Below are positions 1-64,000 of a stretch of 64,000 nt of DNA, piece after piece; within the stretch, counting starts at the first letter, position 1; every line of letters starts with the position of its first letter. Location of the stretch: the NCBI GenBank assembly GCA_965208575.1, contig CBDBOV010000005.1:224001-288000 (forward strand), read 5' to 3'. A program made the position numbers and the translations under genes. A model generated the notes under the pieces. That model saw only the letters and a list, made by a program, of their open reading frames with translations. It searched no databases and was not told the origin of the DNA. The stretch comes from Spirochaetia bacterium (GTDB lineage Bacteria > Spirochaetota > Spirochaetia > SZUA-6 > Bin103).

Positions 1-10
1 GCCACTGGGT

Positions 11-883
11 ATGGCCAGCGGAATTGTCATATTGATAGTGCTGTTTGTGGCTGTATTCGCGGGTCAATTGGCCCCATACAAGTTTGCCGAGATGAACCTG
101 ATAGACAGGATGCAGGGCTCATCGTTCCGGCATCCGATGGGTACCGACCAGATGGGACGAGACGTTCTCAGCCGCGTCATATTCGGGGCACGTGTTTCGG
201 TACTGGTCGGTCTGGCAGTGACCACGCTCAGTGTATTGATCAGTACGCTGGTAGGCGGCATTTCAGGATTCGTTGGTGGTAGATTCGACATCATAGTGCA
301 GAGAGTTGTCGATGCCTGGATGTGTTTCCCGGGGCTGCTCCTGTTGTTGACCTTGATGTCCATAGTGGGGAAGGGTGTACCGCAGATAATACTGGTGCTC
401 GGCATAGCAGGGGGTATCGGCGGATCAAGAGTGATCCGAGGCGCCGTCATGAGCATTAAGGAGAATGTGTATTTTCAGACGGCGGAGGCTATTGGAAGCA
501 AAAAATGGCGATCATTGGTGCGCCATGTCTTGCCCAATATCATGCCTGCGGTAATCATATCATTCAGCACCAGCATAGGGGGCGTAATCATATCCTTGGC
601 TGCTCTGGGCTTCCTCGGATACGGTCTGCCTCCCACGCTTCCTGACTGGGGAGGTCTGCTCAGCAGGGAAGGACGGGTCTACATGGAGCAGGCGCCATGG
701 CTGGCTCTCTGGCCCGGTCTTTGTCTGACGGTAACCGTTTACAGTCTGAACATGTTCGGCGACGCGGCACGTGATCTGCTTGATCCGAGGCTGAAGGGCG
801 GCGCCGGGCAATCCGGTGCCTATGGCACGAAGTCGGTCAAGAAAGCCAGCAAGGAACTGGACGCCGGGATCACGCCGAGGTGA
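11..883 (+). CDS. Peptide/nickel ABC transporter permease (DppC/OppC family); true start may lie upstream of the window
   Basis: GTDQMGRDVLSRVIFGAR, HVLPN and GDAARDLLDPR motifs; hydrophobic helices; paralogous to 17420-18322. Confidence 0.9.
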   Translation: MASGIVILIVLFVAVFAGQLAPYKFAEMNLIDRMQGSSFRHPMGTDQMGRDVLSRVIFGARVSVLVGLAVTTLSVLISTLVGGISGFVGGRFDIIVQRVVDAWMCFPGLLLLLTLMSIVGKGVPQIILVLGIAGGIGGSRVIRGAVMSIKENVYFQTAEAIGSKKWRSLVRHVLPNIMPAVIISFSTSIGGVIISLAALGFLGYGLPPTLPDWGGLLSREGRVYMEQAPWLALWPGLCLTVTVYSLNMFGDAARDLLDPRLKGGAGQSGAYGTKSVKKASKELDAGITPR

Positions 884-1805
884 GCGCTTCCAGGGTTTGG
901 TGGAGGTCAGGCGGGAGCGGGCCGGCTTGTGCGGCTACCACGCTCTCCTCGATCTCCTCGGGTGTGGACGCGCCTACCAGGATGGTCGTAATCTCCCGAT
1001 TCGCCATCAGGTAGCGCACGCTCATCGCCGCAATCGAGACACCGCTGGCGCGGGCAAGCTCAAGCAGACGCGCATCCTTGAACAGAGCTCCGTTGAACAC
1101 GCCTTTGCCCGGCACACAGAATATTCCGCCAATCAAGTAGGCAGTTCCCTGTTCACGGACAACCGGAAGCATTGCGCGCGGAGAACGGCGGTCCACAAGC
1201 GAATACTCATTGGCGGACAGACACATGTCGAGCCTTACCCGCCGCAGCACATGGGCCAGTGGTTCCGACAGGTTGCTGCTGAGACCCAGGTAGCGGCACA
1301 ACCCCAGCGCCCGTGCCTCACGCATGGCTTGCACTACCGGCGCACTCTCGTAGTCGAGCCGCTCGCCGGTGTCCAGCGCCGTGTCCTCCGCATCCGGCTT
1401 CCACATTCTTGCCCGCTCCATGTCGTGGCCCAGGAGCACGTCGACCCGGTCACGACGCAGAACACGGAGGTTGTCCCGCACCTCCGCGAGACAGTCTTCC
1501 GCAGTGTGATTGTACGCCTGCCAGGCACCGATCTTGGTCGCCAGCAGATGCGGCTTGCTGGTCCCGTCGAGCCCCTCGCCCACAATGCGCTGCGACTCAC
1601 CCTGGCTGATCCACCGGCCATCGGGGCCGCCGATGCCGTACAAGGGAGAGGTATCGAAATAGCTGATCCCCAGATCGAGCGCATGTTTGACCGTGTCCAC
1701 CCCGTGCTGATAGCCGTGCTTGTGGAGAGCCGCGCCACCCAGCCCAATGACGCTCACCGTCTCGCCCGTACGCCCGAAGGGGCGCCGCTCCATTGTCCCG
1801 GTCAT
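870..1805 (-). CDS. Aldo/keto reductase
   Basis: RRPFGRTGETVSVIGLG, YFDTSPLYG, LATKIG, VGASTPEEIEE motifs. Confidence 0.9.
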   Translation of the reverse strand: MTGTMERRPFGRTGETVSVIGLGGAALHKHGYQHGVDTVKHALDLGISYFDTSPLYGIGGPDGRWISQGESQRIVGEGLDGTSKPHLLATKIGAWQAYNHTAEDCLAEVRDNLRVLRRDRVDVLLGHDMERARMWKPDAEDTALDTGERLDYESAPVVQAMREARALGLCRYLGLSSNLSEPLAHVLRRVRLDMCLSANEYSLVDRRSPRAMLPVVREQGTAYLIGGIFCVPGKGVFNGALFKDARLLELARASGVSIAAMSVRYLMANREITTILVGASTPEEIEESVVAAQAGPLPPDLHQTLEALTSA

Positions 1806-1945
1806 GCAAACTCCTCAGTGCGTTTCGGCCAGTCTACCACCCGATGGTGTTCGAGGTAACCGGTCAGCACCCGGATAGTGCCCACCCTTGCCTCCTTTAC
1901 GGTATTATCGATTGTCGGCCGCCAACGCGGCCAAGGAGCAATCGG

Positions 1946-3130
1946 ATGAACATGAGACGTTACGTTGCGGCCGTGATTGGGGCCGTTGCACTGGTCGGAG
2001 CGGCGTTGCCGCTGGCGGCCGATGAGCACGAGATCGTGTGGGGAGCATCGATACCGCTGACCGGCATCTACGCCCAGGCGGGGGCGCTCGCGACGCTCGG
2101 CATCGAAGCCTACCTCGGCTACCTGAATGCCGCCGGCGGCATCAACGGCCGTCCGGTGCGGCTGGCGAGCCATGACTCGGGCTCGACGCCTGAGCAGTCG
2201 CTGGCCGTGTTCAAGCGGATCATGGCCGAGGAAGAAGACGTGGTGGTCTACTACGGCGACTCCACCGACTTTGCGCTGCTGTCCGCGCCGGAGGTCAACG
2301 AGCGTTACAAGGTGCTGATGGCCGGCGCATCGTTTGCCACCGCGCTCGCCGATCCGGACAAGTTTCCCTACCAGTTCCTCGCCGGCCCCACCTACGCCGA
2401 GATGGTGGGCATGCTGCTCGAGTACATCGCCGAGCAGGGCGGCAAGGATGGGGCGGCGCCGCGCGTGGCGCTGTTCCACACCAACCTGGAGGGCGGCCGC
2501 GACCCGATCCCGTACGCCAGGGAGCGCGCCGCGCAACTCGGCATCGAGATCGTCGTCGAGATAGAGACCGAGCCGGCCGGCATCGACGTGGCCCCCGAGG
2601 TGCTCAAGCTGCGCCGAGCGCAGCCCGACTACGTGATCTTCCAGGGCTATGTAGCAACGGTGTGGCCGGAGGTGATGGTGCAGGCGGCGCAGACCGGCGT
2701 CGATGCCACGTTCATGGGCACGTTCTGGGCCATGGAGCCGCTGATCATCCGGCAGCTCGGCCCGCTCGCCGACCGCTACATGGGCGTGTTTCCCTACCGC
2801 TACTACTGGGAGCAGGAGGAGTCCGCGACCCTGCGGCATATTGCCCAGGTGACACAGGCGGAATACGTGCCGACCTATGCGCTGCAGGCGTGGTTCTCCG
2901 GCATGATCCTGACCGAGGTGATCGGGCGCACCATGGACGCGGGGCTGGAGCTGACCGGCGACAACCTGAAGGCCACCCTGGACGGGATCGAGGACTGGGA
3001 CACCGGCGGCTTGATCGGCGTGCCGGTGACCTTCCGGAACAACTCCATCCCGGTGGGGCGCATCTACCGCGGGAATTCCGCCACCGGGCGCATGGATCCG
3101 GTGTCCGACTGGATTGTCCTCGACGACTGA
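1946..3130 (+). CDS. Branched-chain amino acid ABC substrate-binding protein (LivJ-like, periplasmic binding type I)
   Basis: Signal peptide, GASIPLTGIYA and NAAGGINGRPV motifs; AAGGAG upstream of ATG 1946. Confidence 0.85.
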   Translation: MNMRRYVAAVIGAVALVGAALPLAADEHEIVWGASIPLTGIYAQAGALATLGIEAYLGYLNAAGGINGRPVRLASHDSGSTPEQSLAVFKRIMAEEEDVVVYYGDSTDFALLSAPEVNERYKVLMAGASFATALADPDKFPYQFLAGPTYAEMVGMLLEYIAEQGGKDGAAPRVALFHTNLEGGRDPIPYARERAAQLGIEIVVEIETEPAGIDVAPEVLKLRRAQPDYVIFQGYVATVWPEVMVQAAQTGVDATFMGTFWAMEPLIIRQLGPLADRYMGVFPYRYYWEQEESATLRHIAQVTQAEYVPTYALQAWFSGMILTEVIGRTMDAGLELTGDNLKATLDGIEDWDTGGLIGVPVTFRNNSIPVGRIYRGNSATGRMDPVSDWIVLDD

Positions 3131-3166
3131 AGTCGTTTCGACGACTGAAGTCGTTTCGACGATTGA
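3120..3166. repeat. 18-bp tandem repeat (about 2.5 copies) containing the palindrome ACGAC-TGAA-GTCGT, REP-like
   Basis: TCGACGACTGAAGTCGTT twice, then TCGACGATTGA; overlaps the upstream stop codon. Confidence 0.8.
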
Positions 3167-3227
3167 CGGGAGGCGGGCTCGCGTGGGACGATTCGCCCCA
3201 TCCAACACGCATCGAAAGGAGCGGGAT

Positions 3228-5213
3228 ATGACAAGGAAAGCCTTTCTGGGCTTGATTGCGGCGCTGCTGCTGCCGGCGGCGGCGTTCGCGGGCGGCGAAT
3301 CGGAGCAGGCCGCCTCGAATGAGGGCGCCATGGCCGCGGAGGCGCCCGCCGGGCAGTACCGGGAGTCGCCGATGCTGGCACAGATGGTGGCCAACGGAGA
3401 GTTGCCGCCGGTCGACGAGCGGCTGCCGGTGCGGCCGCTGGTGCTGGAACCGCTGGAGAAGGCGGGCGAGACCCTGGGGCGCTACGGCGGCACCCTGACC
3501 GTGACCGGACTCGATCCGAACGGCGACTCGTTCGGCGCCGAGTGGGGCGACGGCGGCGGCTTCCGCAGCGAGGGGCTGGCGTTCTTCGACATCGCCTTCC
3601 GCAACTTCACCCCCGACGTGGCCGAGTCGTGGGAGGTGTCCGACGACTACACCACCATGACCGTGCACCTGCGCGAGGGCGTGCGCTGGTCGGACGGCGA
3701 GCTGGTCACCACCGAGGACGTCGAGTTCTGGTGGAACGACGTGATGCTCAACGAGTCGCTGACCGCCAAGATTCCCAACTACTTCGCGCCCGGCGGCAAC
3801 GTCATGAAGGTCAACATCATCGATGACTACACCTTCAGCTTCGAATACGCCGAGCCCTACCTGGCGATCGCCGACCAGATGGACCGGCTGGCGCCGTGGA
3901 GCCCCCGCCACTACATGGAGCGCTGGCACGCCGACTACAATGAGGATGCGGCCGCGGAGGCGAAGGCGGAGGGCTTCGGCGAGTGGTTCGAGGCGTTCCT
4001 GGCCCGGCAGGACGACCGCTGGGGCACGGTGTACGCCGGCGAGCGGCCGATGCTGGGACCGTTCGCGCCCGCCGAGGCGGACTCGCAGGGCAACCGCCTG
4101 TCGCCGCGCAACCCCTACTACTGGAAGGTGGACCCCATCGGCCAGCAGCTTCCCTACGTCGACTACTACGAGGTGATCCTGCTCGGCAGCCGCGAGATCC
4201 TGGAGGCGAAGGCGATCTCCGGCGAGTACAACATGGGCGGCGCCTGGGCCGACCTGGCGAGCTTCCCACTGCTGGTCGAGAACGCCGACAAGGCCGGCTA
4301 CACGGTGCGCATGTTCCCCGGCCTGTTGTGGGGCGGCAGCGTGAGCTGGGCCTACAACTACACCAGCAAGGACCCGGTGCTGCGCGAGATCTTTGGCGAT
4401 CTGCGCTTCCGGCGCGCCATGTCGCACGCCATCAACCGGGTGGAGTTCGGCGAGGTGTTCAACCTGGGCCTGACCGAGCCGCGGCAGGCGGCGCCGCCGG
4501 CCGATTGGAGCTTCTACGACGAGTCGTTCGGACGCAAGTACCTGGAGTACGACGTCGACCTGGCCAACGAGCTGCTCGACGAGATGGGCCTGGAGTGGAA
4601 CGCCGACCGCACCCACCGGCTGCGCCCCGACGGCGCACCGCTGATCCTGCAGACCGAGATCGGCCAGGAGGGGCACCGCCCCGGCGAGTGGGAGTTCATC
4701 GTGCGCTACTGGTCCAAGGTGGGCGTGGAGGTGAAGTTCAAGCAGGTCGACCAGGCGCTGTACGCGCAGCGCCTGTTGGCCAACGAACTCGACATCGGCA
4801 CCTGGGGCGCCGGCGGTCCGCCGGAGTCGGTGAGCCACGCCATCTACCCGATCCGGCTGGTGCCGCCGTGGCACTGGCGCACCTGCTGCGCGCTCGGCGG
4901 CATGGCCTGGCATGACTGGTGGGAGAGCGGCGGCGAACTGGGCGAGGAGCCGCCGGAGCAGATCCAGGAGCTGTTCGGGCTTCTCGACGACTGGCGCGCC
5001 ACCGCGCTCGGCACCGAGGAGTACGTCGAGCTCGGCAAGCAGATGGTGCGCATCAACGACGAGAACATCTGGTACAACGTGGTCACCGGCTCGCCGCCGA
5101 GCATCAGCCACGCGGTGGTGGTGAGCGCCGTCGACAACAGCGTCATGAACATCCGCGATCCCGACTCCGACACGGGCTGGTGGATCATCGAGATGCTGTG
5201 GATTGACCAGTAA
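3228..5213 (+). CDS. ABC substrate-binding protein family 5 (oligosaccharide/peptide type)
   Basis: Signal peptide then ESPMLAQMVANGELPPVDERLP, LREGVRWSDG, RNPYYWKVD, FRRAMSHAINR; SD AAGGAG. Confidence 0.92.
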   Translation: MTRKAFLGLIAALLLPAAAFAGGESEQAASNEGAMAAEAPAGQYRESPMLAQMVANGELPPVDERLPVRPLVLEPLEKAGETLGRYGGTLTVTGLDPNGDSFGAEWGDGGGFRSEGLAFFDIAFRNFTPDVAESWEVSDDYTTMTVHLREGVRWSDGELVTTEDVEFWWNDVMLNESLTAKIPNYFAPGGNVMKVNIIDDYTFSFEYAEPYLAIADQMDRLAPWSPRHYMERWHADYNEDAAAEAKAEGFGEWFEAFLARQDDRWGTVYAGERPMLGPFAPAEADSQGNRLSPRNPYYWKVDPIGQQLPYVDYYEVILLGSREILEAKAISGEYNMGGAWADLASFPLLVENADKAGYTVRMFPGLLWGGSVSWAYNYTSKDPVLREIFGDLRFRRAMSHAINRVEFGEVFNLGLTEPRQAAPPADWSFYDESFGRKYLEYDVDLANELLDEMGLEWNADRTHRLRPDGAPLILQTEIGQEGHRPGEWEFIVRYWSKVGVEVKFKQVDQALYAQRLLANELDIGTWGAGGPPESVSHAIYPIRLVPPWHWRTCCALGGMAWHDWWESGGELGEEPPEQIQELFGLLDDWRATALGTEEYVELGKQMVRINDENIWYNVVTGSPPSISHAVVVSAVDNSVMNIRDPDSDTGWWIIEMLWIDQ

Positions 5214-5224
5214 TCCGGCATGAC

Positions 5225-5268
5225 GGCGAGGGAGGGGCCGAACGCGGTACGCGCCCCCTCCCCTCGCC
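5225..5268 (+). other. GC-rich intergenic hairpin, probably stabilising the binding-protein mRNA or attenuating read-through
   Basis: GGCGAGGGAGGGG ... CCCCCTCCCCTCGCC inverted repeat between the binding-protein and ATPase genes; no U-tract. Confidence 0.5.
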
Positions 5269-5278
5269 CACGGCCAGC

Positions 5279-6322
5279 ATGAACCCGCCGGCAGCCGAGG
5301 TGCTGCTCCAAGTCAGGGCCCTGCGCACGCAATTCAAGTTGCGCCAGGGCATCGTGCGGTCTGTCGACGGTGTCGATCTGACCATCTACCGCGGCAAGAC
5401 GCTCGGCGTGGTGGGCGAGAGCGGCTGCGGAAAGAGCGTGACCGCGCAATCGATCTTGCGCATCGTGCCGGTCCCCGGCGAGATCGTCGGCGGGCAGATC
5501 CTGCTGCACGGCAAGCAGGGCGGCGAGCCGGTGGACCTGGCGAGCCTGCCGCCCAAGGGGCAGCGCATCCGCGAGGTGCGCGGCGGCGAGATCGGCATGA
5601 TCTTCCAGGAGCCGATGGCGTCGTTGAGCCCGGTGCACACGGTCGGCAACCAGATCATCGAGATGGCGCTGCTGCACGGCGAGGGCGGCCAGGCGGAGGC
5701 GCGCGCGGCGGTGCTCGACATGCTCGGCCGGGTCGGATTTTCGGAGCCGGAGCGCACCTTCGACTCCTACCCGCACGAGCTGAGCGGCGGCATGCGGCAG
5801 CGCGCGGTGATCGCGATGGCGCTGGTCGGGCGCCCGAGCCTGTTGATCGCCGACGAGCCCACCACCGCCCTGGACGTGACCACCGAGGCGCAGATCCTGC
5901 GCCTGCTGAAACGGCTGCAGGCGGACCTGGGCATGGCGATCATGTTCATTACCCACGACCTGGGCGTGATCGCCAAGATGGCCGACCACGCCGCGGTGAT
6001 GTACCTGGGCAAGGTGGTGGAGCACTCCGACGTGGACGCCCTGTTCCACGACCCGAAACACCCCTACCTGCGCGCCCTGCTGTCCTCGGTGCCGCGCTTC
6101 GGCGGCAGCGTGCAGGAGCGGCTGGCCTCGATCGAGGGCATCGTGCCCGATCCGTTCCGCCTGCCGGGCGGCTGCCCGTTCCACCCGCGCTGCCCGGAGT
6201 CGATCGCGACACGCTGCGAGGAGGAGGTGCCGGTCTACCGCGCCCTGCCGGAAGCGGCGCACCGCGGCGTGTCGTGCCACCTGCACGCGCCACGGGGCGA
6301 ACCGGCGGCGGTGGCGCCATGA
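5279..6322 (+). CDS. Oligopeptide ABC ATP-binding protein (OppD/DppD family)
   Basis: Walker A GESGCGKS, signature LSGGMRQR, LIADEPTTALD, C-terminal GCPFHPRC. Confidence 0.95.
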   Translation: MNPPAAEVLLQVRALRTQFKLRQGIVRSVDGVDLTIYRGKTLGVVGESGCGKSVTAQSILRIVPVPGEIVGGQILLHGKQGGEPVDLASLPPKGQRIREVRGGEIGMIFQEPMASLSPVHTVGNQIIEMALLHGEGGQAEARAAVLDMLGRVGFSEPERTFDSYPHELSGGMRQRAVIAMALVGRPSLLIADEPTTALDVTTEAQILRLLKRLQADLGMAIMFITHDLGVIAKMADHAAVMYLGKVVEHSDVDALFHDPKHPYLRALLSSVPRFGGSVQERLASIEGIVPDPFRLPGGCPFHPRCPESIATRCEEEVPVYRALPEAAHRGVSCHLHAPRGEPAAVAP

Positions 6323-7341
6323 ACGGCCCTCCCGAGCCGGACGCGGTGCTGCTCAAGGTCAGCGGCCTGCGCAAGCACTTCCCGATTCACAAGGGGCTGT
6401 TCGGGCGCACCCTCGGACAGGTGAAGGCGGTCGACGGCGTCGACTTCACCATCAACAAGGGCGAGACGCTGGGCCTGGTGGGCGAAAGCGGCTGCGGCAA
6501 GTCGACCACCGGACGCTGCCTGCTGCGCGGCCACGACCTGACCGCCGGCGAGATCTGGTTCAATGACCAGGAACTGGGCTGGGTGGACGTGTTCGGCCTC
6601 GACCGCAGCGATCTCAAGGTGTTCCGCCGCCACGCGCAGATGATCATGCAGGATCCGTTCCACTCCCTGAACCCGCGCATGACGCTGCTCGACATCGTCG
6701 GCGAGGGGCTGACCATCGCCGGCGTCAGGGGACAGGAGCGGATCGACCGGGTGGCCGCCACCCTGGAGGTGGTGGGCTTGCGCCGCGAGTACATGAGCCG
6801 CTACCCGCACGCGTTCTCGGGCGGCCAGCGGCAGCGCATCGGCATTGCCCGCGCGCTGGCGCTGAATCCGCAGTTCGTGGTGTGCGACGAGCCGGTGTCG
6901 GCGCTCGACGTGTCGATTCAGGCACAGATCCTCAACCTGCTGCAGGATCTGCAGGACCAGTTCGACCTGACCTACCTGTTCGTGGCCCACCAGCTCAACG
7001 TGGTGCAGCACATCTGCGACCGGGTGGCGGTGATGTACGTGGGCCGGGTGGTGGAGGTGGCCGACACCCAGACCCTGTTCCAGGGCCCGCGCCACCCCTA
7101 CACCGAAGCGCTGCTGTCGGCGGTGCCGCGGCCCGACCCGCGCCACCAGCACGAGGAGATCGTGCTGTCCGGCGAGGTGGCCAACCCGGCCGACCCGCCC
7201 GACGGCTGCTACTTTCATCCGCGCTGCAACTACGTGGTCGAAGAGTGCTCGCAGCGCCCGCCGCAACTGGCCGCCGCAGCCGATGAGCACTTCGTGCGCT
7301 GCCATCGCGCCGCGGAGCTGTCCCTGGCGGGCGTGGGTTGA
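6319..7341 (+). CDS. Oligopeptide ABC ATP-binding protein (OppF/DppF family)
   Basis: GESGCGKST, FSGGQRQR, CDEPVSALD; ATGA overlap with the upstream gene. Confidence 0.95.
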   Translation: MNGPPEPDAVLLKVSGLRKHFPIHKGLFGRTLGQVKAVDGVDFTINKGETLGLVGESGCGKSTTGRCLLRGHDLTAGEIWFNDQELGWVDVFGLDRSDLKVFRRHAQMIMQDPFHSLNPRMTLLDIVGEGLTIAGVRGQERIDRVAATLEVVGLRREYMSRYPHAFSGGQRQRIGIARALALNPQFVVCDEPVSALDVSIQAQILNLLQDLQDQFDLTYLFVAHQLNVVQHICDRVAVMYVGRVVEVADTQTLFQGPRHPYTEALLSAVPRPDPRHQHEEIVLSGEVANPADPPDGCYFHPRCNYVVEECSQRPPQLAAAADEHFVRCHRAAELSLAGVG

Positions 7342-7357
7342 TGGGAGGCGGCCGGTA

Positions 7358-8347
7358 GTGGGGGCATACGTCATTCGCAGGTTGCTGCTGTTCATTCCGA
7401 TGCTGGCGGCGGTCAGCGTGATCTCGTTCATCCTGATCCAGCTTCCGCCGGGCGACTACCTGACCAGCGAGATCATGGCGATGGCGGAGCGCGGCGAGGA
7501 GGTGGACGAGGCGGTGATCGCGGCGCTGAAGCTGCGCTACGGCCTGGACCGCCCGATGGTGGAGCAGTACTTCCGCTGGATCGGCAACATCATCCTGTAT
7601 GGCGACTTCGGGCGTTCGTTCCATTGGGAACAGCCGGTGTCGTCGCTGATCTGGGAGCGGCTGATGTGGACGGTGGTGATCTCGTTCGGCAGCCTGCTGT
7701 TCACCTGGGTGGTGGCGTTCCCGATCGGCATCTACTCGGCCACCAACCAGTACTCGATCGCCGACTACCTGTTCACGTTCTTTGGATTCCTCGGCAAGGC
7801 GACGCCCAACTTCCTCTTGGCGCTGGTGCTGATGTGGATGGGCTACGTCTATTTCGACCTCAACATGGGCGGCCTGTTCTCGGCCGAGTACCAGCGCGCG
7901 CCGTGGAGCCTGGCCAAGGTGGGCGACCTGATCGGGCACCTGTGGGTGCCGCTGGTGGTGCTGGGCACGGCCGGAACCGCCGACCTGATCCGCGTGCTGC
8001 GCGCCAACCTGCTCGACGAACTGGCCAAGCCGTACGTCACCGCGGCGCGCGCCAAGGGACTGACCGAGTTGAAGCTGATCGCCAAGTACCCGGTGCGCAT
8101 CGCCATCAACCCGTTCGTGAGCAGCATCGGCGGGGTGCTGCCGGAGCTGATCTCGGGCGCCGCCATCGTGTCGGTGGTGCTGAGCCTGCCCACCACCGGG
8201 CCGCTGATGCTCGGCGCGCTGCTGACCCAGGACATGTTTCTGGCCGGCAGCTTCCTGATGCTGCTCACCGTCCTGTCGCTGTTCGGCACCCTGCTGTCCG
8301 ATATCCTGCTGGCCGTGCTGGATCCGCGCATCCGGCAGACGGTATAG
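7358..8347 (+). CDS. ABC permease (OppB/DppB family)
   Basis: YVIRRLL start, YGLDRPMVEQY, YVTAARAKGL, LDPRIR. Confidence 0.92.
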   Translation: MGAYVIRRLLLFIPMLAAVSVISFILIQLPPGDYLTSEIMAMAERGEEVDEAVIAALKLRYGLDRPMVEQYFRWIGNIILYGDFGRSFHWEQPVSSLIWERLMWTVVISFGSLLFTWVVAFPIGIYSATNQYSIADYLFTFFGFLGKATPNFLLALVLMWMGYVYFDLNMGGLFSAEYQRAPWSLAKVGDLIGHLWVPLVVLGTAGTADLIRVLRANLLDELAKPYVTAARAKGLTELKLIAKYPVRIAINPFVSSIGGVLPELISGAAIVSVVLSLPTTGPLMLGALLTQDMFLAGSFLMLLTVLSLFGTLLSDILLAVLDPRIRQTV

Positions 8348-8367
8348 GCGGGCGAGGAGCGGCGCGC

Positions 8368-9528
8368 ATGGCTTCCCCCGAAGTCGGCCAGGCCGGCCAC
8401 GGCGCTCAGGACGCGCGCGGCGGCGAGCAGGCGCCGGCGCACAGCGCGGAGACCGCCTCGCAGTGGCAGTTGATGCGCTGGCGGTTCGGCCAGCACAAGG
8501 CGGCGGTGGTCAGCCTGGTGGTGCTGGCGATCCTCTACCTGATCGCCATCGTGGTGGAGTTCGTCGCCCCCTACGCCACCGACACCTACAACATCAAGTA
8601 CATCATGGCGCCGCCGATGCGGGTGCGCTTCTTCGATGCCGACGGCGGCTTCCACCTGCGCCCGTTCGTGTACGACTACACCACCTCGCGCGACCCCGAG
8701 AGCCTGCGCATCGTGCAGGTGGTGGACACCGAGGCGATGCACCCGATCCGCTTCTTCGTGCGCGGCGACGACTACCGCTTCTGGGGGCTGTGGCGCGGCA
8801 ACCTGCACCTGTTCGGCATCGACGAACCGGAGGCGCTGATCCTGCTGTGGGGCGGCGACGAACAGGGCCGCGACCTGTTCTCGCGCACGGTCTACGGGGC
8901 GCGGCTGTCGCTGTCGATCGGCTTCGTGGGGGTGATCCTGAGCCTGGTGCTCGGCATCCTGCTCGGCGGCATCTCCGGCTACTTCGGCGGCACCATCGAC
9001 ATGGTGATCCAGCGCATCATCGAGCTGCTGCAGGCGATTCCGCGCATCCCGCTGTGGCTCACCCTGTCGGCCGCGCTGCCGCGCGACTGGGGCACCGTCG
9101 AGGTGTACTTCGGCATCACCATCATCTTGTCGGTGCTCGGCTGGACCGGGCTGGCGCGCACCGTGCGCGGCAAGTTCCTGGCGCTGCGCGAGGAGGACTT
9201 CACCCAAGCCGCCAAGTACCTGGGCGCCAGCGAGATGCGCATCATCATCCGGCACATGGTGCCTTCTTTCAGCAGCCACCTGATCGCCGTGCTTACCCTG
9301 CGCGTGCCGGAGATGATCCTGGCCGAGACCAGCCTCAGCTTCCTGGGCCTGGGGCTGCGCGAACCGGTGATTAGCTGGGGCGTGCTGCTGACCGGGGTGC
9401 AGAACATCCGCGCCGTGGCGCTGGCCCCGTGGCTGTTCCTGCCCGGGCTGGCGATCGTGGTAACCGTGCTGGCCTTCAACTTCGTCGGCGACGGCCTCCG
9501 CGACGCCGCCGACCCGTATTCCCAGTAG
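8368..9528 (+). CDS. ABC permease (OppC/DppC family)
   Basis: SQWQLMRWRF, GRDLFSR, ETSLSFLGLG, GDGLRDAADPY; GAGGAG SD. Confidence 0.92.
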   Translation: MASPEVGQAGHGAQDARGGEQAPAHSAETASQWQLMRWRFGQHKAAVVSLVVLAILYLIAIVVEFVAPYATDTYNIKYIMAPPMRVRFFDADGGFHLRPFVYDYTTSRDPESLRIVQVVDTEAMHPIRFFVRGDDYRFWGLWRGNLHLFGIDEPEALILLWGGDEQGRDLFSRTVYGARLSLSIGFVGVILSLVLGILLGGISGYFGGTIDMVIQRIIELLQAIPRIPLWLTLSAALPRDWGTVEVYFGITIILSVLGWTGLARTVRGKFLALREEDFTQAAKYLGASEMRIIIRHMVPSFSSHLIAVLTLRVPEMILAETSLSFLGLGLREPVISWGVLLTGVQNIRAVALAPWLFLPGLAIVVTVLAFNFVGDGLRDAADPYSQ

Positions 9529-9571
9529 CCCGCCTTGTCGTCCAACTGCGTCAGGCATAGTATGGCACTCG

Positions 9572-9808
9572 ATGATGAAGGCCACGGAGACGGTTCTCGC
9601 GGATGCGCTCCGTCTGGATCTGCAGGGACGGTCCGAGCTTGTGTGGGAGCTTCTCGCAAGTCTCGACGGCCCGGCTGACCCGGATGCTGCTCTCGCGTGG
9701 ACCACGGAGATCAAACGGCGGGTCGCAGATCTTGAGTCAGGCTCCGCCGAGCTTGAGTCTTGGGATGACACCAGGCACAGGATCGCGCGCGATGTCCTTG
9801 GCCGGTGA
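9572..9808 (+). CDS. Putative addiction-module antitoxin (TIGR02574-like)
   Basis: 78 aa with the pattern ELLASLD...AWTTEIKRR...W; overlaps the downstream toxin. Confidence 0.8.
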   Translation: MMKATETVLADALRLDLQGRSELVWELLASLDGPADPDAALAWTTEIKRRVADLESGSAELESWDDTRHRIARDVLGR

Positions 9809-10104
9809 ACCGCCGCGTTCGGAACCATCCGGCCGCGAGTGAGGAGTTCTCGGCGGCGGTGTACTGGTACGAGCAGCGCCATTCCGGTCTCGGCGCCAAG
9901 TTCTTCGACCACGTAACGGCCGCGACCTCTCTCATCCAAACCCAGCCGCACATTGGGACATTCGATCCCGAGACCCGTACCCGGCGCGTTCCGGTCCGGC
10001 GATTTCCCTATCAGGTCGTGTACCACGTCTCCGACGAGGAGATCGCTATCGTTGCGGTCGCTCATACGAAGCGTCGACCAGGCTATTGGAAGGACCGAAC
10101 GTAG
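9805..10104 (+). CDS. RelE/ParE family toxin
   Basis: HPAASEEF..AVYWYE, GLGAKF, RRFPYQVVY, IVAVAHTKRRPGYW. Confidence 0.88.
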   Translation: MNRRVRNHPAASEEFSAAVYWYEQRHSGLGAKFFDHVTAATSLIQTQPHIGTFDPETRTRRVPVRRFPYQVVYHVSDEEIAIVAVAHTKRRPGYWKDRT

Positions 10105-10132
10105 GCGGCACAGTGCAGGACGAGTTGTGCGC

Positions 10133-11185
10133 ATGCCAATAGGGAACGTCCGCTTTGATTTCGACGAGCACTTCGAGAGCCTTATTCACGACTGCGAGGG
10201 CGAATTCCGTTTCCCCGGCGGCACCGAAGCGGACGTGCGGGAGTGGCAGATTCCCTTCCGGGAGAGTCTGAGAAAGGTGCTGGGGCTGGAGAACATGGAG
10301 CGGGATCTGGCAGGGTTCGCGCCCGATGCGGAAATGGCGGACAGCGTCGACATGGGCACCTACGTCCGGGAGTCGTGGCGCGTCCGTACCGAGCCGACGG
10401 TGCCGCTGCCTTGCTACCTGCTGCGGCCCAAGGGCGCGCCGTCCAAGTTGCCGCTGGTGCTGACCCCGCACGGCCACGGCCATCCGCACGTCTACGTCGG
10501 GCTGTTCGACAGTCCTGAGGAGGAGGCGCAGATCAGCGAGGGCGAGCGCGACATCGCCGTGCAGGCGGTGGAGCAGGGCTACCTGGTGATCGCGCCCACC
10601 ACGCGCGCCTTCGGTGAGACCCGCTCGCCGACCGACGAGGAGACGGGCGCCGTCTCCTCCTGCCGGCTGCAGCTCATGCACGACCTGCTGCTCGGGCGCA
10701 CCCCGATCGGCGACCGCGTGTGGGACATGTCACGGCTGATCGACTGGGCCATCGCGCACCAGGGCGTGGACCCGGCGCGCATCGCCATTACCGGCAACTC
10801 CGGGGGCGGCACCGTGTCGCTGTTCGCGGCGGCCTGCGACACGCGCATCTCGGTGGCGGTGCCCGGCTGCTACTTCAACACCTTCGCCGGCAGCATCGGC
10901 TCCATCATCCACTGCGACTGCAACTACGTGCCCGGCATCCTGCGCCTCGGCGAGATGCACGACATCGCCGGCCTGATCGCCCCGCGCCCGTTCCTGGCCG
11001 TCGCCGGCCGCGACGACCCGATCTTCCCCGTCGCCCACACCCAGGCCGCCTTCGAGCAACTGGCACAGATTTACCGGGCAGCCGGCATGCCGGACCGCTG
11101 CGAACTGTACATCGGCAACGGCGGCCACCGTTACTACAAGGAACCCGTCTGGCCCTTCATCGCCGAGGCGTTCGGCTCGATATGA
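10133..11185 (+). CDS. Alpha/beta hydrolase (dienelactone hydrolase / acetylxylan esterase-like)
   Basis: PHGHG, nucleophile elbow GNSGGG, DDPIFP and GGHRYY catalytic Asp/His motifs. Confidence 0.88.
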   Translation: MPIGNVRFDFDEHFESLIHDCEGEFRFPGGTEADVREWQIPFRESLRKVLGLENMERDLAGFAPDAEMADSVDMGTYVRESWRVRTEPTVPLPCYLLRPKGAPSKLPLVLTPHGHGHPHVYVGLFDSPEEEAQISEGERDIAVQAVEQGYLVIAPTTRAFGETRSPTDEETGAVSSCRLQLMHDLLLGRTPIGDRVWDMSRLIDWAIAHQGVDPARIAITGNSGGGTVSLFAAACDTRISVAVPGCYFNTFAGSIGSIIHCDCNYVPGILRLGEMHDIAGLIAPRPFLAVAGRDDPIFPVAHTQAAFEQLAQIYRAAGMPDRCELYIGNGGHRYYKEPVWPFIAEAFGSI

Positions 11186-11365
11186 ACACGGCCGGGGAGA
11201 CGCCGAACCTCGTGCTGAGCGCGCGCACCTGGCGGACGTTGATCTGCCTCCTCCCACGGAGGATCTCCGTGAATCTCCCGACATGATCGGCAGCGGGGAA
11301 GATCCTCCGAACATCCACAAGCGAGTCGAAATCCGTGTGCTTCACGATTCGGTACCAAGCAGCAG
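11157..11365 (-). pseudogene. Collapsed higB-higA toxin-antitoxin relic (HigB fragment fused in frame to a HigA C-terminus)
   Basis: AAWYRIVKHTDFDSLVDVRRIFPAADHVGRFT (HigB-like) runs directly into EILRGRRQINVRQVRALSTRFGVSPAVFI (HigA HTH tail). Confidence 0.7.
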
Positions 11366-11470
11366 TATCTCAGAATGCGATTGCGGTCCAGGCTTGTGTG
11401 CGGAGCGCTGACAACGCCAATCAGCACTGCCACCGGTCAGCGCCCCATCCGACCGATACGCCAGGACCTC

Positions 11471-11799
11471 GCCCCGCGGGGAGAGGGACATTGAGGTGGC
11501 GCCGCGACTGGCGCTCTTACCCGGGCTGTGCCTGACGATTGTCGTGTACTGCCTCAACATGTTCGGCGACGCGGTGCGGGATCTGCTCGACCCACGGCTG
11601 CGGGGAGGTGGTGGTCGCCTGGGTGCGAGCGCCAGGCCAGCCGGCATATGACAGAGGGCTCAAGGGCGGTGCCGGACGCTATGGTGATCAAGGAGAGCGA
11701 AGCGACTCCGCGCGGCTGAGCAGCACCACCGACCGCCGTGGCCGCCGCGCATTGCCGGGGCGGTGGCGAAACGATAGAGTCGAAGGCGCCCAGGCTGCG
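11471..11799 (+). pseudogene. Remnant of the binding-protein/permease cassette: half terminator, dppC 3' end and downstream intergenic region
   Basis: GCCCCGCGGGGAGAGGGAC matches ~16383-16401; the remainder closely matches ~18162-18475. Confidence 0.85.
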
Positions 11800-11808
11800 G
11801 CCGTGACC

Positions 11809-13560
11809 ATGCTGACTGCCCACCCACGCATTCCCTACGGCGAGTCCGACTTCCAGCGCATCCGCCGCAACCGGTGGCTGTACGTCGACAAGTCCCGCTT
11901 CCTGCGCCGGCTGGAGGAGGAGCGCTACGTCTTCCTGATCCGCCCCAGGCGCTTCGGCAAGTCGCTGTGGGTGTCCCTGCTGGAGAACTACTACGACCGC
12001 TTCTGGGCCGATCGGTTCGAGGCCACCTTCGCCGGCACCGACGTCGGGCAGCACCCGACCGGTGAACAGAGCCGCTACGTGGTGCTGCGGTTCGACTTCT
12101 CGGCGGTCGACGACAGGCTGGAAACCCTGGAGCGGGAGTTCGAGACCTACTGCATGATAGAGCTCCGGGGAACGCTGGAGCGGCATCCCGACCTGTTTCC
12201 CGAAACGGCGCGGAAGCGCATCCTGGCGCCGCCTTCCATCGCCACCAAGCTTGCCGAGCTGTTTCGCTACGCGGGTGACCACGACATCGCGCTGTACGTG
12301 CTCATTGACGAGTACGACAACTTCGCCAACACGGTGCTCGCGCACCACGGCGCCGAGGCGTACCACTCATTCACCCACGGCGGCGGCTTCTACCGCAACT
12401 TCTTCGCCACCCTGAAAGCCGCCACGGCCCGCAGCGGCGGCGGCCTGGAGCGCCTGTTCATCATCGGCGTCTCCCCGATCACCATGGACGACGTGACCAG
12501 CGGCTTCAACATCGGCAAGAACATCAGCCTGCACCCGGACTTCAACGAGATGGTGGGCTTCACCGAGGAGGAGGTGCGGCGCCTGGTGGAGACCTACCGG
12601 GGGCGCGGCGTGTTCAACCAGGATGTCGAAACCGCCATGGGCATCATGGGGCAGTGGTACAACGGCTACCGCTTCGCCGAGGACGCCGACAACGATCTGT
12701 ACAACACCGACATGGTGCTCTACTACCTGGATCAGTCGATCCCGAATCGGCGCGTGCCGAAGTACCTGATCGATACCAACGTGCGCATCGACTACGGCAA
12801 GCTGCGCCACCTGCTGGTGGCCGGTCGGCAGTTGAACGGCAACTTCGACCTGCTGAGGAACGTCATCGGCGACGAGCAGGTGGATACCGACATCCAGCCG
12901 GGCTTTCCGCTGAAGGACCTCACCAGGCCGGAGAACTTCCTGTCGCTGCTGCACTACTTCGGGTTGCTGAGCATCCGCGAAGTGGTCGACGGCGTTCCCC
13001 GGCTGGCGATCCCGAACCAGACCGTAAAGCGGTTGATGTACGGCTTCCTGCGCGACGCCTACCGCGATGTGGAAGTGTTCTCGGTCAACCTGTTCCGATT
13101 CGAGCAGTTGATGATGGCGATGGCCAATCGGGGCGAGTGGCGGCCGGTGCTGGAGTTCCTCAGCGAGGCGATCGCGCGGCAGACGGGCATCCGCGACTAC
13201 ATCGCGGGGGAGAAAGTGATCCAGGGCTTCCTGGCCGCCTACCTGAGCGTGACCGGCTACTACGTGTTCCGTTCCGAGGCGGAGATGGGCAAGGGACATG
13301 CCGACATCGCGCTCGAGCCGCTGGTCGCGCGCTATCCGCACCTGCGGCGCGGCTACCTGATCGAGTTGAAGTATCTGAAGCGCTCCGAGCCGGCGGATCA
13401 GGCCGCGGTGACGGCGGCGGCGGCGGACGCGCGGGCGCAGCTTGCGCGCTACCTGGCCGACCAGCGTCTGGCGCGGCAGTTTCCGGGGGTGCGCTTCACC
13501 GGTCTGATCGTGGTCTTTCACGGCTGGGAGTTGGTGTTCTGCGACGCCGTGCCGGGCTGA
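11809..13560 (+). CDS. AAA-ATPase-like protein with C-terminal PD-(D/E)XK nuclease domain (PF09820 + PF08011 architecture)
   Basis: RIPYG..DF, YVDKS, Walker A RPRRFGKS, LIDEYD, WYNGYRF, IPN; C-terminal GHADIAL...LIELK. Confidence 0.9.
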   Translation: MLTAHPRIPYGESDFQRIRRNRWLYVDKSRFLRRLEEERYVFLIRPRRFGKSLWVSLLENYYDRFWADRFEATFAGTDVGQHPTGEQSRYVVLRFDFSAVDDRLETLEREFETYCMIELRGTLERHPDLFPETARKRILAPPSIATKLAELFRYAGDHDIALYVLIDEYDNFANTVLAHHGAEAYHSFTHGGGFYRNFFATLKAATARSGGGLERLFIIGVSPITMDDVTSGFNIGKNISLHPDFNEMVGFTEEEVRRLVETYRGRGVFNQDVETAMGIMGQWYNGYRFAEDADNDLYNTDMVLYYLDQSIPNRRVPKYLIDTNVRIDYGKLRHLLVAGRQLNGNFDLLRNVIGDEQVDTDIQPGFPLKDLTRPENFLSLLHYFGLLSIREVVDGVPRLAIPNQTVKRLMYGFLRDAYRDVEVFSVNLFRFEQLMMAMANRGEWRPVLEFLSEAIARQTGIRDYIAGEKVIQGFLAAYLSVTGYYVFRSEAEMGKGHADIALEPLVARYPHLRRGYLIELKYLKRSEPADQAAVTAAAADARAQLARYLADQRLARQFPGVRFTGLIVVFHGWELVFCDAVPG

Positions 13561-13572
13561 CAATCGACGGCC

Positions 13573-13722
13573 GTTGTGCGCTTGCCAATAGGGAACGTCC
13601 ACTTTCACTTCGACCAGCACTTCGCGAGTCTCATCCGGGAGTGCGAGGGCGAGTTTCGCTTCCGTGGGGGCGGGACGAAGTACGTACGGCAGTGGCAGAT
13701 ACCCTTCCGGGAGAGTCTGAGA
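13573..13722 (+). pseudogene. 5' fragment copy of the 10133 hydrolase gene (ATG changed to TTG), in frame with the PIN gene
   Basis: Aligns with 10124-10273. Confidence 0.85.
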
Positions 13723-13725
13723 CGC

Positions 13726-14151
13726 GTGCGGACCGTCCTTGATACCAACATCCTCGTGAGCGCCCTGATCTCCGGAGAAGGATCGCCGGGGCAGGTGCCG
13801 GCGGCGGTCAAGAGCCCGGGCATGACGTTGATCACGTCCCGGTTCCAGGTAGACGAATTGCGGAACGTTCTGGCGCGCGATCGGCTGCAGCCGTACACCC
13901 GTCGTGAGGAGGCCGACGGCCTCCTCTACCACCTGGAAGCGGTCGCCGTGGTGGTCGCGGAGTTGCCGGAGGTGAGCCTGTCGGCGGACCCGGACGACAA
14001 TCCGATACTCGCCGCCGCGATCGCGGGTGACGCCGACCTGATCGTGTCCGGTGACCGGGACCACATGCTGGCGATCGGGAGTGCGGACGGCATCCCGATC
14101 ATCACCGCGCGCGAGGCGGCCGACCGGTTCCGAGCAGGCAAGGAAGACTGA
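13726..14151 (+). CDS. PIN-domain putative toxin (TIGR00305-like), no adjacent antitoxin
   Basis: VLDTNILVSALI, ADPDDNPILAAAIAGDADLIVSGDRDH. Confidence 0.85.
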   Translation: MRTVLDTNILVSALISGEGSPGQVPAAVKSPGMTLITSRFQVDELRNVLARDRLQPYTRREEADGLLYHLEAVAVVVAELPEVSLSADPDDNPILAAAIAGDADLIVSGDRDHMLAIGSADGIPIITAREAADRFRAGKED

Positions 14152-14157
14152 GCACGA

Positions 14158-14534
14158 GAGCGCGCCGCTCGTTCAAGGTGACCTGTCGTTTCCGACGCAG
14201 AGTTGACTTGAGTTGCGGAGTCGTGATACGGTCGGAATCGGACGCAGGTCTCGACGCCCGCCGAGCGGTCGCGGGTCACCCGGCGCACAGGAGGAACCGG
14301 GTGCCACCCAAGAAGGAACCGGGTGCCACCCAAGAAGGAACGGGATGCCACCCCAGACCGGATACGACTGACAGGAACCCGGCAGCCAACGCCGCTCGCG
14401 TGGAGTCACCGCGCCGGCTCGAAGGCGAACGTGCCGCCCTCGCTTTCCGTAACCTGCGACCTGCAGGAATGCCTCGAGAGACGGCGAGGGGTCGGCACTG
14501 AATTACGTGCTCTCGAGGAACAGGAGACACATTC
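14158..14534 (+). promoter_or_regulatory. Long conserved leader of the binding-protein gene (copy 1): candidate promoter and structured RNA
   Basis: Near-identical to 20791-21124; TTGACT at ~14203; several stems; SD AGGAGA. Confidence 0.55.
14292..14354 (+). repeat. 22-bp tandem repeat (2 exact copies and 1 degenerate) within the leader
   Basis: AGGAACCGGGTGCCACCCAAGA at 14292 and 14314; single copy in the paralogous leader. Confidence 0.85.
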
Positions 14535-16352
14535 ATGTGCTACGCAACACTCAAGAAGTACCTGGCGGTACTGATTGGCTTCGCTGTGGCCGCGACCGGC
14601 CTGTCGGCCGCTCCCGCGGAAGAGGAGCCGGCAGCGGCGATGGAAAAGGAGATGGTGCTCGATCCGACGACCGGCAAGATGGTGACCGCGCCAGAGTATG
14701 GCGGGACATTGACCCAGGCCGCTGGCAGAGATCAGAAGGTTTTTGACACTTATTTGGCGTGGTCGCCGTTTCAAGTTAGCAGTGCCGTCGTGGAGAAGCT
14801 CGGCATCGTGGACTGGGGACTAAGTAGGGACGAATTTCACTTTAGGGGTGGCTACCCGGCGCCTCTATTCGCCCTGAAGGGGGCGCTGGCTGAAAGCTGG
14901 AATATGTCCCCGGACAGGCTCACCTATACCTTCAACATCCGCCAGGGCGTTCACTGGCATGATAAGCCGCCGGTGAACGGGCGGGAGCTAACTGCCAAGG
15001 ATGTAGAACATTCCTTTCACCGCTTCTTGGGAAATAGGTTGACAGGGACCGAGTTCAGTGAAGCCGAACCTGCCGTAACAGCAGGTGAGCTCGGCACAGT
15101 GCCATTCGAGTCGATAACGGCCACCGACGAATATACCGTAGTTTTCACGCTGAAGGAGCCCTACCTTCGTACCCCGAACATGATTCTGGACTGGCATACC
15201 ATCGTCATATATCCTCCCGAGGTAATCGAGGAAGACGGTGACGCTTCCAATTGGAGGAACCTGGTCGGCACCGGACCGTTTGAGCTGACTGACTATGTCG
15301 AAAGCGTCTCTATCACCTATACCAAGAATCCTGACTACTGGGGCTACGACGAGAAGTTCCCGGACAACCGCCTGCCGTACGTCGACGAGTTCAGGGTCCT
15401 GTTCATGGCGGAGGAAGCAACCCGTCTGGCGGCACTACGCTCCCGTAAAATTGATTACAGTGGTTACCACGGCGCCGGCACCATGATAAAATCTATCGAT
15501 GTGGCAGAGAGTCTCAAGAGAACCAATCCCGAGCTGGTGCTGAACGAGTATTCGGAACGGGCGGACAATGGTTTTATTTTCAACGTGAGTGAGCCGCCCT
15601 TTGACGACATCCGGGTGCGAAAGGCCATGAACATGGCACTGGACCACGAAACCATTAACAATACCTACTTCAAGGGTTATGGAGATATAACGCCCAGGGG
15701 GCAAATAGGGATGCCAGGTTTCCACGTCCCGTTTGACGAGTGGCCTCAGGAGGTCAAGGATGCCTATAGCTATAACCCTGAAGGGGCCGAGAAGCTGCTT
15801 GATGAAGCTGGCTATCCGCGCGGCGCCGACGGCATTCGATTCAAGACCGACGCAAAATTTCGTGACACCGAGGATGTTGGTTGGGTAGAAGCGGTCGCAG
15901 CCTACTGGAGTGAGATTGGCGTCGATGTGAGGCTCGATCCTCGGCCAGCTGATGCAGCATGGAACGCATGGTGGGCAGATCCTGAAAGGGAACAAGGGTT
16001 AGTCCACTACGCGTTCGGTGCGTTGTCTGATTCATACGATGCGATGTTGAGATTTACTCCGGCATTTCAATATAACCCAGCTAAATCCGACGACCCGGTG
16101 TTTAATGCGTTGTTCGAGAGAGCCAAGACCGCTACCACCTTTGAGGATCAGAGGGAGCCGATTCTGGAGATGGACATGTACTTCAAGAAGAGTGTCTGGG
16201 GTGTTCCCGGTCCTGAGGTTCCACAATTCAATGTCACCCAGCCGTGGGTCAAAGGGTACAACTCGGAAGGTGGCCTGGGGGGTTTGCAATGGTACGCCGT
16301 TTTCGCCCGCCTCTGGATTGACCAGGATTTGAAGAAAGAAATGGGTTTTTGA
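14535..16352 (+). CDS. ABC substrate-binding protein family 5 (DppA-like), paralogue 1
   Basis: Signal peptide, APEYGGTL, LAESW, GVHWHDKPPVNGRELTA, GTGPF, PFDDIRVRKA. Confidence 0.92.
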   Translation: MCYATLKKYLAVLIGFAVAATGLSAAPAEEEPAAAMEKEMVLDPTTGKMVTAPEYGGTLTQAAGRDQKVFDTYLAWSPFQVSSAVVEKLGIVDWGLSRDEFHFRGGYPAPLFALKGALAESWNMSPDRLTYTFNIRQGVHWHDKPPVNGRELTAKDVEHSFHRFLGNRLTGTEFSEAEPAVTAGELGTVPFESITATDEYTVVFTLKEPYLRTPNMILDWHTIVIYPPEVIEEDGDASNWRNLVGTGPFELTDYVESVSITYTKNPDYWGYDEKFPDNRLPYVDEFRVLFMAEEATRLAALRSRKIDYSGYHGAGTMIKSIDVAESLKRTNPELVLNEYSERADNGFIFNVSEPPFDDIRVRKAMNMALDHETINNTYFKGYGDITPRGQIGMPGFHVPFDEWPQEVKDAYSYNPEGAEKLLDEAGYPRGADGIRFKTDAKFRDTEDVGWVEAVAAYWSEIGVDVRLDPRPADAAWNAWWADPEREQGLVHYAFGALSDSYDAMLRFTPAFQYNPAKSDDPVFNALFERAKTATTFEDQREPILEMDMYFKKSVWGVPGPEVPQFNVTQPWVKGYNSEGGLGGLQWYAVFARLWIDQDLKKEMGF

Positions 16353-16370
16353 GCACGATCTAGCGCGTTG

Positions 16371-16409
16371 GTCCCTCTCACCGCCCCGCGGGGAGAGGGA
16401 CTTTTTTTT
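16371..16409 (+). terminator. Intrinsic terminator/attenuator between the binding-protein and permease genes
   Basis: GTCCCTCTC...GAGAGGGAC stem followed by T8. Confidence 0.8.
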
Positions 16410-16455
16410 CCGAACAAGCTGTGGCGTCCAGTCGAACGATGAGCAGTCATCCGAA

Positions 16456-17418
16456 ATGAGAGCCTACGTCATCAGAAGACTATTGCTCCTCATCCCTACG
16501 CTGTTGGTTTTGACCATCCTGGTCTTCCTGTCGGTCCGTTTCATCCCGGGTGATGTAATAGATGCGATGGCGGGTAGGATAGAAGCTCAAGGCGCGGGTG
16601 CGAATATAGACCGTGCAGCTGTCGAGCGGATGTTGGGATTGGACCAGCCCGTGTACGTGCAGTATGGGCGCTGGTTGGGAGGTATCCTGCTGCGCGGCAC
16701 CCTTGGCAATTCACTTTTGGGCGACTGGTCGGTGGAGGCGGCTATTTGGGACAGATTACCGCTGACTATTGAGCTTGGCGTTTTGTCCGTCGTCATGGGG
16801 TTGCTGATAGCAGTGCCGGTCGGCATCTACTCGGCGATGCGCCGCAATACCGCCGCCGACTACGTGGGGCGTTCGTTCGCCGTCATCGGCTTGGCAACGC
16901 CCAACTTCTGGCTGGCGCTGATGGTGATAATCTTCCCGGCCATCTGGTGGGGCTGGTCGCCGCCGATGGAGTATGTCCCTCTGGTCGAGGACCCGCTGGG
17001 AAATCTCGGCATCTTCATCATTCCCAGCCTGATACTGGGGACGGCCCTGTCTGCGGCCACCATGCGCATGACCCGCACCATGATGCTGGAAGTGCTCCGC
17101 CAGGACTATATCCGCACCGCCTGGTCCAAGGGTCTCAGGGAGCGTGTCGTCGTGGTGAGGCACGCCGTCAAGAACGCCCTCATTCCGGTCGTGAGCCTGG
17201 TCGGCCTGCAGCTACCTATCGTAGTAGGCGGCGCCGTAATCATGGAGAACATCTTCAATCTTCCGGGGCTGGGACGCCTGATGCTGATCGCCCTCACGGA
17301 GAGAGATTACCCGGTAGTCTCCGGCATCAACCTGTTTTTTGGCACTGCCGTGCTCACGTTCAACCTGTTGATCGATATCATCTATTCCTATTTGGATCCC
17401 CGGATTCGGTATCGCTAG
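16456..17418 (+). CDS. ABC permease (DppB family)
   Basis: MRAYVIRRLL, LGLDQPVYVQY, DYIRTAWSKGL, YLDPRIRY. Confidence 0.93.
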   Translation: MRAYVIRRLLLLIPTLLVLTILVFLSVRFIPGDVIDAMAGRIEAQGAGANIDRAAVERMLGLDQPVYVQYGRWLGGILLRGTLGNSLLGDWSVEAAIWDRLPLTIELGVLSVVMGLLIAVPVGIYSAMRRNTAADYVGRSFAVIGLATPNFWLALMVIIFPAIWWGWSPPMEYVPLVEDPLGNLGIFIIPSLILGTALSAATMRMTRTMMLEVLRQDYIRTAWSKGLRERVVVVRHAVKNALIPVVSLVGLQLPIVVGGAVIMENIFNLPGLGRLMLIALTERDYPVVSGINLFFGTAVLTFNLLIDIIYSYLDPRIRYR

Positions 17419-17419
17419 C

Positions 17420-18322
17420 ATGGACCCGACAAGGAGACAGTTTTCCCCGGGCCTGTTGCTGCGCAGGCTGGTGAAGGAGCAGCCGCTGGGCACGTTCGGG
17501 GGAGTGGTCGTACTGTTACTGGTTTTCGTCAGCATTTTTGCCGGTGTAGTGGCGCCGTATGAGCCGGCTGAAGTCCATTTGGCAGACCGGCTGACCAGCT
17601 CATCGAGCCGCTATCTCCTGGGCACCGATCATCTGGGGCGGGACCTGCTGAGCCGCCTGATCCACGGTGCCCGAATTTCGCTATTCGTCGGCCTGGCAGC
17701 GACTACGGTCAATGTCGTGGTGGCGGTGCTGATAGGCGCACCGTCCGGCTACTTTGGCGGGAAACTGGACCTGGCGGTGCAGCGCTTTGTCGATGCCTGG
17801 ATGGCCTTTCCGGGGCTGCTGATCTTGCTGACGATCATGTCCGTAGTGGGGCAGGGTTTGCCGCAGATCATCCTGGTCTTGGGGATCGCCGGGGGCATCG
17901 GCGGCTCCCGAGTCGTCCGAGGGGCCGTTATGGGCATCAAGGAGAATGACTATTTTCTGGCAGCCCAGGCGGTGGGCACGCCCACGCGCCACATCCTGAT
18001 CGGCCATGTGCTGCCCAATATCATACCGGTCGTCATCATCGTCTTCTCCATCAACATCGGAGGCGTGATCATTGCCGAGGCCAGCTTGAGTTTCCTGGGT
18101 TTCGGTCTGCCGCTGGAGATCCCGAGCTGGGGAGCCATGCTCAGCAGAGAGGGGCGCAAGTACATGGAGGTGGCGCCGCGGCTGGCGCTGTTACCGGGGC
18201 TGTGCCTGACGATTGTCGTGTACTGCCTCAACATGTTCGGCGACGCGGTGCGGGATCTGCTCGACCCACGGCTGCGGGGTAGTGGTGGTCGTCTGGGTGC
18301 GAGCGCCAGGCACACTGCCTAA
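17420..18322 (+). CDS. ABC permease (DppC family)
   Basis: LGTDHLGRDLLSR, HVLPN, EASLSFLG, GDAVRDLLDPR. Confidence 0.93.
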   Translation: MDPTRRQFSPGLLLRRLVKEQPLGTFGGVVVLLLVFVSIFAGVVAPYEPAEVHLADRLTSSSSRYLLGTDHLGRDLLSRLIHGARISLFVGLAATTVNVVVAVLIGAPSGYFGGKLDLAVQRFVDAWMAFPGLLILLTIMSVVGQGLPQIILVLGIAGGIGGSRVVRGAVMGIKENDYFLAAQAVGTPTRHILIGHVLPNIIPVVIIVFSINIGGVIIAEASLSFLGFGLPLEIPSWGAMLSREGRKYMEVAPRLALLPGLCLTIVVYCLNMFGDAVRDLLDPRLRGSGGRLGASARHTA

Positions 18323-18528
18323 TGACAGAGGGCTCAAGGGCGGCGCCGGACGCTCAGGGGATCAAGCAGAGCGAAGCGATTCTGCGCGGCTGAGCAGCAC
18401 CGCCGACCGCCGTGACGGCCGCGCCTTGCCGACGGCGGTGGCGAGGCGATAGAGTCGAAGGCGCCCAGGCTGCGCCCGTAGTCTTCCACGGCTGGGAGCT
18501 GCTGTTCTGCGGCGCCGTGCGGGGCTGA
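18323..18528 (+). pseudogene. Deletion scar of the AAA/PD-(D/E)XK gene: upstream region joined to its last ~50 bp
   Basis: 18323-18475 matches 11648-11799; 18478-18528 (VVFHGWELLFC..stop) matches 13510-13560. Confidence 0.85.
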
Positions 18529-18663
18529 GGCCGGAACGACGGCCATGCAACCGACCTATGGAAGTCCGAATGCAAGAACAGCTCCCGCCGGCACGATGCC
18601 GCCGAGCGTGCGGCCGGCGCCCTTAAGCGCGCGCCGCCGCCGACGCCTACGCTCAGTAGCCGG

Positions 18664-19098
18664 ATGGAAGCGGACCTGATCACAGACCCGACCGCCCGGC
18701 AGGTGGCGGAGGTGGAGCGCGGCCTGGGAGAGTATGACCTGCAGTTCCTGCCGGGACGCTCTGGCGTAGCGATCAAGGGAGTGCTCGTGGGGTCGGACCG
18801 GGTGGTAGCGGGCCTGTACGGCGAGATGTTCTGGGGGAAGATGCACATCCGCCTGTTGTGGGTGCATCCGGACCGCCGCCATAGGGGACTGGGGCGCAGG
18901 ATGATGACCTGGGCGGAGCAGCGCAGCCGGGAACTGGGTTGCTACGCGGTAGCCGTGGAGACGATGTCGTTTCAGGCTCCCGGATTTTACGCCGCGTTGG
19001 GATATCGGCAGATCGGCCTGTCGCAGGGCTACGAGGGGAACGCCTCCCGGCACTACTTCGACAAGGACCTTCTCGACAAGGATCTTGCTGATGAATGA
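18664..19098 (+). CDS. GNAT N-acetyltransferase
   Basis: LWVHPDRRHRGLGRRMM, ETMSFQAPGFYAALGY. Confidence 0.9.
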   Translation: MEADLITDPTARQVAEVERGLGEYDLQFLPGRSGVAIKGVLVGSDRVVAGLYGEMFWGKMHIRLLWVHPDRRHRGLGRRMMTWAEQRSRELGCYAVAVETMSFQAPGFYAALGYRQIGLSQGYEGNASRHYFDKDLLDKDLADE

Positions 19099-19594
19099 GT
19101 TCGACTTCGGCGAGCACTTCGCGCGTCTCATCCGGGAGTGCGAGGGAAAGTTTCGTTTCAGACGCGGTGCCGAAACGGGGTTGCGGCAGTGGCAGACTCC
19201 ATTCCGGCAGAGTCTGAAACGGGTCCCGGGAGTGGCGAACATGGAGCGCGATCTGGCCGGCTTCGTGCCCGACGCGGAGTTGCTCGACAGGGTCGACAAG
19301 GGCTCCTACGTGCGGGAGTCGTGGCGCATCCGCACCGAGCCGACCGTGCCGCTGCCGTGCTACCTGGTGGTCGCGCCCACCACGCGCGCGTTTGGCGACA
19401 CCCGCTCGCCGGGCCGCGACGACCCGATCTTTCCGGTCGCCCACACCCAGGCCGCCTTCGAGCAACTCGCCAAGGTCTACCGGGCAGCCGGCGAGCCGGA
19501 CCGCTGCGAGCTGTACATCGGCAACGGCGGCCACCGCTACTACAAGGAACGCGTCTGGCCCTTCTTCGCGGAGGTCTTTGGCGCTGTTCGCTGA
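19085..19594 (+). pseudogene. Internally deleted copy of the 10133 hydrolase (two in-frame deletions; catalytic Ser motif lost)
   Basis: Colinear similarity to 10133-11185 with jumps at PCYL|VVAP and TRSP|GRDD. Confidence 0.88.
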
Positions 19595-19614
19595 GGGCGG
19601 GGGAGGCCGGTGGA

Positions 19615-20723
19615 CTATGCGAGGCGGCTCAGCAGGACGCGGGCGGGGGCGAGGCGGATGCCCTCGGGGGTTAGCACGTCCTTGGTGCCGGTGGCGCTGA
19701 GCTGCCACGCCTCGGCGTCGGGGAAACGCCGCTTCAGATAGCGCAGGCCACGGTCCACCCGGGTATCGGACCACTTTGCCTCTACCATGAGCAACGGCAC
19801 GCGGCGCTCGGTGACCACGAAGTCGACTTCCCGGCCGTCCAGGTCGCGAAAGTAGCGTAACTCCAGGTCGCGGCCCTCGGAGTCCTGCTGTTGGTGGACC
19901 GACTTGAGCAGCGCCATGGCGAGCAGGTTCTCGAACCGTTGCGGCATTTCCGGGATCTGGGTCCAATCGTACAGGTAGTGCTTCTGTGCCTTCTTGACGG
20001 CTCGGATGGCCGGCGACCCGAACGGGCTGAGCCGAACCACGGCATACAACCGCTCCAGCGCAGCCACCCAGCGCCGCACCGCGTCGTGGCTTACGCCGAG
20101 ATCCTCGCGCAGCGCGTTGAGCGACAGCGGCGCGCCCACCAGCTCCGGAAGGCGCAACGCCAGCAATTCCAGGTTGCCGAGGTCGACGATCTGTTCGAGC
20201 GAAGTGATCTCCTCGCGGATCAGCAGGGTTCGGTAGTCGCGCGACCAGCGACGCGCGCTGCGCTCGGAACCGGCGAAGAACGGCTCGGGAAAGCCGCCCA
20301 GCCGCAACAGGTCGTGCAGCGCCGACGGATCGCCAAGCTCGGCCAAAGACAAGGGATGCAGCCGATGCAGATGATAGCGCCCCTGCAACGAGTCGCCGCC
20401 GCGCCGGTAAGCGCGTCGAGACGGGCGCTGCCGGTCACCAGGATGCGCACGCGGTCGCCGGCGCCGTCGAACAGGCCTTTCAGGTAGTTGCGCCAAGACC
20501 GGTACTTGTGCAGTTCATCAAGCGCCAGCACCGGCACCGCAGGAAGCTCACGTCTCAGAATTGACTCGCGGTGCTCGGGGACATCCCAGTTGAGGTAACC
20601 TGCCTGGTCGGGCAGTATCTGCTTCGCCAGCGTTGTCTTGCCGACCTGACGCGGCCCCGCCACGAATACCATCTTCGCCTCCAGGTCGGCACGCACGACC
20701 TCATCCAGATAGCGTCGGTCCAC
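19615..20723 (-). pseudogene. AAA_14 ATPase + DUF4143 protein, frameshifted near 20410
   Basis: GPRQVGKTT, LDELHKY, VTGSARLD in one frame; YRRGGDSLQGRY, GGFPEP, REVDFV, VEAKW in another. Confidence 0.85.
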
Positions 20724-20790
20724 GCACCAATGCTACATTATTTCTAGCGGGTGTCAAAATCTACCTCAGTATTATTTCGGTGCCGCCGAA

Positions 20791-21124
20791 GAGCGCGCCG
20801 CTCGTTCAAGGTGACCCGTCGTTTCCGACGCAGAGTTGACTTGAGTTGCGGAGCCGTGATACGGTCGGAATCGGACGCGGGTCTCGACGCCCGCCGAGCG
20901 GTCGCGGTTCACCCGGCGCACAGGAGGAACGGGATGCCACCCCAGACCGGAGTACGACTGACAGGAACCCGGCAGCCAACGCCGCTTGCGTCGAGTCACC
21001 GTGCCGGCTCGAAGGCGAACGTGCCGCCCTCGCTTTCCGTAACCTGCGACCTGCAGGAATGCCTCGAGACAAGGCGAGGGGTCGGCACTGAATTACGTGC
21101 TCTCGAGGAACAGGAGACACATTC
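20791..21124 (+). promoter_or_regulatory. Long conserved leader of the binding-protein gene (copy 2)
   Basis: Near-identical to 14158-14534 without the 44-bp expansion; perfect CTCGACGC/GCGTCGAG stem. Confidence 0.55.
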
Positions 21125-22921
21125 ATGTGTTACGCAACGCTCAAGAAGTACCTGGCGGTACTGATTGGCCTCGCTGTGACCGCGACCGGCCTGTCGGCCG
21201 CTCCCGCGGAGGAGCAGCCGGCAGCGGCGATGGAAAAGGAGATGGTGCTCGACCCGAGCACCGGCAAGATGGTGACCGCGCCAGAGTATGGCGGGACATT
21301 GACCCAGGCCGGTAACACGTATTACAAGGTTTTTGACACTTATTTGGCGTGGCTGCCTGTTCATGTTGGCGGTGCCGTCGTGGAGAAGCTCGGCATCGTG
21401 GACTGGGCAATTGATAGGGACGAATATCCTCTTAAGGGTGGCTACCTTGCGCCTCTCCACGTCATAAGGGGAGCGCTGGCTGAAAGCTGGGAGCAGCCCG
21501 ACCCACTGACTTATGTCTTCAACATCCGTAAGGGCGTTCACTGGCATGATAAGCCGCCGGTGAACGGGCGGGAGCTAACTGCTGAGGATATCGAATACAA
21601 CTTTCACCGTATGGTGGGTCTGGGCAGCGGCTTCACTGAAATTGCCGCAACAGCAGGTGAGCTTGGCACAGTGCCATTCGAGTCGATAACGGCCACCGAC
21701 GAATATACCGTAGTTTTCAAGCTGAAGGAGCCATACCTTCGTGCCCCGATCCTGATTCAGGACTGGTATAATATGCTCATGTATCCCCCCGAGGTAATCC
21801 GGGAACACGGTGACGTTTCCGATTGGCGAAATGTTGTCGGCACTGGGCCCTTTGAGTTGACTGACTTTGTCGATGGTAGCTCCTTTACCTATACCAAGAA
21901 TCCTGATTACTGGGGCTACGACGAGAAGTTTCCGGAGAACCGCCTGCCGTACGTCGACGAGTTCAGGGTCCTGATTATGAAAGACGAAGCAACACGTCTG
22001 GCGGCACTACGCTCCGGTAAGGTTGATTACAGTGGTTACCACGGCGCCGGCGCCATGATAAAATCTATCGATGTGGCAGAGAGTCTCAAGAGAACCAATC
22101 CCGAGCTGGTGCTGAACGAGTATTCGGAACGGGCGGAAAATGGTTTTATTTTCGACGTGAGTAAGCCGCCCTTTGACGACATCAGGGTGCGAAAGGCCAT
22201 GAACATGGCACTGGACCTCGAAACCATTAACAATACCTACTTCAAGGGTTATGGAGATACAACGCCCAGGGGGCAAGTAGGGATGCCAGGTTTCCACGTC
22301 CCGTTTGACGAGTGGCCTCAGGAGGTCAAGGATGCCTATAGCTATAACCCCGAGGGGGCCGCGAAGCTGCTTGATGAAGCTGGCTATCCGCGCCGCGCCG
22401 ACGGCATTAGATTCAAGACCACGGTAACAATGGTAGAAGCCCAAGGTGTTGGCTTTATAGAAACGGCCGTAGCCTACTGGAGTGAGATTGGTGTCGATGT
22501 GAGGCTCGATCCTTTGCCAGCTGCAACATGGGGCGCATTTGCCAGAGATCCTGAACGGGAACAGGGGTTACTCCACCACGCGTTCTTTGCGGTGGCTGAA
22601 GCATTCGACCTGCTGTGGAGATTTACTCCGGGATATGAATCGAACCCATGTAAATGCGACGACCCGGCCTATAACGCGTTGTTCGAGAGAGCCAAGGCCG
22701 CTACCACCTTTGAGGATCAGAGGGAGCCGCTTGTGGAGATGGATATGCACCTCATAAAGAGTGTCTGGGGTGTACCCGGTCCTATGGTTCCAGTATTTAA
22801 TGTGACCCAGCCGTGGGTCAAAGGGTACAACTCGGAAGGTGGCCTAGGGGGTTTGAATTGGTATGGCATTTTCGCCCGCCTCTGGATTGACCAGGACTTG
22901 AAGAAAGAAATGGGTTTTTGA
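21125..22921 (+). CDS. ABC substrate-binding protein family 5, paralogue 2
   Basis: Same motifs as 14535-16352, with long near-identical blocks. Confidence 0.92.
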   Translation: MCYATLKKYLAVLIGLAVTATGLSAAPAEEQPAAAMEKEMVLDPSTGKMVTAPEYGGTLTQAGNTYYKVFDTYLAWLPVHVGGAVVEKLGIVDWAIDRDEYPLKGGYLAPLHVIRGALAESWEQPDPLTYVFNIRKGVHWHDKPPVNGRELTAEDIEYNFHRMVGLGSGFTEIAATAGELGTVPFESITATDEYTVVFKLKEPYLRAPILIQDWYNMLMYPPEVIREHGDVSDWRNVVGTGPFELTDFVDGSSFTYTKNPDYWGYDEKFPENRLPYVDEFRVLIMKDEATRLAALRSGKVDYSGYHGAGAMIKSIDVAESLKRTNPELVLNEYSERAENGFIFDVSKPPFDDIRVRKAMNMALDLETINNTYFKGYGDTTPRGQVGMPGFHVPFDEWPQEVKDAYSYNPEGAAKLLDEAGYPRRADGIRFKTTVTMVEAQGVGFIETAVAYWSEIGVDVRLDPLPAATWGAFARDPEREQGLLHHAFFAVAEAFDLLWRFTPGYESNPCKCDDPAYNALFERAKAATTFEDQREPLVEMDMHLIKSVWGVPGPMVPVFNVTQPWVKGYNSEGGLGGLNWYGIFARLWIDQDLKKEMGF

Positions 22922-22939
22922 GCACGATCTAGCGCGTTG

Positions 22940-22978
22940 GTCCCTCTCACCGCCCCGCGGGGAGAGGGACTTTTTTTT
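22940..22978 (+). terminator. Intrinsic terminator, copy of 16371-16409
   Basis: Identical hairpin and T-tract. Confidence 0.8.
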
Positions 22979-23024
22979 CCGAACAAGCTGTGGCGTCCAG
23001 TCGAACGATGAGCAGTCATCCGAA

Positions 23025-23670
23025 ATGAGAGCGTACGTCATCAGGAGACTATTGCTCCTCATCCCTACGCTGTTGATTTTGACCATCCTGGTCTTCCTCT
23101 CGGTGCGCTTCATTCCCGGCGACGTAATAGACAACGATGATGAGTGACTTGCTATACGCGGGTCCGGGGCTGCTGATCTTGCTGACGATCATGTCTGTGG
23201 TGGGGCAGGGTTTGCCACAGATCATCCTGGTCCTGGGGATCGCCGGAGGCATCGGCGGCTCCAGAGTCGTCCGAGGGGCCGTCATGGGCATCAAGGAGAA
23301 TGACTATTTTCTGGCAGCCCAGGCGGTGGGCACCCCCACGCGCCACATCCTGATCGGCCATGTGCTGCCCAATATCATACCGGTCGTCATCATCGTCTTC
23401 TCCATCAACATCGGAGGCGTGATCATTGCCGAGGCCAGCTTGAGTTTCCTGGGTTTCGGTCTGCCGCTGGAGATTCCGAGCTGGGGAGCCATGCTCAGCA
23501 GAGAGGGGCGCAAGTACATGGAGGTGGCGCCGCGGCTGGCGCTGTTACCGGGGCTGTGCCTGACCATTGTCGTGTACTGCCTGAACATGTTCGGCGACGC
23601 GGTGCGGGATCTGCTCGACCCACGGCTGCGGGGTAGTGGTGGTCGTCTGGGTGCGAGCGCATCTGCGTAG
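23025..23670 (+). pseudogene. dppB 5' fragment joined to a dppC 3' fragment (large deletion)
   Basis: 23025-23131 matches the start of 16456; ~23164-23660 matches ~17810-18307; about 30 bp of filler between. Confidence 0.88.
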
Positions 23671-23671
23671 T

Positions 23672-24052
23672 TCAAGCCGCCAGGATGCGCACGCCGTACA
23701 ATGGGATGTTCCGATCGCGGGTAACGAGGACGAGACCCTCGGCCTGGGCCTGGGCGACCAGGCAGCGATCGAACGGATCGCGATGATGCATGGGGAGGCT
23801 TGCTGACTGCTCGGCGTGGTGGTAGGTCAGCGGCAGGTGCGTGAAGCCCTTCAGGTCGACCATGGTGCCCAGACTGTCGGGAGCGGTCAATTTGCCCTTG
23901 GCCCTCTTGACGGCGATCTCCCATCCGGTAACGGCGCTGATGAAGACCTCGTTCCGCGGGTCCGCTATGGCGGCGCGAGCTCCGGCCTTCAGCCTGTCCA
24001 CCTCCGACACCCACCACAGAAACGCGTGAGTGTCCAACAACAACCGCTGCAT
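23672..24052 (-). CDS. vapC: PIN-domain toxin (VapC family)
   Basis: LLLDTHAFLWW, SAVTGWEIAVK, HHRDPFDRCLVAQA. Confidence 0.92.
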   Translation of the reverse strand: MQRLLLDTHAFLWWVSEVDRLKAGARAAIADPRNEVFISAVTGWEIAVKRAKGKLTAPDSLGTMVDLKGFTHLPLTYHHAEQSASLPMHHRDPFDRCLVAQAQAEGLVLVTRDRNIPLYGVRILAA

Positions 24053-24055
24053 CTG

Positions 24056-24307
24056 TCAGGTCTCGCCCGGTGAGATCTTCGAATTATCGATGTCGGCGAT
24101 GAGTTCCTCGTCCTCGTCGTCGAAGTCGGGCGACATCCGGATCCGGCCCTCGAACCCTCCCGGCTTCCGCTCCTGCAGACGCCCCCGGTAGGGAACCAGG
24201 TTGAGCCAGGGCTTGCCTGCCTTGCAGATCACGATCTCCTCGCCCTGCCAAGCCAGTTCCGCCAGCCGCGAGAGTTGCGACTTCGCTTCATGCATGTTCA
24301 CGTGCAT
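24056..24307 (-). CDS. Phd/YefM family antitoxin
   Basis: VNMHEAKSQLSRL, GEEIVICKAGKP, RKPG..IRMSPDFD. Confidence 0.9.
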   Translation of the reverse strand: MHVNMHEAKSQLSRLAELAWQGEEIVICKAGKPWLNLVPYRGRLQERKPGGFEGRIRMSPDFDDEDEELIADIDNSKISPGET

Positions 24308-24380
24308 TGTCCCTTCCCCACAGCTAAGTCGAGCTAAGTCTACCGTATCTTCGCGACCGGGTCCACTCCCGGCGGGCTCA

Positions 24381-24440
24381 GTCTTCCTGATCCGCCCGAG
24401 GCGCTTCGGCAAGTCGTTATGGGTGTCGCTGCTGGAGAAC
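24381..24440 (+). pseudogene. 60-bp fragment of the AAA gene Walker A region
   Basis: Encodes VFLIRPRRFGKSLWVSLLEN, matching ~11929-11988. Confidence 0.8.
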
Positions 24441-24493
24441 AGCGCGCCGCTCGTTTTCGACGTGAGCCGGCGCCCGGTATACTGGGCTCGCCG

Positions 24494-25705
24494 ATGAACG
24501 TGTTGTTTTTTCACCTGATGCCGTACGCCGAGTTGCCGGCCGATTTCCGGGAGCGGCATCCGTCGATCTGGGTGGACATCGACTCGCGGCTGTTCGATCC
24601 GGAACGCGGCGGGGCGATGTACAACGACTACCTGGACGAGCTGGAGGACGCGGCGCGCCTGGGCTTCGACGGGGTGTGCGTGAACGAGCACCACGCCAAC
24701 GGCTACGGCATGATGCCGTCGCCCAACCTGATGGCGTCGGTCCTGGCGCGCAGCACCAGGCAGGGCGCCATCTGCGTGATGGGCAACGCGGCGGCGCTGT
24801 ACGACCCGCCGACGCGGGTGGCCGAGGAGATGGCGATGCTGGACTGCATCTCCGGCGGGCGGCTGGTCGCCGGGCTGCCGCTCGGCACGCCGATGGACAC
24901 CTGCTACGCCTACGGCCAGAACCCCAGCCTGGTGCGCGACCGCTACCTGGAAGCGTGCGATCTGATCGTGCGCGCCTGGCAGGAGCGCGACCCGTTCCCG
25001 TTCGCCGGACGCTTCTACCAGCAGCGCTACGTGAACTGCTGGCCGCGCCCGGTACAGCAGCCGCGGCCGCCGATCTGGGTGCCGGGCGGCGGGGCGCCGG
25101 AGACCTGGCGCATGTGCGGTGAGCGAGGCTACGTGTACGCGGCGCTGTCCTACTTCGGCTACCAGACCGCGCGCGGCGTGCTGAAGGGCTACTGGGCGGA
25201 GCTGGAACGCCAGGGGCTGGAGCCCAATCCGTTCCGGGCCGGCTACCTGCAACTGGTCGGGGTGGCGGAGACCCGGCGTGAGGCGCTGGAGCGGTACCGC
25301 GAGCCGGCCGAGTACTTCTACACCAACTGCCTGCACACCAACCCGCGCTTCGCGGTGCCGCCGGGTTACGCCACCGAGGCGTCGGTGCGGTTCCGCGCCC
25401 GGCAGGCCAACTCCGGCAACCCGGTCGCCCAGTTCACCACCGCGCCGAGCTACGAGCAGATCCTGGAGCGCGGCTACCTGCTGGTCGGCACGCCGGACGA
25501 GGTGGCCGAGCGGCTGCGGGAAATCGCCGTGGACCTGAACATCGGCCAGCTCATGCTGCTGCTGCACTTCGGCAACATGGGCCGCGACCTGACGCGCGCC
25601 AACACCGAGCTGTTCGCCAGCGCGGTGCTGCCGCAGATCCGCGACCTGTTCACCGACCGGTGGGAGGACCACTGGTGGCCGGCCGCGGCCGCGAGGAACA
25701 CGTGA
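24494..25705 (+). CDS. LLM-class (luciferase-like) flavin-dependent oxidoreductase
   Basis: GFDGVCVNEHH, PTRVAEEMAMLDCISGGR, WPRPVQQPRPPIW, VGTPDEV. Confidence 0.92.
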   Translation: MNVLFFHLMPYAELPADFRERHPSIWVDIDSRLFDPERGGAMYNDYLDELEDAARLGFDGVCVNEHHANGYGMMPSPNLMASVLARSTRQGAICVMGNAAALYDPPTRVAEEMAMLDCISGGRLVAGLPLGTPMDTCYAYGQNPSLVRDRYLEACDLIVRAWQERDPFPFAGRFYQQRYVNCWPRPVQQPRPPIWVPGGGAPETWRMCGERGYVYAALSYFGYQTARGVLKGYWAELERQGLEPNPFRAGYLQLVGVAETRREALERYREPAEYFYTNCLHTNPRFAVPPGYATEASVRFRARQANSGNPVAQFTTAPSYEQILERGYLLVGTPDEVAERLREIAVDLNIGQLMLLLHFGNMGRDLTRANTELFASAVLPQIRDLFTDRWEDHWWPAAAARNT

Positions 25706-26724
25706 GCGGGCCCGCTCGCCGGGCGCCGAAGCAGGGCGATACCGGCGCCCGGACGGCGCCGCCCGAACCGCTTGGCGCGGACTCCGTGTCGCGACGACGG
25801 AGGGCAATGCAGCGGGAGCCAGCCACCTTGCCACAGGAACACGCAGCCGCGCCGCGGAGACCGGTGGCCGCACCACAGGAACCAGCGCCTGCACCACAGG
25901 AACCGGCTGCGGCGCGAGAATCGGCCGCCCCGGCGCCGGAACCGGGGGCGGCGCCGCGGGACCGGTTGGTCATGGTCACGGGCGCGGCCTGCCGGGTGTG
26001 GGAGCAGGGGACGGGCCGGCGGGTGACCTTCCTGCCCGGCGTCGGCGGGCTGCCGCGCTGGAGCCCCTTTCTCGCCGCCCTCGCGCGGCATCGGCGGGTG
26101 TTGGCGCCGAGTCTGCCGGGGTACCCCGGATCATCCGCGTTGCCCGAGTTGGACGACCAACTCGACTGGCTGCTCGCGACCCGCGACCTGCTGCACGCGT
26201 GCGGCGGGGCCGGCGGCGACCTGGTGGCGGTGTCGGTAGGCGCCGCCCTGGCCGCAGACGTGGCCGCGGTGTGGCCGGATGCCGTGCGGCGGCTGGTGCT
26301 GGTGTCGCCGCTGGGCTTGTTCGACGCGGCCGACCCCAGCGCCGATATCTTTGCCCAGCCGGCGGACGGGCTGGGCGCGCTGCTGTGCCGCGACCCGGCC
26401 AAGTTCAAGGCGCACGTGGCACTGCCGGACGGCGCCGACCGGGTGGAGTGGACGGTGCAGCAGGTGCGCGCCCAGGAGGCGGCGGCACGGCTGCTGTGGC
26501 CGGTGGGCGACACGCGCCTCGCGCGCCGCCTGCATCGCGTCACCGCGCCCACGCTGCTGGTGTTCGGCGGGCACGACCGCGTGCTGCCGCCCTCATACCG
26601 GCAGCGCTTCCAGCGTGCCTTGCCGCACGCGCGGCTGGAGGTGGTCGACGACGCCGGCCACCTGGTCGACCTGGATGCGCCGGAGGCACTGGCCCAACTG
26701 GTGGAGGAGTTTCTGCGCTCCTGA
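25702..26724 (+). CDS. Alpha/beta fold hydrolase with Pro/Ala-rich N-terminal extension (start uncertain)
   Basis: APSLPGY, AVSVG (degenerate GxSxG), PTLLVFGGHD, AGH. Confidence 0.8.
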   Translation: MSGPARRAPKQGDTGARTAPPEPLGADSVSRRRRAMQREPATLPQEHAAAPRRPVAAPQEPAPAPQEPAAARESAAPAPEPGAAPRDRLVMVTGAACRVWEQGTGRRVTFLPGVGGLPRWSPFLAALARHRRVLAPSLPGYPGSSALPELDDQLDWLLATRDLLHACGGAGGDLVAVSVGAALAADVAAVWPDAVRRLVLVSPLGLFDAADPSADIFAQPADGLGALLCRDPAKFKAHVALPDGADRVEWTVQQVRAQEAAARLLWPVGDTRLARRLHRVTAPTLLVFGGHDRVLPPSYRQRFQRALPHARLEVVDDAGHLVDLDAPEALAQLVEEFLRS

Positions 26725-26943
26725 ACGCCGCGGGGCGTGGTTATTTCACTCGGGCGAGGGACCGGGGAACAGCCACCGCGACAGCGCCGCGAGAACGCCC
26801 CTCATCGCACCGTGGCTTGAGCGATCGCGGTAGTCGACTCCACCATCCGGCGCAGTTCCAACATGGATGGCTTCCGGCGGGGTAGCACTCGGCCGACCCT
26901 CCCGGGCTTGCCAATTCTTGTCATTCGGCAGATGCTGGGCGAC

Positions 26944-27186
26944 GTGAACACCACCATGAACGTATCGCTGCCCGCCTCGCTAAAGTCGTTCGTAGACGAG
27001 CAGGTCGCCGGACGCGGTTACGGAACCTGCAGCGAGTACGTGCGCGCTCTGATCCGCCGGGATCAGGACCGCCAGAGCCTGCGCCGGCTGTTGTTCGAGG
27101 GAGCCGGGTCAGACCCTGCGGATCCGGCGGATGCGGCCTACTTCGATGACCTGAGAGCACGCGTTCGCTCGCGTACGCACGGGTGA
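26944..27186 (+). CDS. ParD-like ribbon-helix-helix antitoxin
   Basis: TMNVSLPASLKSFVDEQV..GY..SEYVRALIRRDQDR. Confidence 0.9.
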   Translation: MNTTMNVSLPASLKSFVDEQVAGRGYGTCSEYVRALIRRDQDRQSLRRLLFEGAGSDPADPADAAYFDDLRARVRSRTHG

Positions 27187-27500
27187 CACCGAAGCCGGTC
27201 GTTCCGCGTGCGACGGCGGTCCGCGACGTGGAGGAGGCTCTTGCTCACTACCTCAGCGAAGGAGAAATGCAGGCCGCACTCGGCTTCATCGACGAGTTGG
27301 AAGCAGCCTACGCACACATCGAGAAGTATCCGGAGTCGGGATCATCGCGCTACGCGTGGGAACTGGACCTGCCGGGGCTTCGCTCGTGGCCCGTGAGGCG
27401 GTACCCGCACTTGGTCTTCTACCGCGATCGCGGTGACCACATCGACGTGTGGCGCGTGCTGCACGGACGGCGGGATGTCGCCGCCTGGATGCGGGAATGA
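27183..27500 (+). CDS. ParE/RelE family toxin
   Basis: A.RDVEEA..HY, GSSRYAWELDLPGLRSW, VWRVLHGRRD. Confidence 0.9.
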   Translation: MTPKPVVPRATAVRDVEEALAHYLSEGEMQAALGFIDELEAAYAHIEKYPESGSSRYAWELDLPGLRSWPVRRYPHLVFYRDRGDHIDVWRVLHGRRDVAAWMRE

Positions 27501-27538
27501 AGCAGCAGTCACCACACGCCGCCGACCGGCATCGCCGA

Positions 27539-29197
27539 TCAGCCCGAGAGGAGGGCCGCGACCGCGGCCTCACCGCGACGGAGGGCGCTCTCCCGGGGGG
27601 TCTCGCCTTCGGCGTCGCGGGCCGCGAGGTCGGCGCCAGCGCCCAGGAGCGCGGCTACCACCTGTTCAAGGTGATCGATGTCGTCGCGCAGGTGATGCAG
27701 CGGCGAGCCGCCGCCCGGCAAGGTGTCGGTGGCGAAGCCGGGATGTTCCGCCAGGTAACGACGTAGCGCTTCGTCCCGGCCGAAGGAGATCAGGTCGAGC
27801 CCGTCGGGGCAGTGCTCGAGCAGGTAGTCGCGCATGGCGGCGTGGCCGGCGTGGTTGGCCCAACTGGCCGGGGTCGACTCGTGGTTGGCGTCGCGCAGCG
27901 GACGGGCGCCGTGCGCAACCAGCAGCTCGGCCACCGCCCGGTGATCGTGCCAGGCCGCCTGGTGCAGGGCGGTGGTGCGGTCGTCGGCGGTACCGTTCGG
28001 ATCCGCGCCGAGACTCAGCAGACAGCGAATGGCGGCGACGTTGCCCAGGGATGCAGCGGCCTGCAGCGAGCCCGCGTCGTTCAGGCTGGCGGGCGCTTGT
28101 TGGAGAGCAGCTTGGGCAGCCGCCTCGTCGCCGCTCATGCAGGCGGCGCGGAAGCGGTTCTCCGGGCTCAATTCGGCGGGCTCCGCGCCGGCGCGCACCA
28201 GCATCTCGACAATCTCACCGAAGCCGTTCAGCAGCGCGTTCTCGTGGTGGGTGCGCCCGTCGTAGTAGTTGACGCCATTCGGGTCGGCGCCATGCCGGAG
28301 CAGCAGCTCGACCCGTTCGGTGAACCCCCTGGTGGCCGCGTGGCCGAGCAGGAAGTCGAAGGTCCCTACCTGGTTATCGGTCTTCCAGTTGACTTTGTCC
28401 GCGGCCGTGAGACCGCGCTCTATCAGCAGGCGCAGCCAGCCATTGTCGGGACGGAAGATCGTGTTGTAGAGCCCCTGGGCGTCGTTCGGATCGGCGCCGG
28501 CATCGAGCAGCAGCGTAGCGAGCGCCCGAGCGTGAGCATGCGGCGGCTGGCTGACCACGCCACCCTCCCCTTCACCCATCGCACCCGTCAGGGCGGTGAA
28601 CCGGTAGGTGCCGTCCCACATGTAGTGGGAGTTCGGGTCGGCCCCATGCGCAAGCAGCAACCGGGCGACGCCGACCGCATCGCACCCGGGCACCTCCTCG
28701 GTCACCCGCGAATAGCACAGGTAGAGCAGCGGCGGCCAGTTGTGCGGCCCGCCGGGAGCCGCTGCGCGGCCCGCATCCTCGTCCAGGAGCCGCCGCAGCG
28801 CGCCGACGTTGGCTGTGACGGCGGCGGCGTGAACGTCGGCCTCGGCCAGTGCGGGTCGCGCCGTCAACATCGCCTTGGCCCGGTCGATCCGTGCCGTCGA
28901 GTCGTTGCCATAGGTCAGGCAGGCGAGGTCCAGGAACTGCGCCACCTCGTCGTCTCGGGAGACCGCGAGCAGTTCCTCGACGTGCTCGGCCAGCCTGCGC
29001 CAGCTTGCGAAACCGTATTCGCGAGCCACCACGAGTTGGGCGTCGGCCAGTGCCGCGAACCTATCGGGACGGGGATGATGCTCCTGAATCCGCGCGCGAA
29101 CGCTGTCGGGATCGTTGCGGTGCAGGCGCAGAAGCTGCTTGGCCTGCTTCTTGACGCTGGCCAGACTCGGACGCGATGGTAGTGAGCGATCAGACAT
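27539..29197 (-). CDS. Ankyrin-repeat protein with N-terminal LPxRPSL..KKQAK domain
   Basis: Multiple LL.HGADPN and TALHQAA repeats; AQLVVAREYGFASW motif; SD GGAGGAAGG. Confidence 0.9.
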   Translation of the reverse strand: MSDRSLPSRPSLASVKKQAKQLLRLHRNDPDSVRARIQEHHPRPDRFAALADAQLVVAREYGFASWRRLAEHVEELLAVSRDDEVAQFLDLACLTYGNDSTARIDRAKAMLTARPALAEADVHAAAVTANVGALRRLLDEDAGRAAAPGGPHNWPPLLYLCYSRVTEEVPGCDAVGVARLLLAHGADPNSHYMWDGTYRFTALTGAMGEGEGGVVSQPPHAHARALATLLLDAGADPNDAQGLYNTIFRPDNGWLRLLIERGLTAADKVNWKTDNQVGTFDFLLGHAATRGFTERVELLLRHGADPNGVNYYDGRTHHENALLNGFGEIVEMLVRAGAEPAELSPENRFRAACMSGDEAAAQAALQQAPASLNDAGSLQAAASLGNVAAIRCLLSLGADPNGTADDRTTALHQAAWHDHRAVAELLVAHGARPLRDANHESTPASWANHAGHAAMRDYLLEHCPDGLDLISFGRDEALRRYLAEHPGFATDTLPGGGSPLHHLRDDIDHLEQVVAALLGAGADLAARDAEGETPRESALRRGEAAVAALLSG

Positions 29198-29200
29198 GAA

Positions 29201-29310
29201 CCTTCCTCCCATGGTGCCTGCGTCCGCCGTCAGGCCGAAAGAAGGTAATGATTGATTCGGACCCGAGAGGTGGGAGTTGTTCCCTTTCCGCGGACTGGAC
29301 GCACCCTCGC
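29201..29310 (-). promoter_or_regulatory. Candidate structured 5' leader RNA of the ankyrin gene
   Basis: TGCGTCC(29219-25)/GGACGCA(29297-303) and CTCCCA(29206-11)/TGGGAG(29271-76) pairings; the latter overlaps the SD. Confidence 0.4.
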
Positions 29311-29457
29311 CGTGCGCCTGCCAAGCGAACCACGTCTACCGTGAACAGGTCAAGCGCCAGCAAGCCCCAGCAAGCCAGCCAACCAGCCCAGCCCTTGATG
29401 GCGCGCCGGTCAAGTGCCGGATTGACGTTCATACACATACGTGTACACGTACACAGC

Positions 29458-29700
29458 ATGGCGACGAAGATGGTTTCCATTGATCTGGAGGCGTATGAGC
29501 GGTTGCGAAGCGCACGCCGGTCCCCGGATGACTCATTCTCGAAGGTGATCAAGCGTGCCGTGTGGCCACCGGTTCCGCGCACGGCGGCCGCGCTGCTGGC
29601 CGCGCTCGAAGCCATGCCGGCGATGAGCGAAGCCGAACTTGACCGTCTCGATGCCGCACAACTCGCTGACTCGGCACCGGAGGTGATCTCCTACCGCTGA
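29458..29700 (+). CDS. Orphan VapB-like antitoxin (DUF217/RHH-type); cognate toxin absent
   Basis: MATKMVSIDLEAYERL..ARR..DSFSKVIKR; upstream TTGACG and palindrome ACGTGTACACGT (29439-50). Confidence 0.7.
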   Translation: MATKMVSIDLEAYERLRSARRSPDDSFSKVIKRAVWPPVPRTAAALLAALEAMPAMSEAELDRLDAAQLADSAPEVISYR

Positions 29701-30770
29701 CCGGCGGCGCGTGCGAAGATGGCGACCAGTTCGGGGCGCAGGGGGTAGCGCAGCGGCTCGCCGGCGAAGTGGCGGCGGGCATCTTCGCACTGGCCGGTGA
29801 ACACGCCGCGGTGCGCGCCGTAGGTGGTGCCGGCGCGGTGCGGCGTGTGGATTACGTTCGGCAGGGTGCGCAGCGGGTCGTCGGGCGGCGGCGGCTCCGG
29901 GCTGAACACGTCGAGGGCGGCGCGCAGCTCGCCCGCCTGCAGGCGCTTGAGCAGCGGCGGCTGCTCCACCACGGCCATGCGCGACACCAGCACGAACACC
30001 GCCTCGTTCGGCAGGGCTTGGATCACCTCGCGGCTGATGATACCGATGGTCTCCGGGGTGGGCGGTATGGCGATGAAGAACACTTCGCTGCGCGCGGCCA
30101 TGGCGGCCAAGTCGGTAGCCTTGCGGCCGCCGGCAGCGGCGATCCGCTCCGCCGGCACGTAGGGGTCGAACGCTTCCCAATCAGTGTCGAACGGCGCCAG
30201 CATGCGCGCCAGGTGGCGGTGGATCTCGCCGAACCCGGCCAGCCCGACGCGCCGGCCCTGCAGCCGGTCGGGGGTTTCGGGCCGCTCGGGCATCTCCTTC
30301 CAGCGCACCCAGCCGTTGTCACCGACGATGCGGTGCTCCTGCGGGATGTTGCGCAGCGCGGCCAGCCCGAGCGCAAACTCGTACTCCGCCACCCACGGCG
30401 ACATGCAGGGCGCGGTTTCGGTGATGGCGATGCCCTGCGCGAGCGCCGCCTGCACGTCGATGAACTGGGCCTGCGTATAGTGGCAGGTGGACCCGATGTA
30501 GCGCAGCCGCGACGCCCGCGCCAGGCGCTCCGCGGACAGGTAGCCCATGCCCTGATCGCCCCAGCCGACCAGCACCAGGCCGTCGGCATCGGCGAGCGCG
30601 GCATCCACCTGCGCCGCACGCTCCTCTTCCGTCTGGTCCTTCGTCAGGTCGACGTGTACGCGCTCGGCGAACGAATCGAGCACCTCGGCCGCCGCATCGC
30701 TCCAGTGCATGTCCAGCGGCTGCCGCGACGCCCACGGGCCGAACAGCACCACGATCCTCGGTCGCGCCAT
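29691..30770 (-). CDS. D-isomer-specific 2-hydroxyacid dehydrogenase family, tandem paralogue A
   Basis: GRRVGLAGFGEI, DVFSPEP, TPHRAG; SD GGAGGG. Confidence 0.85.
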   Translation of the reverse strand: MARPRIVVLFGPWASRQPLDMHWSDAAAEVLDSFAERVHVDLTKDQTEEERAAQVDAALADADGLVLVGWGDQGMGYLSAERLARASRLRYIGSTCHYTQAQFIDVQAALAQGIAITETAPCMSPWVAEYEFALGLAALRNIPQEHRIVGDNGWVRWKEMPERPETPDRLQGRRVGLAGFGEIHRHLARMLAPFDTDWEAFDPYVPAERIAAAGGRKATDLAAMAARSEVFFIAIPPTPETIGIISREVIQALPNEAVFVLVSRMAVVEQPPLLKRLQAGELRAALDVFSPEPPPPDDPLRTLPNVIHTPHRAGTTYGAHRGVFTGQCEDARRHFAGEPLRYPLRPELVAIFARAAGQR

Positions 30771-30955
30771 CTTTCCCTCCTTGTATCCCGGTTCCATCCG
30801 AACCTCCCCGGGAACCTGCCCAGTGTAGCGAATCCGCTCCTGACGTTGACACCCGCCCGGTGGACTGGCCGGGCAGCCGGACCCGTGTACGAGCGCTGGG
30901 CGCGGACGAGCCGGGCTGCGCCTGAATGGGCCCTCCGAGTGCCCGCCGGCGCCGC

Positions 30956-32035
30956 TCAGCCGGTGCGGGCGGCCTTGGCGAAGATGGCGACCATTTCGGG
31001 CCGCAGGGGGTAGCGCAGCGGTTCGCCGGCGAAGTGGCGGCGCGCCTCGTGGCACTGGCCGAGAAACACGCCGAGGTGCGCACCGTAGGTGCCGCCGGCG
31101 CGGTGCGGCGTGTGGATCACGTTGGGCAGGGTGCGCAACGGGTCGTCCGGCGGGGGCGGCTCCGGGCTGTACACGTCGATGCCGGCGCGCAACTCGCCGG
31201 CCTGCAGCCGCTCCAGCAGCGGCGGCTGCTCCACCACCGCCATGCGCGACACCAGCACGAACACCGCGTCGCGCGGCAGCGCCATGATCACGTCCCGGTT
31301 GATGATGCCGATGGTCTCCGGGGTGGGCGGTATGGCGATGCAGAACACCTCGCTGCGCGCGGCCATGGCGACCAGGTCGTCCACCTTGCGCCCGCCCAGG
31401 GCCTCTATCCGTTCCGCGGGGATGTAGGGATCGAACGCTTCCCAGTCGGTGTGGAACGGCGCCAGCATGAGCGCCAGTTGACGGTGGATCTCGCCGAACC
31501 CGGCCAGCCCTACCCGCCGGCCGTGCAGCCGCTCTGGAACTTCCGCCAGCTCCGGGTGGTCGCCCCAGCGCACCCAGCCGTTGGCGCCGACCGTCGTGTG
31601 CTCCTGCGCCAGGTTGCGCAGCGTACCCAGCACCAGCGCCAACTCGTACTCCGCCACGAACGGCGACATCACCGGCGCCGTCTCGCTGATGGCGATGCCC
31701 TGCGCGATCGCCGCCTCCACGTCGATGAACGTGGCCTGCGTGTAGTGGCAGGTGGAACCGATGTAGCGCAGCCGGGGCGCCGCCGCGAGGCGCTCGGCGG
31801 ACAGGTAGCCCATGCCCTGCGAGCCCCAGCCGCGCAGCACCATGCCGTCGGCATCGGCAAGCGCTTCATCCACCTGCGCGGCACGCTGCTCCGGCGACTG
31901 GTCGGATTGCAGGTGAACCTCCACGCGTTCGGCGAACGGGTCGAGCACCTCGGCGGCCCGCTTGCTCCAGTACTGCGCGATCTGCGGGCTCAACCTCCAG
32001 GATCCACTCACCACAACGATCTTCGGACGTGCCAT
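30956..32035 (-). CDS. D-isomer-specific 2-hydroxyacid dehydrogenase family, tandem paralogue B
   Basis: Highly similar to 29691-30770; SD GGAGG. Confidence 0.85.
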   Translation of the reverse strand: MARPKIVVVSGSWRLSPQIAQYWSKRAAEVLDPFAERVEVHLQSDQSPEQRAAQVDEALADADGMVLRGWGSQGMGYLSAERLAAAPRLRYIGSTCHYTQATFIDVEAAIAQGIAISETAPVMSPFVAEYELALVLGTLRNLAQEHTTVGANGWVRWGDHPELAEVPERLHGRRVGLAGFGEIHRQLALMLAPFHTDWEAFDPYIPAERIEALGGRKVDDLVAMAARSEVFCIAIPPTPETIGIINRDVIMALPRDAVFVLVSRMAVVEQPPLLERLQAGELRAGIDVYSPEPPPPDDPLRTLPNVIHTPHRAGGTYGAHLGVFLGQCHEARRHFAGEPLRYPLRPEMVAIFAKAARTG

Positions 32036-32169
32036 GTCTACCTCCCTGTGCGGCCATGCGCCGGAACGGCGACCAGTGTAGCGCAGAGTGCGGCGCCTTG
32101 CCGCCACCTCCTGATGCGCGTTGATGCGCGTGATGCGTTTCACGGATGGGCCGTGCCCAGACCCGCGGG

Positions 32170-33633
32170 TCAGGCGACCGGTGGCCGTCGGTCGGACCAG
32201 GGCCGGGCTTCCTCGAGCTGCGAGGCGAGCCGGAACAGCAGGTCCTCGCGGCCGTAGGCGGCGATGAGTTGCACGCCGACCGGAAGCCCCGCGTCGGTCC
32301 AGTGCAGCGGCAGGGAGATGGCCGGCTGGCCGGACAGGTTGTAGTGCCCGGTGAAGGTGGCCAGCCCCAGCGGCTTGTCTTCTCCTTCGGCGTCGGACAG
32401 GTCCAGCTTGCGCAGACGCCCCGGTGCCACGCCGCCCTCCTTGAACCGGAACGGCAGGGTGGCCAGCGTCGGCGTCACCAGGATGTCGAATCCGCCTGCC
32501 CACCACCCGGCCAGCCGACGCACGTAGCAGTGCTGCTCGGCCACGGCCTGCATCAGTTGCACGCCGCTCACGTGGCCGGCCGCGTCCGCCGCGCTCCAGG
32601 TGTTCGGTTCCACATCCCCGGCGCCGAACTGGCGCCCGATCAGCGCACCGAGGCGGGACAGTTCGCTGGCCACGTGCACGTACTTGATCGCGTGCATCGT
32701 CTCGATCATCGCGCGATCCTCCAGCGGGTCGAGACAAGCCGGGCTGTCGTCCTCCACCTCGTGCCCGAGGTCCGCCAGCAGAGCGATGGTCGACTCGACG
32801 GCCGCGGCGCAGGGAGCGTCCCAGCCGCGTTCATGGGTGCGGAGCGTGCGGAAGCCGATGCGCAGGCGGCCCGGAACGACGCCCACTTCGTCGCGCCACG
32901 GCCGCACCGGCGGCGGCGCGATGCTGGGATCACCGGGCGCGGGACCGGCGCACGCGTCCAGCACCGCCGCCGAGTCGCGCACCGAGCGGGACAGAACGTG
33001 CTCACACGTCTTCTGGCCGAAGTGCTCGCCGAAGTCGGGTCCGAGCGTGATGCGCCCGCGCGACGGCTTCAGGCCGACCACGCCGCACGCGCTGGCCGGA
33101 ATCCGGATCGAGCCGCCGGAGTCGCCGCCGTGCGCCACCGGCACCAGACCGGCCGCCACCGCCGCCGCCGCGCCGCCGCTGGAGCCGCCGGCCGTGCGCT
33201 CGGTGTCCCACGGGTTGCGGGTCGGCCCATACGCCACCGAGTCGGTGATCGGGCTCAGAGCGAGCTCGGACAGGTTGCTCTTGCCGAGGATGGCAAACCC
33301 GGCGCGCTTGTAGCGTGCCCCGAGGTAGCTGTCGTGGGTGGAGCGGTAGCCCGCCTCCCGAAGCGCCCGCGTGGCCGCGTGGTGCGGTTCGCCCTTGATC
33401 TGGCACAGCGAGTCCTTGACCAGGAACGGCACGCCCCGGAACGGTCCGTCGGGCAACCCGGCGCGGGCCTCCTCGCGCACCCGCTCGAAGCGCCGCAGGA
33501 TCACCGCGTTGAGCTGCGGGTCGAGCCGTTCGATGCGGGCGATGGCGGCGTCGACCAGCTCGACCGCCGCGACCTCCCCGCTGCGCACCAACTCCGCCTG
33601 CGCCGTCGCATCCAGCCAGAGCAGGTCATCCAT
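32170..33633 (-). CDS. Amidase (amidase signature family)
   Basis: GVPFLVKD, GGSSGG, DSGGSIRIPASACGVVGLKPSRGR, GLPVGVQL. Confidence 0.93.
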   Translation of the reverse strand: MDDLLWLDATAQAELVRSGEVAAVELVDAAIARIERLDPQLNAVILRRFERVREEARAGLPDGPFRGVPFLVKDSLCQIKGEPHHAATRALREAGYRSTHDSYLGARYKRAGFAILGKSNLSELALSPITDSVAYGPTRNPWDTERTAGGSSGGAAAAVAAGLVPVAHGGDSGGSIRIPASACGVVGLKPSRGRITLGPDFGEHFGQKTCEHVLSRSVRDSAAVLDACAGPAPGDPSIAPPPVRPWRDEVGVVPGRLRIGFRTLRTHERGWDAPCAAAVESTIALLADLGHEVEDDSPACLDPLEDRAMIETMHAIKYVHVASELSRLGALIGRQFGAGDVEPNTWSAADAAGHVSGVQLMQAVAEQHCYVRRLAGWWAGGFDILVTPTLATLPFRFKEGGVAPGRLRKLDLSDAEGEDKPLGLATFTGHYNLSGQPAISLPLHWTDAGLPVGVQLIAAYGREDLLFRLASQLEEARPWSDRRPPVA

Positions 33634-33811
33634 GGTTGCCACACTATAACCGCCGGCCCGCCGCGTCGCCCACGGATTCACGCTCGGTTACACTCGTGGG
33701 TCCGAACGCCAGGAACGGCAGCATTCGCATGGCCGGGATCGACGGCAGACAACTTGCGGGAGCGCACGACGGGCGGCCAACTCCGCACGCGGCCACGGCG
33801 TGGAGGTGGCG

Positions 33812-36223
33812 CTACCGCGACGGTCCGGTGGCGGGAGCTGGTCCGTAGCCGTGGCACATGCGGTGGTGCGCCAGGCACGCGAGAACCAGGTTCTCCGGCT
33901 CCGGGCCGCCCCCCTCGGCAACCGGCAGCAGATGGTGGATCTGTAGCAGGTGGGACGAATTGCAGCGCCGACCGGTGAGCGGGTCCCGATAGCAGCAGCG
34001 CCCCCCGTCGCGCAGCCAGACGTGACGCCGGACAGCCGCTGGAATGGAGCGCCGCGGCGGCGCCCGGCGCGGGCCGAGCGGAACATCGCGGGTGCACCGC
34101 GGCGATGCTCCCCCCGGCGTGCCGCCCGCACCACGCGCAGGCGGCACGCCGCCGACCAACTTCGGCGCCGCAGTCGTTGCCGGCCGGATCGGCGTCGCAT
34201 CAGCGCCGTCGGTGGAGCCGCCGCCGACCAACTTCGGCGCCGCAGTCGTTGCCGGCCGGATCGGCGTCGCATCAGCGCCGTCGGTGGAGCCGCCGCCGGC
34301 CAACTTCGGCGCCGCAGTCGTTGCCGGCCGGATCCGCGTGGCACCAGCGCCGTCAGCGGAGCCGCCGCCGGCGCTCTGCCCCTCCGGCGCCGCAGCAACG
34401 GCGGGCGGGGCCGAAGCAGCGCCGCCTGCGCGGGTGCCAACTGCCCGCGCACCGCCCGCCGGGGCGGCGGGCGCAACGCCGCGCACCCCGGCAGCGTTGG
34501 GGGACGTCGCGGCCCGCGGCTGCTCGCCGGCGCCCGCGACCGCCGCCACGATCGAGGGTGTGCGGGTCCGCTCCCGCCGCGGCGATGCTGCCGCGCCGCC
34601 CGTACGCCCCCGCCTGCCACCGCCGCCACGCGGGTCGTACCGCGCCACCGCCTCGCGCACCAGGCGCGCCACCAGGTCCCCCCACGACATGCGCGGGTCG
34701 ACGTGCGACAGCAGGTTCTTCAGTTGGCGCAGTCCCTGCTCGCACTCCTGGTCGATGCTCACCTTCAACGTGTAGCGGTCCGGCGCCACCGCGCGCAGCG
34801 TGTCGCGCGGCGGCGCCACCTGCGGAGCGGCACTGGCCAGCAGGCCGGCGACCTGGCGCGTGGTCATGCCGACAGCCTGCTCAATCAACTCGCGCTGGCG
34901 CCGCGGGTGCAGCAGCGCGGCGGCCGACACCGGCCCGGCGGACCGCTCCGGGCCGGAACATGGTTCCGGGTTGGAACAAAGTTCCGGGTTCCGATCACCC
35001 CGCAACGGCGCCGGTGCGAGCGCAGCGGTGAGCCGCGGCTCCGATGCGGCCACGACCGGCAACGGTACCGGCTCGGCACCACTCGCCGGCGGCAGCAGTG
35101 GCGCGGCCGGGCCTTGGTACGATGCGGCCACGGCGGCACCGGGAGCGCGCAACGGTGCCGGACAGTCCCAGGCGGCGCCGCTCGACTCCCGCCGCGCCGG
35201 CAGCGCATCGGCATGCCGGGCGCCGAGGTGCTGCGCAGCCGCGTGGCTCGCCACCGGCACCACCGGCGTGGCCGCCGCCTCGTCACCTGCGAGCCCGGGC
35301 CGCGGTACACGCCCCGGCGCCGCAGGCGGTAGCGCGTGCAGCGTGGCGGCCGTCGAAGCCGGTGCAGCGCCCGAGGTGGCGGCACTCGAGTCCAATCGGC
35401 CCCGCGGCTGCGCACCCGCCGCTGCCGGGCGGGCACCGACTGCCTCCAAGTCGTCCAAAGATAGGCTGCAACGGTCGCTCACGGTATGCCGGGCCCCGCG
35501 GCCTCCGGCGGCACCGAGCGACCCCGCCGCCGGTTCGTCCGACGATGGCCTGCAACGGTCGCTCCCGGTTTGCCGGTCCCCGTGGCCTCGGGCGTCACCG
35601 AGCGACCCCGCCGCCGGTTCGTCCGACGATGGGCTGCAACGGTCGTTCCCGGTATGCCGGTCCCCGCGGCCCCCGGCGTCACCGAGCGACCGCGCCTCCT
35701 GGTCGACGGCGGCCACGCCGGGCGGCGCCGATGCCGTCACCGCCGCGGCACCGGCCATCCCCGCTCCCGACGCTTCGGCATCCTGGTCACCCGCTGCGCT
35801 CGGCGCACCAGGCAGCCCGTGCAGATCTTCGCAGCGCTCCGGATCGACGGTCGCGCTCTCTCTCCGGCACGTGCGCTCGGCCGCCCCAAACGCCGTCTCC
35901 AACTGCGCCGCCGACGTCACACTCAGCTCGCCGCTGTGCAGCATGGCCCGCACCCAGCCATGCCGCCGGCACAACCTCATGGTCTGAATACGCCGTTGCG
36001 CGGCCGCGTCGGTGAAGCGCAACTCCCGCACCGCGTAGTCGAACAGGCTCGAGAACCCGCGCCGCAGCGCCAGCCCACGTCGGTCAATCTCGTCGAGATG
36101 GTCCAGGATGTGCACCTCGAGGCCGCGCTCGTTGGCCGCCAGGCGCCTGGTCTGCTCCAGGAGCTGCTGATCACCGAGTGAGCTGAAGGGTCGTCTGGCG
36201 GTCCCGCCGGTCATGTTTGGCAT
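33812..36223 (-). CDS. HNH endonuclease with helical N-terminal (DUF222-like) domain and repeat-expanded linkers, copy 1
   Basis: N-term LLEQTRRLA..ILDHLDEIDRR..GFSSLFDYAV; C-term IPAAVRRHVWLRDGGRC..RC..LQIHH..GG..NL..CLAHH. Confidence 0.85.
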   Translation of the reverse strand: MPNMTGGTARRPFSSLGDQQLLEQTRRLAANERGLEVHILDHLDEIDRRGLALRRGFSSLFDYAVRELRFTDAAAQRRIQTMRLCRRHGWVRAMLHSGELSVTSAAQLETAFGAAERTCRRESATVDPERCEDLHGLPGAPSAAGDQDAEASGAGMAGAAAVTASAPPGVAAVDQEARSLGDAGGRGDRHTGNDRCSPSSDEPAAGSLGDARGHGDRQTGSDRCRPSSDEPAAGSLGAAGGRGARHTVSDRCSLSLDDLEAVGARPAAAGAQPRGRLDSSAATSGAAPASTAATLHALPPAAPGRVPRPGLAGDEAAATPVVPVASHAAAQHLGARHADALPARRESSGAAWDCPAPLRAPGAAVAASYQGPAAPLLPPASGAEPVPLPVVAASEPRLTAALAPAPLRGDRNPELCSNPEPCSGPERSAGPVSAAALLHPRRQRELIEQAVGMTTRQVAGLLASAAPQVAPPRDTLRAVAPDRYTLKVSIDQECEQGLRQLKNLLSHVDPRMSWGDLVARLVREAVARYDPRGGGGRRGRTGGAAASPRRERTRTPSIVAAVAGAGEQPRAATSPNAAGVRGVAPAAPAGGARAVGTRAGGAASAPPAVAAAPEGQSAGGGSADGAGATRIRPATTAAPKLAGGGSTDGADATPIRPATTAAPKLVGGGSTDGADATPIRPATTAAPKLVGGVPPARGAGGTPGGASPRCTRDVPLGPRRAPPRRSIPAAVRRHVWLRDGGRCCYRDPLTGRRCNSSHLLQIHHLLPVAEGGGPEPENLVLACLAHHRMCHGYGPAPATGPSR
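34151..34366 (-). repeat. 72-bp in-frame tandem repeat x3 in the HNH gene linker
   Basis: Units start at 34151, 34223, 34295 (plus strand); encode GGSTDGADATPIRPATTAAPKL. Confidence 0.9.
35466..35691 (-). repeat. 84-bp in-frame tandem repeat, about x3, in the HNH gene
   Basis: CTGCAACGGTCG at 35466, 35550, 35634. Confidence 0.88.
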
Positions 36224-36500
36224 GCCTTAAATATAACACTGACCTGTAGATAGCACTTTCTTTCAGGTCCTCGACCCGGTGCCGGCAGCGCCCGTGGGGC
36301 GCGAATTGGCGGCTCCAGGGGCACGCGGTCGGCCACTTGACGGTCGCAGACCATTGCCGGACTTCAAGGCCCGCCAGCGGCCTTCAGCGGCAGCGGAAAA
36401 GTGCGTCAACCCCTGCGCCCGATTTTCTGCAGTTATTTTGGTGCAGGTCGAACCCCGCGCACCGCGGCACGCAGGGACCCACCCCACGCTGCAAAAGATG
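36224..36500 (-). promoter_or_regulatory. Conserved non-coding upstream region of HNH copy 1
   Basis: Colinear blocks shared with 53992-54266; TATATT 6 nt before the ATG. Confidence 0.6.
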
Positions 36501-36698
36501 GTCCGACCCGCCCGGCACGTGGGCCTCACGAGACCGGCGCCCGCGGCAGCCCGCCCGGTCCCCCATCTGCTGCCGTGCCGACCGGAGCGGTGGGTTGAGA
36601 CCGGTGCGTGCCGACTTCGTCAACCGCCACCAACGCTTTCGCATTCGCACCGACACACACACGTTGCCGTGTACACTACCATCGTGTAGAATGATGCC

Positions 36699-36923
36699 AT
36701 GCGGAACATCACTCTGAGCGCCGACGAGGCGCTGATCCAGGCCGCGCGCAAGCGGGCGAGCGCCGAGAATACCACGTTGAACGGCGCATTTCGCCGCTGG
36801 CTCGCCAGCTATGCACGGCGTGACCGGCAGGCGGCCGACGCGATGGCGCTGATCGACGAGATCAGCAGTTACGCACGCACAGGCGGCCAGAAGTTCAGCC
36901 GGGACGAACTGAACGAGCGGTGA
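36699..36923 (+). CDS. Antitoxin (RHH-like)
   Basis: MRNITLSADEALIQAARKRA..TTLN..FR.WL..FSRDELNER; overlaps a PIN gene. Confidence 0.8.
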   Translation: MRNITLSADEALIQAARKRASAENTTLNGAFRRWLASYARRDRQAADAMALIDEISSYARTGGQKFSRDELNER

Positions 36924-37360
36924 GCTTCGTCGACTCGAACGTCTTCGTATATCTGTTCGACGAAGCCGATCCGGCAAAGCGGCGTCGCGCCCGGGAGATC
37001 GTGCGACTGTCGCTTTCGCAGAGCTGGGTCGTCAGCTACCAGGTAGTCCAGGAGACGCTCAACGTGATCACGCGCAAACTCAAGACCCCGGTGACGGCAG
37101 ACCATGCCCGCCGTTTCCTGAATGCCGTATTGCTGCCGTTGTGGTCGGTGGCGCCCAGTGCCGAGCTGTACCGCCGCGGTCTGGAAATCCAGTCCCGCTA
37201 CCAGTATGGGTTCTACGACGCACTGATCATCGCCGCCGCGCTCGAAGCATCCTGCACACGGTTGCTCAGCGAGGACATGCGGCACGGCCAGAGGATCGAC
37301 ACGCTGACTATCGAGAATCCGTTTCGGGGTCTACCGCGCAGTGCCGAATCGAATGACTGA
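36920..37360 (+). CDS. vapC: PIN-domain toxin
   Basis: FVDSNVFVY, SYQVVQE, FYDALIIAAAL, LLSEDMRHG..IENPF. Confidence 0.92.
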   Translation: MSFVDSNVFVYLFDEADPAKRRRAREIVRLSLSQSWVVSYQVVQETLNVITRKLKTPVTADHARRFLNAVLLPLWSVAPSAELYRRGLEIQSRYQYGFYDALIIAAALEASCTRLLSEDMRHGQRIDTLTIENPFRGLPRSAESND

Positions 37361-37681
37361 TCAATCTTGCGCCGAGGTCTCGAGTTGCACTCGACTGCGC
37401 TGCAGCGTGTCCTCGAACGCCGGGTCGCTGCGCAGCCACCGGAAGTCGTACTCCCGGCAGTGGCCGTCGCGGCTCAGGTCGTCCAGGTAGACGGCGGCCA
37501 GCTCACCGCGGGTGCAGCCCTCCGGCAGCGGCTCCCGCGGGGCGCCGCAGAGAAAGGCCAGCAGGTCGTCGAGGTAGCGCAACGCCTCGTTGCGGACTCG
37601 CAATTGCGAGAATGCCAGCAGCAGGTATTGCAGGGTCAGGAGCCGGGTCGGACTCTCGGTCCGGGGCAGGGTATCGGTCAT
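37361..37681 (-). CDS. Hypothetical protein (106 aa)
   Basis: GC-biased codon use, AAGGGG upstream, divergent from the peptidase; no family recognised. Confidence 0.55.
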   Translation of the reverse strand: MTDTLPRTESPTRLLTLQYLLLAFSQLRVRNEALRYLDDLLAFLCGAPREPLPEGCTRGELAAVYLDDLSRDGHCREYDFRWLRSDPAFEDTLQRSRVQLETSAQD

Positions 37682-37768
37682 CTTATCGCCCCCTTGACAA
37701 CAAGCTACCCCGGCCGCGCCGGGGCGCCGTGAATGTCCGGTAAACCTTCTGTTAAGGTGCGCTAACTC

Positions 37769-38863
37769 ATGATCGATACCGCGAGACTGCTCGACACGTT
37801 TCTGGCCATTCTGCGCATCGACAGCTACCACCCCAACGAGGATCCGGTGGTCGACGCGCTGCGTTCCAAGCTGCTGCACGCGGGAATGAGCCTTGAGGCC
37901 GACCCGCACCGCAACGTGCTCGGCTATTGGCCGGGATCGGGCGCCAAGGCTGACCACGAGCCGGTCCTGCTGTGCGCTCACACCGATACAGTTCGGCCCA
38001 CGCCCGGCATGGAGCCGGTGATCCGCGACGGAGCCGTGCACACCGACGGGTCGAGCGTGCTCGGGGCGGATGACAAGGCGGCGGTGGCGGCCATGGTGGA
38101 AGCGGTGGAGGCGATAGCCGCCGAGGGCGTTGCCCACCCGCCGGTGGAACTGCTGTTCACAGTCGGCGAGGATGTTGGGCATATCGGCTCGAAGGCGTTC
38201 GACGTAGCTCCGGTGCGCTCGCCGATGGCGTTCATTGCGGACGTCGACGGGCCGGTAGGGGCCGTGATTCTGGCCAGCCCGTGGTCGGAGACGCTGGTGG
38301 TCACCTTCCGCGGCCGCGCCGCGCACGCCGGCACGGAGCCGGAGTCGGGGCGCAGCGCGCTGCAGATGGCGGCGCGCGCCGTCGACCGGATGCGGCTCGG
38401 CCGCGTCGACGCGCACACCACCGCCAACGCCGGCGTGCTTACCGGAGGCGAGGAATCCAACATCGTCCCGGCGCACGCCGAGCTGAAGCTGCAGGTGCGC
38501 AGCCTCGATGAAGGCGCGTTCCGGGCCCACCGGGCGCACCTGCTGGAGTGCTGCCGGCAGGGTGCCGAGGCGTTCGGAGGCAGCGCGGAGGTGGAGTCGG
38601 TCAACTCGACCACCGGCTATCGCTTCGACCGCGACGAGCCGGTGGTGCAGCGGGCGCAGCGCGCGATCCGGGCGGCCGGGCTGACCCCGCGCCTCGCCAC
38701 CTCAGGCGGGACCAGCGACGCCAACGAGTTCAACGCCAAGGGCCTGCCCACGGCGGTCATCTCGGTCGGCTACCGCGACATCCACACCAACCAGGAATCA
38801 ATGCCTCTCGACGAGCTCGAGCGCCTGACCCACGTGTGCCGCGCCCTGATGCTCGGCGCGTGA
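37769..38863 (+). CDS. M20 family peptidase T-like metallohydrolase
   Basis: AHTDTV, LGADDKA, FTVGED (variant of EE), GRAAHAG, GGTSDAN, IHT. Confidence 0.9.
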   Translation: MIDTARLLDTFLAILRIDSYHPNEDPVVDALRSKLLHAGMSLEADPHRNVLGYWPGSGAKADHEPVLLCAHTDTVRPTPGMEPVIRDGAVHTDGSSVLGADDKAAVAAMVEAVEAIAAEGVAHPPVELLFTVGEDVGHIGSKAFDVAPVRSPMAFIADVDGPVGAVILASPWSETLVVTFRGRAAHAGTEPESGRSALQMAARAVDRMRLGRVDAHTTANAGVLTGGEESNIVPAHAELKLQVRSLDEGAFRAHRAHLLECCRQGAEAFGGSAEVESVNSTTGYRFDRDEPVVQRAQRAIRAAGLTPRLATSGGTSDANEFNAKGLPTAVISVGYRDIHTNQESMPLDELERLTHVCRALMLGA

Positions 38864-38907
38864 GGGTACCTTGTCCACTCCAGGGGTAGTGCTTAAACTC
38901 ACTATCG

Positions 38908-39605
38908 ATGTATCCGGCCGAGATGCAGTCAGTATTCGAAGCTGCCGCTCGCCTTCAGGAGTTAGTGCCCGACGCCGTACTGGTCGGAGGCACGGCGGCG
39001 GCTCACCATGCCGCACACCGAATGTCGCTTGGAGACGATCACGTCGTGGCCGACCTGCGGAGTCGCTTCGATGAGATCCTGGCTGATCTCGAGACGACCC
39101 AAGGCTGGATCACCGCCCGCATACAGCGGCCCGTACTGATCCTCGGCCGCCTCGACGGTGTGGAGACGGGCGTGAGGAATCTGATCCGGCGGCGGCCGCT
39201 GGAGGTGGAGCAGGCGCAAGTGGGACTTCGCGCTTTGCGGTGCCGACGCTGGCAGAGATCTGCCGCATCAAGGCGTGGCTCTGTCTGATCCGGAACGCGA
39301 CGCGAGACTATCTCGATTTTGCCGCGCTCGCGGCCCGGCTTGGCGAAGCCGCCACGGTGTCGGTGGTGATCACATTGGACGACTACTACGCCGATCAGAT
39401 CGGTCCCGGTGGCCGGCGGGTTGCCACCCAGGTTGCCAGGCAGCTCGCCGAGCCGCGCCCGGACGATCTGTCGAGTGTCGACCTGACCTCGTACCGCAAG
39501 CTGGACTCGCGCTGGCAGAACTGGCAGACGGTGGCCGACTGGTGCCGCCGAATCGCCGTCGGGGTACTCGATCAGGTAGCCAACGCACCGAAGGGCACTC
39601 CGTGA
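38908..39605 (+). pseudogene. Nucleotidyltransferase-like (AbiEii-type) toxin, frameshifted near 39230
   Basis: AVLVGGTAA..HRMS..DH in one frame; PTLAEICRIKAWL..RNATRDYLD in the next. Confidence 0.65.
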
Positions 39606-40117
39606 TTCACCGCCACTGCGAGGTGCCGCCGGACCTGCCGGTCGAGGAGTTGCCGGCGGTCGCGATCGCGGACCTCCTGGAGCGCGGCGACCTGCAGGAC
39701 TGGCAGCCGCTGGCCGGAGCCATCCGTCGCGACCCCTGGGGCGGTCTGGCCACCTCGGTGGCGCGCCTTCTCGACGCCTACCCGCGGTACGGCACCTCCC
39801 CGCTGTGGCGCGCCTGGATCGACCGCTGCCGGGCACGCACTCCGAAAGCCTCGCGGGCTGCGCAGGAGGCATCCGACGCTCAGCCGGTCTCTCTCGCCGC
39901 GCTCCGACGCGACCTTGGTCTCACCCAGGCGCAAGTCGCCCGCCGCCTGGGGATGACCCAGTCGGACGTCTCCAAGCTGGAACGGCGGGAGGACGCGCGC
40001 CTGTCCACCCTCCTGGCGTACGCCCGTGCCCTCGGGGGCCGTCTGCTCGTCACGTTCGACGACGGCGAGACGATGCGCGAGATCCGCCTCACGCCGCGAC
40101 CGGAAGAGAAGCGCTAA
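39602..40117 (+). CDS. XRE-family HTH protein with N-terminal extension (putative antitoxin)
   Basis: LRRDLGLTQAQVARRLGMTQSDVSKLERREDARLSTL..Y..ALGG; GTGA overlap with the upstream gene. Confidence 0.8.
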   Translation: MIHRHCEVPPDLPVEELPAVAIADLLERGDLQDWQPLAGAIRRDPWGGLATSVARLLDAYPRYGTSPLWRAWIDRCRARTPKASRAAQEASDAQPVSLAALRRDLGLTQAQVARRLGMTQSDVSKLERREDARLSTLLAYARALGGRLLVTFDDGETMREIRLTPRPEEKR

Positions 40118-40175
40118 CACCAGTACAAGCCATTCGGGGATGAGGGCTCGGAGGCGCGGAGATCCTGCCTTCGGG

Positions 40176-41281
40176 TCATGGTGTCCAGACGTGGCCGCGG
40201 CGACGGACTTCGTGCCAGTTGAGGGTGGCGCCGAGGCCGGCACCGGGCGGCAGGTGGAGGCGGCCTTGCTCGATTCGTTCGGCGGGGGTGAGCAGGACGG
40301 CGCGCCAGTCGGCTTCGTCGACGGCGTGTTCCAGGGAGAGCGCGCCCGGCACGGCGGCGGTGGCGTGGGCGCTCGCCAGCAGGGAGACCGGGCCCGACGG
40401 GCTGTGCAGGGAGAACCCGCCGCCGCCACTCCGCCGCAGTGCTTGATGTCCGGCATGATGATGGACACGGCGCCGGTGTCGAGCAGGCGGTCGAAGAAGG
40501 CAGCGCCGTAGCCGGACTCGCCGCCGGCCACCGGCAGCGTCACTTGCGATGCGATCGCCGCCAAGTCGGCTGCCGCGGTACGTGGCTGGACCGGCTCCTC
40601 GAACCAGCCGACGCCGAGCTGCGCCAGTTCGGCGGCGACCGCCGGCGCCGTCTCGGCCGTGAAGCGACTGTGGCAGTCGACCAGCAGGCGGCCCGCGGGG
40701 CCGATCGCATCGCGCGCCGCCCGCACCCGTGCCAACCCGGCGGCGGCCGCGGCCATGATGCGGTCCGGCGGGGATGTGACGGCAACCTCGTCGAACGGGG
40801 CGCACTTGAAGGAGCGGAATCCGGCACGCGCGGCCCGCTCAGCGGCGCGAGCGAAATCCGCCGGCGTTCGGTCGGTGGCGTGCAGGGCGCGGTTGATGTT
40901 GGCATACAGTTCCACGCTCTCGGTCGCATCGGCGCCCAGTGATCGATGCAGGGTCACGCCTGCCCGGGCTGCGTCGAGCTGCGCCACGGCCGTGCGCAGC
41001 GCGCTGACCGCGGTCGCCAGCACCACGTCGCGCCGCAAACGCTCGGGCGGCAGGCCTAGCAGCCGCTCGGCGACCTGCAACTCGCCAGCGGGCTCACGAT
41101 CCCGCAGCATCGCCACCAGCTCGGCGAGCACTTCGACAACCGCCATCGAGCGGTCTCCGAGCGTGATCTCGACCGCCGTGACGGCCCCCTCGCCATCGGC
41201 GAACTCCGCGAATACCCAGGTGGTGCGGGGGGTAGCGGTGACCGCCGCGAACCGACCGACGTACAGCCGGGCGCCGGTCAC
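40176..41281 (-). pseudogene. Mandelate racemase / galactonate dehydratase-like enolase, frameshifted by a short deletion near 40420
   Basis: LYANINR, FKCAPFD, VDCH, WFEEP, AGGE, MPDIKHCGG; then SLHSPSGP..GAGLG in another frame. Confidence 0.8.
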
Positions 41282-41489
41282 ACTACTCCTCGGCCGACGC
41301 CCGGTTGGCATACCATGAATTCCACCGCTCCGGTCGCTTCCTCCCGTTGCGCCCGTTGCGCCGGGTGCGAACGCCGAAAGCGGCAGCAATTATCGACCTA
41401 CCGAAATGATCGCTTGCTGCTTTTCGCGTTCGCACCGGTTGTGCCCGGCGGCTTGACACCGGTGATACCATAACAGATACCGTTGTACC

Positions 41490-41759
41490 ATGAGAATTAC
41501 CATTGATCGTGCCGGGCGGGTCGTGGTCCCGAAGCAGTTGCGGGACCGGTTCAATCTCGTGGCCGGAACGGAACTGGAGATCGAAGCTGTCGGCGACGGG
41601 TTGCAGCTTCGCAAGGTCGTGAGCGAACCGACGTTGATACGGAAAAAGGGATTCCTGGTTCATCACGGCACGAGTCCTTCCGGAATCGACATCGGTGAAT
41701 TCATCCGCGCCGAACGCGAGGCGCGCATTCGCCACATTGCCTCGGCGGGAACCGACTGA
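41490..41759 (+). CDS. AbrB/MazE family antitoxin
   Basis: ITIDRAGRVVVPKQLRDRFNL..G.ELEI. Confidence 0.9.
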   Translation: MRITIDRAGRVVVPKQLRDRFNLVAGTELEIEAVGDGLQLRKVVSEPTLIRKKGFLVHHGTSPSGIDIGEFIRAEREARIRHIASAGTD

Positions 41760-42190
41760 TGCGCACGCTGTTCGATACGTCGGTCCTGGTTCCCGCGGTC
41801 ACTGACCAGCTTGGCAACCATGAGGCGGCACTCGACGCACTGTCTCGCTACACGCAGGGAGAACATGAGGGATACTGTTCCGCCCATGCGCTGGCAGAGT
41901 GCTTTGCTACGCTGACCGCCTTGCCGCTGCGCACGCGAATCGTGCCGGAAGAGGCACGAATGCTGGTGGAGGAGGACATGGCGGAGAAGCTGGCGGTCGT
42001 GGCGCTTGCCGCCGACGACTACCGGAGTGTGATTCGCAGCGTCGCCGACCTGGGGCTGGCGAGCGGCTCGATCTACGATGCACTGCACATGTACTGCGCA
42101 CGCAAGGTCGGCGCCGATCAGGTTCTGACCTACAACGTGCGGCACTTCGAACGCTTCCAACTGCCCGGTGTTATGGTGACGACCCCGTAG
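41759..42190 (+). CDS. vapC: PIN-domain toxin
   Basis: FDTSVLV, SAHALAE, IYDALH, LTYNVRHF. Confidence 0.9.
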   Translation: MRTLFDTSVLVPAVTDQLGNHEAALDALSRYTQGEHEGYCSAHALAECFATLTALPLRTRIVPEEARMLVEEDMAEKLAVVALAADDYRSVIRSVADLGLASGSIYDALHMYCARKVGADQVLTYNVRHFERFQLPGVMVTTP

Positions 42191-42198
42191 GCGGCGCC

Positions 42199-43653
42199 GT
42201 GATCATCAAGAGTAACCCGGGGCACGTCGATAGCGAGCGGATCGTGCTGTTTCCGTTTGATGACCATGGGCTGCCGTTCCGCCACGGGGTGCGGCTGCAC
42301 CTGGTGGGCTTCAAGACGCCGGTGGACCGCACGCGCATCGTGGTGCCGCTCGGGCCGCCCGGCGCGCCGGACAGCAAGCGAGTCATCTACTACGGCACCG
42401 TGCTGCGGGTGGGCGGCGAGTTGTGGATGTGGTACCTGGGGCAGGGCGACGACGACCGGTGGCACCAGCGGGTGTGCCTGGCGACGAGCCGCGACGGATA
42501 CCACTGGGAGAAACCGGACCTGGGGCTGGTGGAATACCAGGGCTCCCGGCACAACAACCTGGTGGACATGCTCGGCGGCGCGCACTCGATCGTGGCCTGC
42601 GTGGTGTACCACGACCCCGACGATCCCGACCCGGAGCGGCGCTTCAAGGCGGTGATCGAAACCAAGGACCGGCCGCGGCTGTTCGGGGTGCTGTTCTCGG
42701 CTGACGGGCTGCGCTGGCGCGAATTCGACGTCGGGCCCGAGGCGCCGCAGTGCGAGCCCGCCGGCGGCATCAAGTTCAACGGCTGCTATCTGCTGAGCGC
42801 GCACGGCGGCAGCCACTTCGGGGCGCCGCGCCAGTTGGTGACCTACCTGTCGTACGACTTCGAGCACTGGATCGAGGCGTCGTGCCTGGGGCTGCGGCGC
42901 GACGACATTCCGCCGCGGCCCTACCGGGAGACGTTCGCCGGCGGCGAGCAGGTGCACCTGGGCGCGGCGCTGTGGAACCGGGGCAACGTGATCATCGGGC
43001 TGTACGGGCAGTGGCACGGCCCCGCCAACAACGACCGCCGCCACGTGGAGATGGACCTGGGGCTGGTGGTGAGCAACGACGGCCTGCACTACACCGAGCC
43101 GATTCCCGATTTCCCGATGGTGGCCGCCGCCGAGGACGGCATGAACCACCTGCCGCAGCCGTGGAACTTCAAGCACGCCGCCCTGGCCCAGGGGCAGGGG
43201 TTCGAGAACATCGGCGACGAGACCCTGTTCTGGTACGCGCCGTGGCCGGAGCAGTTGAGCGACGGCGTGCGCGTCGCCACCTGGCAGCGGGACCGCCTCG
43301 GCTACCTGCAACCGTTCGATCAGCGCCAACTGCGCGTCCCCAACGGCTGCCACGTGATCTCCGCGCCGATCGACCTCGGCGGCAGGCCCGCGCGGGTGTT
43401 TCTGAACGTGGACGGGCTGTCCGAGTACGCGCAGGTCACCGTGGAGGTGCTGGACGAGCGCTTCCGCCCGGTGACCGGGTACTCGGCCGGCGAGTGCATG
43501 CCGCTGGAGTCGGGGCTCAGGCAACCGGTCGCCTGGCGCAACCGGCAACTGCTGGACGCAGCGGGCGGAGCCGTGCGTCTGCGGCTCAACTACACGGGAA
43601 TCCGCCCCGAGGATCCGCGGCTCTACGCGGTCTACGTCGACCCCGCCGGCTGA
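42199..43653 (+). CDS. Hypothetical protein, probable beta-propeller glycoside hydrolase-like fold (GH32/43-like)
   Basis: Asp-box-like repeats ATSRDGYHWEKP, FSADGLRW, VSNDGLHY; C-terminal beta-sandwich pattern. Confidence 0.65.
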   Translation: MIIKSNPGHVDSERIVLFPFDDHGLPFRHGVRLHLVGFKTPVDRTRIVVPLGPPGAPDSKRVIYYGTVLRVGGELWMWYLGQGDDDRWHQRVCLATSRDGYHWEKPDLGLVEYQGSRHNNLVDMLGGAHSIVACVVYHDPDDPDPERRFKAVIETKDRPRLFGVLFSADGLRWREFDVGPEAPQCEPAGGIKFNGCYLLSAHGGSHFGAPRQLVTYLSYDFEHWIEASCLGLRRDDIPPRPYRETFAGGEQVHLGAALWNRGNVIIGLYGQWHGPANNDRRHVEMDLGLVVSNDGLHYTEPIPDFPMVAAAEDGMNHLPQPWNFKHAALAQGQGFENIGDETLFWYAPWPEQLSDGVRVATWQRDRLGYLQPFDQRQLRVPNGCHVISAPIDLGGRPARVFLNVDGLSEYAQVTVEVLDERFRPVTGYSAGECMPLESGLRQPVAWRNRQLLDAAGGAVRLRLNYTGIRPEDPRLYAVYVDPAG

Positions 43654-43707
43654 CCGCCCGCTTCTGATGCTTGCTCACCCGCCGGCAATGCGGATAGCGT
43701 GCGGCGC

Positions 43708-44694
43708 ATGAAATTCGTGCTCGTCAACCAGGCCATGGCCGAGGGAATGGATGAGGTGTTCGGCCCGCGCGACGACATCGAAGTTCGCGTGGTCGAGGAA
43801 CAGACCGAGAGCGCGCTGCTGCGCCACCTGCCCGGCGTGCACGGACTGGTGCTGGGGCTGGCGCCGATGACCGAGCGCGTAATCGAGATCGCGCGCGGCA
43901 CCCTGCAGGTGGTGGCGCGCCGGGGGGTGGGATACGACAACGTGGACGTGGCGGCGCTGACCCGCGCCGGTATTCCGTTGACCGTGGTGGGCACCGCCAA
44001 CTCGGTGTCGGTGGCCGAGCATGCCCTGCACCTGATGCTGGCGCTCGCCAAGCAGAGCCACGTGCAGGACGCGCGCCTGCGCACGGCGACCTGGAACGAC
44101 GCGCGGCTGGTGCGTCCGGTGGATCTCGCCGGGCGCCGCGTGCTGGTGCTGGGCCTCGGCCGCATCGGCCGGCTGCTGGTGGCGCGGCTGCTGGCGATGG
44201 AGATGGAGGTGCTGGTGCACGACCCGTTCGTGGCCGACGCCGAGATCGAGGCCACCGGCGCCACCGCGGCCGCCGACTGGCGTGCGGCGCTGCCGGAGAT
44301 CGACTTCCTGACCGTGAACTGCCCCAAGACCTCCGAGACCACGGGCATGGTGGGCGCCGCCGAGTTGGCGGCGATGAAGGCCACCGCGTTCGTGGTCAAC
44401 ACCGCGCGCGGCGGCATAATCGACGAGCCGGCCCTGTACGCGGCGCTGCGCGAGCACGCCATCGGCGGTGCCGGCATTGACGCGTTCGACCAGGAACCGG
44501 CGCCGTCCGACCACCCGCTGTTCGAGCTGGACAACGCCATCTGCACCCCGCACGTGGCCGGCTTGACCACCGAGGCGGTCTACCGGATGAACGTGCGCGC
44601 CGCCCGCAACGTGGTCGACGCCTGCGACGGCGTGCTCGACCCCGAGTACGTCGTCAACCGCGAAGTCCTCGGCACCAGACGAAGAAGCAACTGA
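43708..44694 (+). CDS. D-2-hydroxyacid dehydrogenase (SerA-like catalytic core)
   Basis: GVGYDNVD, GLGRIG, NTARGG, DAFDQEP, TPHVAG. Confidence 0.9.
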   Translation: MKFVLVNQAMAEGMDEVFGPRDDIEVRVVEEQTESALLRHLPGVHGLVLGLAPMTERVIEIARGTLQVVARRGVGYDNVDVAALTRAGIPLTVVGTANSVSVAEHALHLMLALAKQSHVQDARLRTATWNDARLVRPVDLAGRRVLVLGLGRIGRLLVARLLAMEMEVLVHDPFVADAEIEATGATAAADWRAALPEIDFLTVNCPKTSETTGMVGAAELAAMKATAFVVNTARGGIIDEPALYAALREHAIGGAGIDAFDQEPAPSDHPLFELDNAICTPHVAGLTTEAVYRMNVRAARNVVDACDGVLDPEYVVNREVLGTRRRSN

Positions 44695-44771
44695 CCCTAC
44701 GCTGCCCACGGGCTGGGTGCTTCGGCGGTTCACGCATTGACCCTATCAGGACTATGGTACATGATCCACGT

Positions 44772-44996
44772 ATGACGGTTTCCAAGTCACAGTTCAAACC
44801 GCGCGCGTTCGAGTACTTCCGGCTGGTCCAGGAGCAGCGGGAGACCATCGTGGTCACCGATCGCGGTACGCCGGTGCTCAAGATCGTCCCCTTCGATGAG
44901 GAGGATGACCCGGATCTGGCAGCCTTGCGCGGTACGCTGGTGAGGTATGACGATCCGCTCGAGCCGGTGGGCGAGGACTGGGAAGCCGCCGAGTGA
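44772..44996 (+). CDS. Phd/YefM family antitoxin
   Basis: VSKSQFK..FEYFR.V..IVVTDRGTPVLKIVP. Confidence 0.88.
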   Translation: MTVSKSQFKPRAFEYFRLVQEQRETIVVTDRGTPVLKIVPFDEEDDPDLAALRGTLVRYDDPLEPVGEDWEAAE

Positions 44997-45385
44997 CGCT
45001 GCTGGATACCCATTCCTGGATCTGGCATCTCACCGCGCCCCAGGAACTCTCGGCTACCGCGCAAACGGCAATTGAGCGGGCACGGCGAGAGCGCACGGCG
45101 CTCGTGTCCGCGATCAGCGTGTGGGAGCTTTTCTTGCTGGTGAAGAAGGGGCGGTTGGCACTGACCATCACTCCCGATGCCCTGCTCCGCCGTGCCGAGC
45201 GGCTGTCGTATCTTCAGTTTGTGGCCGTGGATCACCACATGGCGCGGCGATCCGTCGTGCTGCCCGACGTTCACGCCGACCCCGCCGACCGGTTCATCGT
45301 GGCCACGGCACAGGAACTCGGTTGCACGCTGATCAGCAAGGATCGCCGCCTACGCTGCTACCCCGACATCGAAGTGATCTGGTAA
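44993..45385 (+). CDS. vapC: PIN-domain toxin
   Basis: LLDTHSWIW, SAISVWE, HADPADRFIVATA. Confidence 0.92.
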   Translation: MTLLDTHSWIWHLTAPQELSATAQTAIERARRERTALVSAISVWELFLLVKKGRLALTITPDALLRRAERLSYLQFVAVDHHMARRSVVLPDVHADPADRFIVATAQELGCTLISKDRRLRCYPDIEVIW

Positions 45386-45498
45386 CCCCAGGTTGCGCCG
45401 CAAACGGCGCGCGTGATAGCTTCCCCGGCGATGTCGGCGGCGGACGACCGCGAACGAGTGGCGGCCGGCGGCGGCATACACGAACAGGAGGAACAGGA

Positions 45499-47178
45499 GT
45501 GAATCGAGTCAGGACCAGTTTGATGTGGGCAGCCGCGGTGCTGATGGCGGCGGCGCCGCCGGCGCTGGCGGGCGGTGAGGAGGAGGCGTCGGGCACCGGC
45601 GCGGCCACCATTCCCGCCGGCTACTTCGGCACCTACGAGCCGGCCATCGACATGGAGTGGATCAAGAGCACGTGGCAGTCCGCGCGCGAGCGGGTCAACA
45701 ACGATCTCGAACCGGCCACCGGGGAGACCTTCGAGGACAACCGCTGGACGCGGGCGATGCGCGACGAGTTGGGCATCAATGTGACCTACAAGTGGGTCGT
45801 GGACGGCGCGCAGGCGCAGGAGAAGCTGAAACTGGCCATGGCCTCGGGCGACCTGCCCGACGTGATCACCCTCGAGGGCGGCCAGCGCCTGGTGGACTTC
45901 CAGCAGCTTGCCGAGGCGGATCTGCTCGCCGACATGACCGACGTATGGGAGCAGTACGCCTCGCCGCTGGCCAAGGAGGTGGTCGGCGCCGACGGGCAGG
46001 TCATATACAACGCCGTCAGCCACGGCGGGCGCTTGAAGGGCATTCCCGGCCCGTCGGCGGGCCTGGATACCTACAGCTACTTCTGGGTGCGCCAGGACTG
46101 GCTCGACAACCTCGGACTGGAGCCGCCGCGCACCACCGAGGACCTGCTGGAGATGACGCGCGCCTTCACCCACGACGACCCGGACGGCAACGGCGAGGAC
46201 GATACTTTCGCCATGATGCTGGACAAGGGCCTGTGGTACCGGTCGGAGGGCTTTTTCTGGTCGTTCGGCGCCTACCCCGACGCCTGGCTGCAGGCCCCCG
46301 GCGGCGGCCTGATGTTCGGCGCCATTCAGCCGGAGGTGAAGGACGCGCTGGCCGCGCTGCGCCACATGCACGCCGACGGCCAGCTCGATCCGGAGTGGGC
46401 GGTGAAGGACCAATCCAAGGCCGGCGAGGCGTTCGCCCGCAACGCCGTGGGCATCTCCTACGGCGGCCACTGGATCTCCTACGACTTCCTGCCCGGCTGG
46501 GAGAACGACAACAGCATCGACTGGAGCGTGTACCCGCAGCCCGGCGTGGACGGCATGACCCCGAGGGGTGAGCTGGAGTTGGGCATGGCGCGTATCTACG
46601 CGGTGAACAAGGACTACCCGCACCCCGAGGCGGTGGTGAAGGCGTACAACCTGTACTGGGAAAAACTGTACGGCGAGACCGGCGACTACGAGTACTGGGG
46701 CAACGACGAGATCATGGACGGCATCTGGTGGATCGGGCCGTTCGCCGCCTTCCACCCGTGGGTCAACATCCCGCCATACTACGACATCCAGGCGGTGTAC
46801 GCGGGCGAGAAGGACCCGGCCGAGCTCACCGGCGTATCGCTGGACTACTACAACAACACCGAGAACAACCCCCACCCCGCCCAGCAGTGGGCATGGCAGG
46901 AGATGTTCACCGATCCGGCGACCTCGCCGTTCGGCCACATCACCCGCCGGGTCGACGAGGGCAGCCTGTTCGTGGACAACTTCGTGGCCGCGCCGACGCC
47001 TACCATGGTGGACCGGTGGGGCACCCTGGAGGAGTTGAAGATCACCACCTTCACCCGCATCATCGTCGGCGACCTGGACCTGGACAGCGGGTTCGCGGAG
47101 TTCGTCGAGGACTGGAAGAAGCTGGGCGGCGACCAGATCACCGAAGAGGTGAGCGACTGGTACCGAGCCAACCAGTAG
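45499..47178 (+). CDS. Sugar ABC extracellular solute-binding protein (LplA-like)
   Basis: Signal peptide, ASGDLPD, VRQDWLDNLGL, DPDGNG..DT, WKKLGGDQI..EV. Confidence 0.9.
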   Translation: MNRVRTSLMWAAAVLMAAAPPALAGGEEEASGTGAATIPAGYFGTYEPAIDMEWIKSTWQSARERVNNDLEPATGETFEDNRWTRAMRDELGINVTYKWVVDGAQAQEKLKLAMASGDLPDVITLEGGQRLVDFQQLAEADLLADMTDVWEQYASPLAKEVVGADGQVIYNAVSHGGRLKGIPGPSAGLDTYSYFWVRQDWLDNLGLEPPRTTEDLLEMTRAFTHDDPDGNGEDDTFAMMLDKGLWYRSEGFFWSFGAYPDAWLQAPGGGLMFGAIQPEVKDALAALRHMHADGQLDPEWAVKDQSKAGEAFARNAVGISYGGHWISYDFLPGWENDNSIDWSVYPQPGVDGMTPRGELELGMARIYAVNKDYPHPEAVVKAYNLYWEKLYGETGDYEYWGNDEIMDGIWWIGPFAAFHPWVNIPPYYDIQAVYAGEKDPAELTGVSLDYYNNTENNPHPAQQWAWQEMFTDPATSPFGHITRRVDEGSLFVDNFVAAPTPTMVDRWGTLEELKITTFTRIIVGDLDLDSGFAEFVEDWKKLGGDQITEEVSDWYRANQ

Positions 47179-47281
47179 GGCGTTGTAACGACAGACGGAT
47201 CGCCGCCGCGGGCCGGCCGGCAGCCTGACCGGCCCGGTGGCCTGACCGGCCCGGCGGCGCATCCGCAAGACCCTCTCCGCA

Positions 47282-48181
47282 GTGGCCTCCAAGCGCACCA
47301 ACACGTTCGCCTATCACCTCATGCTGCTGCCGGGGGTGCTGCTGGTGCTGGTGTTTTCCTACGTTCCGATCTACGGCATCGTGATCGCCTTCCAGCGCTT
47401 CATCCCCGCGCGCGGCATGTTCGGGGGGCAGACCTGGGTGGGGCTGGGCAACTTCGAATACCTGCTGGCGCTGCCGACCGTGTGGCAGGTGTTCGCCAAC
47501 ACCCTGATCATCGCCATCCTCAAGATCGCCGGCGGCACCGTGCTGCCGATCATGGTGTCGCTGCTGCTCAACGAGGTGCGCAGCAACCTGTTCCGGCGCA
47601 GCGTGCAGACCATCATCTACTTCCCCTACTTCATCTCCTGGATCGTGTTCGGCGGCATCATGGTGGACCTGCTGTCGCCCAACGGCGGCATCGTGAACCA
47701 GGTGGTCGCGGCGCTCGGCTTCGAGCCGATCTACTTCCTGGGTGACGTGGAGCGGTTCCGCGGCACCCTGGTGGTCACCGACGTGTGGAAGACGTTCGGC
47801 TTCATCACCGTGATCTACCTGGCCGCCATCACCTCGATCGACCCGACCCTGTACGAGGTGGCGTCGATCGACGGCGCCGGGCGCTGGCAGAAGGCGTGGC
47901 ACATCACCATTCCCGGCATGAGCATGGTGATCGTACTGCTGATGGTGCTCAACCTGGGCAACATCCTCAACGCCGGCTTCGAGCAGGTGTTCGTGCTGTA
48001 CAGCCCGCTGGTGTACGAGACCGGCGACATCATCGATACCCTGGTCTACCGGCTCGGCCTGCTGCAGGCGCAGTTCGGGGTGGCCACCGCGGTGGGGCTG
48101 CTCAAGGGCGTGATCTCGTTCGGCCTGATCTCCGCCTCCTACTACATCGCCTACCGGTTCTTCTCCTACCGGCTGTTCTGA
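47282..48181 (+). CDS. Sugar ABC permease (LplB-like)
   Basis: WVGLGNF, PYFISW, LYEVASIDGAGRW, IIDTLVY. Confidence 0.92.
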   Translation: MASKRTNTFAYHLMLLPGVLLVLVFSYVPIYGIVIAFQRFIPARGMFGGQTWVGLGNFEYLLALPTVWQVFANTLIIAILKIAGGTVLPIMVSLLLNEVRSNLFRRSVQTIIYFPYFISWIVFGGIMVDLLSPNGGIVNQVVAALGFEPIYFLGDVERFRGTLVVTDVWKTFGFITVIYLAAITSIDPTLYEVASIDGAGRWQKAWHITIPGMSMVIVLLMVLNLGNILNAGFEQVFVLYSPLVYETGDIIDTLVYRLGLLQAQFGVATAVGLLKGVISFGLISASYYIAYRFFSYRLF

Positions 48182-49092
48182 TGCCTGTGGTCGCCCGCAC
48201 CCTGGCCATGCGGCCGCGCCGCCCGCGGCTGTCGGTATTCTCGGTGATCAACGGCGTCGTGCTGTCGCTGGTCGCCGCCACCTGCCTGTTTCCGATGATC
48301 CACATGGTGGCGGTGTCGTTCTCGACGCGCGCCCTGGTGCTGGCTGGCGAGGTGGTGTTCTGGCCGCGCGGCTTCAACACCGCCTCCTACACCTGGGTGC
48401 TGCTGCAGGGCGGGTTCTGGACCTCGCTGTGGGTGTCGGCGCAGCGCATGGTGGCGGGGATCGCCATCAACGTGGTGCTGGTGCTGCTGCTGGCGTTCCC
48501 GCTGTCCAAGGAGAAGCACGAGTTCCGCGCCCGCGCCCTGTACGTGTGGTTTTTCTTCTTCACCATGCTGTTCGAGGGCGGACTGATCCCGCTGTACATG
48601 ACGGTTGCCACGCTGGGCCTGCTGGACACCATCTGGGCGCTGGTGCTGCCGCGCGGCGTGCAGGTGTTCCTGGTGCTGCTGATGCTCAACTTCTTCCGCC
48701 AGGTGCCGGGCGAGCTGCAGGACGCGGCGGAGATCGACGGCGCCGGCAAGTGGCGCATCCTGTGGCAGGTGTACGTGCCGGTGTCGCTGCCGGCGATCGC
48801 CACCATCACCCTGTTCTCCGGCGTGTTCCACTGGAATTCCTGGTTCGACGGGCTGATCTACGCCAACCACCCGGACCGCTACCCGGTGCAGACCTACCTG
48901 CAGATCCTGCTGCGCGGCGACATCCTGTCGCAGGCCACCTCGCTGAGCGAGATCTCGGAGATCTTCCACCTCTCCAACCGCACCGTGCGGTCGGCGTACA
49001 TCGTGATCGGCATCGTCCCGATCCTGGCCCTGTACCCATTCCTGCAGCGCTACTTCATCAAGGGCATCGTGATCGGCAGCGTCAAGGGATAA
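48181..49092 (+). CDS. Sugar ABC permease (LplC-like)
   Basis: GGLIPLY, DAAEIDGA, HWNSWF, YPFLQRYFIKGIVIGSVKG. Confidence 0.92.
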   Translation: MPVVARTLAMRPRRPRLSVFSVINGVVLSLVAATCLFPMIHMVAVSFSTRALVLAGEVVFWPRGFNTASYTWVLLQGGFWTSLWVSAQRMVAGIAINVVLVLLLAFPLSKEKHEFRARALYVWFFFFTMLFEGGLIPLYMTVATLGLLDTIWALVLPRGVQVFLVLLMLNFFRQVPGELQDAAEIDGAGKWRILWQVYVPVSLPAIATITLFSGVFHWNSWFDGLIYANHPDRYPVQTYLQILLRGDILSQATSLSEISEIFHLSNRTVRSAYIVIGIVPILALYPFLQRYFIKGIVIGSVKG

Positions 49093-49107
49093 CCCGCACG
49101 CCGGGGA

Positions 49108-49130
49108 TTATTGATACTAAGTTATCGTTA
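49108..49130 (+). promoter_or_regulatory. Putative Fur-family (Zur) operator
   Basis: AT-rich imperfect palindrome TTATTGATACTAAGTTATCGTTA upstream of a COG0523 gene. Confidence 0.5.
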
Positions 49131-49304
49131 GACATATACTTCGGGCGTGGCTGTGAGCCGGATTTCCGGTGCCAACCTGAGCAAGGGGCAGGAACTGCTG
49201 CACCGGCAGTGCTGGAACTGGGCCGCGACATCGAGCGCCGGGACGGCAACCTCCTGCTCGAGGCGGGCTTCCTCTCTCATTCCTGAACCCGTGGAGAAAT
49301 CGAA

Positions 49305-50519
49305 TTGAACGACCGACGCCTTCCCGTAACCGTGCTCTCCGGCTTCCTCGGAGCCGGCAAGACGACCTTGCTCAACCACGCGCTGCACAACCGCGAAGGC
49401 CGCCGCGTCGCGGTGATCGTCAACGACATGAGCGAGGTCAACGTCGACGCCGGGCTCGTACGCAGCGGCGGCGCCGAGCTCAACCGCGTCGACGAGCGGC
49501 TGATCGAGATGTCCAACGGCTGCATCTGCTGCACGTTGCGTGAAGACCTGCTCGACGAGGTCGCCCGCCTGGCGCGGGAACGCCGCTTCGACTACCTGCT
49601 GATCGAATCGACCGGTATCTCCGAGCCGCTCCCCGTCGCGGCCACCTTCGCCCTGTCGGACGAGCTTGGCGTCCAACTGGGCGAACTGGCGCGGTTGGAC
49701 ACGATGGTCACCGTCGTCGACGGCCCGCGCTTTCTGCGCGACTTCGGCTCCGGAGAAGACCTGCTCGATCGCGGGCTGGGGGTGGACGGCGACGACGACC
49801 GCGCCATCGCCGAGCTCCTCGTCGACCAGGTCGAGATCGCCAACGTTCTCGTGCTCAACAAGACCGACAAGATGAGCGGGCAAGAAGTCGCACGGTTGAC
49901 CGGGATTCTGCGCAAGCTCAACCAAACGGCCACGTTGGCCGAGGCGACCTACGGACAGATTCCGCTCGGCCTGATTTTCGATACGGGCCTGTTCGATTTC
50001 GAACGCGTCGAGCAAACGGCGGGTTGGCTGCAGGAGCTGCAGGGCGGCCACACGCCCGAAACCGAGGAGTACGGCATCGGCAGCTTCGTCTATCGGAGAC
50101 GCCGGCCCTTCCATCCGGCGCGGCTGGCGGCGGCCTTTGACGGTTACTTCGAGGGCGTGCTGCGCGCGAAGGGCGTGGTCTGGCTGGCCACCCGTCACGA
50201 CGTGGCCGGCGCGCTCTCGATCGCCGGAGACTCGCTGACCCTGGAGCCCGGCGGCCCCTGGTTCGCCGCGATGGACCCGGAAGAACTCGCCGACGACCCG
50301 GAGACCCGCGAGTGGGCCGGCCAGGTGTGGGAGTCCGAGTACGGCGACCGCCGTCAGGAGGTCGTCTTCATCGGAATCGAGATGCCGCGGGCAGCCATCG
50401 AGGCCGCGCTCGACGGCTGCCTGCTGACCGACGCCGAGATCGCCTCGGGCGCTTCCGAGTGGGCTTCGCTGGACGACCCGCTGCCGGCGTGGATGGCGCC
50501 GGAAGAGGACCAACCGTAG
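49305..50519 (+). CDS. COG0523 (CobW/ZigA/YciC-type) G3E GTPase metallochaperone
   Basis: [49 protein letters not shown]. Confidence 0.93.
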
Positions 50520-50619
50520 TACGCCCGCCTCCCGTTCCGCGTTCGCACCCTGCGCACCTGCCGCGTGCGGCCGGCGGTGCGCCTGTGCCACGAGCAGGCG
50601 CGCGCCTGCATCGTGGTGG

Positions 50620-51300
50620 TTACCTCGCGGGCCGGCTCCGCACCGCCTCCAGGTTCAACACCTGCATCGCCTCGTCTCCCATCGCCACGGCGTAGATCCC
50701 GCGCCGCGTCAGGTAGGTCACCATCTCTTCCGGTATGCTCAGCGACGAGAACGCCGGTACGATCGGCAACTTGCCGTACTCAGGAAAGTACAGCGCGAAC
50801 TCGCCGTTCCGCAGAAACTCCACGAACGCCCGCGCATCCTCGGAGCGAGGCGACGACTTGGTCTCGTTCAGCAGTACCGCCCGGGTCCCGACGTAGAGCG
50901 CGTCGAACTCCCGCGTCCGGGAGCGGTCGTCGCTCCGCGTCACGGTCTGGCGGGTCGTGAAGCGCACCAGATCGCCGCAGGCGAACACCTCACGTGCCAG
51001 GCGTCGGATGCTCGGCGCCACGATGTCTTCCACCACCGTACCCATCTTGTTGGCCAACTCACCCCACCGCTTGTTCATCTCCCGCCGCTCGCGGGCGGCT
51101 TCCTCGCGGTGACGGGCTCCCTCCTGCGCCTGACGCTCGACGATACGCTCAAGACGCGCAATAGACTCCTCGGTCCGTGCGACGGACTCGTTGGTCCGCG
51201 AGATAGACTCGTCGGTATTGGCCATGAAGCGGGCCAGGATGGTCTCCAGGTTGTCCACCCGCTCTTCGACCGCCTCTGTCCGTTGTGCAAGCGTAGCCAT
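50620..51300 (-). CDS. Coiled-coil protein with C-terminal PD-(D/E)XK-like domain (DUF3782-like)
   Basis: Heptad repeats TDESISR/TNESVAR/TEESIAR; WGELANKMGTVVED; REFDAL..LNETK. Confidence 0.75.
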   Translation of the reverse strand: MATLAQRTEAVEERVDNLETILARFMANTDESISRTNESVARTEESIARLERIVERQAQEGARHREEAARERREMNKRWGELANKMGTVVEDIVAPSIRRLAREVFACGDLVRFTTRQTVTRSDDRSRTREFDALYVGTRAVLLNETKSSPRSEDARAFVEFLRNGEFALYFPEYGKLPIVPAFSSLSIPEEMVTYLTRRGIYAVAMGDEAMQVLNLEAVRSRPAR

Positions 51301-51466
51301 CGCAAGAACCCAGTCTGCATCAGGGTAACCGCGGCGCGACTGCAGGGCAAGTGCCCGTGGTGCCCGGGAGTGCCCGGGAGTGAGTTGGGCCCGCACCGCT
51401 CGCCTGAAGGCCGTGGGCTATCGAAGTCGGCATCGTAAGGGATAGTATCTTCATGTGACCACTGGG

Positions 51467-52354
51467 ATGATCGAAAGAATAGCGGTGCGGCCGGCGCTGG
51501 CCGCGGATGACTGGGATCTGTTGAGCGAGGCGCCGCTGCCGGAACTGGACGGCGAGTACCCGCTTGGCGACGCGCAGGTGGAAGGGTTCTGGGAGAACGG
51601 CTTCATCGTCCTGGAAGAGGTGCTCGACCGGGACGAGATCAACGCCTACGGCGAGGCGATTCGCGACGTGGCGATGGCCCACTTCCGCGCACGCCGGCTG
51701 GCGCTGTCGTTCGGCGGCGCCTTTCTGCAGCAGCTCAACCTGCGCTACTGCTCCGACGCGGTGAGCCGCTTCGTGCTCAGCCCGCGCTTCGGACGCATCG
51801 CCAGCCGCCTGCTGCGCGCGCCGGCGGTGCGCCTGTACCACGAGCAGGCGCTGTTCAAGCCGCCCGGCGGCATCGACTCGCACTGGCACCAGGACCAGTT
51901 CTACTTCCCGTTCGACGACACCTTCACCATGGGGCTGTGGATGCCGCTGGTGGACTGCTCGCTGGACATGGGGCCGCTGCGCTTCGTGGCCGGCTCCCAC
52001 AAGTACGGCAACCTGGAGGGCATGTCGATCAGCGAGGAGTCGAAGCGCTTCTTCGACGACTTCGCGGAGCGCGAGGGGCTGGAAGTGGTGCAGGTGCCGG
52101 ATTTGAAGGCGGGCGATTGCTCGATCCACCTGGGCTGGACCGTGCACGGCGCGCCGGCCAACCGTTCCAACAAGATGCGCGAGGCGATGACCGCCAACTA
52201 CTTCCCGGACGGGGCGCGCATCACCGACATGTCGCGCTCGCCGGACGGGCTGCGCTTCGTCGGCGGCCTGGTGCCCGGCCAGATCGCCAACAGCGTGATG
52301 AACCCGATCGTGTACTCCGAGACGGCTACCGGGACCGAGGGAGAGACGAAATGA
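51467..52354 (+). CDS. Phytanoyl-CoA dioxygenase family (Fe/2OG) protein
   Basis: FWENGF, WHQD, LRFVAGSH, LKAGD..H..TVHGAPAN..R. Confidence 0.9.
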   Translation: MIERIAVRPALAADDWDLLSEAPLPELDGEYPLGDAQVEGFWENGFIVLEEVLDRDEINAYGEAIRDVAMAHFRARRLALSFGGAFLQQLNLRYCSDAVSRFVLSPRFGRIASRLLRAPAVRLYHEQALFKPPGGIDSHWHQDQFYFPFDDTFTMGLWMPLVDCSLDMGPLRFVAGSHKYGNLEGMSISEESKRFFDDFAEREGLEVVQVPDLKAGDCSIHLGWTVHGAPANRSNKMREAMTANYFPDGARITDMSRSPDGLRFVGGLVPGQIANSVMNPIVYSETATGTEGETK

Positions 52355-53892
52355 CCGAACAGTGGAGCGCCGAGCGCGCCAACGAGTGGTTCGCGTCGAT
52401 CCCGTTGCCGTTCGGCTGCAACTTCCTGCCGAGCACGGCGGTGAACAGCACCGAGATGTGGCAGACCGACACCTTCGACCCCGCCACCATCGAGCGCGAG
52501 CTGCAGTTGGCGGCCGGGCTCGGCTACAACACGGTGCGCGTGTTTCTGCAGTTCATGGTGTGGGAGACCGACCCGGCGGGCCACAACGAGCGCCTGGGGA
52601 CCTTCCTGCGGCTGGCCGACGCCGCCGGCATCACCATGATGCCGATCCTGTTCGACGACTGCCGCTTCGACGACCGCGACCCCTACCCCGGGCGCCAGGA
52701 CGACCCCAAGCCGGGGGTGCACAACAGCCGCTGGACGCCGAGCCCCGGCTACGCCACCGCCGACGACCCGGCGCGCTGGCCGCAACTGGAGGCGTACGTC
52801 AGCGACGTGGTCGGATCCTTCGGCAGCGACCGCCGGGTGCTGGTGTGGGACCTGTACAACGAGCCGGGCGGCGACCGCGCCAAGGAGAGCCTGCCGCTGG
52901 TGGAGGCGGCGTTCCGCTGGGCGCGCGCCGCCGACCCGCGGCAGCCGCTGACCGTGGGCTCCTTCTTCTGGCACGACTACATGACCGAGATCCGGCTGTG
53001 CGGCGAACGCAACTCCGACGTGGTGTCGTTCCACTGCTACGGCAACCTTCAGGAGATGCGCGGGCGCCTCGACGAACTGGCGGCGTACGGCCGCCCGCTG
53101 CTGTGCACCGAGTGGCTGGCCCGTCACCACGGCTCGAAGTTCGCCAGCCACCTGCCGCTGTTCCGTGAACGCAGCGTCGGCACCTACCAGTGGGGCCTGG
53201 CCGCCGGGCGCACCCAGACCTACCTGCACTGGTACACCCGCTACAGCCCGGAGCCGGACGGCGAGCCGCGCCTGTGGCTGCACGACGTGATCCGCCCCGA
53301 CGGCTCATTGTTCGACCCCGCCGAGGCCGCCGCCCTGCGCGACCACGCCGGCTGTGACCTGGCGCCCGAGCCGGTGCCGATGACCGGCGAACTGATGGCC
53401 GACCTGGAGCGGCGCGGGCTGATCATCCGCCTGCGCCCCGGCGGCCACGACCTCGCCGCGCAGCCCGGAGAGACCCTCGGCGAATCGATCTACGAGACCG
53501 CCGACCGCTACGGCCCGCACAAGCTGATCGCCGTGACCGTGAACCGCGCCGAGTTCGCCGCCTTCGGCACCCACCCCGGCAACGAAGAGTTCCTGCTGAT
53601 CGGCAACCCCGACAGCCAGCCGATGTACCTCGCCGTCGCCCTGTGCATGCGCCCCGAGTTCGAGGACAAGGTCAAGACCGGGCGCCTGACCGCCGCCGAC
53701 TTCGTGATGATCGAGTGCCGCTACAACGACCCCGAGGCCAGCTTCTTCGTGATGCGCGCCGGCGTCCCGCACGGCGAGGCGATCGTCCCGGCAGCCGGCA
53801 AGCCCGCCCCCAGCTTCTACGTCACCGAATCCCGCGACCTCCCCCTCGACACCATCGACCTCCGCAAATACCGCCTCCGCGTCGCCCGCTGA
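52351..53892 (+). CDS. GH5-like (clan GH-A) glycoside hydrolase fused to a C-terminal cupin-like domain
   Basis: GCNFLPSTAVN..EMW, WDLYNEP, SFHCY, CTEW; extra ~170 aa with THPGNEEF and GVPHGE. Confidence 0.8.
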   Translation: MTEQWSAERANEWFASIPLPFGCNFLPSTAVNSTEMWQTDTFDPATIERELQLAAGLGYNTVRVFLQFMVWETDPAGHNERLGTFLRLADAAGITMMPILFDDCRFDDRDPYPGRQDDPKPGVHNSRWTPSPGYATADDPARWPQLEAYVSDVVGSFGSDRRVLVWDLYNEPGGDRAKESLPLVEAAFRWARAADPRQPLTVGSFFWHDYMTEIRLCGERNSDVVSFHCYGNLQEMRGRLDELAAYGRPLLCTEWLARHHGSKFASHLPLFRERSVGTYQWGLAAGRTQTYLHWYTRYSPEPDGEPRLWLHDVIRPDGSLFDPAEAAALRDHAGCDLAPEPVPMTGELMADLERRGLIIRLRPGGHDLAAQPGETLGESIYETADRYGPHKLIAVTVNRAEFAAFGTHPGNEEFLLIGNPDSQPMYLAVALCMRPEFEDKVKTGRLTAADFVMIECRYNDPEASFFVMRAGVPHGEAIVPAAGKPAPSFYVTESRDLPLDTIDLRKYRLRVAR

Positions 53893-53895
53893 GCC

Positions 53896-53976
53896 ATGAC
53901 CAACACCATGACCTGCAAGCGCTACGCGTCCCAGGTCGAGTATGACGACGACGAAATCTTTGCGGGACGGATCGCG
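53896..53976 (+). pseudogene. HicB-family antitoxin N-terminal fragment
   Basis: MTNTMTCKRYASQVEYDDDEIFAGRIA resembles HicB starts (M.YKGY.A.IEYD..D.IF.GRI); similarity stops abruptly. Confidence 0.65.
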
Positions 53977-53985
53977 GTCGCACCC

Positions 53986-54266
53986 GGCACTGACCTTTGG
54001 TGCAGCCGGTGACGGGGTTCCACGGTCGCCTTGAAACGGTCGCGAACATGGAAAAAAATCGCTGAAAGCTGGGCGCGCCCCTTGACACGATTTTCGGGGC
54101 TCATAGCGGCTCGCCACAGCGCGCGGCGGCCCCTCCGACTGTCCGGAAACGACTTTGCCTCCATTGACGCGGCAGCACCCCGCTGAGCGGCCTGCAGGGC
54201 GTTGTCTCACCGCCACCGAGGACTCGGAGAAATCGGCTATTTTCAATCCCATGGTATACTTACGAT
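53986..54266 (+). promoter_or_regulatory. Conserved non-coding upstream region of HNH copy 2
   Basis: Colinear blocks shared with 36500-36224; TATACT 6 nt before the ATG. Confidence 0.6.
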
Positions 54267-56219
54267 ATGGATGCCGTGACCTCTCCCGCCCTCTGGTCCA
54301 CCGTCGCCGCGCTTCCCGATTACCTCCTGCTGGCGCAGACTCGGCAGCTCGCCCGTCATGAGCAGGCGCTGCAGATCCTGGTGCTCGACCACCTGCGCGA
54401 GATCGAGGCGCGCCGCCTCCACCTGACGCGCGGGTACGGCAGTTTGTTCGACTACGTCGTGCACGAACTGGGCTACACCGCGGCCGCCGCCTGGCGGCGG
54501 ATCAAGGCGATGCGGCTGTGCACCCAGACGGGAGCGGCGCGCGAGCTGCTGCAGGACGGCTCGCTGAACCTGAGCAACGCGGCGCAACTGCAGAACCTGT
54601 TCGAGCGCAGCGACCGCAGCCGCGGCCGCCCGCCGGGCGGTGGCGGTCGCGTTGGCGGCCTGGGCGGTGCGCCGCGCAATGACGGCGAGCCGGGAGCGCA
54701 GGCACCGGGGGAACCGGCACCGATGAGCGCCGGCGGGCGCGATCCGGCGCCACCGGCAGCCGGGCCGGCACCGGCAGCCGGGCCGGTGCTGGATGCGGCG
54801 GCGCGGGAGGAGCTGGTCCGGCAGGCGGCGGGCAAGAGCACGCGCGAAGTGCAGCAGATGCTGGCCGAGGTGGACCCGGAGCTGGCGCAGCCGAGCGACC
54901 GGATGCGCGCGCTCGGAGGCGGACGCTGGGAGCTGAAGGCGGCGGTCGACGCGGAGTGCCGGCACGGGTTGGAGAAGCTGCAGATGCTGCTGTCGCACAC
55001 GGATCCGCACCTGACGCTGGGCGGTCTGGTGGCGCGGCTGGTGCGCGACGGCTTGGACCGCTACGACCCGGAGCAGCCACCGCGCGCGCGGCGCACCGGC
55101 GGGCGCGCGGTGGCCGACGGCGCGCATTCTGCGAGCACGCCGGCGCGGCGCGACACGGAGCCTGTGCAGCGAAACGTGGGGCGCGCGAAGGGGAACGACA
55201 CGGGGTTGGTGGAGCGGAACGTGGCCCGCGCGGAGGGAGGCGGTGTCGAACGCCGGAGCGAAGTCGAGCGGGATGACGCATCGTTCGGGGCGGCGGTTCG
55301 GATTGGCACTGCCCGTCCTTCGGCGGCGAAGCGGGCTGCGGAAGCCGAGCACGGCAGCACGAAGTCGGCGCCGGTGGGAAGCAGCGGCGGGCACTCCACT
55401 TCGCCGGCGAAGCGCCACAGACAAACCGACCCCGGTCGCACTTCGCGGGCCGCACGGCGGGCCGACGGCGGGCGGGCCGCTTCGGCGGCGAAGCGGGATA
55501 CGGAGGCTGACGGCGGCAGCACGAAATCCCCGGCGGTGAAGCGAGCCGGGCAGGACGGGGACGCGCACATCGAGAGAGCGGAGCACCGTGGTGGCGCCGC
55601 CGCTTCGGCGCCGGGACGCCGTCACGAGGCAGAGCGCTCATGCGTGCAACAGACCGCGATGCGTGGCAACGGCGGACGTACTGCTTCGGTGACGAAGCGG
55701 CAAGGGCGAGCCGGCGGCGACGGTCGGGGCGCGGCGGAACCGCAACTCGATGCCGGCGAGCGCAACGCGTTGTGGGCGCCGGTGCGCACCGATGACGAAG
55801 GCGACCACTGCGCCGGCCCGCGGGATGCCGGTGAACGCAACGCGTTGTCGGCACCGGTGCGGGATCGCCACTGGTTTAGTTCGGCAGCGAAGCGGCTGGC
55901 GCATGCCGCCGGGCATGGCGCGGTGGGGCCGGCGGAGCGTTCGCCGGCCCTGGAGCGGCACCTCGCCGCGTTGCGCTGCTGCGGCGCGGTGCCGGGCTCC
56001 CGGTCACGGTACATCCCGGCCGCCGTGAGGCGGGAGGTGTGGCGCCGCGACCACGGTTGTTGCAGCTATGTCGACCGCCACAGCGGGCGGCGCTGCGGCT
56101 CCGTCTATCGGCTGGAGATCGACCACATCGTGCCGTTCGCGTTCGGCGGCGCCAACGAGCTGTCGAACCTCAGGCTTCGGTGCGCTGCGCATCACAAGTT
56201 GCGCCACGCTCAGCCCTAG
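54267..56219 (+). CDS. HNH endonuclease with helical N-terminal (DUF222-like) domain, copy 2
   Basis: LLAQTRQLA..VLDHLREIEARR..GYGSLFDYVV; SRYIPAAVRREVWRRD..C..RC..LEIDH..GG..NLRLRCAAHH. Confidence 0.88.
   Translation: MDAVTSPALWSTVAALPDYLLLAQTRQLARHEQALQILVLDHLREIEARRLHLTRGYGSLFDYVVHELGYTAAAAWRRIKAMRLCTQTGAARELLQDGSLNLSNAAQLQNLFERSDRSRGRPPGGGGRVGGLGGAPRNDGEPGAQAPGEPAPMSAGGRDPAPPAAGPAPAAGPVLDAAAREELVRQAAGKSTREVQQMLAEVDPELAQPSDRMRALGGGRWELKAAVDAECRHGLEKLQMLLSHTDPHLTLGGLVARLVRDGLDRYDPEQPPRARRTGGRAVADGAHSASTPARRDTEPVQRNVGRAKGNDTGLVERNVARAEGGGVERRSEVERDDASFGAAVRIGTARPSAAKRAAEAEHGSTKSAPVGSSGGHSTSPAKRHRQTDPGRTSRAARRADGGRAASAAKRDTEADGGSTKSPAVKRAGQDGDAHIERAEHRGGAAASAPGRRHEAERSCVQQTAMRGNGGRTASVTKRQGRAGGDGRGAAEPQLDAGERNALWAPVRTDDEGDHCAGPRDAGERNALSAPVRDRHWFSSAAKRLAHAAGHGAVGPAERSPALERHLAALRCCGAVPGSRSRYIPAAVRREVWRRDHGCCSYVDRHSGRRCGSVYRLEIDHIVPFAFGGANELSNLRLRCAAHHKLRHAQP
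55318..55894 (+). repeat. Dispersed palindromic 16-mer (CTTCG-N4-CGAAGCG) in the HNH linker, often 81 bp apart
   Basis: Copies at 55318, 55399, 55480, 55684, 55879; degenerate at 55528 and 55603. Confidence 0.75.
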
Positions 56220-56286
56220 CGTTGTCCAGGGCGCACGATCACGTTAAGGTCGGTGCCCGACGATCTTGAGTGATCAAGGAGAACTG

Positions 56287-57417
56287 ATGGCCGAATCGCA
56301 TCCCCCGTTGGCGGGGGTGCCGCAGTCCGTGAGGATCAGGTGGTATCGGAGCCCGGTGGATCGGGAGGTGCTCAAGGGGCTGGTGGAGCGGAGCGACCTG
56401 CAGGGGGCGTTGCAGGCGGTGGGGCACCTGGCGCTGGCGGCGGTTACGGGCACGCTCGTTTATCTTTGCTATTCGTATCAGGTCTGGGTGGGGTTCGCCG
56501 CGGCGCTGTTTTGCCATGGGACGGTTTGTTCGTTTTTCATGCTGGCGGGGCATGAGCTTGGGCATGGCACGGTGTTCAGGACGAAGTGGCTGAATCGGCT
56601 GTTCCTGGTGGTGTACAGCCTGCTCTCCTGGCACAACTACCACGACTTCGCGGTCAGCCACACCTACCACCACCGTTACACGCTGCACCCGGAGGCGGAC
56701 CGGGAGGTGGAACTGCCCAAGACGCCGTCGTTGCGCGCGCTCTACCTGCTGCAGTTGTTCACGATCAACCTGTTTGGCGGATTCGAGTCTCAACCGCTGC
56801 TGCCGGCGGTCAGGCTGACTCTGAGAAACGCATTCCGCAGGCCGTTTCTTCACCAGTGGCCGGAGGACCTGTACGAAGCGCATCCGGAGTACCGGGACAA
56901 GTCGGTGCGGTTCTCCCGGATCACGCTGCTATTCCACGCGGCTGTGTTGGGCGTCTCGATTGCCACCGGCTACTGGCTTGTCGGGGTGCTGGTGAGCTGC
57001 TCGTTCTGTGTCGCGAACTGGCTGCGCTACCTGGTCGGCGTGCCGATGCACTGCGGCTTGAGGGACAACGTGGCCGACTTCAGGAAGTGCGTGCGGACGA
57101 TCAGGCTGGACCCGGTGTCGGAGTTCCTGTATTGGCGGATGAACTGGCACATGGAGCATCACATGTATGCCGGCGTGCCCTGCTACCACCTCAGCAAGCT
57201 GCACGCCGTGATCAAGAGCGATGTTCCGGCGTGCCGCTCCCTGCTGGGCGCGTGGCGAGAGATGCGCGCGATATGGAAGCGGCAGCAGGTGGAGCCGGGC
57301 TACCAGTTCGATACGCCCCTTCCACGCGGAGCCGGCCTCCCAAATGACGCGGGAAAACAGGAGACGGGTGAGCTCGGCAGCTCAATAGCGGACTTGGCGC
57401 TTCACGAAGCGCGGTAG
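56287..57417 (+). CDS. Fatty acid desaturase family membrane di-iron enzyme (MocD-like)
   Basis: His boxes HELGH, HTYHH, HMEHH; SD AAGGAG. Confidence 0.9.
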   Translation: MAESHPPLAGVPQSVRIRWYRSPVDREVLKGLVERSDLQGALQAVGHLALAAVTGTLVYLCYSYQVWVGFAAALFCHGTVCSFFMLAGHELGHGTVFRTKWLNRLFLVVYSLLSWHNYHDFAVSHTYHHRYTLHPEADREVELPKTPSLRALYLLQLFTINLFGGFESQPLLPAVRLTLRNAFRRPFLHQWPEDLYEAHPEYRDKSVRFSRITLLFHAAVLGVSIATGYWLVGVLVSCSFCVANWLRYLVGVPMHCGLRDNVADFRKCVRTIRLDPVSEFLYWRMNWHMEHHMYAGVPCYHLSKLHAVIKSDVPACRSLLGAWREMRAIWKRQQVEPGYQFDTPLPRGAGLPNDAGKQETGELGSSIADLALHEAR

Positions 57418-57419
57418 TC

Positions 57420-57550
57420 CCCGCCTCGTCGGCGAAGGCCCATGACGACGGCTCTTGAGACCTGCTCATCCGTGAAGAACCGGACTCTCGCCAGGTCTGG
57501 TCTGATCGAGGAGTTTCTCGGCGAGCTTCGACACGTTTTCCTTCCGTAAG
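57420..57550 (-). pseudogene. Severed 3' end of the DUF433 gene plus truncated DUF5615 PIN-like toxin start
   Basis: LRKENVSKLAEKLL..stop at 57466 continues the DUF433 frame across the IS; an overlapping frame reads ARVRFFTDEQVSRAVVMGLRRRG. Confidence 0.75.
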
Positions 57551-59527
57551 CCGAGGTTTGAGAGGCCGTTCTTGTAACTGTTTCCTATTACAGGAATTAG
57601 CGTGTTCATGGGTGTAAATCGTGTCCATGTAAATAGTCCTGTGGTTCAGCGTTAATTTTCTCTCATCTGGTTGATATGTAATTATTAAATGATCTACCAT
57701 TCCCTCCGTAGGGTGCCCATGTACATCGACACCGTCCCCAACCGCAACTCTCCCCCGGCCGTCCTCCTCCGCGAGTCCTTCCGCCAGCACGGCAAGGTCA
57801 AAAAACGCACCATCGCCAACCTCTCCAAGTGGCCCGATCACCTCGTCGAGGGTTTGCGCGTCCTCCTCAACGGCGGTATCGCTCTGCGCTCTCCCAACGA
57901 ACTGCTCTCCATCTTGCGCAGCTATCCCCACGGCCACGTCGCCGCCGTCCTCGGTTCCCTCCGCAAGCTCTCCCTCCATTCCCTCGTCGCTCGTCCCGCC
58001 TCCCGTGAACGCGACCTGGTCGTCGCCATGATCGTCGCTCGCGTCGTCGACGCTCGCTCCAAACTCGCCACCGCTCGCGGCCTGAACCCCGAAAGCGCCG
58101 TCTCCTCCCTCGGCCACCTGCTGCAGTTGGGAGCCGTCGACGAGAATGAGCTGTATGCCGCCATGGATTGGCTGCTCGCTCGCCAGCACGGCATCGAGCA
58201 GCGCTTGGCCAAGCGCCATCTGCATGACAACACGCTCATGTTGTACGACCTGACTTCCAGTTACTTCGAGGGACACACCTGCCCGTTGGCGCGCCGCGGT
58301 CACAGCCGCGACGGCAAACGCGGCACCTTGCAGATCGTGTTCGGCCTGCTGTGTACCGCAGACGGCTGTCCCATCGCCGTCGAGGTATTCGAGGGCTCCA
58401 CCAGTGACCCCAAGACGGTCGCCGCTCAGGTCGACAAGATTCGCAACCGTTTCGGCTTGCAGCGCGTCGTGCTGGTCGGCGACCGCGGCATGCTCACCGG
58501 CGCGCGCATCCGCGAGGACCTGCAGGGGATCGACGGCCTGCGCTGGATCACGACCCTGCGGGCGCCCACCATCCGCAAGCTGATCGAGGCCGGCGAAGTG
58601 GCGCAGACCATGTTCGACGAGCGTGACCTGGCGGAGATCAGCTCACCCGAGTTCCCCGGCGAGCGGCTGATCGTGTGCCGCAACCCGATCCTGGCCGAGC
58701 AACGGCAGCGCAAGAGGCAGAAGTTGCTGGCCTCCACGGAGGAGGAACTGACGCCGATCGTGACGGCCACGCAGCGCGCCAAAAAGCCGCTGCGCGGCGC
58801 CGCCGCGATCGGCCTGCGGGTGGGCAAGGTGATCAACCACTACAAGGTGGGCAAGCATTTCACCACCACCATCACCGACGACTCGTTCTCGTTCGTGCGT
58901 GACCTGGACAAGATCGCGGCCGAGGAAGAACTGGACGGGCTCTACATCGTGCGCTCCAACGTGGAGCCGGAGCTGTTCGACGCCGAGCAGACGGTGACGG
59001 CGTACAAGGATCTGGCCAAGGTGGAGCGCGCCTTCCGCAGCATGAAAACGGTGGATCTGAAGGTGCGACCGATCTATCACCGCAGTGCTGACCGGGTGCG
59101 GGCGCACGTGTTCCTGTGCATGCTGGCCTACTACGTGGAGTGGCACATGCGCAGCAAGCTGGCGCCGGTGCTGTTCGACGACCACGACCGCGCCGCCGGC
59201 GAGGCGCTGCGCGAGTCGGTGGTGCAACCGGCGGAACGCTCACCGGCCGCACACCGGAAGGCGGCGAGCAAGCGTACCGACGACGGTCTGCCGGTGCACA
59301 GCTTTCGCAGCCTGATGAGCGAGTTGGGGACGCTGACGGCCAACCGCGTGCGGATAGTGGATAGCGGCGCCACGTTCACCATGCACAGCGAACCGACCGC
59401 GCTGCAGCAGCGCTGTTTCGATCTCCTGGAGGTCAGCGCCCAAGTGTAGCCAGTAACGGACATCGGCTGTTGAGCGCAATTTTCAGATCAATAACGAATT
59501 AACAAGATTCCCGCTCTGGAACTTCGG
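57551..59527 (+). mobile_element. IS1634-family insertion sequence
   Basis: Imperfect IR CCGAGGTT / AACTTCGG; flanking direct repeat CGTAAG at 57545-50 and 59528-33; removal restores the DUF433 ORF. Confidence 0.85.
57719..59449 (+). CDS. IS1634-family DDE transposase
   Basis: LYDLTSSYFEG, GHSRDGK, VGDRGM, YKDLAKVERAFRSMK, RPIYH..RVRAHVFLCMLAY. Confidence 0.93.
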   Translation: MYIDTVPNRNSPPAVLLRESFRQHGKVKKRTIANLSKWPDHLVEGLRVLLNGGIALRSPNELLSILRSYPHGHVAAVLGSLRKLSLHSLVARPASRERDLVVAMIVARVVDARSKLATARGLNPESAVSSLGHLLQLGAVDENELYAAMDWLLARQHGIEQRLAKRHLHDNTLMLYDLTSSYFEGHTCPLARRGHSRDGKRGTLQIVFGLLCTADGCPIAVEVFEGSTSDPKTVAAQVDKIRNRFGLQRVVLVGDRGMLTGARIREDLQGIDGLRWITTLRAPTIRKLIEAGEVAQTMFDERDLAEISSPEFPGERLIVCRNPILAEQRQRKRQKLLASTEEELTPIVTATQRAKKPLRGAAAIGLRVGKVINHYKVGKHFTTTITDDSFSFVRDLDKIAAEEELDGLYIVRSNVEPELFDAEQTVTAYKDLAKVERAFRSMKTVDLKVRPIYHRSADRVRAHVFLCMLAYYVEWHMRSKLAPVLFDDHDRAAGEALRESVVQPAERSPAAHRKAASKRTDDGLPVHSFRSLMSELGTLTANRVRIVDSGATFTMHSEPTALQQRCFDLLEVSAQV

Positions 59528-59787
59528 CGTAAGACAGCGATCAGCGCTCTGCTCTCTGCGATCCACTCCTCGATCTCCGCACGATGATCAAAGTAGTAAG
59601 CCAAGGCTGCGTGGACGTCGGCCAGCGTCAGGTCGTACTCCGTGGCGATATCATCCGGGCTCTTGCCGAGGCGTTCGTACCAGATGGCGATGTTCGCCAC
59701 CGTGATGCGGCGGCCGGCGATCCGAGGCTTGCCGCCGCAAACGCCCGGCGTGATCGCGATGTGCTGATTCAACGTCTCCGCAGTCAT
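59488..59787 (-). pseudogene. DUF433 antitoxin, C-terminus replaced by IS sequence
   Basis: ITPGVCGGKPRIAGRRITV, LTLADVHAALAYY. Confidence 0.85.
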
Positions 59788-60053
59788 GCATCCACCTCCA
59801 TATTAGTGCCGGCCAAGCACCGGGTGAAGCGGTTCTGCCCAGCGGCACACCCGTGGCCATCGCCAATTCTCGTGTTGGGTCTTCCCGCCACGGAGAGTAG
59901 CTCGATGCCAACCGTCGAGCAACGCAGTCCGGCTACTGCAAGGCCAGACACCGCCCTCACTATAGAGCAGGGCGACCGTCCCCCGGTCGCGTTCCCGCAG
60001 AAGGCCACCACCTGTTACGCGCTTCGTCCGCGGACCCGTAGGCTGTGGCGGCC

Positions 60054-61403
60054 TCAAGCCGACGTGATCCTCAAACGGGCGATTGTCACGCCGATGCCGA
60101 CCGCCAGCGGCAGCAGGGCAAGCAGCAGCAGGGCGCCCACCCGCGGGGATCCGTCCAGCACCCGGATGCGGCGCGTCGCGCCGGCGACGATGGCGTCCCG
60201 GCCGTCGACCAGCGCGACCCGAAGGCGGGCGCCGTGGCGGTCCAGGTCGATGTGAAACGCTTGCAGGCTCGGCTGGCGGTCGACGTGCGCGCTCTCGGGG
60301 TCGAACGGGACGATGCGATAGCCGTGTGAGGCGGTCCGCTCCTGCTCCACGAACCAGGGAAGCTTGTCGATGATCGCGATGCGCCGACCCGCGTCCAGAA
60401 CGACCATCCGCAGGCCGGGGATCTCCTGGACGAAGACATGCCTTCGCAATCCGGGACTGCCCCGGGCGTCGTTGCGCAGCAGCTTTTGGTAGTACAGGTC
60501 GATGAGCTCGTGCTGATGGTACGCTACCAGGTAGAGGTCGCTGGAGCCGTCGACGTAGACGACCGAGTGCCGGGAGTTCGACTCGACGGGGCGGTTCCAC
60601 TTGTCCCCCGGGATCACCTCGTAGCCGACCGTGGGCTCGCCGAATCGTCCGAAAGCCACGACCTCCTTTTCGGATCCTTCCAGTACCTTTCCGTCGCCCC
60701 TGACCAGCCGCGTCCGGTAGCGGCCGGGCGGGAGATTCACCACGAACGCGCGGTCGACGCGAACCGGGGCCGCGGCGTACTCCTCCGGGAACTCGGGCGC
60801 GGTGGGAGCGACAAGCCCGCCCAGCACTTCTTCCAACCTGGCGATGTCGCCGCCTGTCTGCTTCTGTTGTTCGATTCGTCTCTCCAGCTCGCCCACCATG
60901 TACTGGTAGGTGGCGCGATCGAGCCGGTAGGCATCCAGGCCTTCCCGATAGGCGCGGAGCCTCTCCGTGTAGTCGGAGTACACGCGGTGAGCTTCAGGCC
61001 CGGTGGCGGTGCGCCAGCGGGCTGCGCCGTCGCCGCGCAGGTTGTAGTAGGTGTAGTCCTCCATCGAGAAAGACTGCGCCGCGCCGCCTTGTCGCGATAT
61101 TTCGAGGATTCCATCCACGGTCGCGTCGAGGAGCGTGGTGTCGGTGTGCAGCGCATCGTCTGCGGGGCGGTAGAACACGAAGGTCTTGCGGAGCGAAGGG
61201 AAGTTGTCGGTGTCCGCCAGCAGGTAGATGGTGTCGGAGGACTCGGCGCTGAAGGTGCGGGAGTAGCCGCTGCCGTTGAATACGACCAGCGAGTGGATGA
61301 GCTGCTCTTCGCGGTCGTGGCTGTCTCCATGGGCGACGGTTACCGCCACGGTTGCGAACGCGGCGAGCAGAGCCGCGTACCGGTTGGCAGTCCCCGGCTT
61401 CAC
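60054..61403 (-). CDS. Hypothetical exported protein with C-terminal membrane anchor
   Basis: Signal-like N-terminus, central coiled coil, C-terminal hydrophobic helix; GTGA overlap with the upstream gene. Confidence 0.7.
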   Translation of the reverse strand: MKPGTANRYAALLAAFATVAVTVAHGDSHDREEQLIHSLVVFNGSGYSRTFSAESSDTIYLLADTDNFPSLRKTFVFYRPADDALHTDTTLLDATVDGILEISRQGGAAQSFSMEDYTYYNLRGDGAARWRTATGPEAHRVYSDYTERLRAYREGLDAYRLDRATYQYMVGELERRIEQQKQTGGDIARLEEVLGGLVAPTAPEFPEEYAAAPVRVDRAFVVNLPPGRYRTRLVRGDGKVLEGSEKEVVAFGRFGEPTVGYEVIPGDKWNRPVESNSRHSVVYVDGSSDLYLVAYHQHELIDLYYQKLLRNDARGSPGLRRHVFVQEIPGLRMVVLDAGRRIAIIDKLPWFVEQERTASHGYRIVPFDPESAHVDRQPSLQAFHIDLDRHGARLRVALVDGRDAIVAGATRRIRVLDGSPRVGALLLLALLPLAVGIGVTIARLRITSA

Positions 61404-62215
61404 GGTCGGCGCAGGTTCCACGAAGTGTGCACGTAGGAGTCGAACCGGTCGGCGTACCGGGCCAGGTATGCCGGCAGCGAAGCCGGCTCGCGGTCGGTCC
61501 ACGCGGCGGTCACGATGGCCGCCACCTCATCGCGCTCGATGGCGAGCGGATCGGGGACGATCACGAGATAGTCGATCACCAGCGGCGCGCCGCCGCGGGC
61601 CTCGATCTGTTCGAGGGGAATGCGCGCGCGATAGCGCGCCAGCGCCTTCCGGGATTGGTCCCAACTCCACTCGATCTCCCCGGCAAACAGGGTTTCGCCG
61701 CGGGTCGCGCCGGGCAGTTGGGTCGAAATACGCGCGCCGATCCACAGGTCGAGCGCCGGGTGGTTGACGACCGCCGGTCCCTGGCTGGTGAGCGGCCAGA
61801 AGGTAGCGTACAGCTCCGATTCCGAGAGGTCTTCCGACACCATGAAGCGTGACAGGCCGGGAATCTGCAGTCCGGTCATGTCGATCGGCTCGTCGATCCG
61901 GTTGCTGCCGCGCCGCAGCGTGACCGGCACGCTCACGGGCTGGTAGTCGGGCGCCGACACCTCCAGCGTCGCCTCCCCGGGGCCGAGCCGCGAGAACACC
62001 AGCGTATCTCCGTCTCCGGCGTACCAGGTGCGCAGGAACCGGTCCTGGAGCGTGACGGTGGCGTTCCAGACCGCGCCCGTGCTGACCCGATCCCTGATGC
62101 GAAACTCCAGCGTTGTTTCGAACGGTGCCGCGGAGCCAAGCGCGACCAGCCCGGCAATCGCGCCCGCGGCCGCAACCGCAACGGCGGCCACCACCCAGAT
62201 TCGAACCCGGCCCAT
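61400..62215 (-). CDS. Hypothetical membrane-anchored protein with carboxypeptidase-regulatory-like / Ig domain
   Basis: N-terminal TM helix; NATVTL..LGPGEATLEVSAPDYQPVSVPVTL pattern; TAATG coupling to the permease. Confidence 0.7.
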   Translation of the reverse strand: MGRVRIWVVAAVAVAAAGAIAGLVALGSAAPFETTLEFRIRDRVSTGAVWNATVTLQDRFLRTWYAGDGDTLVFSRLGPGEATLEVSAPDYQPVSVPVTLRRGSNRIDEPIDMTGLQIPGLSRFMVSEDLSESELYATFWPLTSQGPAVVNHPALDLWIGARISTQLPGATRGETLFAGEIEWSWDQSRKALARYRARIPLEQIEARGGAPLVIDYLVIVPDPLAIERDEVAAIVTAAWTDREPASLPAYLARYADRFDSYVHTSWNLRRP

Positions 62216-63057
62216 TACTCCTTGATGCTGCCCGCCATCAAGCCGCTCAGGATGCGCTTTTCGAAGATCACCACGAATACCACGATCGGGGCGATGATCA
62301 GCATGCCCATCGCGCTGATCAGGTCCCACGGCTCCACGTAGTGCGTGGTGACGGAAATCGGTACCTTGGTGATCCCGATCGCCAGCGGGACGATCTTCCG
62401 GATCGTGAATATGAGCGGAATGAAGAACTCGTTCATGGCGATGATGAAGTTGATGATCGCCACCGTCGCGACCGCCGGCTTCAGCAATGGCGAGATGATC
62501 CTGACGATGATCGTCGCCATGCCGGCCCCGTCCACCTCCGCCGCCTCCTCTATGGTAACCGGAATCTGCTTGATGAAACCGGTCATGACGGCGACCGCAA
62601 ACGGCACCATGTGACTGGTATACAGCAGCACCAGGCCGAGATAGGTGTCCACCAGGCCGAGTCCCCTGATGAACACGTACATCGGGATGACGGAAATGAT
62701 GAACGGCACCATCGTCGAGAAAATGACGAAACCGAACGCCAGCATCACCAGCTTGTTGTCGAAGCGCGCGAACGCATACCCCGCCATGGTACAGACGACC
62801 ATCGTGACGGCCAATGAGAATGCCGTGATCACCGCGGTCGAGATCGACATCGACACGATATCCATGGCAGTGAACAGCCGCTGGTAGCTCTCCAGGGTCA
62901 GCGTCAGCGGGAAGTAGTCGACCGGTGAAGAGAACAGCTTGGCTTGCGGCTTCAGCGAGGAGATAAGGATCCAATACATCGGCCACAGCACGGCGAAGGC
63001 CACGACCAGGGTGACCGCTATCAGCATCGCCTTGTGCAGGGGCCTTCTCCTGGTCAT
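62215..63057 (-). CDS. Carbohydrate ABC permease (MalG-like)
   Basis: AGYAFARF, IPVTIEEAAEVDGA, GLMAGSIKE. Confidence 0.93.
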   Translation of the reverse strand: MTRRRPLHKAMLIAVTLVVAFAVLWPMYWILISSLKPQAKLFSSPVDYFPLTLTLESYQRLFTAMDIVSMSISTAVITAFSLAVTMVVCTMAGYAFARFDNKLVMLAFGFVIFSTMVPFIISVIPMYVFIRGLGLVDTYLGLVLLYTSHMVPFAVAVMTGFIKQIPVTIEEAAEVDGAGMATIIVRIISPLLKPAVATVAIINFIIAMNEFFIPLIFTIRKIVPLAIGITKVPISVTTHYVEPWDLISAMGMLIIAPIVVFVVIFEKRILSGLMAGSIKE

Positions 63058-63929
63058 CAGTAGTCCACCCGCCGGTAGTATACGATGCCGACCACGCCGG
63101 CTACCCCCATGATGACGAACAGCGCGACCGCGATCGACGAGGCGTAGCCGATGCTCAAGTTCTTGAACGCTTCCTCATACATGCGAAACGCCAACAGCGA
63201 GGTGGACGACCCCGGACCTCCGCGCGTCATCGCATACACGATGTCGAAGCTCGACAGCCGCCATATGATGAAGAACAGCGACACGATGATCAGCGTTCGC
63301 TTTATGTGCGGCAGGGTGATGCGAACCAGCAGCGTGGCGGGACCGGCGCCGTCGATCTTGGCGGATTCGTACAGCTCGGTTGGCACGTTCTGCAGGCCCG
63401 CCAGGGTGAGAATGGCAAAAAAGGAAACGTTCTTCCAGAAGTCGACCGCAATGATTGCGGCCTGCGCGCCGACCGGCGACACCAGCCAGTCGTAGCGAAA
63501 GTCGGCGGCGAAACGGCGCACCAGGTCGTTCACGATTCCATACACGTCATTGAACGCCCAGCGAGCCGCGATGCCGGCCACGATCATCGGCAGTGCCCAG
63601 GGAATGAGTGCGGTGGTGCGCAGAAACCTGCGCCCTCCGAACTGCACGTTGAGCAGATGGGCGAGCGCGATGCCGCCGAGCAGCATCAGGCCGATGGAGA
63701 CGCCGGTAAAGACGAAGGTAAAGGAAAACGCGTTGCCGATCTTCGGGTCGGTAACGAGGTAGGCAATGTTGCGGAAGCCGATGAACTCGTTGATGCGCAG
63801 CAGAAAGCTGTAATCTCGCAGGCTGTACCAGAAGATCGAGAGGGTGGGATACGCGGTGGTGGCAAGCCGGATCACCAGCACCGGCAGAATGAGCAGCCAG
63901 GCGATGAGCAACTTTCTCCGCTTAAGCAC
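63057..63929 (-). CDS. Carbohydrate ABC permease (MalF-like)
   Basis: FIGFRN, IPWALP, LAGLQNVPTELYESAKIDGA, MTRGGPG. Confidence 0.93.
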   Translation of the reverse strand: MLKRRKLLIAWLLILPVLVIRLATTAYPTLSIFWYSLRDYSFLLRINEFIGFRNIAYLVTDPKIGNAFSFTFVFTGVSIGLMLLGGIALAHLLNVQFGGRRFLRTTALIPWALPMIVAGIAARWAFNDVYGIVNDLVRRFAADFRYDWLVSPVGAQAAIIAVDFWKNVSFFAILTLAGLQNVPTELYESAKIDGAGPATLLVRITLPHIKRTLIIVSLFFIIWRLSSFDIVYAMTRGGPGSSTSLLAFRMYEEAFKNLSIGYASSIAVALFVIMGVAGVVGIVYYRRVDY

Positions 63930-64000
63930 CCTTGCCCCCTTGTGCGCGGCCCCCTTGCATGCGGGTGCGCCCTCCCGCGCGATGCGGAAGGACGCACGCT

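Follow-up and report, generated by a model that had tools for sequence, protein, structure and literature searches.

HNH-nuclease genes as probable cargo of a multicopy, IS-derived transposon in an uncultured Spirochaetia genome

The window, i.e. the entire 64,000-nt stretch of DNA analysed, belongs to the 6.5 Mb genome of an uncultured member of the Spirochaetia (labelled G000). It harbours two genes coding for HNH proteins, P0001 (copy 1, subfamily T1) and P0002 (copy 2, subfamily T2). Their layout is as follows, with domain limits derived from aligned residue ranges:

33812..36223, minus strand: T1 ORF, P0001, 803 aa
35888-36187, minus strand: N domain of P0001
34631-34891, minus strand: middle domain of P0001
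33851-34051, minus strand: HNH domain of P0001
35451-35696, minus strand: second tandem array (84-bp period), first linker of the T1 ORF
34147..34424, minus strand: 72-bp tandem repeats, second low-complexity linker of the T1 ORF
54267..56219, plus strand: T2 ORF, P0002, 650 aa
54303-54602, plus strand: N domain of P0002
54810-55070, plus strand: middle domain of P0002
56007-56207, plus strand: HNH domain of P0002

Comparison of P0001 and P0002 yielded exactly three aligned blocks with identities of 51/100, 43/87 and 37/67 (E values of 3e-27 to 8e-20), separated by unrelated linkers, just as the preliminary description had stated. The T1 ORF ranges from 803 to 1015 aa across copies, and the difference lies in linker length. 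The sole Pfam domain of both proteins is a C-terminal HNH domain (PF01844, E values of 4e-6 and 1.1e-4, respectively). Pfam and NCBIfam searches detected no RuvC, RT or DDE domains in the ORFs, in agreement with the earlier reading, and PADLOC models searched against three of the proteins at E ≤ 0.01 matched in 0 families.

In the AF2 model, folded domains with pLDDT values of 80–98 alternate with disordered linkers. VIA-align related these domains to the DNA-binding proteins ParB, KorB and Spo0J (Z 5.4–6.7), to ribbon-helix-helix (RHH) proteins (Z 4.6–5.6) and to the HNH domains of IscB, McrA and Cap5 (Z 5.5–6.8, the IscB HNH being the best match with 6.8); all of these are middling values (Z < 8), and values of that size can be generic. 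Foldseek found nothing in the PDB at E ≤ 1e-3. As modelled, the protein combines a ParB/KorB-like HTH, an RHH and an HNH domain, and these three folded parts make a sequence-specific DNA-binding nuclease or nickase the most likely function. The Pfam model of DUF222 (PF02720) did not match P0001, P0002 or the compact 441-aa homologue P0003, and it matched 2 of 27 aligned members with a best E value of 0.051; an Atlas feature search placed the N-terminal half beside a cluster named DUF222 (score 0.94), which serves as a lead only. A library of 1.84 billion proteins contains 7,635 cluster representatives that match the DNA-binding half at E ≤ 1e-3.

The 5' region common to both genes comprises the following features:

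36224..36453, minus strand: conserved inner left arm of T1 (-230..-1), the shared 5' region
36395..36413, minus strand: distal conserved block GGGGTTGACGCACTTTTCC with TTGAC at -186; putative operator or binding site
36230..36238, minus strand: extended -10 promoter element TGTTATATT, 6 nt before the T1 ATG; mRNA probably leaderless
54026..54266, plus strand: remaining T2 left arm, with the TTGAC block at 54078-54097 and the extended -10 element TGGTATACT at 54252-54260

The upstream similarity of the two genes exceeds that of shuffled controls: global alignment of positions -270..-1 gave z = 5.8, and 0 of 500 dinucleotide shuffles reached the score. The T1 and T2 consensuses (-230..-1) yielded z = 9.0, or z = 5.1 without the last 60 nt. 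TTGAC was located at -186 in copy 1 (window position 36409) and at -185 in copy 2 (54082), as described earlier, and the reported spacing of GAGGAC...GCTAT...TATAnTTA-N4-ATG is kept in nearly all copies. The extent of the region had to be corrected. The CTTT..TGCAGC block at -270 lies outside the element in copy 2, where T2 homology begins only at 54026; comparison with the relative G006 showed the stretch to be part of an unrelated neighbouring gene. The block is therefore a chance match, and the conserved region measures about 230–240 nt, not 270 nt. The inner left arm of T1 is present in 11/11 T1 copies with a mean pairwise identity of 90.5%, and within a subfamily the upstream region diverges about as third codon positions do (T1 90.5% vs 87.6%, T2 81.0% vs 78.1%).

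Judged from its sequence, the last ~45 nt of the arm probably serve as an extended -10 promoter, from which a leaderless mRNA would start at or next to the ATG, which fits the leaderless look of the genes noted before. The motif TAnnnT was found 5–8 nt before the start in 20/24 copies of G000 (18 with the TG extension) and in 66/73 loci of other Spirochaetia, in both cases under a start-picking rule that favoured such sites. Two A-tract/GC direct repeats precede the distal block of T1. The distal blocks (A-tract/GC repeats, TTGAC-TTTTC, GGGCG..CACCG and GAGGAC) most likely bind the protein encoded by the element and would act as autoregulatory operators; their divergence at about the pace of third codon positions was counted against this role. 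The preliminary description had regarded the conserved region as an element end serving as binding or recombination site; while a binding-site role of the distal blocks is plausible, the region is not the end. The true ends are terminal inverted repeats of 20–24 nt located further out, on the left at -233 to -496 and on the right ~110–390 nt past the stop codon.

Within the window, the elements and their boundaries are:

33689..33697: imperfect target-site duplication, low-coordinate copy TACACTCGT
33699..36651, minus strand: complete T1 element of 2,953 bp (IRR, right arm, HNH ORF, left arm, IRL)
33699..33718, minus strand: IRR of T1; the plus strand reads GGTCCGAACGCCAGGAACGG
36632..36651, minus strand: IRL of T1; the minus strand reads GGTGCGAATGCGAAAGCGTT, resembling the IRL of a resident 1,436-bp IS
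36656..36664: imperfect target-site duplication, high-coordinate copy CACACACGT
41364..41436, plus strand: 73-bp MITE consisting of this pair of inverted repeats, right end 16 nt upstream of a TTGACA box
54026..56219, plus strand: T2 copy 2, truncated at both ends (inner left arm and ORF, inverted repeats lost)

Full copies are 2.1–3.6 kb in size, carry terminal inverted repeats (GGTGCGAACGCC...) and have 8-bp target duplications outside of them. Their order is IRL (GGTGSGAAYGC...), a variable subterminal stretch, the inner arm of ~230 nt, the leaderless HNH ORF, ~110 nt and IRR. For copy 1, an empty-site allele was found in a relative: contig C44 of G006 reads flank-CACACACGT-flank, with a single CACACACGT and no element. 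The element is also absent in G007 and G001. Copy 1 is a complete, species-specific insertion. Beyond its high-coordinate duplication lies the promoter TTGCCG-17-TAGAAT of an adjoining small-ORF/PIN gene pair, whose -35 box is 12 nt from the IRL.

In copy 2, which is old, deletions have removed both ends. Loss of its IRL is evident from the orthologue in G006, which retains an IRL immediately before the sequence starting at 54026, and on the right the copy extends no further than the stop codon. G006 carries the element at this locus, and G007 matches the left flank only. The copy had been said to begin where a hicB fragment is cut off; the junction beside a 38-codon ORF fragment (53896-54009) is real, while the assignment to hicB found no Pfam match.

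Full-length matches to the N-terminal domain revealed 11 copies of T1 and 13 of T2 in G000, and the ORF runs through the HNH motif in 11/11 and 10/13 of them, respectively. IRL was observed in 16/24 copies, once behind a nested IS, and IRR in 14/24, including 9/11 T1 copies. Both inverted repeats are retained in 10/24 copies, eight of which have a direct repeat of 8–10 nt abutting the ends. These duplications outside the inverted repeats indicate DDE-type transposition of the entire unit. Flanks of different copies are unrelated. The view of a mobile, multicopy, nuclease-bearing element is thus borne out by the 24 copies, the inverted repeats, the duplications and the empty site. No transposase gene is present inside the elements, whose only long conserved ORF has just the HNH domain. 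Tens of copies per genome were detected in 20 of the 23 other genomes of the family examined, and 17 genomes from the remaining families of the order gave no match at E ≤ 1e-10.

A resident IS of 1,436 bp features the same ends of 22–24 nt and 8-bp duplications. It is present in ten full, intact and identical copies, and its 434-aa DDE transposase is 100% identical in all ten places; deletion derivatives of 568 bp occur as well. The transposase matches the ISKra4 model NF033572 with E 1.6e-58 and 198.8 bits, which is 6 bits under the curated cut-off of 205. The T2 IRL equals the first 22–24 nt of the left end of the IS with one mismatch; the IRR of T2 and both ends of T1 are related sequences. 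TTGA[CG] was found 15–17 nt outside the end in 8/44 element or IS ends (count read from the listing), compared to 146 of 50,000 random flanks, and in 0/8 cases at T2 ends for the TTGAC-at-16 pattern. The earlier phrase "not a classical IS" does not hold in this respect, since ends, duplication length and target preference are those of the resident ISKra4-like IS. All copies of the IS are identical, whereas HNH copies differ at a dS of ~0.2, so the HNH insertions predate the current burst of the IS. IS478 of G000 (ends GGGTGCATTC, 8-bp duplication) was rejected as partner of T1 and T2 because its ends differ. A group II intron (the left end reads GGTGCGAA) was also rejected: neither an RT nor an Rfam intron family was found, and the motif is the inverted repeat. 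Maturase likeness is limited to the En-type HNH (6me0, E 6.3e-5).

Taken together, we consider both genes to be, in all probability, the cargo of a multicopy, non-autonomous IS-derived transposon ("mobile insertion cassette"), with the shared 5' region as its promoter-bearing inner arm. A second genome, G010, speaks for it, as HNH elements there bear the ends of a different resident IS. Counted against this conclusion were the score of the IS transposase below the ISKra4 cut-off, the IS burst being younger than the HNH insertions, the retention of both ends in only ten of the 24 copies, the T2 ends without the TTGAC-at-16 pattern, the middling structural Z values and the loci without inverted repeats in a further genome, G011. 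Most likely, the 434-aa transposase moves the HNH elements in trans, so that self-propagation, as proposed earlier, would not apply in G000. The elements would land preferentially ~16 nt upstream of TTGAC (-35-like) boxes, as the IS does. The inner left arm would then start the leaderless HNH mRNA, and its distal blocks would bind the element's own protein. Values of dN/dS among paralogues are 0.16 for T1 and 0.25 for T2, and 0.18 and 0.17 in G010 and G011, respectively; this purifying selection suggests that the protein serves persistence of the element, e.g. by break-induced copying between copies.

Alternatively, the promoter-plus-HNH cassette may itself be mobile via breaks made by its nuclease, with ISKra4-type repeats as a secondary vehicle in some genomes, which we regard as quite unlikely. 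In favour of it, 11 main-subfamily loci among the ~34 copies of G011 (one contig, 96% complete) were compared, where homology starts at -36 to -41 and extends to ~100–130 nt past the HNH domain at a dS of 0.20. These loci lack a common inverted repeat, no 11-mer occurs in at least 4 of the 11 upstream flanks, and no ISKra4-family transposase matched in this genome at E ≤ 1e-3; the pattern implies that the cassette can be multicopy without an ISKra4-type vehicle. G012 and G017 likewise contain many HNH matches and no close transposase. The ends differ between G000 and G010, yet the cassette family is the same: in G010 they read GGCGCACTTCCAA... and match a different resident IS, whose 478-aa transposase passes the ISKra4 cut-off (216–218 bits vs 205). 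The left end occurs at 16 of 28 loci in G010, the right one at 18 and both at 11. Within the G010 left arm, the alignments were read as showing an IRR-like sequence around -100 to -88, which makes this arm look like a separate MITE beside the cassette. Mosaic copies point in this direction too, with one and the same -378 left arm fused to two distinct start regions, and a protein needed to spread its own copy would be expected to show purifying selection across dozens of redundant copies. REP13E12 (DUF222-HNH) ranks among the Mycobacterium tuberculosis loci most often gene-converted, according to the part of PMC13061034 available. However, the duplications of 8/10 two-ended G000 copies lie outside the inverted repeats, neither a duplication nor a conserved target was seen in the G011 junctions inspected, and gene conversion needs homology and alone cannot found copies at new loci. 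We also know of no HNH-only transposase. A tentative and rather unlikely extension sees in the HTH-RHH-HNH protein an analogue of TnpB/IscB that is guided by protein: a sequence-specific nuclease borne by the transposon would cut sister sites or empty ones, and homing or gene conversion would then insert a copy of its cassette there. If true, this would account for selection on redundant copies, mosaic arms, re-pairing with resident ISKra4-type ends and spread without inverted repeats in a genome that yielded no such transposase.

A small or guide RNA encoded by the 5' region and working with the nuclease, like the omega-RNA of IscB or HEARO, is very improbable, even though a conserved non-coding stretch precedes an HNH gene in a transposon, the IscB HNH is the best structural match and a weak local match to the IscB HNH region exists in NCBIfam (E ~1e-4). 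This match (guided_IscB) covers the HNH part only, with 22 bits vs a cut-off of 175, and the absence of RuvC, in place of which two protein-type DNA-binding domains are modelled, upholds the earlier statement that the element is not IscB/TnpB. Rfam gave 0 matches in the whole window at the gathering threshold and only chance miRNA/snoRNA rows in 36150-36900 (copy 1 upstream) at E ≤ 10. The RNAalifold consensus of 23 copies is weak on either strand (only -11 to -12 kcal/mol over ~235 columns), and single-sequence folding z-scores are -1.0 and +1.06. None of these analyses lent support to the separate small RNA proposed before, and the region beyond the promoter shows no conservation in G010 or G011. 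In metatranscriptome run X20, contigs reach 88–99% likeness across the three conserved coding domains and cover nothing in 53904-54206; as these contigs stem from relatives and one run, neither the gap nor expression was given weight. Two other runs, X1 and X4, do cover 53904-54206. An ordinary, immobile family of host paralogues that grew by duplication and kept a conserved promoter would fit the many copies missing one or both inverted repeats and the purifying selection on the ORFs. This reading is refuted by the 8-bp duplications and the empty site of copy 1, and unrelated flanks, ends common to an IS and a MITE, and, among the genomes of the order examined, the restriction of multicopy occurrence to the family further oppose it.

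As cargo of an IS-derived transposon, an anonymous "HNH endonuclease" family becomes a defined mobile passenger with mapped ends, duplication, target preference and partner transposase. This raises the question why a non-autonomous DDE transposon keeps a sequence-specific nuclease under selection, in parallel to TnpB/IscB and without RNA. With tens of insertions per genome in the family genomes examined and landing sites beside promoters, the elements probably shape gene expression and genome plasticity. The compact HTH-RHH-HNH architecture, as modelled, may yield new site-specific nickases.

Mobile insertion cassettes (MICs) and MITEs derive from ISs and are non-autonomous, an example being MIC231, which belongs to IS231 in Bacillus cereus. 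The HNH elements resemble MICs in that repeats of a resident IS flank transposase-free DNA with a coding passenger, the duplication is that of the IS and movement in trans is presumed. Their passenger sets them apart: it is a DNA-binding HNH nuclease, modelled with three domains and equipped with a consensus leaderless promoter of its own. Purifying selection keeps this passenger in tens of copies, and it is paired with the ends of one IS in G000, with those of another in G010 and with none in G011. Phages carry free-standing HNH homing endonuclease genes that are small, behave selfishly and have their own promoter. Unlike these, the HNH elements occupy unrelated chromosomal sites, possess transposon ends and duplications and adjoin no cognate target gene.

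The ISKra4 group comprises prokaryotic Mutator-like (p-MULT 4) transposons that insert upstream of sigma-A promoters, and four of its elements carry extra genes of unknown function, as stated in the accessible part of the source (Guerillot et al. 2014, PMC3942029). Shared features are the match of the partner transposases to NF033572 (in G000 under the cut-off), 8-bp duplications and insertion at a short, constant distance ahead of -35-like boxes; the HNH cargo elements are distinguished by the lack of a transposase. Among the ISKra4 literature matches listed, no title or beginning of an abstract mentions an HNH cargo element, and the extra-gene content of the PMC3942029 elements may bear on novelty. 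Literature matches listed for mobile insertion cassettes or non-autonomous IS passengers with HNH, as far as their available text goes, included nothing relevant.

The available parts of PMC10589994 and PMC13061034 describe REP13E12/DUF222-HNH of M. tuberculosis as multicopy, with a helical N-terminal domain and a C-terminal HNH like the elements studied here, with undefined function and with frequent gene conversion between copies. These parts mention no inverted repeats or IS partner, and the HNH elements miss the Pfam DUF222 threshold. IS200/IS605 and IS607 elements with TnpB/IscB also bear a nuclease distinct from the transposase, according to the portion available of bioRxiv 10.1101/2023.03.14.532601, and the modelled HNH domain is structurally closest to that of IscB (Z 6.8). 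In contrast to TnpB/IscB elements, the HNH elements have neither RuvC nor a structured RNA, their ends are of the DDE type with target duplications, and target recognition would make use of the HTH and RHH protein domains instead of a guide RNA.

The features of the window treated here comprise the two HNH genes, assigned to subfamilies T1 (copy 1) and T2 (copy 2), and a short derivative of a resident IS:

33699-36651, complete element of copy 1 (2,953 bp)
33812-36223, minus strand, copy 1 ORF (803 aa)
41364-41436, 73-bp MITE made up of both inverted repeats found on the 1,436-bp IS, with the imperfect 8-bp duplication GTTGCGCC / GTTGTGCC
54267-56219, plus strand, copy 2 ORF (650 aa)

The three protein blocks reported as shared by both copies are indeed 49–55% identical, with unrelated low-complexity linkers between them, and the C-terminal HNH domain is the only domain recognised in either ORF (Pfam, NCBIfam). 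The upstream colinearity put forward in the preliminary description is beyond chance (z = 5.8, a score attained by 0 of 500 dinucleotide shuffles), and TTGAC is found at -186 in copy 1 and -185 in copy 2, as claimed. Comparison of the T1 and T2 upstream consensuses with shuffles yielded z = 9.0, or 5.1 without the promoter-proximal 60 nt. The block proposed near -270 is fortuitous, since in copy 2 it falls beyond the element's limits, and the label 'hicB' for an ORF fragment beside copy 2 found no confirmation (no Pfam match).

The HNH genes of the source genome G000 (6.5 Mb, 6 contigs) are carried by multicopy elements with inverted repeats, 8-bp duplications and ends in common with a resident ISKra4-like IS. 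The copy 2 protein has 82 matches in this genome. Based on the N-terminal domain, 13 T2 and 11 T1 copies were distinguished, besides fragments, and the ORF continues through the HNH motif in 10 and 11 of these, respectively. All-against-all BLAST revealed ~217–230 nt upstream of ATG common to every copy, and longer homology, reaching -430, in subsets. Longer copies carry GGTGSGAAYGC... at their outer margin, and its reverse complement follows ~110–390 nt after the stop codon. The left terminal inverted repeat (IRL) is present in 16 of the 24 copies (in copy C5:650108 it came to light only once a 2.6-kb IS interrupting the start codon had been recognised), the right one (IRR) in 14 and both in 10, and 8 of the 10 two-ended copies have a direct repeat of 8–10 nt abutting the ends. 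This interrupting IS of ~2.6 kb lies at locus L109 (G000:C5:647000-650300, about 516-3105), inserted into codon 3 of the T2 gene; it features the ends GTAAACATTCG / GTAAGCATTCG, its own 8-bp duplication ATGAGTGA and a 542-aa ORF on its minus strand.

The 22–24-nt ends of the HNH elements also bound a 1,436-bp IS. It occurs in ten full-length copies and, in shortened form, as two deletion derivatives of 568 bp and the MITE. The full copies show 8-bp duplications, the terminal G/C being counted to the repeat. The 434-aa IS protein, 100% identical at ten places, matches the NCBIfam ISKra4 transposase (E 1.6e-58) with 198.8 bits, just below the 205-bit cut-off. A second ISKra4/ISLre2-like IS (1,535 bp, 478-aa transposase, ends GGGTGCATTC..., 8-bp duplications) occurs at G000:C4:509000-511300 and 9 other places, and some of its copies directly adjoin copies of the 1,436-bp IS.

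ISKra4-group elements are described as Mutator-like p-MULT 4 transposons, several of which land in front of sigma-A promoters, leaving 13–17 bp between promoter and element end (PMC3942029). The element family of G000 prefers promoter-adjacent targets: TTGA[CG], scored by eye, stands 15–17 nt outside 8 of 44 ends (full and deleted IS 4/22, MITE 1/2, T1 3/12, T2 0/8), compared to 146 of 50,000 random control flanks. A TTGACA box follows the right end of the MITE at a distance of 16 nt, and the copy 1 IRL is 12 nt from TTGCCG-17-TAGAAT, the promoter of a small ORF and a PIN-domain gene. A solitary inverted-repeat-like sequence, GGTGCGAACGCGGAACGG (50532-50549, minus strand), has no partner elsewhere in the window, even with 3 mismatches allowed, and is either a remnant end or a chance occurrence.

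The empty site expected of a mobile element was found for copy 1. In comparison genome G006 the flanks (94–96% identical to G000) are contiguous with a single CACACACGT, as opposed to the element plus imperfect duplication in G000. Since the element is also missing from G007 and G001, copy 1 is a lineage-specific insertion. The neighbouring 74-aa ORF and overlapping PIN-domain ORF (36699-37357; PF01850, E 3.2e-15) have a vapBC-type toxin-antitoxin layout and a leaderless-type promoter immediately beside the IRL; the ~730-bp stretch with this pair is present in G006 and absent from G007 and G001. An amidase gene adjoining copy 1 (32173-33681, minus strand; PF01425, E 1.5e-85) is missing from the orthologous G006 region and forms a tandem duplicate in G003.

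Copy 2 is common to G000 and G006, with 97% identity in the left flank and 94% in the element. In G006, the IRL GGTGCGAACGCCAAAAACGG immediately precedes the sequence starting at window 54026; in G000 this IRL has disappeared together with about 270 bp. On the right, homology to other copies stops at about the stop codon. Copy 2 is thus a remnant that can no longer move, its ORF still intact. Another high-copy IS (~57545-59450; 586-aa ORF at 57689-59446, DDE_Tnp_1 domain, E 9.9e-15) has at least 26 other genome places at 93–100% identity. Parts of 53500-56500 were found in sequencing runs X1, X4 and X20 (labelled sponge, coral-reef and marine metagenome); contigs of X4, the run with the sponge label, differ at few positions (for instance 3 of 137 and 3 of 177), which suggests that the organism is associated with sponges.

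The ORF of the elements is intact, selected and HNH-bearing. The paralogues are under purifying selection, with dN/dS values over the first 120–130 codons of 0.16 (T1), 0.25 (T2), 0.18 (genome G010) and 0.17 (genome G011). The structure that AlphaFold predicts from 27 aligned sequences for a compact member (441 aa) comprises three confidently modelled parts with disordered linkers between them. With VIA-align, residues ~32–188 match DNA-binding domains of ParB, KorB, Spo0J, VirB and SopB (Z 4.9–6.7, ~91–101 residues aligned), residues ~202–258 ribbon-helix-helix proteins (e.g. NikR, TraM, PutA, antitoxins; Z 4.6–5.6) and residues ~363–438 the HNH domains of IscB, McrA and Cap5 (Z 5.5–6.8). With middling Z values, these matches count as leads, though for each part more than one member of a single fold family comes up. 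In sequence comparison, the HNH domain comes closest to the En domain of a group II intron maturase (E 6.3e-5), and a relation of the N-terminal half to DUF222 is a weak lead only. In a 50%-clustered library, 7,635 representatives match the DNA-binding half at E <= 1e-3, of which 2,301 reach E <= 1e-10, and a word-index search yielded 1,865 homologues. None of the 120 homologues listed was named by any source, their sole precomputed Pfam domain being HNH.

Within the last ~45 nt before ATG, TGnTAnnnT is found at 5–8 nt in 18 of 24 G000 copies; in other Spirochaetia, TAnnnT stands at the same distance in 66 of 73 loci (44 of these with a TT-type -35 box at 16–18 nt), counts that are partly circular because the start-picking rule favoured such hexamers; the chosen starts are backed by N-terminal protein alignment. 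A promoter this close to ATG points to a leaderless mRNA. Further upstream, both subfamilies keep two A-tract/GC direct repeats ~12–14 nt apart, TTGAC...TTTTC, GGGCG..CACCG and GAGGAC. This distal stretch diverges within a subfamily about as much as third codon positions, and beyond the promoter it shows no conservation in G010 or G011. An RNA encoded here, as earlier suggested, gained no positive test. The distal blocks are putative protein-binding sites that would serve as operators for the element's HTH/RHH protein, or else what is left of a subterminal transposon sequence.

Members of the protein family are encoded in 20 of the 23 other genomes assigned to this family-level group, with tens of matches per genome, and in none of 17 genomes from seven other families of the order (E <= 1e-10). 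Homologous loci (n = 80) belong to uncultured Spirochaetia MAGs, except for 6, at 30–36% identity, from Bdellovibrionales MAGs. Elements in G010 have a different terminal repeat, GGCGCACTTCCAA... / ...TTGGAAATGCGCC (28 loci: left end 16, right end 18, both 11; several with 8–9-nt duplications). These are the ends of another resident IS, with a 478-aa transposase above the ISKra4 cut-off, indicating that the cassette pairs with whichever ISKra4-type IS is resident. We infer that the IS transposase moves the HNH elements in trans. In a less probable alternative, the promoter-plus-HNH cassette would itself be mobile via its own nuclease, with ISKra4-type repeats as a secondary vehicle. The main evidence for this comes from G011 (one contig, 96% complete), where the cassette is multicopy and repeat-less: the 11 main-subfamily loci are homologous only from -36/-41 to ~100–130 nt beyond the HNH domain, no 11-mer is common to at least 4 of their upstream flanks, and no ISKra4-family match was obtained at E <= 1e-3. 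With a dS of just 0.20 among these loci, lost arms would remain recognisable. The HNH gene would be expressed leaderlessly and possibly autoregulated via the distal blocks, and the nuclease may help the element persist. Nuclease retention under selection and cassette multiplication in G011 raise the interest of this system.

Identity of the element with IscB/TnpB (domain searches: HNH only; no RNA support) or a group II intron (HNH the only domain found) was rejected, as was that of the protein with a known defence protein (no PADLOC family matched at E <= 0.01 for 3 proteins). The literature covered contained no description of an HNH-carrying ISKra4-derived cassette; a supplementary table possibly naming such cargo lies outside this scope. 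In G000, for example, one -378 arm occurs in combination with two different start regions, and such mosaic arms point to recombination between copies. Frequent gene conversion is described in a preprint for REP13E12 repeats (PMC13061034), whose DUF222-HNH proteins have the same architecture as the T1/T2 protein. With a marginal transposase score and otherwise fitting features among those examined, the element behaves like a mobile insertion cassette of an ISKra4-type IS.
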